Positions 1 to 64,000 of a DNA stretch of 64,000 nt are shown in pieces; the first letter of the stretch is position 1, and every line of letters begins with the position of its first letter. The stretch lies in assembly GCA_964016885.1 (NCBI GenBank), contig OZ024743.1:157046001-157110000 (forward strand), written 5' to 3'. Position numbers and translations under genes: made by a program. The notes under the pieces were generated by a model that saw nothing but the letters and a program-made list of their open reading frames with translations, was not told the origin of the DNA and did not search any database. This DNA comes from Eledone cirrhosa. Lineage: Eukaryota.

Positions 1-204
1 TTGTGTTCCATAATTACATATTGTGTTTCAGGAATTCTGAGATCACAGGTGAGATTTTGAAGATGTCCAATGATCTCAGAATCCATGAGTGTGGTATGCT
101 GTCAAAGGGTTTTTATAATCGATCCATGCAGAACTGAGATTTCTGTGTTTATTATGACAGTTCTCAAGGATCATACGATTGATCAAAAGTTGATCTTTGC
201 AACC
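1..204 (-). pseudogene. R4/Dong-like non-LTR retrotransposon RT fragment (5'-truncated; continues beyond window start)
   Basis: Minus-strand translation GCKDQLLINRMILENCHNKHRNLSSAWIDYK/..FDSIPHSWILRSLDIFKISP (one frameshift) is homologous to the RT at 29369-29674. Its 5' junction abuts (ATT)n at 205-220. Confidence 0.8.
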
Positions 205-225
205 ATTATTATTATTATTAGCATT

Positions 226-1460
226 AATATTATTGGCGACCTACGTAGGGAATCGTATTATCGTGAGCTCCGCAAAGGTTTGTTGTTTTCAGTTGTTTCA
301 AATTGCCAGTTATGGAAACTTTTTGTTGTTAAGTGTTTATAGGTTCACATATACTGCTTTTTGAAAAGGACACTCAAATAGATTGGGGCCTTGAGCCCCA
401 AATTTTAATTTTTATAATTATCAAACAAAAACTTTCTTTTAAAAAAAATGGACGGCTCAACGCCATACGAAGCTGACACCCTTCCTCACAAACTAACACC
501 TCACAACAACACCACATTGTAAATATTACTACGGTTGCCAACACTAAAAATATAAGCGGTGTCAATAATTTAAATTTGTCTCATGCAGACATTCATTGCC
601 CGCCATTACAAATAACTGCAGGTTTTAAAGCCGCCACCCCCGCCACCACCACAGCGACAACAGAAACAACAACAAAACTTATTATCTCGTGACATCGAAA
701 TGGATTCAGCCGAACACCACTGACGCCACCACCACCACCACACCTGAAACTAAAAGTATAAATAACAAAAAAAAACAATAACAACAAAAGCAACAACAAC
801 AATAAGAATAACATCAACACCAGCGAAAAACAAAATGTGTCGCTTGCCAAAAACAGCCAAGAAAAACGAAACAATCGAGGTAAGCCAGGATTAATTAAAT
901 GTAGCCAAGCGAATGGTGAAAAAAGATGGGTACAATTTCAGGAGTTAAATTGCTAAGGGTATGGAAGAGCAGGCAGTTTTTATCTGTCTGGTGGCCATGG
1001 CGAAAGAGATAGTATTGTGGACGCGTTTGAAAGGGCTGAAGACGAGCACTTACTTCTTCGGTGATGCCCTAATTAACTTTTTCAAATTTCATTTGAAAAG
1101 GAAAATCAGGGTAAAGAGAGAAGTGCTCTCTTCCCAGCATTTTGTTGAAAGATCGGTGAGAGAGGCAAGAATGGCCCGAGTGAATGGGCCTACTCTGAGT
1201 ATGTGTCTGTAAATTAAAGGTGGAAAACTGGGAGAGGGCACTTGCCTGTGGCTTTTTTAATGGGCTTTCTCCACGAATGTCCCTCGGAAGTCTCCCACCT
1301 TTTGGGGGAATCTTTCATTGTTTCTTTTTTTGTTACATCCTCTGTTTTTTTTTATTTTTTATACGCAATTTCTTTTGTTTGTACCGTCTTGTATTGTCCT
1401 TAATGTCTTACTTTGTGTAAACCCTTGTGGTTAATAAAGAAAGCAGTATTATTATTTTTA
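226..1460 (+). mobile_element. Internally deleted Tx1-type LINE (5' UTR + ORF1 N-terminus joined to ORF2 C-terminus, 3' UTR and ATT tail)
   Basis: 961-1212 encodes EEQAVFICLVAMAKEIVLWTRLKGLKT...ARMARVNGPTL, matching the ORF2 C-terminus of the intact element. The 3' end cccttgtggttaataaagaaagc is followed by ATT repeats. An AAC-rich ORF1-like start lies at ATG 448. Confidence 0.75.
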
Positions 1461-1519
1461 TTTTCTTTCATTATTGTTTCTGAGATATATGCCGAGTGTC
1501 TTCCTGATACCTAGGGCAA

Positions 1520-1559
<40 letters not shown>

Positions 1560-1780
1560 TTTATTATTGTTGTTGGTGAAGACACGCTTCTTATCGCCTC
1601 CAGTTTTGTTTCAACGTGTTACCTCATTTTCAACCGTTCTAAACCTTTTATTCAAGTTTTAAATTTGATAAAATTTAGAAGAAGTGACCCACCTAAGACA
1701 GGGGTTCACTCGTAAATAAAACGGCACCCTTAACGGGGTGTCGTATTTGTGTAAAAATATTTTTTGAAACAAATTTCAAC

Positions 1781-3836
1781 ATGGATAACACAAGAAAGAG
1801 AGAGAGCGCTGTCAGACAACAGAGAGAGAGGGGGAGACTTTATCAGCATGTCAACAAGACAGCGTTCCAGCGGAGGTAAATATAAACGAAAATATTACAA
1901 ATGAGAAGAGGATTGTTACAGATTTAAAATTAACAAATATTTCTAACACAAACAACACCAACAACAACACCAACAATAAAACCAACAACAACACCATCAA
2001 TAACAACAGCAACAACAAAAATAACAGCGGTAAAGTCGAGAACGACAATAACAATGACAATAACAACAGCCACAACAACAATAATAGTAGGAACAGTATC
2101 AACAAAAACAACAATAATAACAACAGCCACAATAACAGTAACAACAGCAACAGTATCAACGAAAACAACAACACCAACACCTGTTCCAACGAAATCATCA
2201 ACAATGATATCGATACCTGTAACAGCGATGTCAGCACCACCAGTAAGACCAGTAGCGGCAGCAATAGTGGTGCTGCTGAAAAAGGGACCACTTTTTTCGC
2301 CTGAAATATCGAGACAGTGTTAGTCACAGAGGAGGAGATGGCAGTCGCAAGGGCCATGGTGACAAGAAGCACCAATAGAGTCTCCCTAAAACCTCCACCC
2401 GAATTTTTCAAGGGCCAGCAGCTACGGACGGTGACTTACCGCACCGTAAGCAAAATCTGACATCGGGTGGAGAGAGCCACGGAGGCTCAAATCCAAAAGG
2501 CCTTGGCGTGCGTCTGGGCACGCAAAACGCACATCACCGGAAGCAGAAAGTACGCCACAGTAGACGTACTTTTCGCCACCCCCCAGGAATCAAAGTCTCA
2601 CTCTTTGGAAAAGCTAAAGAGTGAGGAGATAATCTCGGTGCCCTCCTACTGCGGGAAGAAAATTGTGAGGGTCAAAGTGACCCAGGTACCACCCGACGTG
2701 CCCATACCTTGGCTGGCCGCGTCTGTCCTTGCTGGAATCGAGAACAGGACGACCATGCTGCAATTAGAGAAAATAGGGAGAGAGAACTGGTCAGGTATAG
2801 GCATGCAAATGCTTATACAAACTGACCAGGAATGTATTGACGCTATCCCCGATATCATAGACATCGACGAAGGACTCCAACTCCCTATAAGTGTAGAAGG
2901 AAGACGGCCAAAATGTTATCTCTGTGGGTCGAAGGGTCACCTCAGGGCCTTTTGCCCACAGAAGACAGCGAAGAAGAAGGCTCCTCTCCTTCCAATACCT
3001 GGTCCGATGCTACCAAGAGCAGGGCAGGCAACAAACGCAGAAGCCCCTTCCAGGGTGAGTAAGAGGGCACGTCCGTGGCACCCGTAAAGAGGCCACGGAC
3101 AACTAAAGCAACAGCATCAGTGGCGGCAACACCAGTAGCTACATTTGAAGTAGCTACACCAGCAACAACATTGCCGAAGAGGGCTCCACTACCACCACCA
3201 ACAGCCGTGGAGCACATACCCCTCCCAGACGCTACGGAATCCGATATGGAGTTTGTGACGGGAGTGAAGTTGCAAACGGTCTGCCACAAAAAACAAAAAA
3301 ACAAAAAAAACCTTAGATTCACCATCCAAAAGCGAAGGCACACAAATAGGCTAAAGGCAGCAAGGAAACTTGCAGCAACCCGACCACCATCACCATCAGC
3401 ACCACAAGCACCACCGCCAATAACAACTACACCTCCACCAGCATCACCAAAAACACCAACAACGCAAACAAAACAAAACACACACACCAAACAGCAACAA
3501 GAAGAAAACAGCAAGAAAATCACCCCTCCCCCCCAAAAAAGTTCACAGCCATAACCATGGCAAAAAAAGAACTCATACAATATATAAAGCAGCACACAGA
3601 CATCACAGAAAAAGCTACTGCACCCCACCATACTATGAACTCTCCCGACAAACATAAGCATCATTGAAATCTCAATAGAACAATACAAAACTTTAAAACA
3701 AAAATTACCCAACGCAGTTGGAGACTTCAGGTGGTCTGTTACCAAGAGGATATACACTGACATCCTCTTGGAAACACCCATGACCAGCGAAAGGGACGGT
3801 TCTACTGTCCCTTCACCACACGATCAAGGTAAGTGA
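1781..3836 (+). pseudogene. Tx1 ORF1 (gag-like) pseudogene
   Basis: Asn-rich N-terminus, EGRRPKCYLCGSKGHLRAFCPQ zinc knuckle (ORF 2467-3087) and a Pro/Thr-rich linker; interrupted by stops and frameshifts. Confidence 0.8.
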
Positions 3837-3868
3837 CCCTTTCTCACTTGCCCCGTTTCTCATCCAAC

Positions 3869-6800
3869 ATGGCCGTACTCAAAATAGGCAGTATAAATGC
3901 ACGGGGCCTGGGGTCATCTTGGAAGCAGGATCACCTGCTCAACGACCTCAGGTTACTAAACATAGATGTGGTGGCCATCAGTGTGACCAGAATCTCAGAA
4001 GCACAAGCCTTCACACCGCCCTCGGCGGCTACGATGTATACGCCTCTCCGAGCCTTCCAGGATCGGGGAGAGGGGTTGCCATCCATTCTTGGAGTGGCTT
4101 GGGTCTCGCCATACGAGCCATCTTCCTAGATCCAGAAGGTAAGTCGGTGATGCTGGACGTGAGCGGCAGCGAAGGCAATGCTTTCAGGCTAGTAGCCGTC
4201 TACGCCCCAACAGGGGCAGGATGGCCAGATTTCTTCAGACGTCTAGAGACCTTTCTTGGAACGTCCCGCTCTTTAGTGTTAGTGGGCGACTGGAACAGTA
4301 TCTTCGATGCACGCTGGGATTGTGTGGGGCTAGTGGATAGGGGAGCAGGGTCCAAGAGCCTCACCAACCTGCTCAGACGTTTTGAACTGTCTGACAGGTA
4401 TCGACTGGATCACCCAAATGTACCAATGTTGGCATGGAAAAACCGCATCGGGTCATCCAGATCGTATCTCGATAGGGTATTCTGCAGAGAACTATATGAG
4501 GCTAGTATAAGTTGTCCACAATTTAAAATAGTCGACTACACACACCACAAATTTGTGATCTGTGAAATTGACATAGACAGACTTCATAGACAAGGGTCCG
4601 GTTACAGGAAGCTGAACGCGTCTTTCCCGGCGCGCAAAGCCTACAGAGACCGGATTACCGTATTAGTTAAGATGGCGTTGACGGGTGCGGTCTTCAATAA
4701 CGGGTGGTGGTTCGCCCTGAAAAGGGCAATTAAAGTAGAGTCGATTAGGTTTAGCAAAGGACTAGTGATAGAGGAAAATAGAGTAGAGGGGGAGCTAGTC
4801 AGAAAGCTAGAAGAGGCGTTTAGGACAGGCATGGCAACCGACGTGCTTGCGGCGAGATTGGCACTCGACCAATTCCTCAACGCAAAACACGAAGGCTGAG
4901 TTGTCAGAGATAGAGCGCGTGCTCTGAAACACGTGAGGACAATAGCCGTCCAATGGGCCCGGGTGACAGAGGCGCGACGTGGCAACAAAGCCACATTTCG
5001 GTCTTTGTCTGACCAAAACGGGTGCGTGTTGTTCGAACCCGAGCAGATGTGTGAAGCTTTTCAACAGCACTTTTCAGCAGCACATTTTCAACTGTTCGGG
5101 AGCAGCGGCGGCCCGGATCGGGGCATGGACTTCAGTGCATACCTCGACGGACTGCCTCGGCTCTCGACGACCGCAGCACAGTGTTGCGAAAAGCCAATAA
5201 CAGCCGGTGGAATACGGGAAGCGATGGCTAACTGTATGAGGGGTAAATCGCCAGGTTTGGATGATCTGCCCTACGAGCTTTATGCATTTATGCCAGACTT
5301 GTTCGGTGATCTCTTGGCAGACGTCTACTGCAACTGGCAGCAGAACGGGAGCATTCCCATTTTTGTGAGCCGGGGAGCGGTGGCGCTGCTCAGAAAAGAC
5401 CCGAACAAGTTCAAGCTTTTGGCCAAGGTGTTAGCAACGAGGTTGGCGCTTATCGTCAATGGTCTGGTGGGAGGGCGCAGAAATGCGCCATTCCGGACAG
5501 AACCACACACGACAACCTCCACCTCATGCGATACATCATAGAGAGGGTGGTTAAGGAACCTGGTACTGTTGTGGCCCTGATCAACTTGGATGAATCCAAA
5601 GCATTCGATAGGGTCGACCATGGTACCTGGCGGTGGTCCTCGAGGCAGCCGTTTACGGGCCCGTTTTCAGCGGTTAGATCGCTGCGATGTACAGCGACAT
5701 CTGCTCATTTGTGAGGGTGAACGGTCACCTGTTGCAGCCGTTCAGCAGCATGCGCTCAGTCCGCCAGGATTGCCCCCTCTCGTCCATCTTGTACGTATTG
5801 GCTCTCGAGCCGTTACTGCACAAATTGGGGGCGATGAGGGGCGTCCCATGCGAACCAGGATGCGGGAAATCCGAGTCGGCTTACGCCGACGACGTGACCG
5901 TGGTGGTGTCCAGCACCAGATACGTCCAGATGCTCGGCATCGCTCTCAAGGAATACGAAGCGGTGACAAGAGCAAAGATAAACCCGGAAAAGTCGGTGGG
6001 CTTGTAGCTCGGCACCTGGAGAGGCAAGTCCATGCTATCCAACAGCGTCGTGGGGCGTTGGACGGACGGACCGGTTAAATTTCTCGGGGTCTGGTTCGAA
6101 CCGGACCTCCAGATGGAGAAAAAACTGGAACAAGATGACGAGCAAGGTGGCCTCCTTCACCCAAAAATGAGCCGAGAGGAAGCTGTCCCGGGCGGAGGTG
6201 GCGAATGCTTACATCGCATCCGTCATCTGCTACCGCCTCACTGTCGTCCCTTGCCCCGGCCCAACTCTCACCAAAATGTAGCGCCTCCTCTTCCTCTTTC
6301 TGTGGAAGAGACCGCTCCCATGGTCAGACGATCCATCTGCTGTCAACACCCGTTCCGTGGAGGATTGGGCATGCCATGACTGATGATGCGCAAATATGCG
6401 CTGAGGCTGCCACATCTCTGGTACTTCCTCGACGGTGATCAGGCGTGGTCGCTGTTCGCCAGGCACGTTTTCCCACAGGTCGTCTCCTTGACGGAGCTGC
6501 CATCCTCTGTCAGAAAAATACCGAGGGATAGCGCTTGGAAACTGGAATGTCTCCAGGCGCTCACTGCCCTCTGCCAGCTTAGAGGACTAGTGGAGGGGAA
6601 GAGCGACGACGTTCTCGAAGAGATCCTGGGCGTCGAAGAAGATCAGCTGTTTGCTCACTTCCGGGGAACTTTCAGCCCAGGGCCTATGGATAACTTCCAA
6701 AAATCCCTGGCATGGGAGCGTTCGAGATAAGTTCTACAGGCACGGAAGTGCCGTCAGCCGAGCCTGTCCGAGATCTCGCAGAGCGACGAAACCGTCGTGC

Positions 6801-7165
6801 ACGCACTCGTTCAGTGCCCGAGCATTGTGGAGCTATGTCGAACAGTTGCTGTCGCATGTAGGACTTATCCGGTTATCGACTGAGTCCATTGAGCAGATGG
6901 TCTCGCCGTCTTCCTTCGAGGAGGAAGGGCAGGCGGTTTTCATCTGCCTGATTGCGAAAGAAATTGTGTGGTGGACAAGGTTGAAAGGGTTAAAGACAGA
7001 CACATTCCTCTTCGGCGAATCCCTAATTAATTTTTTCAGGTTTCCCTTGAAGAGGAAAATCAGGGTGGAGAGGCAAATGCTGCCTTCTAGCAGTTTGTTA
7101 AAAGGTGGGTAAATGTAGCGAGAATGGTCCGAGTGAACGGGACCGCTCTGAATATACGTCTGTAG
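3869..7165 (+). pseudogene. Tx1 ORF2 (APE + RT) pseudogene
   Basis: MAVLKIGSINARGL, VYAP, GDWN, SYLDR, KSPGLD, SKAFDRVDH, SVRQDCPLS and YADD motifs spread over several frameshifted ORFs. Confidence 0.9.
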
Positions 7166-7480
7166 TTTTAGAAATGGAAAAATTGAGAGAGGGCGCTTGC
7201 CCTGGTGGTCAGGGTAGCCGTGGTCTTTTGTGTGGTTTTCGCCACGAGTAACCCTCGGAGGTTTCCCCCCAATTGTGGAATTTTTCATTGTTTCAATTTT
7301 CATTTTTATTGTTTATATATATATATGTTTCTATGTCCTTTTTTTCTTTTCTTATATAAATACTAAAAATATTTACACGCACAAAACCCACATCGTACCG
7401 TCCTGTACCGTCCTGTGCCGTCTGTAATGTTTTTCTTGATGTCAGCCCTTGTGGCCAATAAAGAAATCATTATTATTATT

Positions 7481-7821
7481 CTTTTTGTTGAAAGATGGGT
7501 GAGAGAGGCAAGAATGGCCCGAGTGAGTGGACCTACCCTGCCTGTAAATTGAAGGTGGAAAACTGGGATAGGACAATTGCCCTGGTGGTCAGGGTCACCG
7601 TGGCTTTTTAATGGGCTTTCTCCACGATGGCCCTCGCAAGTCTCCCCCTTATTGGGGAATTTTTTCATTGTTCTATTATTACATCCTCTGTTTTTTTTTG
7701 GTTTTTTACACGCAGAAATGCCCTTTTGTACCGTCCTGTATTGTCCTGTACTGTCCTTAATATCTACTTTGTGTAAACACTTATGGGTAATAAAGAAAGC
7801 ATTATTATTATTATTATTATT
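7481..7821 (+). mobile_element. Short 5'-truncated Tx1 copy (3' end only) inserted at the previous copy's ATT tail
   Basis: Last ORF2 codons (FVERWVREARMARVSGPTL), 3' UTR, AATAAA and (ATT)7. Closest in sequence to the 3' end at 1141-1450. Confidence 0.85.
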
Positions 7822-8030
7822 CTTTGAAGCGAAAAGACCTAATATTGTGAGCTCGCGTAATTTTGTTATTTCAACATGTTTCAATTTTTTGTTGTTAATA
7901 TTTTTTTGTTTCGAAAGGAGCATAAGACGTTGGTCTTCAAGAATGGACTCCCCATATTATGTGTGCCTTGGTCCCAAATATCTTAACTTTATACATATAG
8001 TAGACCACCCGTGACCTATTGGTTCACGTT
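7822..8030 (+). mobile_element. Probable Tx1 5' UTR remnant following the ATT tail
   Basis: tattgtgagctcgcgtaattttgttatttcaacatgtttcaatt resembles tatcgtgagctccgcaaaggtttgttgttttcagttgtttcaaatt at about 259-304. Confidence 0.45.
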
Positions 8031-8417
8031 TACTTCAAAATATATTTTTTTAAAATCATGTTCACTTAAAAATAATGTTTAAATAATTAAAATATACACA
8101 AGGATGTATATAATGAGAAATTGAAACTGGAAGGCTTATATATATATATATACGTGTGTATACGTATATATATATACGTGTGTATACGTATATATATATG
8201 TAAATATGATAATAATGGAGCTGCGGCGTTGCAAATGGGTTACATATGAAAAAGTTTGTCCTTCATCAGTGGCCTTCCAACCGTCGTAGGCATTTCGTCG
8301 CTTTAAAGGCCATATACCTCAGGTTGGTGCGAGCAACGGCTAAAAAAAGTCGTTGGGACACGTAAATAAAGGGGACGCTAGGGTAAACAAACAAAATGGT
8401 TTAAGCAACAGAAAGTG

Positions 8418-8418
<1 letters not shown>

Positions 8419-8498
<80 letters not shown>

Positions 8499-8790
8499 GG
8501 GTGTGTTTGTATATATATATATATGTTTGTGTGTGTATATATATATGTGTGTATGTCTGTGATCTATATACACTGGGTATAGACATACACACATACACAC
8601 ACACATATATATATATATATACATGCATACACACATTCACATTTATATATACACAAAAACAACACCAGCTCTCTCTCACTTCCATTCTCCTTCTCTGTCT
8701 TCTCCTCCTCTCTCTATGTCTCTCTTTCAAACTGCTTCCTCACAACCACTATCTCTTTCTCTCTATCCTTCTCTCTGTCTCTCTCTCTGT
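8419..8790. repeat. (TA)n / (CA)n / (TC)n microsatellite block
   Basis: Direct reading. Confidence 0.95.
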
Positions 8791-9278
8791 TTATGAAGGT
8801 ACCCAGAAAAACCCATATATCGGGAACCCGGGCTTCGATTTACGTGAGACTTGTTTTATTCCATTTGTTTTTCCATTTCAGGGGCAACTGCCTTTCAGGG
8901 TCGACTGTCTTTTCCCATTTGGCTGTATTACATTACAGACAAGCAAGCAAGTTATCACAGACTTTTAGAAATATATATATACACACAGTTCAAGAGTAAA
9001 CCAATCCTAAATAGACAGATGGAGATAGGAGAGAAGAGGAGAGGTTGGGGAAGGTGTTAGAAGCCAAAAGCGTAAAGGCATGTGCTCAATGTGCAATATG
9101 CAGTGGGTGGCAGCTAGAGAACTGGGTTAATGCACAGAGCTGGAAATATTCGTTACTTAAGCAAAACAAGACCTCAAAATTCATATGGAAGACGTTAGTT
9201 AAAGAGTGTCAACATAGTTGCAGTTTAATGTAAGGAATAAAGAGTGTACATTAATTGTAGTTTAATGTAAGGAATAAT

Positions 9279-9463
9279 TGTTTCTACTTTAGGCACAAGG
9301 CCAGCAAATTACCCAGTGCATTACTGGTACTTTATTTTATCGACCCCGTAAGGATGAAAGGCAAAGTCAACCTCGGCGGGATTTGAACTCAGATCGTAAA
9401 GGGACGTAACTATGCTGGAAAGCATGGCGTCCGACCTTCTACCGATACTGCCAATCCACCGCC
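9279..9463 (-). mobile_element. tRNA-derived SINE (family 1), full length, 15-bp TSD
   Basis: The minus strand has a box A-like TGGCAGTATCGG, box B GAGTTCAAATCC, a central gcctttcatccttacggggtcgataaaat (Meta-domain-like from memory) and tail gaaacaATTATT. TSD aatgtaaggaataat at 9264-9278 and 9464-9478. Confidence 0.85.
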
Positions 9464-9674
9464 AATGTAAGGAATAATGATGTCCGTTTACAATTGTTTC
9501 GCTACTCCATATAATGTTTCTGGATCAATTGATTATTAGATCGTTATTTATATGGTTCAGAGGAAGGTAAGTAAATTAAGTAATGTCATGGAGCAGTTCT
9601 TCGGAATGTCAGATGAGATAATGAAAATATTGATATAGATAAGACGGAATAAGAAATATATATATATATATATA

Positions 9675-11955
9675 TTGTTATACTTTGGGAGGGTCGTGTT
9701 GCCAATAAGAAACACATGCACCAGCTGCTTTCACTTCAATTTATTATAATAACTTTATAAATTTAGGAATTTATAAATTTGCGGTTGGTTCGCAACCATA
9801 TGATTGTTTATATATATATATTGTCAAAGTTCTTTCGTCACACATTCTGTGACCTCTTCAGTGACTGGGGATTCTTTTCTTTGTTTTTGTGCCTCTCCTT
9901 TGTTCTGTCCTACGCCATCTTGTTTGTGTGTGTGTCTTGTGTGCTTAGTTTGCGCATGTGTTACATCCGGGTGTCAGTGAGTGTTTATATTCGTTTAATT
10001 ATTTGTTTATTTACATGTTACCGGTTGGTTGTTTGTTCTATGTGCGTGGTTGTGTTCATTTTGTCCTTAATTGTAAGTTGTGTTGTTGCTGTTCCACTCG
10101 TGTTTTCTATTTAATTTTGGTTGGAGTTCATTTATGTTTATTGCCTATGTGATTTGTCTAAACATTGCGTCTTTTCTGTGTGTAGATTCTATTTTTATTT
10201 CTATGTTCTCTAATTTACCCTTATGTTCTATTTTAGCATGTTGGTAGAGTACAGATAATTCTTTACTATCTTGACGGTCTCGCCAGTGTTCATTTATCCG
10301 TTCCCCTATACTACGAGCTGTCTCACCTATGTACACTATATTTTTATCTTTACATAGTCCTTCAGTACCTCTTATGCTATATACTACATTTCTAGTTTTA
10401 CCGTTAATATGGGGGCTTAATTTACAGATTATACATTACTTATCTATACAGGGAGGTCTTTGAAAAGGGTATGTATTGCTAATAAGTATTTTTATGGAGG
10501 TACCTGGTCTTTCTACTATCTTAATATTGAGTTTATGTTGATCTAGGGCCCTTCTAAATTTGTAAGCCAATTCACCTCTCGGGGTTGTATCGATGAACAT
10601 TACACTCTGGTATTTATTGCTATCATACCATGAGTTTATTCTATTAGTCTTATTCCTAGTTCTTTATATTCTATTCCAAAATTTGCTCCTATACAAGGGG
10701 CAGGTCCAATTTGTGTCATTATTTACCATTTGTTCCCATTTGGTTCTGGCTCCTCTATACACTCTGATTTTATCTCTCTGATTGTAGCCAGAGAACTGCA
10801 TACGGTGGATGAAGTGTTGTATGTGTCTCTCTAGTTCTTTGGGGTTGCACATGCGGGACGCGTTTCTCATCACCCGTATCAAATCCGCAATCAGTATGTT
10901 GATTTTGGTATGGTCCGAAACAGCTGAGTTTCGGTGGATCAGATATTTGGAAGTCATGGGTTTGGCATAATGGGAATGGAGGATTTGTTTTTTGTTATTA
11001 ATGGTATCTAACCATAGCTCTGTGTCTAGTACGGGTAATGGATGGTTGGGGTGTTTGATTGGGTAGTCTATAGTAACTCTAATACTCTGGTGGATGGAGT
11101 TAGCTATTTGCTGGTTGCTTTCCATTGTGTTTTTCTCTAATTCCTGACTGTTCTCTAGTGGGGGTGTTTTAACTACGATGTTTATATCATCAACGTAGCG
11201 GAGTACATAATCAGGGTTAAGGGGTCTTCTAATTGTTCTTTAAGTTTAAGTTTAAGTCTACTGACCCACCATACCATGAATAGGTTAGCTATGTCGCCTG
11301 CAATGCTAACACCAATGGCTGCTCCCTCCGCTCGGGCATATATTTTTCCATTAAATTTGAACATATGTTATTTAAGGGTTAATTTTATGCTGGCCCCCAC
11401 CGCATGTGCGATCATTTTCTTTAGTTCATCGTTGTTTTCGGGGGTCTGTATGGTTCTGGTGCACCCGTTCCATCTATATGTGTGGGTTTTCTTGGCCATT
11501 GAGGTAATGGTAGGTGGTCTGCCTCTTGCTGGTCTAGTAGGGCACAGGTTGCTAAGGCCATATGTATCTAGATAATTATTACTATAGGAAAGTTTAAGTA
11601 GGAGTCCCAGCTCACTTCTATCAACCCCACAGAATTCAACATTGCTCTCACTGATCATTATTAAGCATTTCTCCACAGCAAAATCCACGTCAATAAATGG
11701 ATACAGGGACACAACATCCATACTACCTATTATGCAGTTTGTTAGGTCCCTAGGTCGGTTACTCTCGCCGATTCTGCTGAGGAGGTCCTCCGTGCTGTCA
11801 CATATATCTGGGGACATTTCAATGATGGGGCGTATGATCAGGGAGAGGAAGTATGAACATCTGTAGTTGCTAGCAATGCTAGCTCCACAGACTGGCCGTG
11901 TTGGTGGTCCTGAGACAGGGTCCCTGCTCGTTTTATGGTCTTTTCGAAGACCATA
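9675..11955 (-). mobile_element. Penelope-like element (RT + C-terminal GIY-YIG), 5'-truncated and degenerate
   Basis: RT motifs RPVCG, SMDVVSLYP, FKFNGKIY..EGAAIG and LPVLDTELW; GIY-YIG NVVY..YIGETARSIGERINEH; 3' pseudo-LTR with a hammerhead motif, ending at (TA)n. Confidence 0.88.
9823..9865 (-). ncRNA. Minimal type I hammerhead ribozyme motif in the PLE pseudo-LTR
   Basis: Minus strand GUCA CUGAAGA G GUCACA gaaug UGUGAC GAAA GAAC UU UGAC: 4-bp stem I, 6-bp stem II, minimal stem III, CUU triplet. Confidence 0.7.
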
Positions 11956-12755
11956 AAGAATTAAGTCATCAAGAAATACATAAGCATAACGCAATACAAG
12001 AAATAACTAAGATCACCACACCAAGAGAAAAATTAATATTTATAAACCTTAATATTTATAAACCAACCGGAAATTTATAAATTCCTAAATTTATATATTT
12101 ATTATAATAAATTGAAGTGAAAGCAACTGGTGCGTGTGTTTCTTATTGGCAACATGACCCTCCCAAAGTATAACAATATCGGTTTCAACACACGTTTTCA
12201 GATAAAGAATCTTGCTAAACAAATTAGCCAGGCTAACAAGATACTGAAAACCACCATGTTCTGTTGTCTACGAAAAACAATAAAAATCTCGACAACTACA
12301 CTTCATAAAAGAATGTGCCTCGTCACGAGATTACACCAACACCAGCAACACCGATGTAAGATTACAGCTCACCAAAAAGGAAGCAGATAGGCTAAAACGA
12401 ACACTAAGTCCTAAACATAAAAAAGAAGATTTATAGAAAATTAAGTCATCAAGAAAAACATAAGCGTAACCTAATACAAGAAATAACTAAGCTCACCACA
12501 CCAAGAGAAAAATTAATATTTATAAACCTTATATATCCTGAAGAAAAGTACATTGTTCAATAATGTGACAAGCACTTTAACAAGAAACTAAATGTCGTGG
12601 AACCAACCAACCGGAAATTTATAAATTTAATATAATAAATTGAAGTGAAAGCATGGTGTGTGTGTTTTTTATTGGCAACATGACCCTCCCAAAATATAAC
12701 AATATCGGTTTCAACACACGTTTTCAGATAAAGAATCTTGCTAAACAAATTCAGA
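11956..12755 (+). mobile_element. Partial tandem (about 1.5 units) of a small PLE-related pseudo-LTR element, inverted relative to the adjacent PLE
   Basis: 11960-12050 repeats at 12440-12530, and 12061-12225 repeats at 12605-12751. 12061-12176 is the reverse complement of 9675-9790. Confidence 0.65.
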
Positions 12756-12759
12756 AACG

Positions 12760-12800
<41 letters not shown>

Positions 12801-12803
<3 letters not shown>

Positions 12804-14002
12804 GGTGCCGTGAGTAGTTGAGGACAGATTTATGGTTTTAACAACACGGTTATATAATAACAGAAAAAAACTGTATTCTTATAAAAATAACATAAACATA
12901 AAACTAAGTTATCAATTTAATTTCATTCAATAATAAAACCATACGCATCAATAACTGCCTCTACGCGGTGTCGAAATTCTTTACAAGCTTGGATTAAGTG
13001 GTCCTTGTTCATATCGGACAGACTCGAACTATTGCGGCTTTCAAAGAATCGTTGGTGCTATGGAGGTGTTCATTGACATTTTTCTCAACAATGCTCCATA
13101 CAGTGGATTGAGATCTGGAGAATTAGTAGGCCATGTGTTGGGGATAATCTGATCATGCAATTTTATGGCCATCCATTTTGTGTCCTTTGAACCTTGCGTG
13201 AAGGTGCAGCATCTTGTTGAAAGACATAGGGCCTTCCATAGCATACACTGGTCCAAGGCTTAACAACTTTATCCAGAACCTCAATATACGCAGCAGCATT
13301 CACCCTAAGGCCTTGTGGTAAAAAGTGAAGATGATCATATGTCCTTCATTGCTAACAATACCCTAAGCCATGACACTTGCAGGAAGTTTGCTGTGCATTA
13401 CTTTTGGAACCTCAGAAGGGTCTGCACGTAGCCACCTGTCATTTCTTCTGTTAGTTTTCCGATCCTGGCCAAAGTTTTTCTCATTTGAGACAAACCAAAT
13501 CACACTATCTTCTGAGTGAGTTTGAAGTTTGTTCAAAAGTATTTTGGATCTGATTAAACGGTTTCCTTTTATTTTGTTCTGACATGAATTGACCTCTCCT
13601 CATCACGTAAGATTTGTATCTGATGTCTTCATGCACAACATTTCTTATTGTTTTTTCTGACACACCAACTTTTTTTGCAATTGACCTCATTGATTTTCCT
13701 GGATTGTTATCAGTGTTTTGCTTAACTTTCTGAATAAATTCACGTGTCCTGATTGAATCAGAGCATTTAGAATGTTTTGTACGTTTTGATATAGGTAGTA
13801 CGCTTTCATCTTCTTTCTCTAAGTCACACCGAATCTTGTGGATAAAAGATCTTGCAGCTTTCAGAAAACGAGAAATTTCTAAATCGCCATGCCTCAATGA
13901 CAACATACATTTTCATTTCATTAGTAAGCATAGTTATTTTCATTGAAATAGAAGTTCAATAACAATTGACTAAAAATGCATGTGTTCTCAAATACCGTCC
14001 GC
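12801..14002 (-). mobile_element. Decayed Tc1/mariner-superfamily DNA transposon
   Basis: HTH region NPGKSMRSIAKKVGVSEKTIRNVVHEDIRYKSY (13505-13906) and WPTNSPDLNPL (13041-13256). One end is CAGGGTG next to (TA)n; the other TIR is eroded. Confidence 0.85.
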
Positions 14003-14011
14003 ATATATATA

Positions 14012-14590
14012 GGAACGAGTAGGACCCCGACGGCTGAGCTCAATCCGTTTCGACGGCTAATTCTGGACTAAATTAAAATGTTTATCCTGGTACATGAATA
14101 GTCGAGCTTCTCAGGGGTTAATTCCATATATGGTAAAAGTGAGTGTCACAAGGATTGGTCAAAAGTTTGTTGTTGAGACAAATAATTCTATCATGGCAAG
14201 TTGTGGAAGGAAGGGGTAGCTGAACTTGCCAGTAGAAGAAAGAGGGAGAGGGAGTCGTGCGCTGATAGTGCCAACTACAGCCGGATCCTAAGTGTAGGAG
14301 GTCAAGAAAGTATACTACGGAGGCGGAGGGGGGGGGGGTCGAAACGATAGGTAAATCAATATGGAGTAAAAATATAGAAGGATAATAAGAATGTTAAAAA
14401 TATGAAAAAAAATATAAAAAAACAATTTCTGATTACTATTCCCCTACCACCATCATCAAGTCTCTCACTGGTACTGCCAAACTATAGAGAAGTTTAATTG
14501 GTGAGGCGGAATTGTAGTGAAAGTATTTTATGAGTTAGTAGTAATCATCCGAATCTATCTTTCAGTGACAGGTCAACAAGTAGGGGGCCA
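14012..14590 (-). mobile_element. (TA)n-bounded element with degenerate hammerhead-like motif; probable solo PLE pseudo-LTR
   Basis: Minus strand acccCUGA-GAAG...GUC GAAAC GG-auugagcucag-CC GUC ggggu at 14024-14118; flanked by TA runs. Confidence 0.4.
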
Positions 14591-14591
14591 A

Positions 14592-14697
<106 letters not shown>

Positions 14698-14699
14698 AA

Positions 14700-17600
14700 G
14701 TTTTTTGTCTTATAAAACATGGACGAATACGCCCCCTCCCGTTATGTCAGCTGTCAAATGACATGGACTAAAACGTCGAGCGATGTAATGCTGCCCCCTC
14801 TCCCGATAACCATCATTACAAACACTAACACCACAGTAGGCGGTATCGCCAATAGCAGCACCAACAACAAAAGCAAAATAAATGAGAGTAAGAACCGGAA
14901 TAATGACAACACCAACAACAATAACGGCGAGAAAGCAGATGAGAACAATAACGACAACACCTGCATTAATAATAACAACACCAGCAAGAATGACAACACT
15001 AACAACAACAACAAAGATAACGACGACAAAAAACAACAATAATTGCACAAAGAAAACTAACTGCAACAGTGACAACAAGAACAACACCAACAACAACGAC
15101 AACACCAATAACAACAACGACATTAACAACAACAACATCACCAACAACAATGTGACCAGCAACAGAACCGGTAACAGCAACACGGACAACAAGAACACTT
15201 TCGCTGTTTCAGCATCCAAAAAGAGGCCGTTTCTCACCATGGAACTCAGTAAAAAAGATAAAATTTGGCCTAGGCCTGAAAGCTCATTAGACAAGTTCAA
15301 ACCTGTGCCAGACTAACTGTCCCGGTTGAAGTCGCAGGAGTGGTGGAGAATGGCGTACGTTTGATGCATTTCAGTGTAGAATAAAAGCGGCAATTATTCC
15401 ACAAGCCGAAATTGAACATGCGCTAAGGTGCGTTAGGGATGACACCGAGTAGATAGCAAAGGACAGACACTACGGCACCATCTCGGTGCTGTATAAGTCA
15501 GAAACTCTCGCTGTGAAACACGCACTGCCCATTTACAAAACCAGCAAAATAATTAATTACCCCTCCTACATGGGAAAAAGTACAGAAAGAGTCCGCATTG
15601 CGGGGATTTTCCCAGGAATAGATTTGTGGTGGCTTCTGAGATGCGTTATTGTAGAGGGGCCAGATGCCATCCTGATCAGGTAACGGGAACAACCAGGGAG
15701 AACTGCTCCGGGGTTGGCATGGACATACCTCTCCACATCAGGCCTGAAGACTTGAGAAAAATCCCGGACCACATCCGTCTCCAAACCGGGACGGTTCTGC
15801 ACGTAATGAGCGAGCCTTCTGAACTCATCTGAAAAATGCTGACACCACACACACAACAAACATTTCCACAACGCCAACACCACTACCACCAACAATACCA
15901 CGAAGATCCACCAAACGCAAACACCTACAACAAACAAAAGAAAAGCTAACAATAATATGATGGCCCTGATAAGACGAAGGCAAGAAATAGAAAGACATTA
16001 GAGAGAACTTTCCTCGAGACGTGGGAACCCCGAATATGAAACCATCCTTAATTCTGTTAAAAGTGTTCCCAAATGAAAACAACCAATTATGGGTATCGAA
16101 CCTCCCAGCCTCCACAACCCCCGGGAGAAAGTAAACCCTTGCTCTCTCTACTTTAGCTAGCCAGCATGGCAATCCTAACAGTAGGATATATAAATGTTCA
16201 TGGCATTGGGTCGTCATGGATGCAGGGTAGCCTATTCAACGACTTCACCTCGCTAGATATGCATGTAATTCCGTCAGCGAGACCAACATATCCGGCACGC
16301 ACGCATTAGCCCCCATTTTCAACGAGAATCAGATTTTCGCAACTCTTAGTAGGTCGGAAATGGGAGATGCGGTGGCAGTGCTCTTTAGGAAAGGCCTGAA
16401 TCTCAAGGTATGTTCGATCTTCCGGAGCCAGGGTGGTAATTTGGTGTTCCTTGAAGTGAAAAATAGTGAAGGTGGTGACTTTAGACTAGTGGCCGTCAAC
16501 GCCTCTACGGGTTTTGGATTTCTTTCGGTGCCTGGAAGCCTTTCTGGGAATGTCTCACCCTTTACTATTGGCGAGGGAATGGAACGGCATCTTAGACGCA
16601 CGCCAGGATTATCTGGGAGAAGCTGACAGGACCAAAAGTTTCATGTACCTGTTCCGCTAGTTGCAACTGTCTGACAGGTACCGACAAGATTTCCCTAATG
16701 CGCCAGGATGGACATGGACCTACCGCATAGGTTCATATAGATTAGTTCATATGGATTAGTTTTTCATTAGGACAATAGATAACAATAATAGAGGTTGTCC
16801 ACACTTTCAAACGATCGCCTATTCAGAACACAAATTTGTGATCTCTATGGTTGACCTAGATAAGACACTCATGTTAAGACCTGATTACTGAAAGCTAAAA
16901 ATGTCGTTTCCTGCACGTAAGGTTTACAGGAACTAGGTCAACAATTTAGTTAAGCAAAAGTTAACAGGTGGGCCGTCATCAATAATATGTGGTGGAGCTC
17001 TCAAAAGAGTGATTAGATTAATTGAGATGCATTTTAGCAAAGAAGTAGCGTTGGAGAAATTAGAAAGGAGGGAAGCTGGTAATTAAATTAGACGAGGCAA
17101 TTTGTACTGACATTAGACCATTTCTTCAATGCGAAACACGAAAGATGCATTGTCAGAGCTAATGCGCGTGCTCCGAGACATGAGGCAACCAAAGCTGTTC
17201 TATGGGTCCGCGTGGCAGAGGCGCAATGTGGTAACCATACTACAATTTGAACTTTGACGGACCGCGACGGACGCGAGCTGAAGGATTCCAGACAGAAACG
17301 TGAGACCTTTCGGAAGCACTTTTCTAGGCTCTTGGAGTAGGGAGTGGTGCTTTGGAGACGGTGGAGAACTTCAATCCCTAACGCGTCTCTCCACAGCGGA
17401 TTCTGAACTCTGCGATAGGCCGATAACTTCAGCGGAGATGCGGATGCTTTAGTCATACGGTTTGGATGGTCTGTTCTTCGAGCTTTTTGTTCTGTCTCCT
17501 CGAAGTAACTGGCAACTGGCAACAGAACTGAAGCATTCCCACTTCTGTGAGCCGGTGCGTAGTGAGGCTGATAAGGAAAGACGAGATACGTTTGAGAACT

Positions 17601-19150
17601 TCAGGTCCATGACTCTGCTGAATACAGAGTTTAAAATAATGGCCATAGTGTTAGCGAAGAGATTGGCGCTTGCGGTCGAGAACTTGGTAGGCTCAAATTT
17701 GCGCAATCCGGACCAGGTCCATACAAGACAACCTCCAACTCATGCGATACATCGTAGTTAGGGTAGTATATATACTTGGCATTGGTGCAGCTCAAATCAA
17801 TTTAGATCAATCTAAAACTATTGATGTGGTCAATCATCGATACCTGTAGGCTGTTCGGAAAGGAGCTGGCTTCGGTAACATCTTCAGAGTCTGAATCGCT
17901 GCAAGGGGCAGGGGTATCTGCTCGGGGGTCACAGTTAATCACCACCTCTCGGAACATTTTCAGATATCCCGATCGGTCGGTCAACGGTGCCCCCCATCTT
18001 CACTTCTATACATATTAAAACTCACGTCTTTACTGCGGAAGCTAGACCTGTTGCAGGGCATCCTGCTTGAACCCGGATATGGAAAGGCTGTGTACACGTA
18101 TGCAGATGACATCACCGTGATGGTGTCGAAGACCTCGGAAATCAAGGTGGTCGACACCTTCTTCTCGACAATGAACAGATGTGGTCACCGTTTTCTAGAC
18201 ACGTTTCTCCCCAGGTCGTCTCCTTGGTGGAGTTGCATCCTGGGTCAAACGAAGTCCGAGGGTGTGCGCTTGGAGACTGGAATGTCTTCAGGCGCTCACA
18301 GCCCTCGTCTAGTTGGGCGATGTGATCGGTGAAAACTCCACTGGGTGTCGACGAAAGCCAACTAGCTGTTTACATCGGGTGGACTTTCGGTCCAGGTTCA
18401 ATGGACAGCTTCCAGTAGTCCCTGGCTTGGCAGTGTTACATGGGAGCTTTGCCAGTTCGAGATAAACTTTACAGGCATGGAAGTGCCGTTCAGTCGGGCC
18501 TGTCTGAGATGCGCTTCGGGCGACGAGACCATCCTGCCCGCACTCGTCCAGTGTCCGAGCATCGCTGACTTGTAGGTTTATGTCGCTTTTCGGTGTAGGA
18601 CCGATCCGGCTATCAGCTGAGTTTATCGTCAAGATTGCCTCGCCTCCGTCCTTTAAAGAGGAGGGTTAGGCAGTATTTAGCTGCCTGGTGGCTATGGTAA
18701 ATGAGGACATAGGGTGGACCCGTTTGAAAGGATTAAAGACGGACACTTTCCTCTTCGGTGACGCCCTCATTAAAATTTCCAGGTTTTACTTGAAAAGGAA
18801 AATCAGGGTGGAGAGGGAAGTTTTGCCTTCCAACTAGTTTGTTGAAAGCAGGGTGAGAGAGGCAACAATGGCCCGTGTGAATGGGCCGGCTCTGAACGTG
18901 CGCTGTAGTATCGTAGGAGGAACACTTGGAGAAGGCGCTTGCTCTGGCGGTCAGAGTGATCGTGGCTTTTTGTGGGCTTTCTTCAAGTGCGACCCTCGGT
19001 AGTCTCCCCCAATTGGGGAATTTTCCTTTGTTTTTTTGTTTTTTGTTGTTACTTCCTTTATTATTGTTTTTTTTTCCTTTCATGCAGAAATGCCCATATG
19101 TACCGTCCTGTGCTGTTTTTAATGTTATAATATGTACCATTATCATTATT
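14700..19150 (+). mobile_element. Heavily decayed Tx1-type LINE related to the array element
   Basis: ORF1 remnant NKNTFAVSASKKRPF / YPSYMGK / IPDHIRLQ parallels the intact ORF1. ORF2 starts at gccagcATGGC (about 16166), with NFRSMTLLNTEFK and YADD. 3' UTR and ATT-like tail near 19140-19150. Confidence 0.88.
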
Positions 19151-19700
19151 ACAAGTATAATGCCACGCTATCTTTGCCGCTAGTATTTCTTTTGAATTTT
19201 GTTTCTATTTTAGCAACAATCATAACAAAATTCCGACACAACCAATTACGTATGGCTGTGTTCTATCTGAAAAAAAAAATTTGTAGTAACCCACGTTTTA
19301 GTCCGTTCCAAAGTTGAATTTTCTTATCATTTTCCAAAAAAATTACAAAATGGCCTTTTTTTATCTGGCAAACACGATGAACCAGCATTTTTAAAAGCTG
19401 CTGATAAGAATAAATGGAATGGGCAGTTTTTGGAGCTGTCAATAAAGCTGCTGACAGCTGTTCTCCCAACTACGACAAAAGCAACTACAACAAAGACAAT
19501 ACCAAGAACAGTAACAACCAAATATAGCTACAGACGTTGAAGTGTTTCCTTACTCTGTCCAGTACCACTATTACCACTGCTGCCAACGACAGTGAATCAT
19601 TACTATGGTGATAGCAAATATATTAACAAGACCAAAACACCACAAAAAATGCTATCACATCTAACTTTAAAAAAAAAGATTGCTGATTTAAAAAAACTCA
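19151..19700 (+). mobile_element. Possible further Tx1 5' fragment (5' UTR + low-complexity ORF1 start)
   Basis: Follows the ATT-like tail directly. Weak similarity to the 5' UTR at 1575 (cacgct..tt..cgc..ag), then an A-rich context ATG and AAC-rich sequence. Confidence 0.3.
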
Positions 19701-22400
19701 CTAACAAAGAGTGAAAAATAAAATAGAAACGATGTTTGGTGACAGTAAAACTCTTCAATATAAACTGATCACCGTCAAACAAGAATTGAGAGCTGTCAGC
19801 GAGAAACCTCGATACCTAAAGAGGGTAGATGAACGAAAAGTACTTATTAAAAGATTCAGACGAAACTAAACATCAGTCTATAGATATATGAAGGGCAAAT
19901 TAAAAAATGTCAATGAGACCCATCCCAAAAAATATAGATTCCTTCTAGAGAAATACATGGGGTGAAAAGAAGAATTTCAACCAAGATGCAGTGTGGCTAA
20001 AAGAAATCCAAAAGAACTATTGCTCTTACACTACAACAAAAACATACGAAATACATGAGTATACCCTTGAGACTGTGATAGGAAAACTCCAAGATAAGAA
20101 AACACCAGGAAGAGACATATTGTCGGCTACTGGTAAATAAAACTGATATTCTATCGGATGTAAATTGTGGGCCTCTACCAACAAGTTCTCAAGGGATATA
20201 CACATATACCAGAATGGCTGACATTAGAACAAACAATACTGGTCCTCAAGAACAAAGACACCCACTTGGCAAAACAGTACCGACACATTGTATGCCAGAA
20301 CCTGATGTATAAGATGTATACAGCCTGCCTGAACCTATTCCTCCAAGATCACTGTGACTATGTAATAATATCATTACAGATGAACAGGCAGCTGAGAAGA
20401 AAGGATGTTGGATGTGTGCTGAACAACTCCTGATTAACAAAACCACGATGTCAGATGTGCGACAACTTAGGAGGAATACAGTCAGGCTGGACTACAGGAA
20501 AACTTTTGATTCGCTTCCACACTCTTGGATGATAGAGGCCCTCTGATTTACTAAAATCTCAGACACTATTATCAGAGCCATAGAGAAGCTGTCTTCTTCT
20601 TGGGCTATAATCCTAAAGTTAAAAACAGAGAAGGGGGACATTATTTTCACTGGTAAAATATAATATCAGTGGTATGTTTCAAAGAGACGTTCTCTCTGTG
20701 CTACTATTTACTCTGTCATTAAACCTCTTGTCCTTTCTGCTCAAGAAATGTGAAGGATTCATTATTGGTTTGCAGGACTGAAATAAGAACCTAACCAATA
20801 TTTTCTTTTTGGATGACCTGAAACTCTACGACGAGACCTAGGTGGGACGAAGAAAATTCTTGAGCTGGTTACGATATTGTCAAAGGATACAGGAATGTAG
20901 TTTGGCCAGGATAAATGTTCATATATAGTTGTAAATCGGAGAAAAACAAGCCAATCAATGGCCTAACTGTTTCTCAGATATCTGCTGAGGACTATTACAT
21001 ATACCTAGGGATACAAGAGAATATATTCCGTGATGGTGTATGTAACCAGGGAATATTACACCCGATTAAGAAGAATATGGTTAACTGATATCTCTGCGCA
21101 CAATCAAACATTGACTCGCAACATGTTTGCTGTGCCTTTCCTAACGCCAGCGTTTGGAATACTCAGTTGAACGATAAAGGAAATCCAAACAATTGATGTT
21201 AAAACTCGAAAAATCCTAAATACCACCGTAAACTTCCACACCAGTGTTGGCAGGTAGGCAGAGGCCTAACATCAGTCAAGACAGCATTTGTGTATCGCTT
21301 CATATCCCTCTGTCAACGTCTACGAACATCGAAGCGTAGGAGAGCATCTATTGAGCAAGTGTCTGCATGAGAGAGATACAATCATGAGAGTTGGAAAGGA
21401 ATTTCTTGAAAACTATTCCCTGCATGATAATCAAAGACCCACACCCATGGAAATTGCCCAGCAATACTGCAGTGAATCCATAAATGAAGAAGTGCATGCT
21501 TATCAGCAAAAATCATCCATGTATATGTTGTGAGGAGTCTCAAGAATGAGAGTAATATAGATAACAAAAGTAGTCTATCTTGGACCAACAACCTATATAT
21601 AGTGACCACCACTTTGACGGATATGCTTTTGCAATACAAGAACAGAAAATCAATAAGAAATACCAGATTCATAAAAGAGATAGGAATGCAGACAAAACAC
21701 CTAGATGTTACAACAAATGCAGACTCTGCAGAATTAACATATAATATGTCACCCATATCATATGCAGCTGTCCAGAGATTTCATCACGTTACTATCTACC
21801 TATGAGGCATGATGTAGTGACAATGCAATCCGTATAAAAGTTAGCCCTGACAATAAACACATTAAAACCGACAACAATGTGGAAGACATATACCTAATAT
21901 GAAAGAGTATTGGTGGAATGTTCAGGTTTATACTTATACAGAACTAATAAGAAATCTGCAGATACTCCACCCTGACGATATCTTCAGATGTATACCTGTG
22001 ATTATTGGGGCACTCAGATATGTTAGTAACTGCCTCAGTACAAACCTTGAGAAGTTGAGCTTCATAGAAATAGAAACAACACGACTAGTTAAGAAATTGC
22101 AAGTACCATCCATTAATGGAACAGTAAAAATATGTAAAAGACTCCAAACATTCTGCATACACACATGTACAGATACAAAGCTTATGCACATGAACACATA
22201 TAACTTAAAACATACACATCCACACATACAATAACATCCTTACCTGCACACACATGCATGCAGGCATGCATACGTATCTACCTAGTTGATGTTGTCTAAA
22301 TTCGAATGAGAGAGTAATGTATCTATGTTACAAACTGACTCTCCCTCTCTATTGGTAGAAATTTGTGAAATTATAAAACCAGAAGAACATACATACATAC
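19700..22400 (+). mobile_element. Degenerate R4/Dong-like (RLE-type) non-LTR retrotransposon
   Basis: IPEWLT..TILVLK..YRHIVCQNLMYK, WLDYRKTFDSLPHSW, FLDDLKLY, YLGI and C-terminal CIPVIIGAL; ends near (ACAT)n. Confidence 0.8.
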
Positions 22401-24258
22401 ATAAATACAACAATCTGTAGCTAATTTTGTTTCGTGGTGCCTGATATAACGTATTGTACGTACATGTTATGTAAATGAATTTTCAGCCATCTTTTAAATA
22501 TAAAACCTTATGTGTACATATGTTATCATATATCTGCGAGAATAATATTACTTCAATTAATTTCCATGCCTCACATACTCATGTTGCCAAATAACTTTTC
22601 CTATTTTATCTCATCTATCGATGTTTGGTGTCTATGAAGTATTTGCCTCACTTTTTGTTCGGTCAATCTTTCCTTTCTGAAATTTAGCAGTAAAACTGAT
22701 TTGATTGTAACAACAATGTTCGCATTCGCCTGAAATATTTTTGAAACAGGTATGACTGCCTCATATAGATTTAAATAATGTTATCTCTGAAATAGTTTCA
22801 TAACATTCAACATCATCATGATCCACACGATCATTGTTATTATTATCCTCCTCCTCCTCCTCATCATCATCACTACAATCAGCACCACCACCGTCATCAT
22901 CTTCATGAAATTGCGTTATAATATGTAATACGCATGTTTATTTTCAATACAGAAATAATAAAAAAGAGGGAGAAACAAAAGGAAAGAAAGAATAGGAAAT
23001 ATAGAAAAAGAATATAGAAAAAAAATCCATTGTCTGCTATAATCATCATTTAATTTCATCCTCATCACCAGGCACACATCAGTACACTTTCCTCGCCATT
23101 ATCACCAACACTGCTACGCCACTAATAACTTTGCTCGTCATGACACCAGAATCATAATCACTTACTCTCAACACCATCAGTTCTCATGTATTTAGACATC
23201 GAATCGAAAATTCATTTGAATAGATAAATCAAATATTGTATATGGAAATACAAAAATATTGAAATATTGGAATATGCTGTTTTGCCTTAAGGCAGACACT
23301 AATATTCATTTGAAGCAGAGAAATATTGGAAATACTCCAAGCACTATATTGTATTATATTTCCACAAAACAACATTGTAATATTATACTACACTAGGCTT
23401 TAATGTACTACACTAGGCTTTAATGTACGTTAATATAAAAGTATACTGAAACATCGCTGCACAATCATAATGCTCCGAATGAGATCCAACGGTCAACATC
23501 TAAATGTATCAGTTTTCACCATAGCATCTTGCCAAGTCAAACCGGGACCCAAAACTAGACTTTTGTAAATGAGAACCATGTGTATGGAAAAAAACTATAT
23601 TTCAAAAATCCATCTTCGCTACATACTGCATCTTGTAGATTTATTCTGAGAATTAACTAAAGATTACCAGTGCTTGTAGTAAATAATATTCAGCTTCTTA
23701 CACATTAAACTAACCAAAAGCTAGTTCAATAGCTTGTGTAACTCAATATTCATCGACGTGAGGTCCATCTCCGTACCAATTTACATTTCTACTTTTTAAA
23801 CTACCCCATTAAACTGCAAGATAGTGTCTGCATTATATTACACTTTCCTACAAGAGTCGCTACAATATACCACATTAAATTCATTCATGTCTACACTCTC
23901 TTTCTACACTGATTCAAAAAGGTCTTCATAATTGTGCATCAACAGAAAAGACGAGATGATCCCAATGATAATTAATCATAGGCCTGCTTCATCAGAGATA
24001 AGCTTTGGCTAAAATGAAGCCACGCCAACACTTTAACATACACCACTTTAACGTACACTATACTTCTACAATGTTCTTCACAATAATGCCTTATAGATTA
24101 GAAAGACGAAGTTTCAAAACGTTGTTATTATAATATCATTGTGTTATAAATGTAAATATTGTTTAACAATCAACCTTCATATATATCCATATGCTCAAAC
24201 GCCCATGTACAGACACACTTACACACACACACACACACACGCACACAGACACACACAC

Positions 24259-24293
<35 letters not shown>

Positions 24294-25997
24294 AAATGGT
24301 AAACGAAAAATCAGTGATGCACCGGAACTCAATTTATTGTGTGTTACAATTGTTTCCCCGGCGAACAGCTCGAGGTGAGATCAGTGTGTGGATCGAGCTG
24401 ACTCTCAACTCGCAGGTATATATACATGTGTGTGTCTGTGTGCGCAGGTGCGTGAGTGTGTATGTATGTAATGTTATGCGCGAAAAAATGGAAATACTAA
24501 GTTGGTTACTCGAACAAACAGTTTGCCCACCATAAGTCGCCTGGTCCTTGTGAAACATCATTCTAAGAGAAGGAAAATTCTTATGCAAAACCTGCGAGTC
24601 AATGACAACCAATGATGTTAGCTTGTTCTCATTTTTTATAGAATGGGATTGGTCTAGTGCAAGGCCTTTCGTCATTTAAAAATGTATCAGGCACAATCAT
24701 CACTTGATCTAAACGACTTACGCTTGTGCTACAGGAGCATGGCAGGTCATAGCAGAAATAAATGTATGTCCTTGCCAGGGCAAAAAAACTCACGTGTTAC
24801 CAATATGTTAGATGCACGCAATAGCAACTATGTTTTTGAAACTGGTAGTTGAGATTTCACAATACCGAACCATCGTGTAGTAATCATAAAAGTCTCTCAA
24901 ATATACTGCTGAAAGCTTATTCATTAGTATATTCAATCAGTCGAGATTGTAGTTGACGTTAATGATGCTATCCAATGGGTTACACAATTCTCTTCATCGC
25001 ATACTTGTTCTATCTCATAATCTGTAATTGAAAGTGGGGACAACTGATTTGAATGTACAACACTTTGTAAAAGTACAATATTCAAAGGCAAACATTATCA
25101 TGTGCCATAAGATCGAAACCATAAACACGGTTGCTGTTGGCAAAATAGGAGAAGATTTCATCCCTCGTTTTGCACATTTCCCATCAAATATGTCACTTCT
25201 CTTGAAGCACATTAAATTTACAATGATACTGCTATGTGCAGTGACCATCAGCAAACTCAAGACATTTTTTATGCACTTTAGGTAATGCGTCTTCATCGGA
25301 ACACTATTAATAGTTATTAAATATTCAAAGATGATAGGCTAAGTGACATTCTGTGGAAGCACAATTCTCTGATGTGAAAAGAAATCAAAATAATTCTTAT
25401 CTCGAAGAAAAAATAATAATCCATAATTTTGTTGATGTAGAGAGACAACGAGAAATACGAATCTGTCCGACATAGACCCAGGAAGAATGTTGAGGGTTCT
25501 TCAACGTCATACAATCATAGTCGGGTTTTATAACATATTATGTGACAGAAAACTGCAAGAACATTTTCAAATGTTGATGTGTAATTTGACTGCTTGATGT
25601 ATGGAACGGATAGTGTCATTCATTCCCTTACTATGTCCGGAGGTAGGGTGTGTTTCCACTACAAACTCAATACATAGGCCTGTTGTTTTTGTAGTTGTAT
25701 CTAGTAAACATATGTGTAATTAATTTTTAATTCATTCAAATGTTCTTTGACTGTTTTCAAACATTATACTGTGGTTGAGCTATGAAATTTTATTCAATTG
25801 CTTTAACCGATCTTATTGATCCATGATTACTTCATCTGGTATATAGTTGCTTAACTTATTTCATCATCCGATCTCTGTATTTGAACGGATAAGTCACATG
25901 CTTGACAAAGGGAGATGCAAACAGACTCATTGTTTTATAAGGTTTTATACAAACACACATACATAGACGAAAGGGTGTTAATACATTAAGAAATAAT

Positions 25998-26252
25998 TGT
26001 TTCTACTTTAGGCTCAAGGCCAGCAATTAACCAGTGCATTACTGGTACTTTATTTTATCGACCCCGTAAGGATGAAAGGCAAAGTCAACCTCGGCGGGAT
26101 TTGAACTCAGATCGTAAAGGGACGTAACTATACATTAAGAAATAATTGTTTCTACGTTTGGCACAAGGCCAGCAAATACCCAGTGCATTACTGGTACTTT
26201 ATTTTATCGACTCCGTAAGGATGAAAGGCAAAGTTAACCGCGGCGAGATTTT
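25998..26252 (-). mobile_element. Two 5'-truncated SINE family 1 copies (25998-26129, 26147-26252) with a triplicated 17-bp TSD
   Basis: atacattaagaaataat occurs at 25981-25997, 26130-26146 and 26253-26269. Confidence 0.85.
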
Positions 26253-27904
26253 ATACATTAAGAAATAATGTTCTTCGATATTGTATTGTTTCAAAATGTT
26301 TGAACCACTCAAATGTATCTTCTTTACTTTCACAGTATTTAATGGTCATAGGAAAAGCATAAAAACGTCACCTAAGTACTTCTCGTTTCGAGTTATATAT
26401 ATATAGAGATATTCAGTGAGAATTAAAATAGGAGGCTGAGGAAATAACATATTTCTTCTCGAAATTCTCTTTACTGAAATACCTATTCAAGTGCTTTGAA
26501 ACTATAGAAAGATTAATAAACGCTTGTTAACATTTGCATGATTCAAATACGGAAGTTTCCTTAAACGTGGGCGTTACTATTTCACACAGAGTTCACCTGT
26601 GGCTGCGTTTCATGTTCGTCAGTCTTTAACTGGAAGTAAATAATGGAAAGCAACTTCGGTCAGACTGTGTCACTTTTGATACTCCAGTAACTCTCTGTTA
26701 TAATTTAAGTAGAACATAAAGAATTGCTTCAGAGATAAGGTAATATAGCATTGTTGTTTATGTGGATTTTCACTGGTTCGGTTGCTTTATTGCAATGAAG
26801 CAAGATTCGACGCAATCCACGAAACTTAGATTGGAAATATGAAGCAATAATTCTGATAGAAAGAAAACTTTTCAATTAAAAGTATATGGAGAAGAATCCT
26901 ATATATATTTCTGATTTATTTCGAGAAGGCATTACATATTATAGGGAGCTTGGATAACTGAATTTATTGTCTATAAGTGAAATTATTCAGTCAATGTATA
27001 TATGATTCACAAAATGTGTCCTTACAATGAATGTCTGATTTGAAAATAGACTCTTAAAGGACGATATGTTAGAAATTGAATGTCAGAGATATTTATGTAG
27101 TAATAGGTTTGTAAATTGGTTTTATTGTCAAATTAATGAGATGCGTGGTGATATTACACACACACACAGAAATACACTGATCTCACATAACCACATAGGT
27201 GTATGCACAAGCATACATGCACACAACACACACAGACACACAGGCAAACATGGAAAGACAATCACATAATTACAGTTTAAAGATACTCACAGAAACACAT
27301 ATCCCGAGATACATATATCGAGGTGTCAGTTTGCATTTTCATGTTTGTGTTAATTTATATACGCAGGCATATATATCGTTACATATATACATATATGTGT
27401 ACATACATACATGCGTACACACATAGATGCATACATACATACTTACATACATTCATGATTACATACATATACACATACGTATATACATAATACATGCATG
27501 CATACATACTTACGTATATACATGCATACACAATTATAGCTTACGTGAATGTACATTAGCTGGTGTATTTGTTTATACTACATCAGTTAAATTCTATGCG
27601 TACTACTACTTGCCAAGTACGATATAAGGTAAGAGTGAGAAAGTCAATTGCAGATGGTGCCATGCCAAGCAAGATTCTAAACAAGAAAGCAGTAGTTAAT
27701 CATTCAGACCAAAAATTGTTGCCATAGTGCAATGCAAAGGTGAATTTAATAAGGTTTTCGATAAAATACGATAATTCAATTTGACAATATGTTGAGTTAT
27801 TCAAACTAGAACTGTGTGCCTTCCCCGAAAGTGTTACTTGTATGTATTAAGAAGTCTTAAAATTCGGCTGTGTTCCCATTAGTAGAAGAGTAAAGGATTG
27901 GTCG

Positions 27905-27940
27905 TAATAACGATTTCTTTATTGGCCACAAGGGCCGAGA
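27905..27940 (-). mobile_element. Tiny Tx1 3'-end fragment
   Basis: Minus strand ggcccttgtggccaataaagaaatcgttatta matches the Tx1 3' terminus. Confidence 0.65.
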
Positions 27941-28147
27941 ATTGACCATAGTAGTAACATTAAACTTCTGTCAGCCTAATTCAATTCCTGATACTAAGGT
28001 GATGATATATCTGCTCCTTCATACTATAACGTACACAACCAATTCATCTGGGGGTCTTTTCTTACCAACACACACACACACATACTGACATGCACACGTA
28101 AATATACACACACACACGTATATGTACATATATATATATATATATTC

Positions 28148-28211
<64 letters not shown>

Positions 28212-28276
28212 GTATGTGTATGTGTGTGTGTGTGTGTGTATGTGTGTCCCTGTCTGTGTGTGCGTGTGTTTGTTTA

Positions 28277-28430
28277 TCATCATCATCGTTTTTACGTCCG
28301 TTTCTCTAAGCTTGCATGAGTTGTGCAAGTCCTTTTCAGCAAAGCATCTCTCCGCTCGCCTCGTTTCTTTGTCATCTCCTTTGTGAGTCTCACCGATTGG
28401 AGCTCACCACTGCGCAGGTCTTTTTCGAAC
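28277..28430 (-). mobile_element. RTE-type 3'-end remnants with (GAT)n tail
   Basis: A (CAT)n run followed by sequence whose minus strand reads like an RTE C-terminus (..[12 protein letters not shown]-like). Confidence 0.45.
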
Positions 28431-28639
28431 TACCACTAATGTGGCTTCCAACCACTGGCATATATTGACGTCACAATTAATTGGGATATGAATTCAAGAG
28501 CAAGAGAGTCAGTATGTATATCACTGAGAAATAATAACCTTCTCATCAAAGCGAGGAAACGATATTCAAGGTTCTCCACTAGAAGAATGTATTATGTCAG
28601 ATGATTAAACACACGCTAGAACTTATAGATGATATACAC

Positions 28640-29335
28640 ACACCTTCTTTAAGAAGGAATGCTAATGGCTTCACAAGAGCAGGGCCTCAGAATGAAATGG
28701 GTGAATAAACATATTGCCAAGAAGGAGGGTATCTCACTCTGTAGGATCTGTGGAGAGAGAGAGAGATGAATGTGGCTACATCGTATCTGAGTGTAAACAC
28801 CTAACCCAGGCTCATTATAAAGGATGGAAGCATGACATAATAGGAAAGATGATTCGCCAGAATTTATGCAAACTGAATAATTTACCACATTATGAGAAGT
28901 GGTATGAGCATAAGCCAGAGTCGGTGATAGAAAACGATCAGGTGAAGGTGCTATGGGAATTTAGGATACAGACGGACAAAAATTAGAACACAATAGGCCT
29001 GACCAGGTGGTATTGGACAAGGAAAAAAGATCGTGCCTGATTGTAGATGTAGCCTGCCCCTTTGACACAAGAGTACTAGAAAAGTAGAAGGAGAAAATTA
29101 ACCGATAACATGATTTAAATGGGAGTTAATAAGGATTTGGGACTGTCATGAGATCAAGATCATCCCAATTGTTTTAGGAGCACTAGGTACTATCTCAAAG
29201 GGTTTTCAAGGATGGTTACAGAACATTAGTCCAGCCCCCTTTTTTGGAACGCTTCAAAACACATGCTTGCTGGGAACATCAAGAACCCTCCAATACGTCC
29301 GGAATATCTGAGGATGCAGGTAGCGGCTTGATGTA
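28640..29335 (+). pseudogene. R4/Dong-like C-terminal fragment (zinc-knuckle remnant + restriction-like endonuclease)
   Basis: CRIC..E..YIVSECKHL..HY..KHD, WYEHKPESVIENDQVKVLWEFRIQTD, HNRPD, DVACPFD, IPIVLGALG. Confidence 0.8.
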
Positions 29336-29339
29336 CATT

Positions 29340-31448
29340 TGAACAAACTTTCCAGTTAAATAGTATCAATGACTGAGACTCAAAAAACAATAATACTGAT
29401 AACAAATGATCTATCTCGCAAGAAGCAGAAGGACTGTAAGCGAAGCTCATCTGGCTGTAAGGATCAGCTTTCGATTAACAAAATGATACTGGAAGATTGT
29501 CATAATAGTCACAAAAATCTATCAATTGCTTGGATAGATTACAAAAAAGCATTTGATAGTTTGCCACACAGTTGGATTGAAAAGTATTTAGAGATTTTCA
29601 AAATATCTCCCTTGTGTCGGGAGGTTCCTGTCATTCAGTATGAAAACCTGGAAAACGTCACTCCTTTTGAATAGTAAAAGGAAATCACCGGAAGCTGGAG
29701 AAGTTAATATTAAATGTGGAATTTTTCAGGGTGACCCTTTATCACAGCTTTTATCCTGCATCAAATTTATACCATTAAGTAAAATGCTCAATGAAACAAA
29801 ACATGGATATAAAGTCTATGACAAAACCATTAATCACTTGTTCTACATGGATGACCTGAAACTATTTGCAAAAACTGATGGGCAATAGCAAGGGCTACTA
29901 TCCACTGTGAAGCAGTTCAGAGATGATATTAAAATGGAGTTTGGACTACATACATGCGCCAAAGCCATGTTTACCAGAGAAAAGCTGCTGAGAAGTTCAG
30001 GCATTAATCTTGGTCGGGGGAATGTGATAAGAGAAGTGGATCAAGAGGAAACTTACAAATATCTAGGTGTTTTGTGAAGGAGGCGGAATAAAGTGAAAGG
30101 ATAAGGAAGGAATGTTACCGCAGAGTAAGGGAGTTGAATGTAAGGAATAGGATCGATGCCATAAAAACACTTACCATACCAGTAGTAACTTATAGTTTCA
30201 ATGTCATCAAATGGTCAAGCACAGAGATCCGTGCACAGAATGCATAACCCTAAGGCAGATACATGTTAAATATATCTACCTGGGAAAGATGGAGGACGTG
30301 GATTAATCCAGATAGATATTGCTTTGAAAACTGCAACAATTAAATTATCTACATATCTAAGGGAGGCATATCATTGGATGATCAAACTCGTTTTGAAACT
30401 TGAAAGCATCAAAAGATCATACTCCATTACAAAAGATGCACAAAGATACATTAATGAGCTACAAATTTCAGAAGTTCCTTTTACTGCTGGAATGAAAAAT
30501 ACAGAAAAATCAAAGCAGGTAAAAGTAACTGCAAAGAAAGAACTGCTAAGAAACTGGCTAAGAAATGGCAAGTGAAGCCTCTGGATTGAAAATACCCAGA
30601 AAGGGCTAACAATCCTGATGTTGACAAAGTTTTAGTCCATCCTCTGGACTGAAATTGGAGACTGAAGGACTGATTATATCTGCACAAAATCAGTGTCTGC
30701 CAACAAAAAATTATCAAACCATCATAATAAAAAATGGATGCAACCCATTATGCCGTGTATGTAAAAAACAACCAGAGACCATTGATCATATAATTTCAAT
30801 GTGCAGTCCTATAGCTCCAACCGAATACCCAAACAGGCACAGCAGAGCTGCACAATATATACACTGGGTAATGTGTTAGCATTTTGACCTGTCCCGTCAA
30901 AAGAATTGGTGGGAGCATCAACCACCTCTCGTACTTGAAAAAGATCACATCTCAATCTTGTGGAACTTTAGAATCAAAACAGACTGAAAAATAAATGCAA
31001 ATAGACGTGATAAAATAACTGAAAGATTTAAAAGGCGTCTATGCCGGCTAATTGATATGTCCGTTACAACAGACACGAATGTACCTATAAAAACATTTGA
31101 AAAATAGAGCAAGTATAAAGATCGGGAGATAGAGATTCGAAAATGTGGAAGTTGAGAACTAAAACAATACCAGTGGTTGTAGGCGCCCTAGAAATGATAC
31201 CTAAGGGGTTAATGATTACTTATCCCAAATCCCAGAAAACCCGCGTACAGTAGAAGTACAAAAGATAGTACTAATGGGAACTGCCCATATACTAAGGAAG
31301 TACATCACAGGTCTAAATATCTAAAGATACATGTATGTGTGTATGGGTTCTTTCTTGAACATAGCGGAGCTTGTTGTCTCTTGAGGTCACTGTTGTGATT
31401 TAGTGATAACACGTATGAACATAAAGACATTTAAATGAATTAATAATA
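29340..31448 (+). mobile_element. 5'-truncated degenerate R4/Dong-like LINE (RT, CCHC, RLE) ending in a TAA-rich tail
   Basis: GCKDQL, AWIDYKKAFDSLPHSW, GIFQGD, FYMDDLK, ETEGLIISAQ, CRVCKKQPETIDHIISMC, IPVVVGAL; 3' end ..gaattaataataa. Confidence 0.88.
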
Positions 31449-31449
31449 A

Positions 31450-31742
31450 ATGTTTCTACTTTAGGCACAAGGCCAGCAATTACCCAGTGCATTACTGATA
31501 CTTTACTTTATCGACCCTGCAACGATGAAAGGCAAAGTCAACCTCGGCGGGATTTGAACTCAGATCGTAAAGGGACGTAACTATACTGGAAAGCTTGGCG
31601 TCCGACCCTCTACCGATACTGCCAATCCACACCAATGAATTAATAATAATAATAATTGTTTCCACTTTTGGCACAAGGCCAGCAATTATATCAGTGTCTT
31701 GATGGTTCATTATTTTATTGACCCCTTGTGGATAAAAGGTAA
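31450..31742 (-). mobile_element. Two SINE family 1 copies (31450-31633 full length; 31657-31742 partial)
   Basis: Same sequence as 9279-9463. TSD aatgaattaataat at 31434-31447 and 31634-31647; the second copy begins at (AAT)n. Confidence 0.85.
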
Positions 31743-31743
31743 A

Positions 31744-33905
31744 ATAATAATAATGATAATAATAATAATAATAATGATTTCTTTATGGGCCACAAGCGCT
31801 GACATCAAGAAAAACATTACAGACAGCAGAGGACGGTAGGATGTGGGTTTTGTGCGTGTAAATATGTTTATTATTTATATAAGAAAAGAAAAAAAAGGAC
31901 ATAGAAACATATATATATATAAACAATAAAAATGAACATTGAAACAATGAAAAATTCCCCAATAGGGAGGAGACCTCCGAGGGTTACTCGTGGCGAAAAC
32001 CACACGAAAGACCACGGCCACCCTGACCACCAGGGCAAGCGCCCTCTCTCAATTGTTCCATTTCTCAACTACAGACGTATATTCAGAGCTGTCCCGTTCA
32101 CTCGGACCATTCTCGCTACATTCACCCACCCTTCAACAAACTTGCTAGAAGGCAGCACTTGCCTCTCCACCCTGATTTTCCTCTTCAAGTGAAACTTGAA
32201 AAAGTTAATTAGGTATTCGCCACACAATTTCTTTCGCCATGGCCATCAGGCAGATGAAAACCGCCTGCCCTTCTTCCTCGAAGGAAGGTGGCGAGACCAT
32301 CTGCACAATGGACTCAGTCGTTAACCGGATAAGTTCTACATGCGACAGCAACTGTTCGACATAGCTCTACAAGTCAGCAATGCTCGGGCACTGAACGAGT
32401 GCGTGCACGAAGGTTTCCTCACTCTGCGCGCATCTCGGACAGGCTCGGCTGACGGCACTTCCATGCCTGTAGAGCTTATCTCGAACCGGCAGCGCTCCCC
32501 GGTAACACTGCCAGGCCAGGGCTGAAAGTTCTCCGGAAGAGAGCAAACAGCTGATCTTCTTCGACGCCCAGAATCTCACCGAGAATGTCGTCGCTCTTCC
32601 TCACCACTAGTCCTCTATAGAACTGGCAGAGAGCAGTGAGCGCCTGGAGACATTCCAATTTCCAAGCGCTATCCCTTGGTCTTTTCCTTACCCAGAACTG
32701 TAGCTCCGTCAAGGAGACGAGCTGTGGGAAAACGTGCCTGGCGAACGGTCACCACACCTGTTCACCGTCAAGCAAGCACCAGAGAGGTCGCAGCCTCAGC
32801 GCATGTTTGCGCATGATCAGCCATGGCATGCCCAGTCCTCCAGGTAACGGGTGTTGACAGTAGATGGATCGTCTGATCATGGGAGCGCGTCCCTTCCACA
32901 AAAAGCGGAAGAGGAGGCGCTCCATTTCGGTGAGAGTCGGGCTGGAGCAAGAGACAACGGTGAGGAAGTAGCAGTGACGGATGCGATGTACGCATTCGCC
33001 ACCTCCGCCCGGCCTTTCAAGGACAGCTTCCTTTCGGCCCATTTCTGGGTGATGGAGGCCACCCTGCTCGTCACCTCGTTCCAGTTTTTCTCCATCCGGT
33101 CCGAACCAGACCCCGAGCAATTTAACCGGTCCGTCCGTCCAACGCCCCACGACGCTGCCGGACGGCATGGACTTGCCTCTCCAGGTGCCGAGTTGCAAGC
33201 CCACCGACTTTTCCTGGTTTATCTTTGGTCCTGTCACCGCTTCGTATTCCTTGAGAGCGGTGCCGAGCATCTGGACGTGTCTGGTGCTGGACACCACCAC
33301 GGGCACGTCATCGGCGTAAGCCGACTCGGATATCCCGCATCCTAGTTCGCGTGGGACACCCCTCATCGCCCCCAGTTTGTGCAGTAACGGCTCGCGAGCC
33401 AATACGTACAAGAGGGACGAGAGGGGACAACCTGGCGGACTGAGCGCATGATGCTGAACGGCTGCGGTGGTGACCATTCACCCTCAGAACTGAGCCGATG
33501 TCGCTGTACATCGTAGCGATCCAATCCCTGAAAACGGGCCTGAAACCGGCTGCCTCGAGGACCGCCGCCAGGGGCCGATGGTCGACCCTATCGAATGCTT
33601 TGGATTGATCCAAGTTTATCAGGGCGCCACCCATGCCAGGCTCCTTAAGCACCCTCTCTATGATGTATCGCATGAGGTGGAGGTTGTCGTGTATGGATCT
33701 GTCCGGAATGGCGCATATCTGCGCCTCTCCCACCAAACCCTTGACAACAAGCGCCAACCTCGTTGCTAACACCTTGGACAAAATCCTGAACTCTTCGTTT
33801 AGCAGGATTATGGGCCTGAAATTATCGATAACATCCCCCTTGTTCGGGTCTTTTCTCAGCAGCGCCACTGCTCCCGGCTCACAAAACTGCGAATGCTCCC
33901 GTTTT
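31744..33905 (-). mobile_element. 5'-truncated degenerate Tx1 LINE (same subfamily as 1575-7480)
   Basis: Minus-strand ORFs NFRPIILLN, DQSKAFDRVDH, YADD and CPRCAQSEETFVHALVQC. 3' UTR is nearly identical to 7166-7470. (ATT)n tail at 31744-31776; another AAT run at about 33940. Confidence 0.92.
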
Positions 33906-34564
33906 GCTGCATATTTGCCTCTAAACATTCCTCTGAAGGAATAATAATAACTTTAACGGATAAATTTGTTTTACTGTTGTACAGATTGGAATTTCCTCCA
34001 GCAACATCCTTAAAGACAATTATGATTCTTCTCTGAAGATTCTAAAGTGCATCTTCTTTATAATAATATATATGCATTTGCATATATATAGACCTGTTGT
34101 ATTGTTATTGGACTTTGCACGAAACACAGTGAAATAAGTAAATCTTGTTTTTAAATGTATTGCCTTCTCCTCCATATATATATATATATATATTTGCTTA
34201 TATATATATATGTGTGGGGGGGGGGGCGTGTGTGTGTGTAAAGAATAAAAGTAACCAGGATTAAATTACATTAAATTATTTGATTAATTTACGAATGTTT
34301 CTATAAATACAATGAGAAAATACATTATCTCAGTATTCATTTCTTCAGAATCTATTAAACAGCCTAAATAACGTACTTAGTTACGAACATGTTCGAACAT
34401 CTCCATTCCGAAACGAAAACAAATCTTAAAAATTCATTTTGGAAAACTTAAAAACTTAAACACGCAATTCATCTTTATTAGTCATAAGATTATAACATAC
34501 AGTGAATAAAGTTTCACTTTGCTTGAATTTTACACTCACATGCAGGTAATTTTTTTTTTTTTAG

Positions 34565-34780
34565 GATCGATCGACTTTCGTCAAATCGGACTGAGGAAAC
34601 AATGTTTCCGTTGGTCTTTCCAGTTGCTAGTACTATCCATCGGTCGCAACTCAATGTGGAAGGAGCAACGTGAAATAAAGTGTCTTGCTCAAGGACATAA
34701 CGCATCGTCCGGTCCAGGTGTCGAACTCACAACCTCAAGATTGTGAATCCAATTCTCTAAACACTCAGGTTCACGCCTTC
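34565..34780 (-). mobile_element. tRNA-derived SINE (family 2) with CORE/V-like domain
   Basis: Minus strand box B GAGTTCGACACC followed by tgtccttgagcaagacacttt. Confidence 0.65.
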
Positions 34781-35582
34781 ACTTATAATATACATGCACG
34801 TATAATATACACTAAAATGATATTATATATGAATACAACTAGAACTAATAATTCTAATAATACTTATTAATTGAAGTAAAAACATTTATAAGATTAACAT
34901 TAATAGAATATATTAAGAAAATGTGTGAATGCTTAATTTAATAATAAACATATCAATCACTAGAAGTCCTTGATACTAAGACACTAATCAATCTAAACAC
35001 GTAAACCATATTAAGAGACACAAAATTATCATTTTCAGAATAAAAGGTTATAATTGTAAGGTCAGGCAAACATAATCAAATACACATATACACATATACA
35101 CACACTCCCACGTACACGTACACACACATATATATATATATATACATACACACAGATACATATATATATATGCGAAGCACACACACACACATATATATAT
35201 ATATGTGTGTCTGTGTGTGCCTATCTCCGTGTGTGCGTGTGTCTATCTCCGTGTGTGTATCTGTCTCACTGTGTGTATGTGTGTGCGCGCGTACATATAT
35301 ACATATATTTATCTATCCTATTATATTGTATGATATGGTATATAATTGTATTATTTATTATTTATTATATGTGCTACTTATAATTATATCATATTATTAC
35401 CTCATGTATATTGGGTAGATGTATTAGTATTATTATTATTATTATTGACGAAAGTGGATGTACGTTTTTTGAAGCTCCGTGAGTAAGCAATTTTTGAGGA
35501 TTAATTGTAGAGAATTGTTTATTTTTTGTACCGCTGAAGCATTATAAGACATTAATTTGTATCCTGTGAAGGAATAACTCAT

Positions 35583-35610
35583 AATATTTGGGCCTTTTGG
35601 CCCAAATATT
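35583..35610 (+). promoter_or_regulatory. Perfect 12-bp 5' UTR hairpin (present in all four copies)
   Basis: aatatttgggcc-tttt-ggcccaaatatt, 46 nt upstream of the ORF1 ATG. Confidence 0.6.
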
Positions 35611-35656
35611 TGAACTTTATTTTGAAAAAAAATAATAATTTTTTTCTCAAAAAAAC

Positions 35657-37567
35657 ATGGCGGAGCCACGCCCCCTAGAGGCGGGTCTGCTGTCGTGCAA
35701 CGGCGACTTGAGCGTTGAGAGGAGAGGTGAGGCGAGGAGCGCCACCAGCACGAATGTGAGCAGCGACAGTGCCAGCACCAACGGGCCGAGCGGCGCGGAA
35801 GGTGGTAACAGCGACAACACCAACACCAACAAGCCGAACAGCGCAGAAGGTGGTAATAGCGAGAGCACCAACAAAACGAACAGCACAGAGAGTAATAGTA
35901 GCGACAGCAGCAGCACCAACAAGGCCAACAGCACAGAAGGTAACCACGACACAGGGGAGAACAACAACAGCAATAGCAGCAGCAACACCAACAAGAACAA
36001 CAACAGTGACAACACCAACAAGAACACTTTCGCTGCTGTGGCAGCGGCTAAAAGGAGACCATGCTACAGCATCGACTTAACCAACAGAGAGGAAAAGTTG
36101 GCCCAGGCCTGGAAAATCATAAATCAAGAGCAGACCTGGGCAAACTTAACTGTCCCGGCAGAAGCCATTGAGGCAGTGGAAAAAAGAACGGTGCATTTCA
36201 GATGCATCTCAGTAGAGACAAAGAGGGCAGCGATAATCGCCCAAGCTGACATAGAAGCCGCACTGAAATACATCAGAGAGGACACAGACTTCATAGAGAG
36301 GGGCAGGCAATACGGCACCGTTTCGGTGCTGTTCAAGTCTGAAGCCCTCGCTGTGAAGCATTCAATGACCCCTTGCAAAACCAGCAAGGTCATAATGTAC
36401 CCCTCCCACATGGGAAAACGAATAGCACGTGTGCGCATTCCCAGGATTCCACCAGGACTTGATATGTGGTGGCTCCTGGGTTGCGTAATCGTGGAAGGAA
36501 CGGATACAGTCCCGGTAGAGGCAACGAGAACTGCCAGGGACGACTGGTCCGGGGTTGATCTGGAGATACTGCTCCAAATCAGACCCGAAAACGTAAAAAC
36601 AATCCCGGACCACATCCGCCTCCAAAACGGGAGGGTGTTGCATATAATGACTGAGGGCAAAAGGCCGCATTGTTTCCTTTGTGGGGAAACGACACACTTG
36701 CGAGCCTTCTGCCCTCAACTGCCGAAAAGCGCAAGGGGTCGAAAGATTCCACTGCTGGCGACGCCGGGACAAGGACCACCAGCAACACCGTCAACAATGG
36801 AACCACCAAAATTGCACACCCAGGGGGGAAACGAGGAAAGCTCTCCCATTCCCCCTCCCCTCAAAAATACACACAGGAACAAGAACATAAACACTCACTC
36901 AGACACAAACACGCTCACAGCCACAGACCCCTCATCCTCCAGCAGTGAAGATGAGGGAAAACCAAAGTCCCCCAAAATACAAAAAACAAAACACAAAAAA
37001 AAAAGAAATCCACAAAGCACAAACACCCCCACAAAAAAAAATACACACACCACCCACACAAACATTTTCCCCACAGCATCACCAACACAACCACCAAAAT
37101 CCCCCAAACGCAAACAAGCTAAACAGACACAAGAACAAATAGACACACAAACATCAGAAACTACAGACACCCCACCCACAACAAACGCAGACACAATAGA
37201 AACAACACTAACAAAGCTATCACCACCACAATCACACGAACAAATAAAACCCGAGCAACAAAACATTAAAAACTTCGTGCTTGCCAGAAGGGCCAACACG
37301 GAATTGATGGCCCATGTAGCACGAAGCACAAACATCGAAAAAGACGGGGAAACATTTGAAGCGAGCACATTTCGCGTACCAGATAATTTGCTTCTGATGC
37401 GAATGTCGCTCGCTTCATACAAAGAAATTCGAAAGAGCTTTCCTCGGGATGTGGGAACCCCGAACGTAAAACCCACGTCAAGACTATTAAAGGGGTTCCC
37501 AAAAGAAACCCCACAAACCATGGAGGTCGAACCACCCGACCTTCACAAGACCCCGGAAGGTAAGTAA
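35657..37567 (+). CDS. LINE ORF1p, nucleic-acid-binding protein with CCHC knuckle (copy 1)
   Basis: 636 aa: S/N/T-rich N-terminus, TFAAVAA motif, putative RRM-like region, CFLCGETTHLRAFC (CX2CX4HX4C), disordered T/P/K linker. Confidence 0.92.
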   Translation: MAEPRPLEAGLLSCNGDLSVERRGEARSATSTNVSSDSASTNGPSGAEGGNSDNTNTNKPNSAEGGNSESTNKTNSTESNSSDSSSTNKANSTEGNHDTGENNNSNSSSNTNKNNNSDNTNKNTFAAVAAAKRRPCYSIDLTNREEKLAQAWKIINQEQTWANLTVPAEAIEAVEKRTVHFRCISVETKRAAIIAQADIEAALKYIREDTDFIERGRQYGTVSVLFKSEALAVKHSMTPCKTSKVIMYPSHMGKRIARVRIPRIPPGLDMWWLLGCVIVEGTDTVPVEATRTARDDWSGVDLEILLQIRPENVKTIPDHIRLQNGRVLHIMTEGKRPHCFLCGETTHLRAFCPQLPKSARGRKIPLLATPGQGPPATPSTMEPPKLHTQGGNEESSPIPPPLKNTHRNKNINTHSDTNTLTATDPSSSSSEDEGKPKSPKIQKTKHKKKRNPQSTNTPTKKNTHTTHTNIFPTASPTQPPKSPKRKQAKQTQEQIDTQTSETTDTPPTTNADTIETTLTKLSPPQSHEQIKPEQQNIKNFVLARRANTELMAHVARSTNIEKDGETFEASTFRVPDNLLLMRMSLASYKEIRKSFPRDVGTPNVKPTSRLLKGFPKETPQTMEVEPPDLHKTPEGK

Positions 37568-37596
37568 ACCTTTCCTCTCCCATTCATCCTGCCAGC

Positions 37597-40500
37597 ATGG
37601 CCATAAGAGTAGGAAGTTTAAATGTTCGTGGCCTGGGGTCGCCCTGGAAGCAAGGTCACTTGCTCAACGACCTCAGGTCACTAGGAATGGATGTAATTGC
37701 CATCAGCGAGACCAGAATTTCCGACACACGCGCACTGGCGCCGATTTTCGACGATTATCAGATCTTTGCATCTGTTAGTCGGCCGGGAATGGGAGGTGGA
37801 GTGGCTGTGCTGTTTAGGAAATGTCTGGATCTCGAGGTAAGGTCAATCTTCCGGGATCCTGACGGAAAGTTGGTGGTCCTGGACGTGAGCAATAGCGAAG
37901 GTGGTGCCTTTAGACTGGTGGCCGTCTACGCCCCTACTGGGGCCGGTCGGCCGGACTTCTTTAGGCGCCTGGAAAACTTTCTGCTTACGTCTCGCCCTTT
38001 ACTGTTAATAGGGGATTGGAATGGCATCTTAGAAGCACGCTGGGATTGTGTGGGAGTATCTGATAGGAGCGGGGGGTGCAAAAGCCTCAAGTACCTGATC
38101 AGCCAGTTTCAACTGTCTGACAGGTACCGACTAGATTTCCCTAATGCGCCAGTATGGACCTGGACCAATCGCATAGGGTCATCTAGATCGTACATAGATA
38201 GGATTTTCATTAGGAAAAGAGATAGAAATAGTGTAGGATGTCCACATTTTAAAACGGTTGCCTATTCAGATCACAAGCTTGTGATCTGTATGGTCGACCT
38301 AGATAAGACACGTAGGTTAGGACCTAGCTACTGGAAGCTAAACATGTCGTTTCCGGCACGTAAAGCTTACAGGGACCGGGTCAACAACTTAGTTAAGCAA
38401 AAGTTGACAGGGGGGGTTGTCAACAACAGGTGGTGGGGGGCACTCAAAAGAGAGATTAGAGCAACCTCGATAGGATTTAGCAAAGAAGTAGCAATAGAGA
38501 AAAATAGAAAGGAGGAGGGGCTGATAGCTAAGTTAGACGAGGCTATTTGTAGTGGCATTGCAACAGACGTGCTAGCGGCGAGAATGGCACTAGACCATTT
38601 CTTCAATGCGAAACACGAAGGTTGCATTGTCAGAGCTAAGGCGCGTGCTCTGAGGAACGAGGGAACCAAAGCTGCCCGATGGGCTCGCTTTGCAGAGACG
38701 CAGCGTGGAAATAAAACCACAATTCGGTCTTTGACGGATCGAGATGGACACGAACTGAGCGATTCCAAGCAGATGTGTGAGGCCTTTCGCCAGCACTTTG
38801 CTCGATTGTTCGGGAGGATGGGTGAGTCGGAGACGGCGGCGGACTTCAGTCCCTACCTCGACGGCTTGCCACGCCTCTCGACGGCCGACGCTGAGCGCTG
38901 CGAAGAGCCGATAACATCAGTCGAAATTCAGGACGCCCTTGTCGGCTGCTCGAGTCGCAAGTCACCCGGTTTGGATGGTCTGCCCTACGAGCTTTACGTA
39001 AATATGCCAGATTTGTTCTCCGATCTTCTCGAAGCGCTCTACTGCAACTGGCAGCAGAACGGGAGCATTCCCAGTTCTGTGAGCCGTGGCGTAGTGACGC
39101 TGATAAGGAAAGACGAGAACAAGAGGGACACACTAGATAATTTCAGGCCCATAACCCTGCTCAACACAGAGTTTAAGATTTTGGCCAAGGTGTTAGCGAA
39201 AAGGTTGGCGCTTGTCGTCAAAGATTTGGTTGGGGAGGCGCAAACTTGCGCAATCCCGACCAGGTCCATACACGACAACCTCCACCTCATGCGATACATC
39301 ATAGAGAGGGTTGGGTGCAAACCTGGCTTCGGTGGGGCTCTGATCAATTTAGATCAATCGAAAGCATTCGATAGGGTCGACCATCGGTACTTGGAGGCTG
39401 TCCTCGAGGCGGCTGGCTTCGGCCCCGTCTTCAGAAGCTGGATCGCTGCAATGTACAGCGGCATCCGCTCGGTGGTCAAAGTTAATGGCCACCTCTCGGA
39501 ACCGTTTCAGATCTCTCGATCGGTCCGTCAAGGGTGCCCTCTCTCCTCACTTCTGTACGTATTGACTCTTGAGCCTCTACTGCGGAAGCTGGAGTTGTTG
39601 CAGGGCATCCCGCTCGAACCGGGACGTAGAAAGGCTGCGTCCGCTTATGCAGACGACATCACCGTGATGGTGTCGGACACCTCGGAAATCGAGGTGATCC
39701 GCACCCATTTGGAGGAATATGAAAGGTTGACGGGAGCAAAACTTAACCCGGAAAAGTCGGTGGGCTTGCAGCTCGGCACCTGGAGAGGCAAGTCCATGCC
39801 GTCCAACAGCGTCGTTGGGCGCTGGACAGACGGACCGGTAAAGTTGCTCGGGGTTTGGTTCGGACCAGACCTCCAGGTGGATAAGAATTGGGACGAGGTG
39901 ACGAGCAGGATAGCCAACCTCACCCAGAAATGGGCTGAGAGAAAGCTATCACTGAAAGGGCGGGCGGAGGTGGCGAACGCGTACATCGCGTCCGTCATCT
40001 ACTACCGCCTGACCGTCGTGCCTTGCCCCCGTCCACGCCTCGCCAATTTGGAACGGCTCCTTTTCAAATTTTTGTGGAGGGGACGGGTCCCGTTGGTGAG
40101 GCGGTCCATCTGCTGCCAGCACCCTCTTCGTGGAGGGCTGGGCATGCCGTGGCTAATGATGCGCAGACATGCGCTGAGGCTGCGACATCTCCAGATATTT
40201 TGCCTAAACGGTGAACAGGTGTGGTCGCCGTTTGTTAGACGGGCCTTTCCGCAGCTCATCTCTTTGACTGAGCTGCAGTCCTGGGTCAAGAAGAGACCGA
40301 GACTGGGCGACTGGCATCTGGAATGTTGCCAGGCGCTCACTGCACTCTGCAAGGTGGGCAATGCGGTCAGTGGAACTTCCACTCAAGATTTCTATAGAGG
40401 ATTAGTGGAGGGCAAGTGCGATGACGTACTAGGAGAGGCTCTGGGCGTCAACGAAGTAGAACTGACCAGTATGTTCCGGAGGACTTTCGAGCCGGGGACG

Positions 40501-41016
40501 ATGGATAACTTCCAGAAATCCCTCGCTTGGCAGTGCTACCGGGGGGCGCTGCCGGTTCGGGATAAACTCTACAGGCACGGAAGTGCTGTCAGACGAACCT
40601 GCCCGAGATGCGCGCAGAGCGACGAAACCGTTCTGCACGCACTCGTCCAGTGTCCGTGCATTGCTGACTTGTGGGGTTATGTCGAACAGCTATTGTCGCG
40701 TGTAGAACGGATCCGGCTATCGTCCGAGTCCATAGTGAAGATTGACCCGCCGCCTTCTTTTGGTCAGGAAGGGCAGGCAATTTTCCTCTGCCTGGTGGCA
40801 GTAGCGAAAGAGGTTGCATGGTGGACCAGGTTGAAAGGACTGAAGACAGACACTTTTCTCTTCGGCCAATCCCTCATCAACTTCTTCAAGTTTCACTTGG
40901 AAAGGAAGGTGAGGGTGGAGAGAGAAGTGCTGCCCCCCAGTACATTTACTGAAAGGTGGGTGAATGTGGCGAGAATGGCCCGCGTGAGTGGGCCTACTCT
41001 GATCATGCGCCTGTAG
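37597..41016 (+). CDS. LINE ORF2p: AP-endonuclease, reverse transcriptase, CCHC (L1/Tx1 type) (copy 1)
   Basis: 1139 aa: LNVRGL, ISETR, VYAP, GDWN, IDRIF, SDH, YWKLN; KSPGLDG, RPITLLN, DQSKAFDRV, RQGCPLS, YADD; CPRCAQSDETVLHALVQC. Confidence 0.97.
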   Translation: MAIRVGSLNVRGLGSPWKQGHLLNDLRSLGMDVIAISETRISDTRALAPIFDDYQIFASVSRPGMGGGVAVLFRKCLDLEVRSIFRDPDGKLVVLDVSNSEGGAFRLVAVYAPTGAGRPDFFRRLENFLLTSRPLLLIGDWNGILEARWDCVGVSDRSGGCKSLKYLISQFQLSDRYRLDFPNAPVWTWTNRIGSSRSYIDRIFIRKRDRNSVGCPHFKTVAYSDHKLVICMVDLDKTRRLGPSYWKLNMSFPARKAYRDRVNNLVKQKLTGGVVNNRWWGALKREIRATSIGFSKEVAIEKNRKEEGLIAKLDEAICSGIATDVLAARMALDHFFNAKHEGCIVRAKARALRNEGTKAARWARFAETQRGNKTTIRSLTDRDGHELSDSKQMCEAFRQHFARLFGRMGESETAADFSPYLDGLPRLSTADAERCEEPITSVEIQDALVGCSSRKSPGLDGLPYELYVNMPDLFSDLLEALYCNWQQNGSIPSSVSRGVVTLIRKDENKRDTLDNFRPITLLNTEFKILAKVLAKRLALVVKDLVGEAQTCAIPTRSIHDNLHLMRYIIERVGCKPGFGGALINLDQSKAFDRVDHRYLEAVLEAAGFGPVFRSWIAAMYSGIRSVVKVNGHLSEPFQISRSVRQGCPLSSLLYVLTLEPLLRKLELLQGIPLEPGRRKAASAYADDITVMVSDTSEIEVIRTHLEEYERLTGAKLNPEKSVGLQLGTWRGKSMPSNSVVGRWTDGPVKLLGVWFGPDLQVDKNWDEVTSRIANLTQKWAERKLSLKGRAEVANAYIASVIYYRLTVVPCPRPRLANLERLLFKFLWRGRVPLVRRSICCQHPLRGGLGMPWLMMRRHALRLRHLQIFCLNGEQVWSPFVRRAFPQLISLTELQSWVKKRPRLGDWHLECCQALTALCKVGNAVSGTSTQDFYRGLVEGKCDDVLGEALGVNEVELTSMFRRTFEPGTMDNFQKSLAWQCYRGALPVRDKLYRHGSAVRRTCPRCAQSDETVLHALVQCPCIADLWGYVEQLLSRVERIRLSSESIVKIDPPPSFGQEGQAIFLCLVAVAKEVAWWTRLKGLKTDTFLFGQSLINFFKFHLERKVRVEREVLPPSTFTERWVNVARMARVSGPTLIMRL

Positions 41017-41498
41017 GCTGGTGAATTCGAGAAGGAGAGGGGTGCCCTTCCCGGGTGCCCTAGGAGCGTCGGGTGGCTCAGGACTGGTGGGGTGCTTGAG
41101 TCAACCCTGGGTGGTGATCCCTCTTATTGGGGAACTTTCATTGTTGTATTTTTATTGTTATTTTGTTTTTCTTGTTATTTATACTTACTCGATCTCTATG
41201 TAAACCCCCACTGTCCCTGTCTATTGTGTTGTCCCCTATATGTCGGCCCTTGTGGCCAATAAATGAAATCATTATTATTATTATTATTGACGAAAGTGGA
41301 TGTACGTTTTTTGAAGCTCCGTGAGTAAGCAATTTTTGAGGATTAATTGTAGAGAATTGTTTATTTTTTGTACCGCTGAAGCATTATAAGACATTAATTT
41401 GTATCCTGTGAAGGAATAACTCATAATATTTGGGCCTTTTGGCCCAAATATTTGAACTTTATTTTGAAAAAAAATAATAATTTTTTTCTCAAAAAAAC

Positions 41499-43409
41499 AT
41501 GGCGGAGCCACGCCCCCTAGAGGCGGGTCTGCTGTCGTGCAACGGCGACTTGAGCGTTGAGAGGAGAGGTGAGGCGAGGAGCGCCACCAGCACGAATGTG
41601 AGCAGCGACAGTGCCAGCACCAACGGGCCGAGCGGCGCGGAAGGTGGTAACAGCGACAACACCAACACCAACAAGCCGAACAGCGCAGAAGGTGGTAATA
41701 GCGAGAGCACCAACAAAACGAACAGCACAGAGAGTAATAGTAGCGACAGCAGCAGCACCAACAAGGCCAACAGCACAGAAGGTAACCACGACACAGGGGA
41801 GAACAACAACAGCAATAGCAGCAGCAACACCAACAAGAACAACAACAGTGACAACACCAACAAGAACACTTTCGCTGCTGTGGCAGCGGCTAAAAGGAGA
41901 CCATGCTACAGCATCGACTTAACCAACAGAGAGGAAAAGTTGGCCCAGGCCTGGAAAATCATAAATCAAGAGCAGACCTGGGCAAACTTAACTGTCCCGG
42001 CAGAAGCCATTGAGGCAGTGGAAAAAAGAACGGTGCATTTCAGATGCATCTCAGTAGAGACAAAGAGGGCAGCGATAATCGCCCAAGCTGACATAGAAGC
42101 CGCACTGAAATACATCAGAGAGGACACAGACTTCATAGAGAGGGGCAGGCAATACGGCACCGTTTCGGTGCTGTTCAAGTCTGAAGCCCTCGCTGTGAAG
42201 CATTCAATGACCCCTTGCAAAACCAGCAAGGTCATAATGTACCCCTCCCACATGGGAAAACGAATAGCACGTGTGCGCATTCCCAGGATTCCACCAGGAC
42301 TTGATATGTGGTGGCTCCTGGGTTGCGTAATCGTGGAAGGAACGGATACAGTCCCGGTAGAGGCAACGAGAACTGCCAGGGACGACTGGTCCGGGGTTGA
42401 TCTGGAGATACTGCTCCAAATCAGACCCGAAAACGTAAAAACAATCCCGGACCACATCCGCCTCCAAAACGGGAGGGTGTTGCATATAATGACTGAGGGC
42501 AAAAGGCCGCATTGTTTCCTTTGTGGGGAAACGACACACTTGCGAGCCTTCTGCCCTCAACTGCCGAAAAGCGCAAGGGGTCGAAAGATTCCACTGCTGG
42601 CGACGCCGGGACAAGGACCACCAGCAACACCGTCAACAATGGAACCACCAAAATTGCACACCCAGGGGGGAAACGAGGAAAGCTCTCCCATTCCCCCTCC
42701 CCTCAAAAATACACACACGAACAAGAACATAAACACTCACTCAGACACAAACACGCTCACAGCCACAGACCCCTCATCCTCCAGCAGTGAAGATGAGGGA
42801 AAACCAAAGTCCCCCAAAATACAAAAAACAAAACACAAAAAAAAAAGAAATCCACAAAGCACAAACACCCCCACAAAAAAAAATACACACACCACCCACA
42901 CAAACATTTTCCCCACAGCATCACCAACACAACCACCAAAATCCCCCAAACGCAAACAAGCTAAACAGACACAAGAACAAATAGACACACAAACATCAGA
43001 AACTACAGACACCCCACCCACAACAAACGCAGACACAATAGAAACAACACTAACAAAGCTATCACCACCACAATCACACGAACAAATAAAACCCGAGCAA
43101 CAAAACATTAAAAACTTCGTGCTTGCCAGAAGGGCCAACACGGAATTGATGGCCCATGTAGCACGAAGCACAAACATCGAAAAAGACGGGGAAACATTTG
43201 AAGCGAGCACATTTCGCGTACCAGATAATTTGCTTCTGATGCGAATGTCGCTCGCTTCATACAAAGAAATTCGAAAGAGCTTTCCTCGGGATGTGGGAAC
43301 CCCGAACGTAAAACCCACGTCAAGACTATTAAAGGGGTTCCCAAAAGAAACCCCACAAACCATGGAGGTCGAACCACCCGACCTTCACAAGACCCCGGAA
43401 GGTAAGTAA
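41499..43409 (+). CDS. LINE ORF1p (copy 2)
   Basis: 636 aa; differs from copy 1 by R>T in KNTH(R/T)NK. Confidence 0.92.
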   Translation: MAEPRPLEAGLLSCNGDLSVERRGEARSATSTNVSSDSASTNGPSGAEGGNSDNTNTNKPNSAEGGNSESTNKTNSTESNSSDSSSTNKANSTEGNHDTGENNNSNSSSNTNKNNNSDNTNKNTFAAVAAAKRRPCYSIDLTNREEKLAQAWKIINQEQTWANLTVPAEAIEAVEKRTVHFRCISVETKRAAIIAQADIEAALKYIREDTDFIERGRQYGTVSVLFKSEALAVKHSMTPCKTSKVIMYPSHMGKRIARVRIPRIPPGLDMWWLLGCVIVEGTDTVPVEATRTARDDWSGVDLEILLQIRPENVKTIPDHIRLQNGRVLHIMTEGKRPHCFLCGETTHLRAFCPQLPKSARGRKIPLLATPGQGPPATPSTMEPPKLHTQGGNEESSPIPPPLKNTHTNKNINTHSDTNTLTATDPSSSSSEDEGKPKSPKIQKTKHKKKRNPQSTNTPTKKNTHTTHTNIFPTASPTQPPKSPKRKQAKQTQEQIDTQTSETTDTPPTTNADTIETTLTKLSPPQSHEQIKPEQQNIKNFVLARRANTELMAHVARSTNIEKDGETFEASTFRVPDNLLLMRMSLASYKEIRKSFPRDVGTPNVKPTSRLLKGFPKETPQTMEVEPPDLHKTPEGK

Positions 43410-43438
43410 ACCTTTCCTCTCCCATTCATCCTGCCAGC

Positions 43439-46400
43439 ATGGCCATAAGAGTAGGAAGTTTAAATGTTCGTGGCCTGGGGTCGCCCTGGAAGCAAGGTCA
43501 CTTGCTCAACGACCTCAGGTCACTAGGAATGGATGTAATTGCCATCAGCGAGACCAGAATTTCCGACACACGCGCACTGGCGCCGATTTTCGACGATTAT
43601 CAGATCTTTGCATCTGTTAGTCGGCCGGGAATGGGAGGTGGAGTGGCTGTGCTGTTTAGGAAATGTCTGGATCTCGAGGTAAGGTCAATCTTCCGGGATC
43701 CTGACGGAAAGTTGGTGGTCCTGGACGTGAGCAATAGCGAAGGTGGTGCCTTTAGACTGGTGGCCGTCTACGCCCCTACTGGGGCCGGTCGGCCGGACTT
43801 CTTTAGGCGCCTGGAAAACTTTCTGCTTACGTCTCGCCCTTTACTGTTAATAGGGGATTGGAATGGCATCTTAGAAGCACGCTGGGATTGTGTGGGAGTA
43901 TCTGATAGGAGCGGGGGGTGCAAAAGCCTCAAGTACCTGATCAGCCAGTTTCAACTGTCTGACAGGTACCGACTAGATTTCCCTAATGCGCCAGTATGGA
44001 CCTGGACCAATCGCATAGGGTCATCTAGATCGTACATAGATAGGATTTTCATTAGGAAAAGAGATAGAAATAGTGTAGGATGTCCACATTTTAAAACGGT
44101 TGCCTATTCAGATCACAAGCTTGTGATCTGTATGGTCGACCTAGATAAGACACGTAGGTTAGGACCTAGCTACTGGAAGCTAAACATGTCGTTTCCGGCA
44201 CGTAAAGCTTACAGGGACCGGGTCAACAACTTAGTTAAGCAAAAGTTGACAGGGGGGGTTGTCAACAACAGGTGGTGGGGGGCACTCAAAAGAGAGATTA
44301 GAGCAACCTCGATAGGATTTAGCAAAGAAGTAGCAATAGAGAAAAATAGAAAGGAGGAGGGGCTGATAGCTAAGTTAGACGAGGCTATTTGTAGTGGCAT
44401 TGCAACAGACGTGCTAGCGGCGAGAATGGCACTAGACCATTTCTTCAATGCGAAACACGAAGGTTGCATTGTCAGAGCTAAGGCGCGTGCTCTGAGGAAC
44501 GAGGGAACCAAAGCTGCCCGATGGGCTCGCTTTGCAGAGACGCAGCGTGGAAATAAAACCACAATTCGGTCTTTGACGGATCGAGATGGACACGAACTGA
44601 GCGATTCCAAGCAGATGTGTGAGGCCTTTCGCCAGTACTTTGCTCGATTGTTCGGGAGGATGGGTGAGTCGGAGACGGCGGCGGACTTCAGTCCCTACCT
44701 CGACGGCTTGCCACGCCTCTCGACGGCCGACGCTGAGCGCTGCGAAGAGCCGATAACATCAGCCGAAATTCAGGACGCCCTTGTCGGCTGCTCGAGTCGC
44801 AAGTCACCCGGTTTGGATGGTCTGCCCTACGAGCTTTACGTAAATATGCCAGACTTGTTCTCCGATCTCCTCGAAGCGCTCTACTGCAACTGGCAGCAGA
44901 ACGGGAGCATTCCCAGTTCTGTGAGCCGTGGCGTAGTGACGCTGATAAGGAAAGACGAGAACAAGAGGGACACACTAGATAATTTCAGGCCCATAACCCT
45001 GCTCAACACAGAGTTTAAGATTTTGGCCAAGGTGTTAGCGAAAAGGTTGGCGCTTGTCGTCAAAGATTTGGTTGGGGAGGCGCAAACTTGCGCAATCCCG
45101 ACCAGGTCCATACACGACAACCTCCACCTCATGCGATACATCATAGAGAGGGTTGGGTGCAAACCTGGCTTCGGTGGGGCTCTGATCAATTTAGATCAAT
45201 CGAAAGCATTCGATAGGGTCGACCATCGGTACTTGGAGGCTGTCCTCGAGGCGGCTGGCTTCGGCCCCGTCTTCAGAAGCTGGATCGCTGCAATGTACAG
45301 CGGCATCCGCTCGGTGGTCAAAGTTAATGGCCACCTCTCGGAACCGTTTCAGATCTCTCGATCGGTCCGTCAAGGGTGCCCTCTCTCCTCACTTCTGTAC
45401 GTATTGACTCTTGAGCCTCTACTGCGGAAGCTGGAGTTGTTGCAGGGCATCCCGCTCGAACCGGGACGTAGAAAGGCTGCGTCCGCTTATGCGGACGACA
45501 TCACCGTGATGGTGTCGGACACCTCGGAAATCGAGGTGATCCGCACCCATTTGGAGGAATATGAAAGGTTGACGGGAGCAAAACTTAACCCGGAAAAGTC
45601 GGTGGGCTTGCAGCTCGGCACTTGGAGAGGCAAGTCCATGCCGTCCAACAGCGTCGTTGGGCGCTGGACAGACGGACCGGTAAAGTTGCTCGGGGTTTGG
45701 TTCGGACCAGACCTCCAGGTGGATAAGAATTGGGACGAGGTGACGAGCAGGATAGCCAACCTCACCCAGAAATGGGCTGAGAGAAAGCTATCACTGAAAG
45801 GGCGGGCGGAGGTGGCGAACGCGTACATCGCGTCCGTCATCTACTACCGCCTGACCGTCGTGCCTTGCCCCCGTCCACGCCTCGCCAATTTGGAACGGCT
45901 CCTTTTCAAATTTTTGTGGAGGGGACGGGTCCCGTTGGTGAGGCGGTCCATCTGCTGCCAGCACCCTCTTCGTGGAGGGCTGGGCATGCCGTGGCTAATG
46001 ATGCGCAGACATGCGCTGAGGCTGCGACATCTCCAGATATTTTGCCTAAACGGTGAACAGGTGTGGTCGCCGTTTGTTAGACGGGCCTTTCCGCAGCTCA
46101 TCTCTTTGACTGAGCTGCAGTCCTGGGTCAAGAAGAGACCGAGACTGGGCGACTGGCATCTGGAATGTTGCCAGGCGCTCACTGCACTCTGCAAGGTGGG
46201 CAATGCGGTCAGTGGAACTTCCACTCAAGATTTCTATAGAGGATTAGTGGAGGGCAAGTGCGATGACGTACTAGGAGAGGCTCTGGGCGTCAACGAAGTA
46301 GAACTGACCAGTATGTTCCGGAGGACTTTCGAGCCGGGGACGATGGATAACTTCCAGAAATCCCTCGCTTGGCAGTGCTACCGGGGGGCGCTGCCGGTTC

Positions 46401-46858
46401 GGGATAAACTCTACAGGCACGGAAGTGCTGTCAGACGAACCTGCCCGAGATGCGCGCAGAGCGACGAAACCGTTCTGCACGCACTCGTCCAGTGTCCGTG
46501 CATTGCTGACTTGTGGGGTTATGTCGAACAGCTATTGTCGCGTGTAGAACGGATCCGGCTATCGTCCGAGTCCATAGTGAAGATTGACCCGCCGCCTTCT
46601 TTTGGTCAGGAAGGGCAGGCAATTTTCCTCTGCCTGGTGGCAGTAGCGAAAGAGGTTGCATGGTGGACCAGGTTGAAAGGACTGAAGACAGACACTTTTC
46701 TCTTCGGCCAATCCCTCATCAACTTCTTCAAGTTTCACTTGGAAAGGAAGGTGAGGGTGGAGAGAGAAGTGCTGCCCCCCAGTACATTTACTGAAAGGTG
46801 GGTGAATGTGGCGAGAATGGCCCGCGTGAGTGGGCCTACTCTGATCATGCGCCTGTAG
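43439..46858 (+). CDS. LINE ORF2p APE-RT-CCHC (copy 2)
   Basis: 1139 aa intact; RQYFA and TSAEI variants. Confidence 0.97.
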   Translation: MAIRVGSLNVRGLGSPWKQGHLLNDLRSLGMDVIAISETRISDTRALAPIFDDYQIFASVSRPGMGGGVAVLFRKCLDLEVRSIFRDPDGKLVVLDVSNSEGGAFRLVAVYAPTGAGRPDFFRRLENFLLTSRPLLLIGDWNGILEARWDCVGVSDRSGGCKSLKYLISQFQLSDRYRLDFPNAPVWTWTNRIGSSRSYIDRIFIRKRDRNSVGCPHFKTVAYSDHKLVICMVDLDKTRRLGPSYWKLNMSFPARKAYRDRVNNLVKQKLTGGVVNNRWWGALKREIRATSIGFSKEVAIEKNRKEEGLIAKLDEAICSGIATDVLAARMALDHFFNAKHEGCIVRAKARALRNEGTKAARWARFAETQRGNKTTIRSLTDRDGHELSDSKQMCEAFRQYFARLFGRMGESETAADFSPYLDGLPRLSTADAERCEEPITSAEIQDALVGCSSRKSPGLDGLPYELYVNMPDLFSDLLEALYCNWQQNGSIPSSVSRGVVTLIRKDENKRDTLDNFRPITLLNTEFKILAKVLAKRLALVVKDLVGEAQTCAIPTRSIHDNLHLMRYIIERVGCKPGFGGALINLDQSKAFDRVDHRYLEAVLEAAGFGPVFRSWIAAMYSGIRSVVKVNGHLSEPFQISRSVRQGCPLSSLLYVLTLEPLLRKLELLQGIPLEPGRRKAASAYADDITVMVSDTSEIEVIRTHLEEYERLTGAKLNPEKSVGLQLGTWRGKSMPSNSVVGRWTDGPVKLLGVWFGPDLQVDKNWDEVTSRIANLTQKWAERKLSLKGRAEVANAYIASVIYYRLTVVPCPRPRLANLERLLFKFLWRGRVPLVRRSICCQHPLRGGLGMPWLMMRRHALRLRHLQIFCLNGEQVWSPFVRRAFPQLISLTELQSWVKKRPRLGDWHLECCQALTALCKVGNAVSGTSTQDFYRGLVEGKCDDVLGEALGVNEVELTSMFRRTFEPGTMDNFQKSLAWQCYRGALPVRDKLYRHGSAVRRTCPRCAQSDETVLHALVQCPCIADLWGYVEQLLSRVERIRLSSESIVKIDPPPSFGQEGQAIFLCLVAVAKEVAWWTRLKGLKTDTFLFGQSLINFFKFHLERKVRVEREVLPPSTFTERWVNVARMARVSGPTLIMRL

Positions 46859-47339
46859 GCTGGTGAATTCGAGAAGGAGAGGGGTGCCCTTCCCGGGTGC
46901 CCTAGGAGCGTCGGGTGGCTCAGGACTGGTGGGGTGCTTGAGTCAACCCTGGGTGGTGATCCCTCTTATTGGGGAACTTTCATTGTTGTATTTTTATTGT
47001 TATTTTGTTTTTTTGTTATTTATACTTACTCGATCTCTATGTAAACCCCCACTGTCCCTGTCTATTGTGTTGTCCCCTATATGTCGGCCCTTGTGGCCAA
47101 TAAATGAAATCATTATTATTATTATTATTGACGAAAGTGGATGTACGTTTTTTGAAGCTCCGTGAGTAAGCAATTTTTGAGGATTAATTGTAGAGAATTG
47201 TTTATTTTTTGTACCGCTGAAGCATTATAAGACATTAATTTGTATCCTGTGAAGGAATAACTCATAATATTTGGGCCTTTTGGCCCAAATATTTGAACTT
47301 TATTTTGAAAAAAAATAATAATTTTTTTCTCAAAAAAAC

Positions 47340-49250
47340 ATGGCGGAGCCACGCCCCCTAGAGGCGGGTCTGCTGTCGTGCAACGGCGACTTGAGCGTTG
47401 AGAGGAGAGGTGAGGCGAGGAGCGCCACCAGCACGAATGTGAGCAGCGACAGTGCCAGCACCAACGGGCCGAGCGGCGCGGAAGGTGGTAACAGCGACAA
47501 CACCAACACCAACAAGCCGAACAGCGCAGAAGGTGGTAATAGCGAGAGCACCAACAAAACGAACAGCACAGAGAGTAATAGTAGCGACAGCAGCAGCACC
47601 AACAAGGCCAACAGCACAGAAGGTAACCACGACACAGGGGAGAACAACAACAGCAATAGCAGCAGCAACACCAACAAGAACAACAACAGTGACAACACCA
47701 ACAAGAACACTTTCGCTGCTGTGGCAGCGGCTAAAAGGAGACCATGCTACAGCATCGACTTAACCAACAGAGAGGAAAAGTTGGCCCAGGCCTGGAAAAT
47801 CATAAATCAAGAGCAGACCTGGGCAAACTTAACTGTCCCGGCAGAAGCCATTGAGGCAGTGGAAAAAAGAACGGTGCATTTCAGATGCATCTCAGTAGAG
47901 ACAAAGAGGGCAGCGATAATCGCCCAAGCTGACATAGAAGCCGCACTGAAATACATCAGAGAGGACACAGACTTCATAGAGAGGGGCAGGCAATACGGCA
48001 CCGTTTCGGTGCTGTTCAAGTCTGAAGCCCTCGCTGTGAAGCATTCAATGACCCCTTGCAAAACCAGCAAGGTCATAATGTACCCCTCCCACATGGGAAA
48101 ACGAATAGCACGTGTGCGCATTCCCAGGATTCCACCAGGACTTGATATGTGGTGGCTCCTGGGTTGCGTAATCGTGGAAGGAACGGATACAGTCCCGGTA
48201 GAGGCAACGAGAACTGCCAGGGACGACTGGTCCGGGGTTGATCTGGAGATACTGCTCCAAATCAGACCCGAAAACGTAAAAACAATCCCGGACCACATCC
48301 GCCTCCAAAACGGGAGGGTGTTGCATATAATGACTGAGGGCAAAAGGCCGCATTGTTTCCTTTGTGGGGAAACGACACACTTGCGAGCCTTCTGCCCTCA
48401 ACTGCCGAAAAGCGCAAGGGGTCGAAAGATTCCACTGCTGGCGACGCCGGGACAAGGACCACCAGCAACACCGTCAACAATGGAACCACCAAAATTGCAC
48501 ACCCAGGGGGGAAACGAGGAAAGCTCTCCCATTCCCCCTCCCCTCAAAAATACACACACGAACAAGAACATAAACACTCACTCAGACACAAACACGCTCA
48601 CAGCCACAGACCCCTCATCCTCCAGCAGTGAAGATGAGGGAAAACCAAAGTCCCCCAAAATACAAAAAACAAAACACAAAAAAAAAAGAAATCCACAAAG
48701 CACAAACACCCCCACAAAAAAAAATACACACACCACCCACACAAACATTTTCCCCACAGCATCACCAACACAACCACCAAAATCCCCCAAACGCAAACAA
48801 GCTAAACAGACACAAGAACAAATAGACACACAAACATCAGAAACTACAGACACCCCACCCACAACAAACGCAGACACAATAGAAACAACACTAACAAAGC
48901 TATCACCACCACAATCACACGAACAAATAAAACCCGAGCAACAAAACATTAAAAACTTCGTGCTTGCCAGAAGGGCCAACACGGAATTGATGGCCCATGT
49001 AGCACGAAGCACAAACATCGAAAAAGACGGGGAAACATTTGAAGCGAGCACATTTCGCGTACCAGATAATTTGCTTCTGATGCGAATGTCGCTCGCTTCA
49101 TACAAAGAAATTCGAAAGAGCTTTCCTCGGGATGTGGGAACCCCGAACGTAAAACCCACGTCAAGACTATTAAAGGGGTTCCCAAAAGAAACCCCACAAA
49201 CCATGGAGGTCGAACCACCCGACCTTCACAAGACCCCGGAAGGTAAGTAA
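47340..49250 (+). CDS. LINE ORF1p (copy 3)
   Basis: 636 aa, same protein as copy 2. Confidence 0.92.
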   Translation: MAEPRPLEAGLLSCNGDLSVERRGEARSATSTNVSSDSASTNGPSGAEGGNSDNTNTNKPNSAEGGNSESTNKTNSTESNSSDSSSTNKANSTEGNHDTGENNNSNSSSNTNKNNNSDNTNKNTFAAVAAAKRRPCYSIDLTNREEKLAQAWKIINQEQTWANLTVPAEAIEAVEKRTVHFRCISVETKRAAIIAQADIEAALKYIREDTDFIERGRQYGTVSVLFKSEALAVKHSMTPCKTSKVIMYPSHMGKRIARVRIPRIPPGLDMWWLLGCVIVEGTDTVPVEATRTARDDWSGVDLEILLQIRPENVKTIPDHIRLQNGRVLHIMTEGKRPHCFLCGETTHLRAFCPQLPKSARGRKIPLLATPGQGPPATPSTMEPPKLHTQGGNEESSPIPPPLKNTHTNKNINTHSDTNTLTATDPSSSSSEDEGKPKSPKIQKTKHKKKRNPQSTNTPTKKNTHTTHTNIFPTASPTQPPKSPKRKQAKQTQEQIDTQTSETTDTPPTTNADTIETTLTKLSPPQSHEQIKPEQQNIKNFVLARRANTELMAHVARSTNIEKDGETFEASTFRVPDNLLLMRMSLASYKEIRKSFPRDVGTPNVKPTSRLLKGFPKETPQTMEVEPPDLHKTPEGK

Positions 49251-49279
49251 ACCTTTCCTCTCCCATTCATCCTGCCAGC

Positions 49280-52200
49280 ATGGCCATAAGAGTAGGAAGT
49301 TTAAATGTTCGTGGCCTGGGGTCGCCCTGGAAGCAAGGTCACTTGCTCAACGACCTCAGGTCACTAGGAATGGATGTAATTGCCATCAGCGAGACCAGAA
49401 TTTCCGACACACGCGCACTGGCGCCGATTTTCGACGATTATCAGATCTTTGCATCTGTTAGTCGGCCGGGAATGGGAGGTGGAGTGGCTGTGCTGTTTAG
49501 GAAATGTCTGGATCTCGAGGTAAGGTCAATCTTCCGGGATCCTGACGGAAAGTTGGTGGTCCTGGACGTGAGCAATAGCGAAGGTGGTGCCTTTAGACTG
49601 GTGGCCGTCTACGCCCCTACTGGGGCCGGTCGGCCGGACTTCTTTAGGCGCCTGGAAAACTTTCTGCTTACGTCTCGCCCTTTACTGTTAATAGGGGATT
49701 GGAATGGCATCTTAGAAGCACGCTGGGATTGTGTGGGAGTATCTGATAGGAGCGGGGGGTGCAAAAGCCTCAAGTACCTGATCAGCCAGTTTCAACTGTC
49801 TGACAGGTACCGACTAGATTTCCCTAATGCGCCAGTATGGACCTGGACCAATCGCATAGGGTCATCTAGATCGTACATAGATAGGATTTTCATTAGGAAA
49901 AGAGATAGAAATAGTGTAGGATGTCCACATTTTAAAACGGTTGCCTATTCAGATCACAAGCTTGTGATCTGTATGGTCGACCTAGATAAGACACGTAGGT
50001 TAGGACCTAGCTACTGGAAGCTAAACATGTCGTTTCCGGCACGTAAAGCTTACAGGGACCGGGTCAACAACTTAGTTAAGCAAAAGTTGACAGGGGGGGT
50101 TGTCAACAACAGGTGGTGGGGGGCACTCAAAAGAGAGATTAGAGCAACCTCGATAGGATTTAGCAAAGAAGTAGCAATAGAGAAAAATAGAAAGGAGGAG
50201 GGGCTGATAGCTAAGTTAGACGAGGCTATTTGTAGTGGCATTGCAACAGACGTGCTAGCGGCGAGAATGGCACTAGACCATTTCTTCAATGCGAAACACG
50301 AAGGTTGCATTGTCAGAGCTAAGGCGCGTGCTCTGAGGAACGAGGGAACCAAAGCTGCCCGATGGGCTCGCTTTGCAGAGACGCAGCGTGGAAATAAAAC
50401 CACAATTCGGTCTTTGACGGATCGAGATGGACACGAACTGAGCGATTCCAAGCAGATGTGTGAGGCCTTTCGCCAGCACTTTGCTCGATTGTTCGGGAGG
50501 ATGGGTGAGTCGGAGACGGCGGCGGACTTCAGTCCCTACCTCGACGGCTTGCCACGCCTCTCGACGGCCGACGCTGAGCGCTGCGAAGAGCCGATAACAT
50601 CAGCCGAAATTCAGGACGCCCTTGTCGGCTGCTCGAGTCGCAAGTCACCCGGTTTGGATGGTCTGCCCTACGAGCTTTACGTAAATATGCCAGACTTGTT
50701 CTCCGATCTCCTCGAAGCGCTCTACTGCAACTGGCAGCAGAACGGGAGCATTCCCAGTTCTGTGAGCCGTGGCGTAGTGACGCTGATAAGGAAAGACGAG
50801 AACAAGAGGGACACACTAGATAATTTCAGGCCCATAACCCTGCTCAACACAGAGTTTAAGATTTTGGCCAAGGTGTTAGCGAAAAGGTTGGCGCTTGTCG
50901 TCAAAGATTTGGTTGGGGAGGCGCAAACTTGCGCAATCCCGACCAGGTCCATACACGACAACCTCCACCTCATGCGATACATCATAGAGAGGGTTGGGTG
51001 CAAACCTGGCTTCGGTGGGGCTCTGATCAATTTAGATCAATCGAAAGCATTCGATAGGGTCGACCATCGGTACTTGGAGGCTGTCCTCGAGGCGGCTGGC
51101 TTCGGCCCCGTCTTCAGAAGCTGGATCGCTGCAATGTACAGCGGCATCCGCTCGGTGGTCAAAGTTAATGGCCACCTCTCGGAACCGTTTCAGATCTCTC
51201 GATCGGTCCGTCAAGGGTGCCCTCTCTCCTCACTTCTGTACGTATTGACTCTTGAGCCTCTACTGCGGAAGCTGGAGTTGTTGCAGGGCATCCCGCTCGA
51301 ACCGGGACGTAGAAAGGCTGCGTCCGCTTATGCGGACGACATCACCGTGATGGTGTCGGACACCTCGGAAATCGAGGTGATCCGCACCCATTTGGAGGAA
51401 TATGAAAGGTTGACGGGAGCAAAACTTAACCCGGAAAAGTCGGTGGGCTTGCAGCTCGGCACTTGGAGAGGCAAGTCCATGCCGTCCAACAGCGTCGTTG
51501 GGCGCTGGACAGACGGACCGGTAAAGTTGCTCGGGGTTTGGTTCGGACCAGACCTCCAGGTGGATAAGAATTGGGACGAGGTGACGAGCAGGATAGCCAA
51601 CCTCACCCAGAAATGGGCTGAGAGAAAGCTATCACTGAAAGGGCGGGCGGAGGTGGCGAACGCGTACATCGCGTCCGTCATCTACTACCGCCTGACCGTC
51701 GTGCCTTGCCCCCGTCCACGCCTCGCCAATTTGGAACGGCTCCTTTTCAAATTTTTGTGGAGGGGACGGGTCCCGTTGGTGAGGCGGTCCATCTGCTGCC
51801 AGCACCCTCTTCGTGGAGGGCTGGGCATGCCGTGGCTAATGATGCGCAGACATGCGCTGAGGCTGCGACATCTCCAGATATTTTGCCTAAACGGTGAACA
51901 GGTGTGGTCGCCGTTTGTTAGACGGGCCTTTCCGCAGCTCATCTCTTTGACTGAGCTGCAGTCCTGGGTCAAGAAGAGACCGAGACTGGGCGACTGGCAT
52001 CTGGAATGTTGCCAGGCGCTCACTGCACTCTGCAAGGTGGGCAATGCGGTCAGTGGAACTTCCACTCAAGATTTCTATAGAGGATTAGTGGAGGGCAAGT
52101 GCGATGACGTACTAGGAGAGGCTCTGGGCGTCAACGAAGTAGAACTGACCAGTATGTTCCGGAGGACTTTCGAGCCGGGGACGATGGATAACTTCCAGAA

Positions 52201-52699
52201 ATCCCTCGCTTGGCAGTGCTACCGGGGGGCGCTGCCGGTTCGGGATAAACTCTACAGGCACGGAAGTGCTGTCAGACGAACCTGCCCGAGATGCGCGCAG
52301 AGCGACGAAACCGTTCTGCACGCACTCGTCCAGTGTCCGTGCATTGCTGACTTGTGGGGTTATGTCGAACAGCTATTGTCGCGTGTAGAACGGATCCGGC
52401 TATCGTCCGAGTCCATAGTGAAGATTGACCCGCCGCCTTCTTTTGGTCAGGAAGGGCAGGCAATTTTCCTCTGCCTGGTGGCAGTAGCGAAAGAGGTTGC
52501 ATGGTGGACCAGGTTGAAAGGACTGAAGACAGACACTTTTCTCTTCGGCCAATCCCTCATCAACTTCTTCAAGTTTCACTTGGAAAGGAAGGTGAGGGTG
52601 GAGAGAGAAGTGCTGCCCCCCAGTACATTTACTGAAAGGTGGGTGAATGTGGCGAGAATGGCCCGCGTGAGTGGGCCTACTCTGATCATGCGCCTGTAG
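49280..52699 (+). CDS. LINE ORF2p APE-RT-CCHC (copy 3)
   Basis: 1139 aa intact; TSAEI variant. Confidence 0.97.
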   Translation: MAIRVGSLNVRGLGSPWKQGHLLNDLRSLGMDVIAISETRISDTRALAPIFDDYQIFASVSRPGMGGGVAVLFRKCLDLEVRSIFRDPDGKLVVLDVSNSEGGAFRLVAVYAPTGAGRPDFFRRLENFLLTSRPLLLIGDWNGILEARWDCVGVSDRSGGCKSLKYLISQFQLSDRYRLDFPNAPVWTWTNRIGSSRSYIDRIFIRKRDRNSVGCPHFKTVAYSDHKLVICMVDLDKTRRLGPSYWKLNMSFPARKAYRDRVNNLVKQKLTGGVVNNRWWGALKREIRATSIGFSKEVAIEKNRKEEGLIAKLDEAICSGIATDVLAARMALDHFFNAKHEGCIVRAKARALRNEGTKAARWARFAETQRGNKTTIRSLTDRDGHELSDSKQMCEAFRQHFARLFGRMGESETAADFSPYLDGLPRLSTADAERCEEPITSAEIQDALVGCSSRKSPGLDGLPYELYVNMPDLFSDLLEALYCNWQQNGSIPSSVSRGVVTLIRKDENKRDTLDNFRPITLLNTEFKILAKVLAKRLALVVKDLVGEAQTCAIPTRSIHDNLHLMRYIIERVGCKPGFGGALINLDQSKAFDRVDHRYLEAVLEAAGFGPVFRSWIAAMYSGIRSVVKVNGHLSEPFQISRSVRQGCPLSSLLYVLTLEPLLRKLELLQGIPLEPGRRKAASAYADDITVMVSDTSEIEVIRTHLEEYERLTGAKLNPEKSVGLQLGTWRGKSMPSNSVVGRWTDGPVKLLGVWFGPDLQVDKNWDEVTSRIANLTQKWAERKLSLKGRAEVANAYIASVIYYRLTVVPCPRPRLANLERLLFKFLWRGRVPLVRRSICCQHPLRGGLGMPWLMMRRHALRLRHLQIFCLNGEQVWSPFVRRAFPQLISLTELQSWVKKRPRLGDWHLECCQALTALCKVGNAVSGTSTQDFYRGLVEGKCDDVLGEALGVNEVELTSMFRRTFEPGTMDNFQKSLAWQCYRGALPVRDKLYRHGSAVRRTCPRCAQSDETVLHALVQCPCIADLWGYVEQLLSRVERIRLSSESIVKIDPPPSFGQEGQAIFLCLVAVAKEVAWWTRLKGLKTDTFLFGQSLINFFKFHLERKVRVEREVLPPSTFTERWVNVARMARVSGPTLIMRL

Positions 52700-53179
52700 G
52701 CTGGTGAATTCGAGAAGGAGAGGGGTGCCCTTCCCGGGTGCCCTAGGAGCGTCGGGTGGCTCAGGACTGGTGGGGTGCTTGAGTCAACCCTGGGTGGTGA
52801 TCCCTCTTATTGGGGAACTTTCATTGTTGTATTTTTATTGTTATTTTGTTTTTTTGTTATTTATACTTACTCGATCTCTATGTAAACCCCCACTGTCCCT
52901 GTCTATTGTGTTGTCCCCTATATGTCGGCCCTTGTGGCCAATAAATGAAATCATTATTATTATTATTGACGAAAGTGGATGTACGTTTTTTGAAGCTCCG
53001 TGAGTAAGCAATTTTTTGAGGATTAATTGTAGAGAATTGTTTATTTTTTGTACCGCTGAAGCATTATAAGACATTAATTTGTATCCTGTGAAGGAATAAC
53101 TCATAATATTTGGGCCTTTTGGCCCAAATATTTGAACTTTATTTTGAAAAAAAAATAATAATTTTTTTCTCAAAAAAAC

Positions 53180-55089
53180 ATGGCGGAGCCACGCCCCCTA
53201 GAGGCGGGTCTGCTGTCGTGCAACGGCGACTTGAGCGTTGAGAGGAGAGGTGAGGCGAGGAGCGCCACCAGCACGAATGTGAGCAGCGACAGTGCCAGCA
53301 CCAACGGGCCGAGCGGCGCGGAAGGTGGTAACAGCGACAACACCAACACCAACAAGCCGAACAGCGCAGAAGGTGGTAATAGCGAGAGCACCAACAAAAC
53401 GAACAGCACAGAGAGTAATAGTAGCGACAGCAACAGCACCAACAAGGCCAACAGCACAGAGGGTAACCACGACACAGGGGAGAACAACAACAGCAATAGC
53501 AGCAGCAACACCAACAAGAACAACAACAGTGACAACACCAACAAGAACACCTTCGCTGCTGTGGCAGCGGCTAAAAGGAGACCATGCTACAGCATCGACT
53601 TAACCAACAGAGAGGAAAAGTTGGCCCAGGCCTGGAAAATCATAAATCAAGAGCAGACCTGGGCAAACTTAACTGTCCCGGCAGAAGCCATTGAGGCAGT
53701 GGAAAAAAGAACGGTGCATTTCAGATGCATCTCAGTAGAGACAAAGAGGGCAGCGATAATCGCCCAAGCTGATATAGAAGCCGCACTGAAATACATCAGA
53801 GAGGACACAGACTTCATAGAGAGGGGCAGGCAATACGGCACCGTTTCGGTGCTGTTCAAGTCTGAAGCCCTCGCTGTGAAGCATTCAATGACCCCTTGCA
53901 AAACCAGCAAGGTTATAATGTACCCCTCCCACATGGGAAAACGAATAGCACGTGTGCGCATTCCCAGGATTCCACCAGGACTTGATATGTGGTGGCTCCT
54001 GGGTTGCGTAATCGTGGAAGGAACGGATACAGTCCCGGTAGAGGCAACGAGAACTGCCAGGGACGACTGGTCCGGGGTTGATCTGGAGATACTGCTCCAA
54101 ATCAGACCCGAAAACGTAAAAGCAATCCCGGACCACATCCGCCTCCAAAACGGGAGGGTGTTGCATATAATGACTGAGGGCAAAAGGCCGCATTGTTTCC
54201 TTTGTGGGGAAACGACACACTTGCGAGCCTTCTGCCCTCAACTGCCGAAAAGCGCAAGGGGTCGAAAGATTCCACTGCTGGCGACGCCGGGACAAGGACC
54301 ACCAGCAACACCGTCAACAATGGAACCACCAACATTGCACACCCAGGGGGGAAACGAGGAAAGCTCTCCCATTCCCCCTCCCCCCCAAAATACACACACG
54401 AACAAGAACATAAACACTCACTCAGACACAAACACGCTCACAGCCACAGACCCCTCATCCTCCAGCAGTGAAGATGAGGGAAAACCAAAGTCCCCCAAAA
54501 TACAAAAAACAAAACACAAAAAAAAAGAAATCCACAAAGCACAAACACCCCCACAAAAAAAAATACACACACCACCCACACAAACATTTTCCCCACAGCA
54601 TCACCAACACAACCACCAAAATCCCCCAAACGCAAACAAGCTAAACAGACACAAGAACAAATAGACACACAAACATCAGAAACTACAGACACCCCACCCA
54701 CAACAAACGCAGACACAATAGAAACAACACTAACAAAGCTATCACCACCACAATCACACGAACAAATAAAACCCGAGCAACAAAACATTAAAAACTTCGT
54801 GCTTGCCAGAAGGGCCAACACGGAATTGATGGCCCATGTAGCACGAAGCACAAACATCGAAAAAGACGGGGAAACATTTGAAGCGAGCACATTTCGCGTA
54901 CCAGATAATTTGCTTCTGATGCGAATGTCGCTCGCTTCATACAAAGAAATTCGAAAGAGCTTTCCTCGGGATGTGGGAACCCCGAACGTAAAACCCACGT
55001 CAAGACTATTAAAGGGGTTCCCAAAAGAAACCCCACAAACCATGGCGGTCGAACCACCCGACCTTCACAAGACCCCGGAAGGTAAGTAA
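53180..55089 (+). pseudogene. LINE ORF1 (copy 4) with -1 frameshift in an A-run
   Basis: A9 at 54518-54526 versus A10 in the other copies splits the ORF into 53180-54664 and 54799-55089. May be a sequencing error. Confidence 0.7.
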
Positions 55090-55118
55090 ACCTTTCCTCT
55101 CCCATTCATCCTGCCAGC

Positions 55119-58100
55119 ATGGCCATAAGAGTAGGAAGTTTAAATGTTCGTGGCCTGGGGTCGCCCTGGAAGCAAGGTCACTTGCTCAACGACCTCAGGT
55201 CACTAGGAATGGATGTAATTGCCATCAGCGAGACCAGAATTTCCGACACACGCGCACTGGCGCCGATTTTCGACGATTATCAGATCTTTGCATCTGTTAG
55301 TCGGCCGGGAATGGGAGGTGGAGTGGCTGTGCTGTTTAGGAAATGTCTGGATCTCGAGGTAAGGTCAATCTTCCGGGATCCTGACGGAAAGTTGGTGGTC
55401 CTGGACGTGAGCAATAGCGAAGGTGGTGCCTTTAGACTGGTGGCCGTCTACGCCCCTACTGGGGCCGGTCGGCCGGACTTCTTTAGGCGCCTGGAAAACT
55501 TTCTGCTTACGTCTCGCCCTTTACTGTTAATAGGGGATTGGAATGGCATCTTAGAAGCACGCTGGGATTGTGTGGGAGTATCTGATAGGAGCGGGGGGTG
55601 CAACAGCCTCAAGTACCTGATCAGCCAGTTTCAACTGTCTGACAGGTACCGACTAGATTTCCCTAATGCGCCAGTATGGACCTGGACCAATCGCATAGGG
55701 TCATCTAGATCGTACATAGATAGGATTTTCATTAGGAAAAGAGATAGAAATAGTGTAGGATGTCCACATTTTAAAACGGTTGCCTATTCAGATCACAAGC
55801 TTGTGATCTGTATGGTCGACCTAGATAAGACACGTAGGTTAGGACCTAGCTACTGGAAGCTAAACATGTCGTTTCCGGCACGTAAAGCTTACAGGGACCG
55901 GGTCAACAACTTAGTTAAGCAAAAGTTGACAGGGGGGGTTGTCAACAACAGGTGGTGGGGGGCACTCAAAAGAGAGATTAGAGCAACCTCGATAGGATTT
56001 AGCAAAGAAGTAGCAATAGAGAAAAATAGAAAGGAGGAGGGGCTGATAGCTAAGTTAGACGAGGCTATTTGTAGTGGCATTGCAACAGACGTGCTAGCGG
56101 CGAGAATGGCACTAGACCATTTCTTCAATGCGAAACACGAAGGTTGCATTGTCAGAGCTAAGGCGCGTGCTCTGAGGAACGAGGGAACCAAAGCTGCCCG
56201 ATGGGCTCGCTTTGCAGAGACGCAGCGTGGAAATAAAACCACAATTCGGTCTTTGACGGATCGAGATGGACACGAACTGAGCGATTCCAAGCAGATGTGT
56301 GAGGCCTTTCGCCAGCACTTTGCTCGATTGTTCGGGAGGATGGGTGAGTCGGAGACGGCGGCGGACTTCAGTCCCTACCTCGACGGCTTGCCACGCCTCT
56401 CGACGGCCGACGCTGAGCGCTGCGAAGAGCCGATAACATCAGTCGAAATTCAGGACGCCCTTGTCGGCTGCTCGAGTCGCAAGTCACCCGGTTTGGATGG
56501 TCTGCCCTACGAGCTTTACGTAAATATGCCAGATTTGTTCTCCGATCTTCTCGAAGCGCTCTACTGCAACTGGCAGCAGAACGGGAGCATTCCCAGTTCT
56601 GTGAGCCGTGGCGTAGTGACGCTGATAAGGAAAGACGAGAACAAGAGGGACACACTAGATAATTTCAGGCCCATAACCCTGCTCAACACAGAGTTTAAGA
56701 TTTTGGCCAAGGTGTTAGCGAAAAGGTTGGCGCTTGTCGTCAAAGATTTGGTTGGGGAGGCGCAAACTTGCGCAATCCCGACCAGGTCCATACACGACAA
56801 CCTCCACCTCATGCGATACATCATAGAGAGGGTTGGGTGCAAACCTGGCTTCGGTGGGGCTCTGATCAATTTAGATCAATCGAAAGCATTCGATAGGGTC
56901 GACCATCGGTACTTGGAGGCTGTCCTCGAGGCGGCTGGCTTCGGCCCCGTCTTCAGAAGCTGGATCGCTGCAATGTACAGCGGCATCTGCTCGGTGGTCA
57001 AAGTTAATGGCCACCTCTCGGAACCGTTTCAGATCTCTCGATCGGTCCGTCAAGGGTGCCCTCTCTCCTCACTTCTGTTCGTATTGACTCTTGAGCCTCT
57101 ACTGCGGAAGCTGGAGTTGTTGCAGGGCATCCCGCTCGAACCGGGACGTAGAAAGGCTGCGTCCGCTTATGCGGACGACATCACCGTGATGGTGTCGGAC
57201 ACCTCGGAAATCGAGGTGATCGGCACCCATTTGGAGGAATATGAAAGGTTGACGGGAGCAAAACTTAACCCGGAAAAGTCGGTGGGCTTGCAGCTCGGCA
57301 CCTGGAGAGGCAAGTCCATGCCGTCCAACAGCGTCGTTGGGCGCTGGACAGACGGACCGGTAAAGTTGCTCGGGGTTTGGTTCGGACCAGACCTCCAGGT
57401 GGATAAGAATTGGGACGAGGTGACGAGCAGGATAGCCAACCTCACCCAGAAATGGGCTGAGAGAAAGCTATCACTGAAAGGGCGGGCGGAGGTGGCGAAC
57501 GCGTACATCGCGTCCGTCATCTACTACCGCCTGACCGTCGTGCCTTGCCCCCGTCCACGCCTCGCCAATTTGGAACGGCTCCTTTTCAAATTTTTGTGGA
57601 GGGGACGGGTCCCGTTGGTGAGGCGGTCCATCTGCTGCCAGCACCCTCTTCGTGGAGGGCTGGGCATGCCGTGGCTAATGATGCGCAGACATGCGCTGAG
57701 GCTGCGACATCTCCAGATATTTTGCCTAAACGGTGAACAGGTGTGGTCGCCGTTTGTTAGACGGGCCTTTCCGCAGCTCATCTCTTTGACTGAGCTGCAG
57801 TCCTGGGTCAAGAAGAGACCGAGACTGGGCGACTGGCATCTGGAATGTTGCCAGGCGCTCACTGCACTCTGCAAGGTGGGCAATGCGGTCAGTGGAACTT
57901 CCACTCAAGATTTCTATAGAGGATTAGTGGAGGGCAAGTGCGATGACGTACTAGGAGAGGCTCTGGGCGTCAACGAAGTAGAACTGACCAGTATGTTCCG
58001 GAGGACTTTCGAGCCGGGGACGATGGATAACTTCCAGAAATCCCTCGCTTGGCAGTGCTACCGGGGGGCGCTGCCGGTTCGGGATAAACTCTACAGGCAC

Positions 58101-58538
58101 GGAAGTGCTGTCAGACGAACCTGCCCGAGATGCGCGCAGAGCGACGAAACCGTTCTGCACGCACTCGTCCAGTGTCCGTGCATTGCTGACTTGTGGGGTT
58201 ATGTCGAACAGCTATTGTCGCGTGTAGAACGGATCCAGCTATCGTCCGAGTCCATAGTGAAGATTGACCCGCCGCCTTCTTTTGGTCAGGAAGGGCAGGC
58301 AATTTTCCTCTGCCTGGTGGCAGTAGCGAAAGAGGTTGCATGGTGGACCAGGTTGAAAGGACTGAAGACAGACACTTTTCTCTTCGGCCAATCCCTCATC
58401 AACTTCTTCAAGTTTCACTTGGAAAGGAAGGTGAGGGTGGAGAGAGAAGTGCTGCCCCCCAGTACATTTACTGAAAGGTGGGTGAATGTGGCGAGAATGG
58501 CCCGCGTGAGTGGGCCTACTCTGATCATGCGCCTGTAG
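55119..58538 (+). CDS. LINE ORF2p APE-RT-CCHC (copy 4)
   Basis: 1139 aa intact; private variants GCNSL, GICSV, LLFVL, VIGTH, RIQLS. Confidence 0.97.
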   Translation: MAIRVGSLNVRGLGSPWKQGHLLNDLRSLGMDVIAISETRISDTRALAPIFDDYQIFASVSRPGMGGGVAVLFRKCLDLEVRSIFRDPDGKLVVLDVSNSEGGAFRLVAVYAPTGAGRPDFFRRLENFLLTSRPLLLIGDWNGILEARWDCVGVSDRSGGCNSLKYLISQFQLSDRYRLDFPNAPVWTWTNRIGSSRSYIDRIFIRKRDRNSVGCPHFKTVAYSDHKLVICMVDLDKTRRLGPSYWKLNMSFPARKAYRDRVNNLVKQKLTGGVVNNRWWGALKREIRATSIGFSKEVAIEKNRKEEGLIAKLDEAICSGIATDVLAARMALDHFFNAKHEGCIVRAKARALRNEGTKAARWARFAETQRGNKTTIRSLTDRDGHELSDSKQMCEAFRQHFARLFGRMGESETAADFSPYLDGLPRLSTADAERCEEPITSVEIQDALVGCSSRKSPGLDGLPYELYVNMPDLFSDLLEALYCNWQQNGSIPSSVSRGVVTLIRKDENKRDTLDNFRPITLLNTEFKILAKVLAKRLALVVKDLVGEAQTCAIPTRSIHDNLHLMRYIIERVGCKPGFGGALINLDQSKAFDRVDHRYLEAVLEAAGFGPVFRSWIAAMYSGICSVVKVNGHLSEPFQISRSVRQGCPLSSLLFVLTLEPLLRKLELLQGIPLEPGRRKAASAYADDITVMVSDTSEIEVIGTHLEEYERLTGAKLNPEKSVGLQLGTWRGKSMPSNSVVGRWTDGPVKLLGVWFGPDLQVDKNWDEVTSRIANLTQKWAERKLSLKGRAEVANAYIASVIYYRLTVVPCPRPRLANLERLLFKFLWRGRVPLVRRSICCQHPLRGGLGMPWLMMRRHALRLRHLQIFCLNGEQVWSPFVRRAFPQLISLTELQSWVKKRPRLGDWHLECCQALTALCKVGNAVSGTSTQDFYRGLVEGKCDDVLGEALGVNEVELTSMFRRTFEPGTMDNFQKSLAWQCYRGALPVRDKLYRHGSAVRRTCPRCAQSDETVLHALVQCPCIADLWGYVEQLLSRVERIQLSSESIVKIDPPPSFGQEGQAIFLCLVAVAKEVAWWTRLKGLKTDTFLFGQSLINFFKFHLERKVRVEREVLPPSTFTERWVNVARMARVSGPTLIMRL

Positions 58539-59244
58539 GCTGGTGAATTCGAGAAGGAGAGGGGTGCCCTTCCCGGGTGCCCTAGGAGCGTCGGGTGGCT
58601 CAGGACTGGTGGGGTGCTTGAGTCAACCCTGGGTGGTGATCCCTCTTATTGGGGAACTTTCATTGTTGTATTTTTATTGTTATTTTGTTTTTTGTTATTT
58701 ATACTTACTCGATCTCTATGTAAACCCCCACTGTCCCTGTCTATTGTGTTGTCCCCTATATGTCGGCCCTTGTGGCCAATAAATGAAATCATTATTATTA
58801 TTATTATTTTCATTCCTATCATGCTTATTTTTGTATTCAAACTCTTAATAAGGTTTAATTTGTGCAGTTGAAGATGGATGTGTGTATTGTTGTATGTGTA
58901 TGTGTGTGTACGTGTGCGCACATATATACATATGCATATTGTATCTTTTTATTTTTATTGTAATTTTAATGTTGGTAACGGTATATTATATTATATTATA
59001 TTATATTACATTGTATTATATATAATTCCTGCTCTATATAACCACCTTTGCTTAGCTGTAGGTTTTTTGCTTTGGACTATATTTGTAATATGGTTCTTAA
59101 TGTTATATACATCCTTAGTAATTTTTATTATATATTTTTATTATTTTTATTATATATTTTTGCAATATTTTAGTGTATGTGCACTCCATATTCTTCGGAG
59201 CTTCGGGCCTGTATCTGCCGATATTACTTCTTGTTGTTTTAATT

Positions 59245-59282
59245 GCCCTGATGAGTCCTTAATGGGACGAAACATTGTCGGC
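59245..59282 (+). ncRNA. Minimal type I hammerhead ribozyme
   Basis: GCC CUGAUGA GUCCU uaau GGGAC GAAA C auu GUC GGC: complete core, GUC triplet at 59277-59279, followed by AATAAA 59284-59289 and (TA)n. Confidence 0.85.
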
Positions 59283-59337
59283 TAATAAAGACTTTTGATG
59301 TATTGAAGGCTCCTTTGTTTTACTCTCTTAATACATA

Positions 59338-59378
<41 letters not shown>

Positions 59379-59427
59379 AGAGAAAGAGAAGCCGATATTA
59401 CAGAAAGCATATGTTCCATCATTATTG

Positions 59428-59608
59428 CTGGATTGGCAGCGTCGGTAGAGGGTCGGACGCCATGCTTTGACGCATAGAGTTACGGCCATTGCCATTCTGA
59501 GTTCAAATCCTGCCGAGGTTAACTTTGCCTTTCATCCTTACGGGGTCGATAAAATAAAGTACCAGTAATGTACTGATATTTGCTGGCCTTGTGCCAAAAG
59601 TACAAACA
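59428..59608 (+). mobile_element. SINE family 1, full length
   Basis: tggcagcgtcggtag...gagttcaaatcc...gcctttcatcc...ggccttgtgccaaaagtacaaaca; flanked by attatt(g/a)ctgg repeats. Confidence 0.85.
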
Positions 59609-60087
59609 ATTATTACTGGCTAAAGAATAAAGAGGAGAGTAGCCAAGCTATCTTGTCAAGTATTCTGAATACATTCTACGAGAATTAAGTTTCACAATGT
59701 TGAGTTTTGGTGTGGAGCAAACCCGAGCCGCTAGAAAGGAATTCGGTTTAAATCATATATATATACATACATAGAAAGAAAAAGATTGAGAGATAGAAAG
59801 GGTGAGAGATCGAGATCAGTTCTCTCATCTAGAATCTATGGACCCTTCCTCGATGAGATATATTGAACGTGTTAATCAATATGCCGTGCAGGAACATTTC
59901 TCGTATGATTCTAATATGTTGGAGTTCTCATTACGCAATGGATAAAATGAAACAAAGTTAAAGAGATCAACAAATGGAACAAAGCAATTAACTCTGTTGC
60001 TTCCGTAATAATTCCAAAAGCAACTTGTTACTATGTACACTGTACATATACACATACATGTACACTCATATGTATGTTTATGTATAA

Positions 60088-60159
<72 letters not shown>

Positions 60160-60399
60160 GCTTACAATTATTTTGGGCAAGAATGATGTAAAAATACTTA
60201 CTCCAATATTTGATTTTAGTTTTAAATCTTTAATTTTTAGTTTTTAACTCCTATTAATTCTTTTTAATTTTTTATTTCAATACTACACATTTGATAAGAT
60301 GAATTTTAATAATACACCGAAACCGGTAATACTTTCTATACTTTATATACATAATAAAACATTTAAAAAAATAATTGTCCCACTCATATTTCCAATAAT

Positions 60400-60580
60400 T
60401 GTTTCTACTTTTGACACAAGGCCAGCAATTACCCAGTGCATTAATGGTGTTTTATTTTATCGACCCCGTAAGGATGAAAGGCAAAGTTAACCTCGGCGGG
60501 ATTTGAACTCAGACCAAAAAGGACCGTAACTCTGCTGCAAAGCATGGTGTCCGACTTTCTACCGATACTGCCAATCCACG
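60400..60580 (-). mobile_element. SINE family 1, full length
   Basis: Same sequence as 9279-9463; 3' end joined to aataat. Confidence 0.85.
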
Positions 60581-60679
60581 AATGTCAGCATTTCAATAAT
60601 GTGACTTTGACGAATCAAAGACAGGATAAAAAAAGAAAAACAGACCCTTAAATATATTTTCCGTGCTATCTCCGACTTC

Positions 60680-60682
<3 letters not shown>

Positions 60683-60726
<44 letters not shown>

Positions 60727-60739
60727 TATATATATATAT

Positions 60740-60791
<52 letters not shown>

Positions 60792-60811
60792 GAGAGAGTG
60801 AGAGAGATATA

Positions 60812-60850
<39 letters not shown>
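60683..60850. repeat. (CT)n/(TA)n/(GA)n microsatellite block
   Basis: Direct reading. Confidence 0.95.
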
Positions 60851-60854
<4 letters not shown>

Positions 60855-61593
60855 ATATCCACGGTCAGTTGTGGGCTCTAGTCTGCACAAAGAACTCAAT
60901 GTAATCCATATGTTGAAAATGTTGTAGGTTAAAATAAATCCCGGAAAACAATAAAACATCGAAAGGGAAACAGAGTGATGATATAAGTTAAAACAATGAA
61001 ATAAAAATTTAAGTCATTAGAAATATACTTCACTGATTTACGATCGTTTCTAGGTAATAATAATACATCGTACGGATATTTCGTTATCGATCTATGTAGG
61101 GTTAGATACAAAATATCAAATAAGGAATATATTTACCTACGTGTTTATCATCAGCCGTTGTCAAAAGCAATGAAAATGTTATTCAAAATCAATAGTAAAT
61201 TGAGTTATATGACCTTATTTGGAGGTAGCTGAAGAACAAACCAATCAAATGGTTTTTGCCATATGATGTTAAGATGAAATATTACTCGCTTTAGTTGAGG
61301 TCATGACCCTTTGAAAGGAATAGTTGATTGGTGTTAAAAATAGAATTACTATAAAAAAAATCTATGAGGAAAAGGGATTGTTATATTGATAGTGGAATGT
61401 AGATGGTGGAGTGAAGTTTAAAAAGGAATGTAAAAATTAAATGTTGAGTTGTGTTGTATAGAATTTTAAGGTGAATATAAATAAGTAAATATAAAATATA
61501 CAGAGATAACTAGGATAAATATAGATAGGTAATGTAATGGTCATAACTAGGAAGGATAGTATATTAAAAGATTGAAAATTATATTAAGATAAT

Positions 61594-61775
61594 TGTTTCT
61601 ACTTTAGGCACAAGGCCAGCAATTCACCAGTACATTACTGCCACTTTATTTTATCGTTTATCAACCCCGTAAGGATGAAAGGCAAAGTTAACCTCGGCCG
61701 GATTTGAACTCAGATCGTAAAGGGACGTAACTATGCTGGAAAGCATGTCCGACCCTCTACCGATACTGCCAATTC
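61594..61775 (-). mobile_element. SINE family 1 with 8-bp TSD
   Basis: TSD aagataat at 61586-61593 and 61776-61783. Confidence 0.85.
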
Positions 61776-62423
61776 AAGATAATAAAATATAATAATATAA
61801 TAATATATTATAATGTAAAATAATATAGTACAGTATGGTACATTGTATATAGTATAATATAGCGTATGATGCATCATAAAATATAAAATAGTAAACATTT
61901 TCAAGTATAAGTAATCAAGTATAAGTAATCAAACTCAAATAAACTCATGTTGACATATAGTCAAAACGCATAATTTTCTTAGATTACAAAAGTACATATA
62001 TTCAGATATATAGATAGAGGTGTAATTACATTGATACTCCATTAAAAACATACATACGCATACATAGATATAAACATATACATATACATACACGTACACA
62101 AACATATATATATTTATATACAAACTTATACATACATATATACATGTACACACACATACATGTACATACACATATACACATATATATATATATGTATACA
62201 CATATATATATATATACTCTTATCATACACACATAGATACATGTATACCCATGCAACAGGTGGTTATGTACAGTGATGCCCTTAGTCAGTAACGCATGAA
62301 TCTATGGAAGCTAAAAAATTAAAAGGTTAAAAAAACAATAAACAGGAAGGCGTATAATTAGGGAAAGGGGATACTAACAAATGGTACGTCACATAGAACT
62401 ATAGTGAGTTGCTATTTAGAATG

Positions 62424-62900
62424 TTAATTTGGTTTATAGTACTTAAATGTTTTTCGTATACGGTGATTACAAGCTATAATCAGTTCCTGTCTTTTATTCA
62501 ATAAATCGTCCTTAGATTTAGTAATTTCCAAGATCTCCCCGGAACGTAATCTGTATTCTCTTCTGTTCCCAAGATATGGAGTTCTTTGCAGAATGGTATT
62601 CACGATATCTTGAAATGTATTTTTTTTCTTTTTATAGTTATTTACTGCTTCAGCTAAAGATGTGGTGTTAGCTAGTTTAGAATTGTTAAAGCTACTGGAG
62701 TGTGCGTAATATCTTTTCTTAAATGTGTTCGATATAGATCCTATATATGATTTATTGGAGTCAGTAGTAGACACAGTGCATTTATATATTACATTTTTAA
62801 TTAAACAGTTGCTATTTAAGGGGCAAACGCTTCTATTTCTGCAATTACAACCATACGTAAGATGGTCGTTGTGGGTGCCTACATAATTTTCATTAATTCT
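62424..62900 (-). pseudogene. Penelope-like element GIY-YIG endonuclease C-terminal fragment, bracketed by inverted repeats
   Basis: Minus strand GCNCRNRSVCPLNSNCLIKNVIYKCTVSTTDSNKSYIGSISNTFKKRYYAH...LLNKRQELIIACNH. Inverted arms at 61539-61905 and 63085-64000. Confidence 0.85.
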
Positions 62901-63206
62901 TGAGCTATTCTTATTGTAATTAATGTTTGAAAGAGAATGAATGCTGCTTTGTGGGTGATTTAGTGCTGGGGTTGTATTGTGATTTTGTGTTATGTTGATT
63001 TTGTGTTGGTGGTTTGGGTGGTTGTGTTTTCCAGGTTGAAGGATTGTATTATTTGTCCTTTTAAAAGGTGGTCTTATTTAAATTATGTTGAAAATATTTA
63101 TTATTGTATATTCTATGATGCATCATACGCTATATTATACTATATACAATGTACCATACTGTACTATATTATATTACATCATATTATATTATTATATTTT
63201 ATTATC

Positions 63207-63940
63207 CAGTACAACCTGTCTCATGGTCGGGTCGTTGGCGACTAAACTGGCAACCCCACCAAGATTTCCTGGTGAGGAGGGTGACTTTAGACATCCTGCA
63301 GGACTAAAAATAAAACCTGTCAAAGGGCAAAGGAACTCCTGGGAGCTCTTAGAGCTCTTGGAGTCAATGGCCATCCAAAACCAGCACGGCCCGCCGAAAG
63401 GCGCTGCAGTGCCGGAAAAGTCACATTCTCTGACTTTACTTCCTGCTACTAGTATGCTGGTAAGCTAGTACAACGTATCTCCAGACGGATAGAGTGGGTC
63501 CGTAGCTTTGGTTAGCGACTACTCTAGTGCTTGCAACACGAACAATTAGGGCGAGGGTATAAATTCCAGGTTGGTATCTGGCGCCGTGTTACCCACCACA
63601 CGGAGGAGAAAGCACTTTCTTCAAGACTTGGCTGTCAAATTCTTTCACATGTGTGTAGTAGTGGCGCCCACACACATTATTAGCTATTTGAAAAGATGAT
63701 GGATTTCGTAACTAACTGCACCAGGGATCCTGTTCCTCAGGAAACCACACTATACGGTATACCTGTTGATATAGGTCCAGCCCCTGCTTTCCCGGGTCCT
63801 GTTTCTGATCATAATGATCTCTAGGGATACGGGAAACAGTAGACAGGACCTGGGGGCAGCGATGGGGGACAGGGAATTCTGGGGCATGAGAGTGAGATCC
63901 ATCATCTCAACAGTAGTCGAAGAATGATGATGATGATGAT
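63207..63940 (+). mobile_element. Internally deleted, non-autonomous RTE-type element with (GAT)n tail
   Basis: GC-richer 5' UTR, remnant APE start (..NTRTIR), RTE-like C-terminus ISRDTGNSRQDLGAAMGDREFW, (GAT)n tail, and a 13-bp TSD atatttta(t/a)tatc at 63194-63206 and 63939-63951. Confidence 0.7.
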
Positions 63941-64000
63941 ATTTTAATATCTTAATATAATTTTCATCTTTTAATATACTATCCTTCCTAGTTATGACCA

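Follow-up and report, generated by a model that had tools for sequence, protein, structure and literature searches.

A mixed-age stack of L1/Tx1-type LINE copies at ATT repeats in Eledone cirrhosa and its candidate partner SINE

The stack and its members

The window analysed here is a stretch of 64,000 nt from Eledone cirrhosa (OZ024743.1, 157,046,001-157,110,000), and all positions are given in window coordinates (Table 1). At its left end, copies of one LINE family follow one another on a single strand with ATT tracts between them. Self-comparison confirms the order A, B, C, D of this heterogeneous + strand series, as the first-pass annotation had read it. Copy A comprises a 5' UTR and the start of ORF1, then jumps near 960 to the end of ORF2 and the 3' UTR. 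A and B, between which the first-pass annotation had placed a short spacer, do not abut: ~70 bp (1457-1526) separate two ATT tracts at this point. The spacer shows no clear relation to the family, since its best score of 32 exceeds the shuffle maximum (31) in just one of 8 comparisons. A repeat scan reports the tract before copy B as (TTA)14.7 at 1525-1568, with 14 units. Copy C is flanked by a perfect 16-bp target-site duplication, (ATT)4CTTT, identified as such because CTTT follows both (ATT)4 and (ATT)7; the duplication starts inside the ATT tract and ends 4 nt past it.

Table 1. LINE and SINE copies, ATT tracts and neighbouring features of the window
Position	Strand	Feature	Remarks
1..204	-	5'-truncated piece of an older, different LINE of restriction-like-endonuclease type	RT motifs
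205..234	+	(ATT)n tract	5' junction of copy A
about 235-1444	+	Copy A, A/C subfamily	large internal deletion; self-comparison
1445..1526		Short ATT tract 3' of copy A, then spacer	spacer 1457-1526
1527..1574	+	(ATT)11 and degenerate units	5' junction of copy B
1575-7468	+	Copy B, full-length, decayed	own 5' UTR; subfamily shared with F
7469..7484	+	(ATT)4CTTT	left copy of C's target-site duplication
7485-7800	+	Copy C, 5'-truncated	3' end only
7801..7825	+	(ATT)7CTTT	right duplication copy of C at 7810-7825
7826-7998	+	D, 5' UTR	likely head of split copy D/E
7999..14699		Block of later insertions splitting D from E	(TA)n tracts, SINE copy, other frames
9279..9463	-	SINE	nested inside D/E; perfect 15-bp duplication starting ATTATT
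14700-19118	+	E, starting shortly ahead of the ORF1 ATG, 3' end damaged	most decayed
25998..26251	-	Two differently truncated SINEs	head to tail
27912-27937	-	G, 26-bp LINE 3' stub	decayed possible duplication
31451..33939	-	Second mixed stack	LINE F, (ATT)11, truncated SINE, (ATT)5, full SINE
33904-31776	-	LINE F, 5'-truncated	clear homology
31742-31657	-	Truncated SINE	in F stack
31633-31451	-	Full SINE	in F stack
35447..58808	+	Young array of four near-identical full-length copies	(ATT)5-6 between copies
59429..59608	+	SINE	11-bp duplication starting ATTATT, one mismatch
60400..60579	-	SINE	imperfect duplication starting ATTATTG
61594..61776	-	SINE	short duplication starting ATTATCT

D shows clear 5' UTR homology with A and with the young copy Y1, at scores that 0 of 300 shuffles equal in either case, while its comparison with the 5' UTR of B, whose score is reached by 18 of 300 shuffles, gives no clear homology. 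D had been read as a 5' UTR remnant; its homology agrees with this, and rather than standing by itself it likely forms the start of a fourth copy, continued at 14700 by E. In the coordinates of A, D runs to about 421 and E takes up again at about 428-430, in identical orientation, so that the two are likely parts of a single full-length copy that 6.7 kb of later, nested insertions have divided. Some frames in the intervening block have a Penelope-like or mariner-like appearance and may belong to such elements. The terminal motif is missing from the damaged 3' end of E, and so is a CTTT that would match the one ahead of D.

How different are the members, and in what order did they arrive? In the shared 3' region, A and C are 83% identical, A and B 71%, B and C 71%, and B and F 94%, and all older copies are 59-63% identical to the young copy Y. 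Differences among A, B and C of this size (71-83% identity), together with distinct 5' ends, uphold the view that the members differ in subfamily, length and decay. This region yields the tree (Y,(B,F),(E,(A,C))), whose terminal branches measure 0.19 for E, 0.10 for A, 0.08 for C and 0.03 for B, lengths that also contain divergence from before insertion. The reading frames of B hold 6 stops and 11 frameshifts in 1084 codons and those of E hold 15 stops and 25 frameshifts in 879 codons; per 1000 codons, stops and frameshifts amount to 17 and 28 in E, 5.5 and 10 in B, and 3.3 and 11.5 in F, so that E has decayed about three times as far as B or F. Because E is the most decayed and the terminal branches fall from 0.19 through 0.08 to 0.03, the likely order of insertion is D/E, then C, then B, each landing ahead of the head of the older one, with growth toward the 5' side. 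The duplication around C alone would also permit B before C; a candidate 22-nt duplication of B that reaches into the head of C (19 of 22 matches) hints that B arrived after C. The proposal that each copy was inserted at the tract of the previous one thus needs a different sequence of events, likely not tail after tail, with D/E the most decayed and B the least.

The element, its other copies and a second LINE

The family is most intact in the young array, whose four copies differ by 1-20 substitutions and have both ORFs open in three cases. Contigs of this young subfamily have a depth of ~2,100 in public reads of one sample, versus 11-15 for unique flanks, which suggests roughly 150-190 near-identical copies. 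ORF2 of the young copy has 1139 aa and matches PF03372, PF00078 and PF13966 above cut-offs, a layout of APE endonuclease, RT and C-terminal zinc finger (zf-RVT). ORF1 has no Pfam match; a CCHC motif is visible in its translation, and its Atlas look-alikes (0.89-0.92) carry the zf-CCHC or ZCCHC3 RNA-binding families, which we treat as a lead only. A profile of 12 ORF2 relatives matches human L1 ORF2p at E 3.5e-110, versus E 2e-39 or weaker for R2 proteins, in a comparison that covered L1 and R2, with CR1, RTE and I-type proteins not among the matches. Copies C, F and G are 5'-truncated and C has its 16-bp target-site duplication, a combination that is an L1-group trait. The closest named ORF2 relative is a cuttlefish protein from Acanthosepion pharaonis (53% identity), and a 25-row tree, in which no row is a named Tx1 element, groups the family with the lineage of this protein at 100/98. 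The scores of the endonuclease do not tell L1, LTx and LR1 chimeras apart. The Tx1 label used here would fit the domain layout and the insertion behaviour, and it is on these two that we base it.

A metagenome scan returned 80 loci, mostly 23-35% identical. Among the best 30 of the 80, none shows the stem-loop of the family or an ATT tail after ORF2, one has poly(A) and one a short AAT run; many of the loci stop short of the 3' end, and they have little bearing on the range of the family. The 3' motif of the family has 0 matches in the genome contigs and viral contigs searched.

Two further copies lie on the - strand. The copy at 31776-33904 (F) does end in ATT as the first-pass annotation had it. 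Upstream of F is GTT(ATT)3, 35 nt from clear homology; for the 31-35 nt between, a derivation from elsewhere in the element was tried and gave no match. Because even this 5'-truncated copy has GTT(ATT)3 before it, the ATT found upstream does not belong to the head of the element. A duplication of F ending in CCTT was ruled out, the supposed 3' flank being the truncated SINE. The stub G had also been listed as ending in ATT; it ends in GTTATT only and its 5' flank is without ATTAT. Poly(A) is absent from all 9 LINE 3' ends found; the 3' junctions carry ATT.

A different LINE borders the same tract. The piece at 1-204 is 66% identical over 189 nt (E 5.7e-15) to 29468-29656, part of a relative that spans 28700-30700 and has CCHC and PD..D motifs; the RT piece of this LINE matches R2 proteins and not L1 (E 0.002-0.003). 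Read in the orientation of the 1-204 piece, the tract at 205-234 is an (AAT)n at its 5' junction, and copy A lies inside this tract in the opposite orientation. The restriction-like LINE has AAT on the sense strand at its junctions and is putatively Dong-R4-like. Members of the Dong-R4 clade have a restriction-like endonuclease and TAA on the sense strand. Dong is described as targeting TAA repeats (PMC3812793), and in Octopus vulgaris Dong-R4 and L1-Tx1 are both reported as recently active (PMC13282606). Dong-R4 elements and the ATT family share a microsatellite class; unlike them, the ATT family has an APE endonuclease and ATT on the sense strand. An origin of the spacer at 1457-1526 from the 3' end of the Dong-like LINE was rejected, since 226 of 1000 shuffles scored as high or higher. 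In the same 3'-end comparison, the score of the flank after copy E was reached by 42 of 1000 shuffles, in one of six tests.

Site preference and a partner SINE

Does the family prefer ATT? The first-pass annotation had argued from the stack to repeated strand-specific insertion at ATT. That conclusion holds within the window, yet the stack is a weaker argument for it than was claimed: ATT at the 3' end is expected of every copy and thus tests nothing, B, C and D lie at a single locus and do not count as separate cases, and the spacer breaks the link between A and B. Counting each locus once, through its outermost 5' junction, gives 10 independent LINE or SINE loci in this window, half of them SINE loci whose connection to the LINE we infer. 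On the sense strand, ATTATT lies within 22 nt upstream at 8 of the 10 loci (F and G miss) and within 45 nt at 9 (G misses), both window sizes having been picked after the data were seen; the background is 1.6% and 3.6%, or 3.8% and 7.2% at AT-rich positions, and the binomial p remains below 1e-8 even with rates set above the AT-rich background. Only 0.15% of background positions have an (ATT)3 in the 45 nt ahead of them. With 4 of 5 LINE loci and 8 of 10 LINE plus SINE loci, this window lies above the 20% of flanks of one type that PMC4494074 takes as the mark of a target preference. The target is a short ATTAT(T) motif and not solely long microsatellites, since the upstream genomic duplication copies of C, F and the SINEs show it.

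Orientation follows the same pattern. Neighbours less than 131 bp apart share orientation in 9 of 9 pairs, or 6 of 6 without the young array. Distant pairs do so in 5 of 7 cases; the pair counts exclude the oppositely oriented SINE inside D/E. Within the window, the expectation that adjacent copies point the same way is thereby borne out.

The SINE is ~185 bp long and present in 8 copies in the window. It has tRNA-type A and B boxes, recognised by eye, and ARAGORN reports 0 tRNA genes. Perfect duplications of 15-18 bp surround four copies, three of them starting ATTATT and the fourth starting with TTATTATT within an ATT tract; three further SINEs have shorter or imperfect duplications starting ATTAT, and one SINE sits in pure ATT. 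At the dimer (25998-26251), one 17-bp duplication starting ATTATT is present three times around two truncation points. The base before the duplication, which lies outside the primer, is C at four of five unique SINE sites and a pyrimidine at all five. In 6 of the 8 copies the SINE terminus directly adjoins the duplication.

Could all this arise without targeting, in a repeat-rich, selection-free region where ATT tails grew by slippage and recombination or mis-assembly made the joins? The perfect 15-18 bp duplications, with unique sequence after ATTATT, speak against it, as do the differing truncation points inside one duplicated site and the absence of the opposite polarity, AATAAT being found upstream on the sense strand at 0 of 10 loci. 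The window is indeed rich in repeats and microsatellites, the contiguity of 1-8030 is that of the assembly, and the four young copies, 1-20 substitutions apart, could come from unequal exchange; the older members are only 70-83% alike and have different 5' UTRs, and unequal crossing-over cannot join such subfamilies, as the first-pass annotation had rightly held. We therefore regard an origin without targeting as very improbable, and insertion at ATT remains the reading that we prefer.

What moves the SINE? Aligned without gaps at the terminus, the SINE matches the last 25 nt of copy B at 15-16 of 25 positions. Among the 11,713 remaining 25-mers of B, 2-3 do as well. Unanchored, the similarity is weak, with 17-67 of about 5,800 windows per strand scoring equally. 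Both LINE and SINE ends contain the loop CTTGT, 16 nt before ATT. The stems that close it differ, being GGCC/GGCC in Y and G, AACC/GGTT in A and TGGC/GCCA in several SINEs, and across 12 distinct LINE and SINE rows three of the four pairs show changes on both sides. Stem cells pair in 85% of cases versus 21-52% in slid controls, for a stem-loop of only 4 bp that was picked from the same sequences later used to test pairing. C, F and one SINE fold differently from this common stem-loop.

These shared features make it likely that the ORF2 enzyme of the LINE also moves the SINE. The LINE might instead prefer ATT by itself while an unrelated LINE whose end is similar, of the RTE, CR1, L2 or Nimb type, moves the SINE. 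The shared end of only ~25 nt, not significant when unanchored, leaves room for this, and the mollusc SINE partners named in PMC11481361 are CR1, CR1-Zenon, L2 and Nimb, with Tx1 absent from its main text; yet the loop, the 16-nt spacing to ATT, the covarying stem and the start of the duplication are all common to LINE and SINE, and copies of both occur within one stack. The restriction-like LINE of the window, with AAT on its sense strand, has the wrong polarity for the role, and the LINE loci alone show the preference, with (ATT)3 within 40 nt in 4 of 5 versus 0.13% of background. An unrelated partner is accordingly unlikely, and we retain the ATT-family LINE as the candidate. The label MetaSINE (66-bp Meta domain after the tRNA head), considered for the SINE, was set aside: by eye there is no likeness to the bivalve Meta sequences compared (PMC4824008), and three of four SINE words are absent from the text searched.

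Public reads extend the SINE observations beyond the window. In X1 (67 joint contigs) and X2 (69), public runs of one sample, SINE head-to-tail joints come in 3-nt steps, with 13, 36 and 18 contigs in X1 and 12, 36 and 21 in X2. Loose ends at the SINE head pooled in X7 (29,382 reads) fall on one strand and are A-rich, at 19 of 23 letters. For reads over 31400-41300, these results draw on 15 joints out of 4,238 and on 24 loose ends out of 15,133; high-copy SINEs dominate the reads, and the junctions covered carry no information on LINE 5' ends. Through the 3-nt steps and the strand bias, they give indirect genome-wide support to the site preference, for the SINE only.

A model of insertion at ATTAT and its relation to known systems

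Taken together, the pile of LINE subfamilies of different ages is probably the product of successive insertions at ATTAT, where the enzyme likely cuts and primes and each insertion would leave the motif on both sides. In target-primed reverse transcription, the upstream copy of a duplication is the genomic one. The duplications here are about 11-18 bp long and their upstream genomic copy starts ATTAT, so the motif was present before insertion. We propose that the endonuclease would nick the AAT strand at about 5'-AATAAT/R-3'. Transcripts reading through the element would enter flanking ATT, and their AUUAUU would pair with the nicked primer; the RT would bind the stem-loop and then start synthesis, and a second nick 11-18 nt downstream would create the duplication. 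The SINE would be moved by this ORF2 protein or by its counterpart from a sister subfamily. Because 6 of 8 SINEs abut the duplication and no LINE 3' end has poly(A), the ATT 'tail' appears to be mostly target sequence. Since each insertion leaves ATTAT on both sides, stacks may extend either way, and the minus-strand stack may have grown in both directions. With many such sites in each, long (ATT)n tracts would act as hot spots.

Is the site chosen by the endonuclease or by the RNA? The same stacking would result if the endonuclease were nearly unspecific for AT-rich DNA and pairing of the AUU end of the RNA with the primer set the site. In the 6 of 8 SINEs whose duplication directly follows the terminus, the ATT match is just 5-7 nt, so that pairing could do the selecting, and priming by base-pairing is known for L1 (PMC3812793); the C that precedes the duplication at 4 of 5 unique sites (a small number) lies outside the primer, however, and points weakly to endonuclease specificity beyond pairing. 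For Kibi and Koshi, too, the endonuclease is considered the main determinant (PMC4494074). Selection by pairing alone is in our judgement quite unlikely, and we keep cleavage at ATTAT as the first step. The fuller proposal is more tentative, and we hold it with slightly less than even confidence: a cephalopod LINE of L1/Tx1 type may combine stringent stem-loop recognition with target-derived AUU priming at ATTAT, drive a tRNA SINE that ranks among the most abundant of the genome, share the TAA/TTA microsatellite with a Dong-like LINE that uses the opposite strand, and recreate its own target with each insertion.

Several known systems resemble parts of this model. Kibi, at (TC)n, and Koshi, at (TTC)n, are Tx1-clade microsatellite targeters of teleosts, and crocodilian Tx1 families target (TTCC)n/(TTTC)n (both PMC4494074, PMC3812793). 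These are likewise APE-type L1/Tx1-like LINEs inside microsatellites; unlike the flanks of Kibi and Koshi, those of the present family are ATT and a short ATTAT(T) is enough, and any kinship by descent is putative. In crocodilians, the Tx1 family Tx1-Mar likely mobilises SINEU, a SINE with the same target, and SINEU copies in tandem that enclose a single duplication point to sequential insertion (PMC4494074). The target there is a Mariner copy and the SINE head is derived from an snRNA, and PMC4494074 reports no LINE that has its 3' end in common with SINEU-1; here, in contrast, the SINE has tRNA-type A and B boxes and a terminal stem-loop in common with the LINE. Stringent SINE/LINE pairs, namely UnaL2, bivalve CR1/L2 partners and one plant L1 lineage (PMC3747384, PMC4824008), likewise have a common 3' end, a stem-loop with compensatory changes and a short-repeat end. 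In contrast to these, the candidate partner in this case is an animal LINE of L1/Tx1 type, the common part is only ~25 nt, and the end repeat is mostly derived from the target. In the mainly open-access literature searched, including the available parts of PMC4640811, PMC9115989, PMC4758252, PMC1950540 and PMC11203168, we found no published ATT-targeting Tx1 family or cephalopod Tx1-SINE pair; the ATT family may already be catalogued in repeat databases.

Tx1 elements that target microsatellites are already known, as is stacking by successive insertions around one duplication, and the stack by itself is a modest observation. What it adds is a new target unit, ATT, retained across subfamilies about 30-40% apart in DNA, together with a LINE that is a candidate for the autonomous partner of a very abundant SINE. 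The family would also be a rare animal example of stem-loop (stringent) RNA recognition in the L1/Tx1 group, and it bears on whether such recognition is ancestral there. With intact young copies and thousands of SINE junctions, the contributions of endonuclease and RNA pairing are directly testable. If the proposal is true, one enzyme would shape much of the ATT-repeat and SINE landscape in cephalopod genomes.

The young array and the upstream end of copy F

Among the four young LINE copies, Y2 and Y3 are separated by 1 substitution, while Y4, whose ORF1 is frameshifted, lies 17-20 substitutions from the others in the array. Contig depth suggests approximately 150-190 copies of this subfamily in organism A; in organism B, its contig depth resembles that of single-copy DNA. 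In F, a 5'-truncated copy, 31-35 nt of unexplained sequence (33905-33939, minus strand) separates the upstream ATT tract from the start of clear homology, and comparison of this stretch with the rest of the window gave no match.

Features of the window
Feature	Position	Strand	Remarks
Restriction-like-endonuclease LINE, decayed piece	1-204	-	side observation
Nested block between LINE pieces D and E, probably one split copy	7999-14699
RT-like pair of frames in block	10664-12006	-	repeated pieces of 100-150 bp on either side
Transposase-like piece in block	about 12800-14010		between (TA)n tracts
Restriction-like-endonuclease LINE, decayed	28700-30700	+	side observation
Second high-copy SINE family	34640-34785	-	tRNA-type, unrelated to candidate partner SINE
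Y1-Y4, full-length, near-identical	35447-58808	+	1-20 substitutions apart
Inverted similar pieces	61538-61904 and 63088-64000		around SINE at 61594 and frame 62424-63077

The nested block and SINE surroundings

The frames of the nested block may be Penelope-like and mariner-like; a Pfam search with one of them returned no match. Within the same block, the SINE at 9279 adjoins a 37-bp tandem duplication (9200-9277), inside which part of its duplicated target sequence is present. The inverted pieces around the SINE at 61594 are 93-95% similar over 40 and 104 nt, and the frame they enclose had no match in Pfam.

A second LINE type

The restriction-like-endonuclease LINE, putatively Dong/R4-like, has the same microsatellite class as the ATT-family LINE but in opposite polarity. 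Its 3' end carries a degenerate AAT tail directly adjoined by a 5'-truncated second copy, indicating that this LINE also stacks.

Follow-up and report, generated by a model that had tools for sequence, protein, structure and literature searches.

A 64,000-nt stretch of the Eledone cirrhosa genome (contig OZ024743.1, positions 157,046,001 to 157,110,000 of the forward strand; hereafter the window) carries four full-length LINEs of about 5.82 kb lying head to tail, 99.6-99.98% alike in pairwise comparison. The sole linkers of the units and edges of the array are short ATT runs, which from left to right are (ATT)6, 6, 6, 5 and 6 at the five junctions (Table 1). All four units share the 5' start GACGAAAGTGG and the 3' end AATAAATGAAATC, and poly(A) is absent at every junction. 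This arrangement, already described in a sequence-only reading of the window, is confirmed by the coordinates, the uniform unit ends and the junction lengths. A search of the window against Rfam gave no family at gathering score, and the uniform 5' starts are therefore not accounted for by any known 5' ribozyme. A telomeric LINE array of the HeT-A/TART type was rejected because ordinary flanks extend on both sides for at least 5 kb within the window. A joint from 52967 to 59133 (102 reads, with a short side of 21 AT-rich letters) is too weak to establish a Penelope-tail target.

Table 1. Features of the LINE array and of older related copies (positions in the window)
Feature	Positions	Strand	Description
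Older chain	205..8000	+	Degenerate chain of related LINEs
Older chain, start		+	(ATT)5; e0 with an internal deletion (220-1445); degenerate ATT tail; ~68 bp; (ATT)11
Older chain, copy A	~1560-7468	+	Full length, broken; then (ATT)4
Older chain, end	7483-7800	+	5'-truncated fragment; then (ATT)7 and 5' UTR of a further copy (7822-~8000)
Copy B	14698..19150	+	Older copy; 5' flank (TA)n, 3' end degenerate; speaks against ATT targeting
Copy C chain	31450..33950	-	(TTA)3, 22 nt without alignment, LINE copy C truncated at its 5' end (33918-31776), ATT tail
Copy C chain, remainder	within 31450..33950	-	SINE 3' fragment, (ATT)5, full SINE with 16-bp target duplication
Left boundary	35429..35446	+	(ATT)6 after ATT AGT; putative target or duplication of the target site
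Unit 1	35447..41270	+	5824 bp, full length: 210-nt 5' UTR, ORF1, ORF2, 3' UTR with AATAAA, without poly(A)
Unit 1 ORF1	35657..37567	+	636 aa; N-terminus rich in Asn and Ser; single CX2CX4HX4C knuckle (aa 339)
Unit 1 ORF2	37597..41016	+	1139 aa; APE endonuclease aa 7-226, RT 509-753 (YADD at 684), zf-RVT 974-1026
Junction 1-2	41271..41288	+	(ATT)6
Unit 2	41289..47111	+	5823 bp; ORF1 41499-43409, ORF2 43439-46858
Junction 2-3	47112..47129	+	(ATT)6
Unit 3	47130..52952	+	5823 bp; ORF1 47340-49250, ORF2 49280-52699; unit 2 plus one substitution
Junction 3-4	52953..52967	+	(ATT)5
Unit 4	52968..58790	+	5823 bp, distinct sub-lineage; ORF1 53180-54664 frameshifted, ORF2 55119-58538 open
Right boundary	58791..58808	+	(ATT)6

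As for coding capacity, an open ORF2 of 1139 aa is found in all four units and an open ORF1 of 636 aa in three, as had been read from the sequence, and the frameshift leaves unit 4 with an ORF1 of 494 aa. Three Pfam families match ORF2 above cut-off (PF03372, PF00078 and PF13966), none of them an RNase H family, and ORF1 matches no Pfam family at E<=0.1. The YADD motif and the ORF2 residues N9, E38, Y111, D140, N142, D201, D225 and H226, whose roles we take to be those of their L1 counterparts, are present and unchanged among the units. Unit 4, however, has a change at Y654, a residue without variation in alignment A1, so that the label "coding-intact" suits the ORF2 frames and three ORF1s and does not extend to the whole of unit 4. 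Among the ORF2 differences between units, 4 of 11 are synonymous against an expected fraction of 0.24-0.31, counts which are uninformative on selection.

The order of domains in ORF2, with an N-terminal APE, an RT and a C-terminal CCHC domain, is that of an L1-group non-LTR retrotransposon, and judged on its sequence the LINE is a member of this group. In a comparison with PDB entries that include no representative of the CR1, RTE or I clades, ORF2 matches human L1 ORF2p over aa 4-853 (E 7e-57) and R2 in the RT only (E 4e-22). Membership of the Tx1 clade is probable: a CCHC zinc knuckle in ORF1 is a feature of that clade, and the knuckle found here makes ORF1 of Tx1 type rather than of mammalian L1 type. 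In a tree of 114 RTs that lacks a named Tx1 reference, the RT groups with P0001 and an Argonauta protein, its nearest named relative (SH-aLRT 99), as sister to 47 unnamed proteins (100); no protein named Tx1 appeared in two homologue searches, a cluster look-up or this tree. Of 55 loci from a metagenome scan, most are 23-35% identical and a few reach 40-51% in their best segment; the 43 loci examined contain no (ATT)n run of at least 12 nt and several end in poly(A), so the scan is uninformative on the present family. Membership of Kibi or Koshi was rejected, since all five junctions are (ATT)n and not (TC)n or (TTC)n. Dong, which belongs to the R4 clade and carries TAA on its sense strand, has a single ORF with a C-terminal restriction-like endonuclease, whereas the array LINE has two ORFs, an N-terminal APE and ATT on the sense strand; membership of Dong or the R4 clade was likewise rejected.

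Relatives of the array units elsewhere in the window, 78-95% alike, make a second ATT-joined chain at 205-8000, in which the 3' regions are only 78-90% alike and a 5'-truncated unit begins 2 nt past the (ATT)4 of its neighbour. Heterologous, partly 5'-truncated units joined by ATT rule out tandem duplication as the origin of this chain. In total, (ATT)>=3 is found no more than 25 nt away from 6 of the 8 5' ends of the family, or 3 of 5 when counted as loci in what is a clustered sample from one window, compared with 213 of 51484 background positions (0.4%). The ATT-to-ATG distances of 210, 228 and 221 nt agree, which indicates three full-length starts. The 2 of 8 ends without ATT are those of copy B and of a 35-bp tail near 27936, and at copy C 22 nt do not align. 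In the independent sample X24, a 5'-truncated copy that starts at 58078 is linked to a 3' end through a run of ATT in 74 reads. On the other hand, 3' ends mostly extend through ATT into varied flanks in X4 (13 contigs) and X24 (5137 reads), data which come mostly from older subfamilies and a reduced-representation library; arrays as the rule for this family are therefore not supported. Each junction ATT of the array is 15-18 bp long, which fits a target duplication of the R1 type, and in a pure repeat tail and duplication are indistinguishable.

A SINE appears to share the same target. Its last bases resemble the LINE 3' end in all four copies tested (shuffle p 0.003-0.026), and it may thus have the LINE family as its partner. 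Of 8 SINE copies, 4 are flanked by exact target duplications that are 15-18 bp long, start at ATTAT/TTATT and extend into unique sequence; three others have duplications of 10-11 bp with one mismatch, one has pure ATT, and one SINE pair has its duplication in between. As a control, duplications average 14.1 for a copy's own pair and 8.6 for 56 cross pairs, among which the top three values (20, 30 and 30) are read as adjacent copies with common sequence. The heterologous chain, the 5' ends and the 15-18 bp SINE duplications back the earlier proposal that ATT is a target which the element regenerates, and ATT looks like an insertion target, beyond a mere tail. Strict (ATT)n specificity, which the same proposal assumed, is not supported, for the 5' flank of copy B is (TA)n and the SINE requires only ATTAT.

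Regarding the number of insertions in the array, the alignment of the four units has 27 variable columns, with 1 substitution between units 2 and 3, 6 between units 1 and 3, 7 between units 1 and 2, and 17-20 between unit 4 and the others. In the public run X1 the letter of units 1-3 makes up 1200 of 2163 depth at 53551 and 1362 of 2193 at 53773, both clean sites in ORF1, and at 7 of 11 listed unit-4-only sites (19 such sites in all) the unit 4 letter takes at least 38% of depth. The alternative alleles of unit 4 are common at sites in ORF1 as well as in ORF2 (53551, 53773, 56988, 57222), and the unit also has rare private letters at 53461 and 55046. Since the alleles of unit 4 and of units 1-3 are each common in X1, the array was most likely built by at least two independent insertions, which set unit 4 apart from units 1-3. 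However, independent insertions do not predict the sharing of C at 54821 by all four units or of a rare T at 56549 by units 1 and 4 (162 of 116836 depth in X1), unless there was later exchange or a different source animal. At 54821 the contigs of X1, X4 and X5 read A only; such contigs also lose rare variants. These shared rare alleles and the near-identity of units 2 and 3 point to local exchange that added or homogenised units beyond the separate insertions. Growth of the array by repeated insertion is thus upheld for at least two events, while four separate insertions are unsupported in view of units 2 and 3 and of the C at 54821.

Taking these observations together, we put at roughly two in three the probability that a young, high-copy octopod LINE of the L1 group, probably of the Tx1 clade, inserts at ATTAT/(ATT)n and renews its target, and that at least two insertions plus exchange built the array. 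Starting from the observed anatomy, junctions, flank bias, SINE duplications and allele sharing, the order of events may be reconstructed as follows. At sites which begin with ATTAT on the LINE sense strand, mostly within (ATT)n tracts, the APE domain would nick the AAT strand, and the freed DNA end would prime reverse transcription at the LINE 3' end, so that poly(A) is never copied. A second nick 15-18 nt off would duplicate (ATT)5-6. Since a new target would then flank each insertion on either side, later copies would land head to tail, and unequal exchange or gene conversion may afterwards add or homogenise units, as the unit 2/3 pair and the shared rare alleles suggest. The route would be that of R1, namely double insertion and then exchange. 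The view of the family as young and high-copy is supported. Uneven X4 depth along the LINE is not read as expression.

Among other explanations, the most serious, though still unlikely, is a single ATT-targeted insertion that was multiplied locally when the (ATT)6 duplications underwent unequal exchange or break repair, the differences between units arising later through ectopic gene conversion from dispersed copies. It accounts for the C at 54821, seen in every unit and in the contigs of none of the three runs, for the one-base difference between units 2 and 3, for the A of units 1-3 at 54122, which is rare in X1 (36 of 1832 depth), and for the identical 5' starts without an extra cause; moreover, 12 of the 19 unit-4-only differences are clustered in the first 1.55 kb (p 0.0009). 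Nevertheless, the common unit 4 alleles would demand conversion over most of the unit, X4 contigs show the letters of units 1-3 at 54122 and 54333, which means that this haplotype exists elsewhere, and an 18-bp repeat recombines poorly. Less probable again is a one-step origin of the array as a concatemer, either by template jumping of the RT between (AUU)n-ended RNAs or by read-through of a tandem donor, the inner ATT being RNA tails. The R2 RT is capable of template jumping, and such an event predicts the same structure, junctions without poly(A), and a shared 54821 C if the RNAs came from one cell, but the frameshift and rare private letters of unit 4 suggest another age or source, and the older heterologous chain and the SINE duplications in unique sequence are left unexplained.

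There is very little room for ATT as only a tail encoded by the element, with near-random insertion in AT-rich DNA and tandems as chance nesting in a repeat-dense region. The varied 3' flanks of X4 and X24, an X24 depth of 9242 at 52946 against 33 at 53012, copy B without 5' ATT, and ATT tails in other LINEs such as RandI (PMC3747384) agree with it, while the excess of ATT on the 5' side over background and SINE duplications which start at ATTAT on both sides do not. An assembly artefact for the whole array is just as improbable: among the listed matches of public-run reads and contigs, outside which lie 922 joints and 4568 loose ends, there was neither a junction-spanning piece nor an empty site, and units 2 and 3 are one base apart, but there are three distinct haplotypes with alleles present in public runs, one junction differs in length, and an older ATT-joined chain lies in the same window. 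That the third or the fourth unit is spurious is plausible, although a correct unit count is favored.

Among known systems, close in anatomy are the microsatellite-targeting Tx1-clade LINEs Kibi at (TC)n, Koshi at (TTC)n and crocodilian Tx1 at (TTCC)n/(TTTC)n (PMC4494074, PMC3812793), which likewise have two ORFs with APE, RT and CCHC domains and the same simple repeat on either side without poly(A); the array LINE differs in its (ATT)n target and octopod host. A target-specific Tx1 family has been defined by the target occurring in >20% of the flanks of genomic copies (PMC4494074). Tandem R1 arrays in Drosophila arose by double insertion and then unequal exchange (PMC5932611) and also consist of head-to-tail APE-type LINEs with the target duplication between them, 5'-truncated units and later expansion by exchange, but they lie in 28S rDNA and reach 0.5-1.3 Mb, whereas the octopod array is 23 kb on a dispersed microsatellite. 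As in R1, units of independent origin are indicated here, by the alleles of unit 4 versus units 1-3 and by the heterologous and truncated older chain. For crocodilian SINEU-3 and Tx1-Mar, tandem copies around a 16-bp target duplication were read as sequential insertion (PMC4494074); there too a SINE has the same target as a Tx1 LINE, although the target is a Mariner element and the SINE head derives from snRNA. The same double-stranded microsatellite as in the octopod is targeted by Dong, DongAg and DongBg at (TAA)n, with one host a mollusc (PMC3812793); R4 elements are of the RLE type (PMC4640811), and Dong-R4 was recently active in Octopus vulgaris (PMC13282606). In that species 13 L1-Tx1 families with 421 near-full-length insertions were recently active, out of 80 families in total (PMC13282606); the available text on them mentions neither a target preference nor a tandem array, and the present family may be among these entries.

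With respect to novelty, stacking by re-insertion into the target duplication is already in print for R1 (PMC5932611), SINEU-3 (PMC4494074) and Utopia, for which Utopia-1_NVit is the precedent (PMC4640811), and so is the TAA/ATT target, for Dong (PMC3812793). The claim that an ATT-specific, array-forming Tx1 is unfamiliar is thus retained only for the element itself: no ATT-specific L1/Tx1-type element was found in searches confined to published papers, and the supplement of PMC4494074, with its figures on Tx1 targets, may list one. If true, the present reading leaves the known stacking mechanism unchanged and adds one more target to the short list for microsatellite-directed APE elements, as well as a case in which two unrelated endonuclease types use a single repeat within the same group of hosts. 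A bolder version, which we regard as doubtful, is that an octopod L1/Tx1 lineage converged with Dong on TAA/ATT (on the opposite strand), is rarely truncated, drives an abundant SINE and renews its target so effectively that much of its copy number lies in coding-intact, head-to-tail macrosatellites, whose units might run to thousands in the species of X5. Summed contig depth in X5 is ~100,000-270,000 from 5' UTR to 3' UTR, compared with 22-34 for single pieces that have diverged, a measure which gives no copy number. Recognition of simple repeats by APE-type LINEs has been called "not well understood" (PMC3812793), and the intact copies of a young family would make it testable as endonuclease choice versus RNA-DNA pairing of the (AUU)n end. 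Furthermore, young, old and SINE chains together in one window would offer a compact case of transposons becoming tandem repeats outside Drosophila.

The four-unit array is real as a feature of the sequence. As the sequence-only reading had claimed, four full-length LINEs stand head to tail and are joined only by (ATT)5-6; the coordinates, the first and last bases common to all units and the lengths of the bounding runs, in order (ATT)6, 6, 6, 5 and 6, all agree. Its open frames are confirmed as well, ORF2 (1139 aa) being open in all four units and ORF1 (636 aa) in three, with a frameshift in that of unit 4. The alignment of the units has 27 variable columns: units 2 and 3 differ by a single substitution, unit 1 differs from them by 6-7, and unit 4 from the others by 17-20. 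In the 3' UTR, AATAAA stands directly upstream of the element end, and despite this signal poly(A) is absent from every LINE copy in the window. At 35761-36026, and likewise in each unit, a 48-bp tandem repeat and AAC runs encode an Asn/Ser/Thr-rich ORF1 N-terminus; older LINE copies carry comparable tracts which are non-alignable.

LINE units, SINE copies and the older LINE chain in the window
Feature	Position	Detail
LINE unit 1	35447-41270	
LINE unit 2	41289-47111	
LINE unit 3	47130-52952	
LINE unit 4	52968-58790	
SINE copy	9279-9467	
SINE copies	25998-26251	
SINE copies	31450-31724	
SINE copy	59419-59608	
SINE copy	60400-60579	
SINE copy	61594-61776	
Older chain, copy e0	220-1445	window start, all one orientation; internally deleted, preceded by (ATT)5
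Older chain, spacer		~68 bp, then (ATT)11
Older chain, copy A	to 7468	full-length but broken, then (ATT)4
Older chain, fragment	alignment from 7483	5'-truncated, then (ATT)7
Older chain, last copy		5' UTR of one further copy

ORF2 carries APE endonuclease, RT and zf-RVT domains, and its closest solved structure is human L1 ORF2p (E 7e-57), with R2 far behind; ORF1 has a single CCHC knuckle and matches no Pfam family. The closest named protein comes from Argonauta hians (67%), which suggests an octopod host, and in a tree of 114 RTs the element groups with this protein and one other relative (P0001), with 47 unnamed proteins as sister. By its tested features the element belongs to the L1 group, and it probably belongs to the Tx1 clade; the tree includes no named Tx1 element.

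Since a pure ATT junction cannot separate tail from target, other copies were inspected. In the older chain the compared 3' regions are only 78-90% identical, and therefore tandem duplication cannot have built it. At least three ATT units lie within 25 nt of six of eight family 5' ends, against 213 of 51484 background positions in the window; counted per locus this drops to three of five, because four of the six positive ends share one chain, and the putative starts of e0, copy A and the 7822 copy rest on 5' UTR similarity and on the spacing from ATT to ATG (210, 228 and 221 nt). Copy C, on the minus strand, lacks its 5' part and begins 22 nt past (TTA)3. The ends with no nearby ATT are those of copy B, preceded by (TA)n, and of a 35-bp tail near 27936. 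In a small sample of 5' junctions (219, 1559, 7480, 7821, 33940 and 35446) the repeat ends exactly after ATT in five of six, a pattern that would be consistent with top-strand nicking at a T-A step. Within the older chain, the spacer at 1457-1524 matches nothing elsewhere in the window and may be the 3' terminus of a different ATT-tailed element. Moreover, (ATT)4 plus CTTT stands on each side of the truncated fragment (7469-7486 and 7810-7825), a possible duplication extending into the first bases of the next unit, such as an insertion into a junction already present would leave; the C alone is unexplained by homology.

For a SINE of ~190 bp, ATT clearly belongs to the target. Exact 15-18-bp flanking duplications, starting ATTAT or TTATT and extending into unique sequence, are found in four of eight copies, and 10-11-bp duplications with one mismatch in three; one copy has pure ATT surroundings. 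The duplication length equals that of (ATT)5-6. Two copies near 26000-26250 hold their duplication between them, and downstream of copy C a SINE fragment and then a full SINE follow via ATT runs. The SINE 3' end is similar to the last 30 bases of the LINE (shuffle p 0.003-0.026 in the four copies tested, ATT excluded). The shared end and target suggest that the LINE of the array mobilises this SINE, although another LINE could be the partner. We take its core to be reminiscent of a Deu/Nin domain.

Four public sequencing runs were compared on 52850-59325. In X1, which may be the source sample, depth is 1840-2355 from ORF1 into ORF2 for pieces with 0-2 differences, and total depth is 2337-2539 at two 3' UTR sites, with two diverged pieces at 11-20. 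These depths, which are no copy number, suggest that the family is young and numbers roughly a hundred copies, most of them full length. At two ORF1 sites the letter of units 1-3 accounts for 1200 of 2163 (53551) and 1362 of 2193 (53773), with the unit 4 letter also common. Among the 11 of 19 unit-4-only columns displayed, the unit 4 letter reaches at least 38% of X1 depth at seven and 10% at one, is about zero at two, and one is a homopolymer; older subfamilies contribute to the ORF2 depths. Unit 4 and units 1-3 thus represent different widespread sub-lineages, and therefore separate insertions are favoured. In the independent sample X24, 74 reads pass from a 3' end via an ATT run into a 5'-truncated copy beginning at 58078. 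The X4 contigs (53435-55067) have the units 1-3 letters at 53461, 53551, 53773, 54122, 54333 and 55046, and A at 54821. In X5, from a differently labelled organism, summed contig depth on 52850-59325 is ~100,000-270,000 along the element, and the bin 58898-59113 of the right flank has none; strong amplification of a sister subfamily is possible in that organism.

Several results go against the simple reading. At 54821 all four units have C and the contigs of X1, X4 and X5 only A, with the caveat that contigs also lose rare variants; at 56549 a rare T is common to units 1 and 4; and at 54122 the A of units 1-3 is rare in X1 (36 of 1832) yet is the letter of the X4 contig. One tree does not fit all three, which points either to conversion or unequal exchange among the units of the array or to a source animal that differs from X1. 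In addition, 13 contigs of X4 and 5137 reads of X24 show 3' ends that run through ATT into varied sequence, and many relatives therefore have no full-length unit downstream. Among the displayed rows of the comparison, none spans a junction and none shows an empty site.

The most likely account of the array is target-primed insertion at sites starting ATTAT, mostly (ATT)n, in which a 15-18-bp duplication would regenerate the target at both sides; at least two insertions would lie behind the young array, and local exchange would then have added or homogenised units. Nicking, priming and the order of events are inferred. The idea that an (ATT)n-specific LINE recreates its own target and so stacks is partly supported: the array is real and ATT probably serves as a regenerated target, but neither strict (ATT)n specificity nor a separate origin of every unit is supported. 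Specificity may come either from the endonuclease or from an (AUU)n RNA end that pairs with the nicked strand; the absence of poly(A) fits the latter.

The array stacks in like manner to R1, for which the passages seen describe double insertion into a target duplication and then growth by unequal exchange (PMC5932611), and to SINEU-3, with tandem copies around a duplication (PMC4494074, in part). Parts of the same source give (TC)n, (TTC)n, (TTCC)n and (TTTC)n as Tx1 family targets, and tandem insertions are described for Utopia in passages of PMC4640811. According to the relevant passages of PMC3812793, Dong targets (TAA)n in silkworm, mosquito and a snail, the same double-stranded repeat as (ATT)n. 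For Octopus vulgaris, 421 insertions are attributed to 13 L1-Tx1 families with recent activity, and the passages and supplement rows of PMC13282606 consulted do not mention their target preference. Neither Tx1 nor tandem occurs in PMC9115989, and the parts seen of PMC3747384 and PMC4758252 contribute little. No ATT-specific or array-forming cephalopod Tx1 was found in this literature, which is weak evidence of absence as it does not cover Kojima and Fujiwara 2004 or Repbase. The apparently new features are the use of (ATT)n as target by an APE-type L1/Tx1 element and, further, the SINE as likely partner together with a clean set of intact units.

In the right flank, a type I hammerhead-like motif occurs at 59242-59286 (+) (Rfam RF00163, 28 bits, E 0.00015, below the gathering score of 34). 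It lies within a high-copy stretch. We presume it to be similar to a Penelope-element terminus, and the array may sit inside the AT-rich tail of a Penelope-like element.
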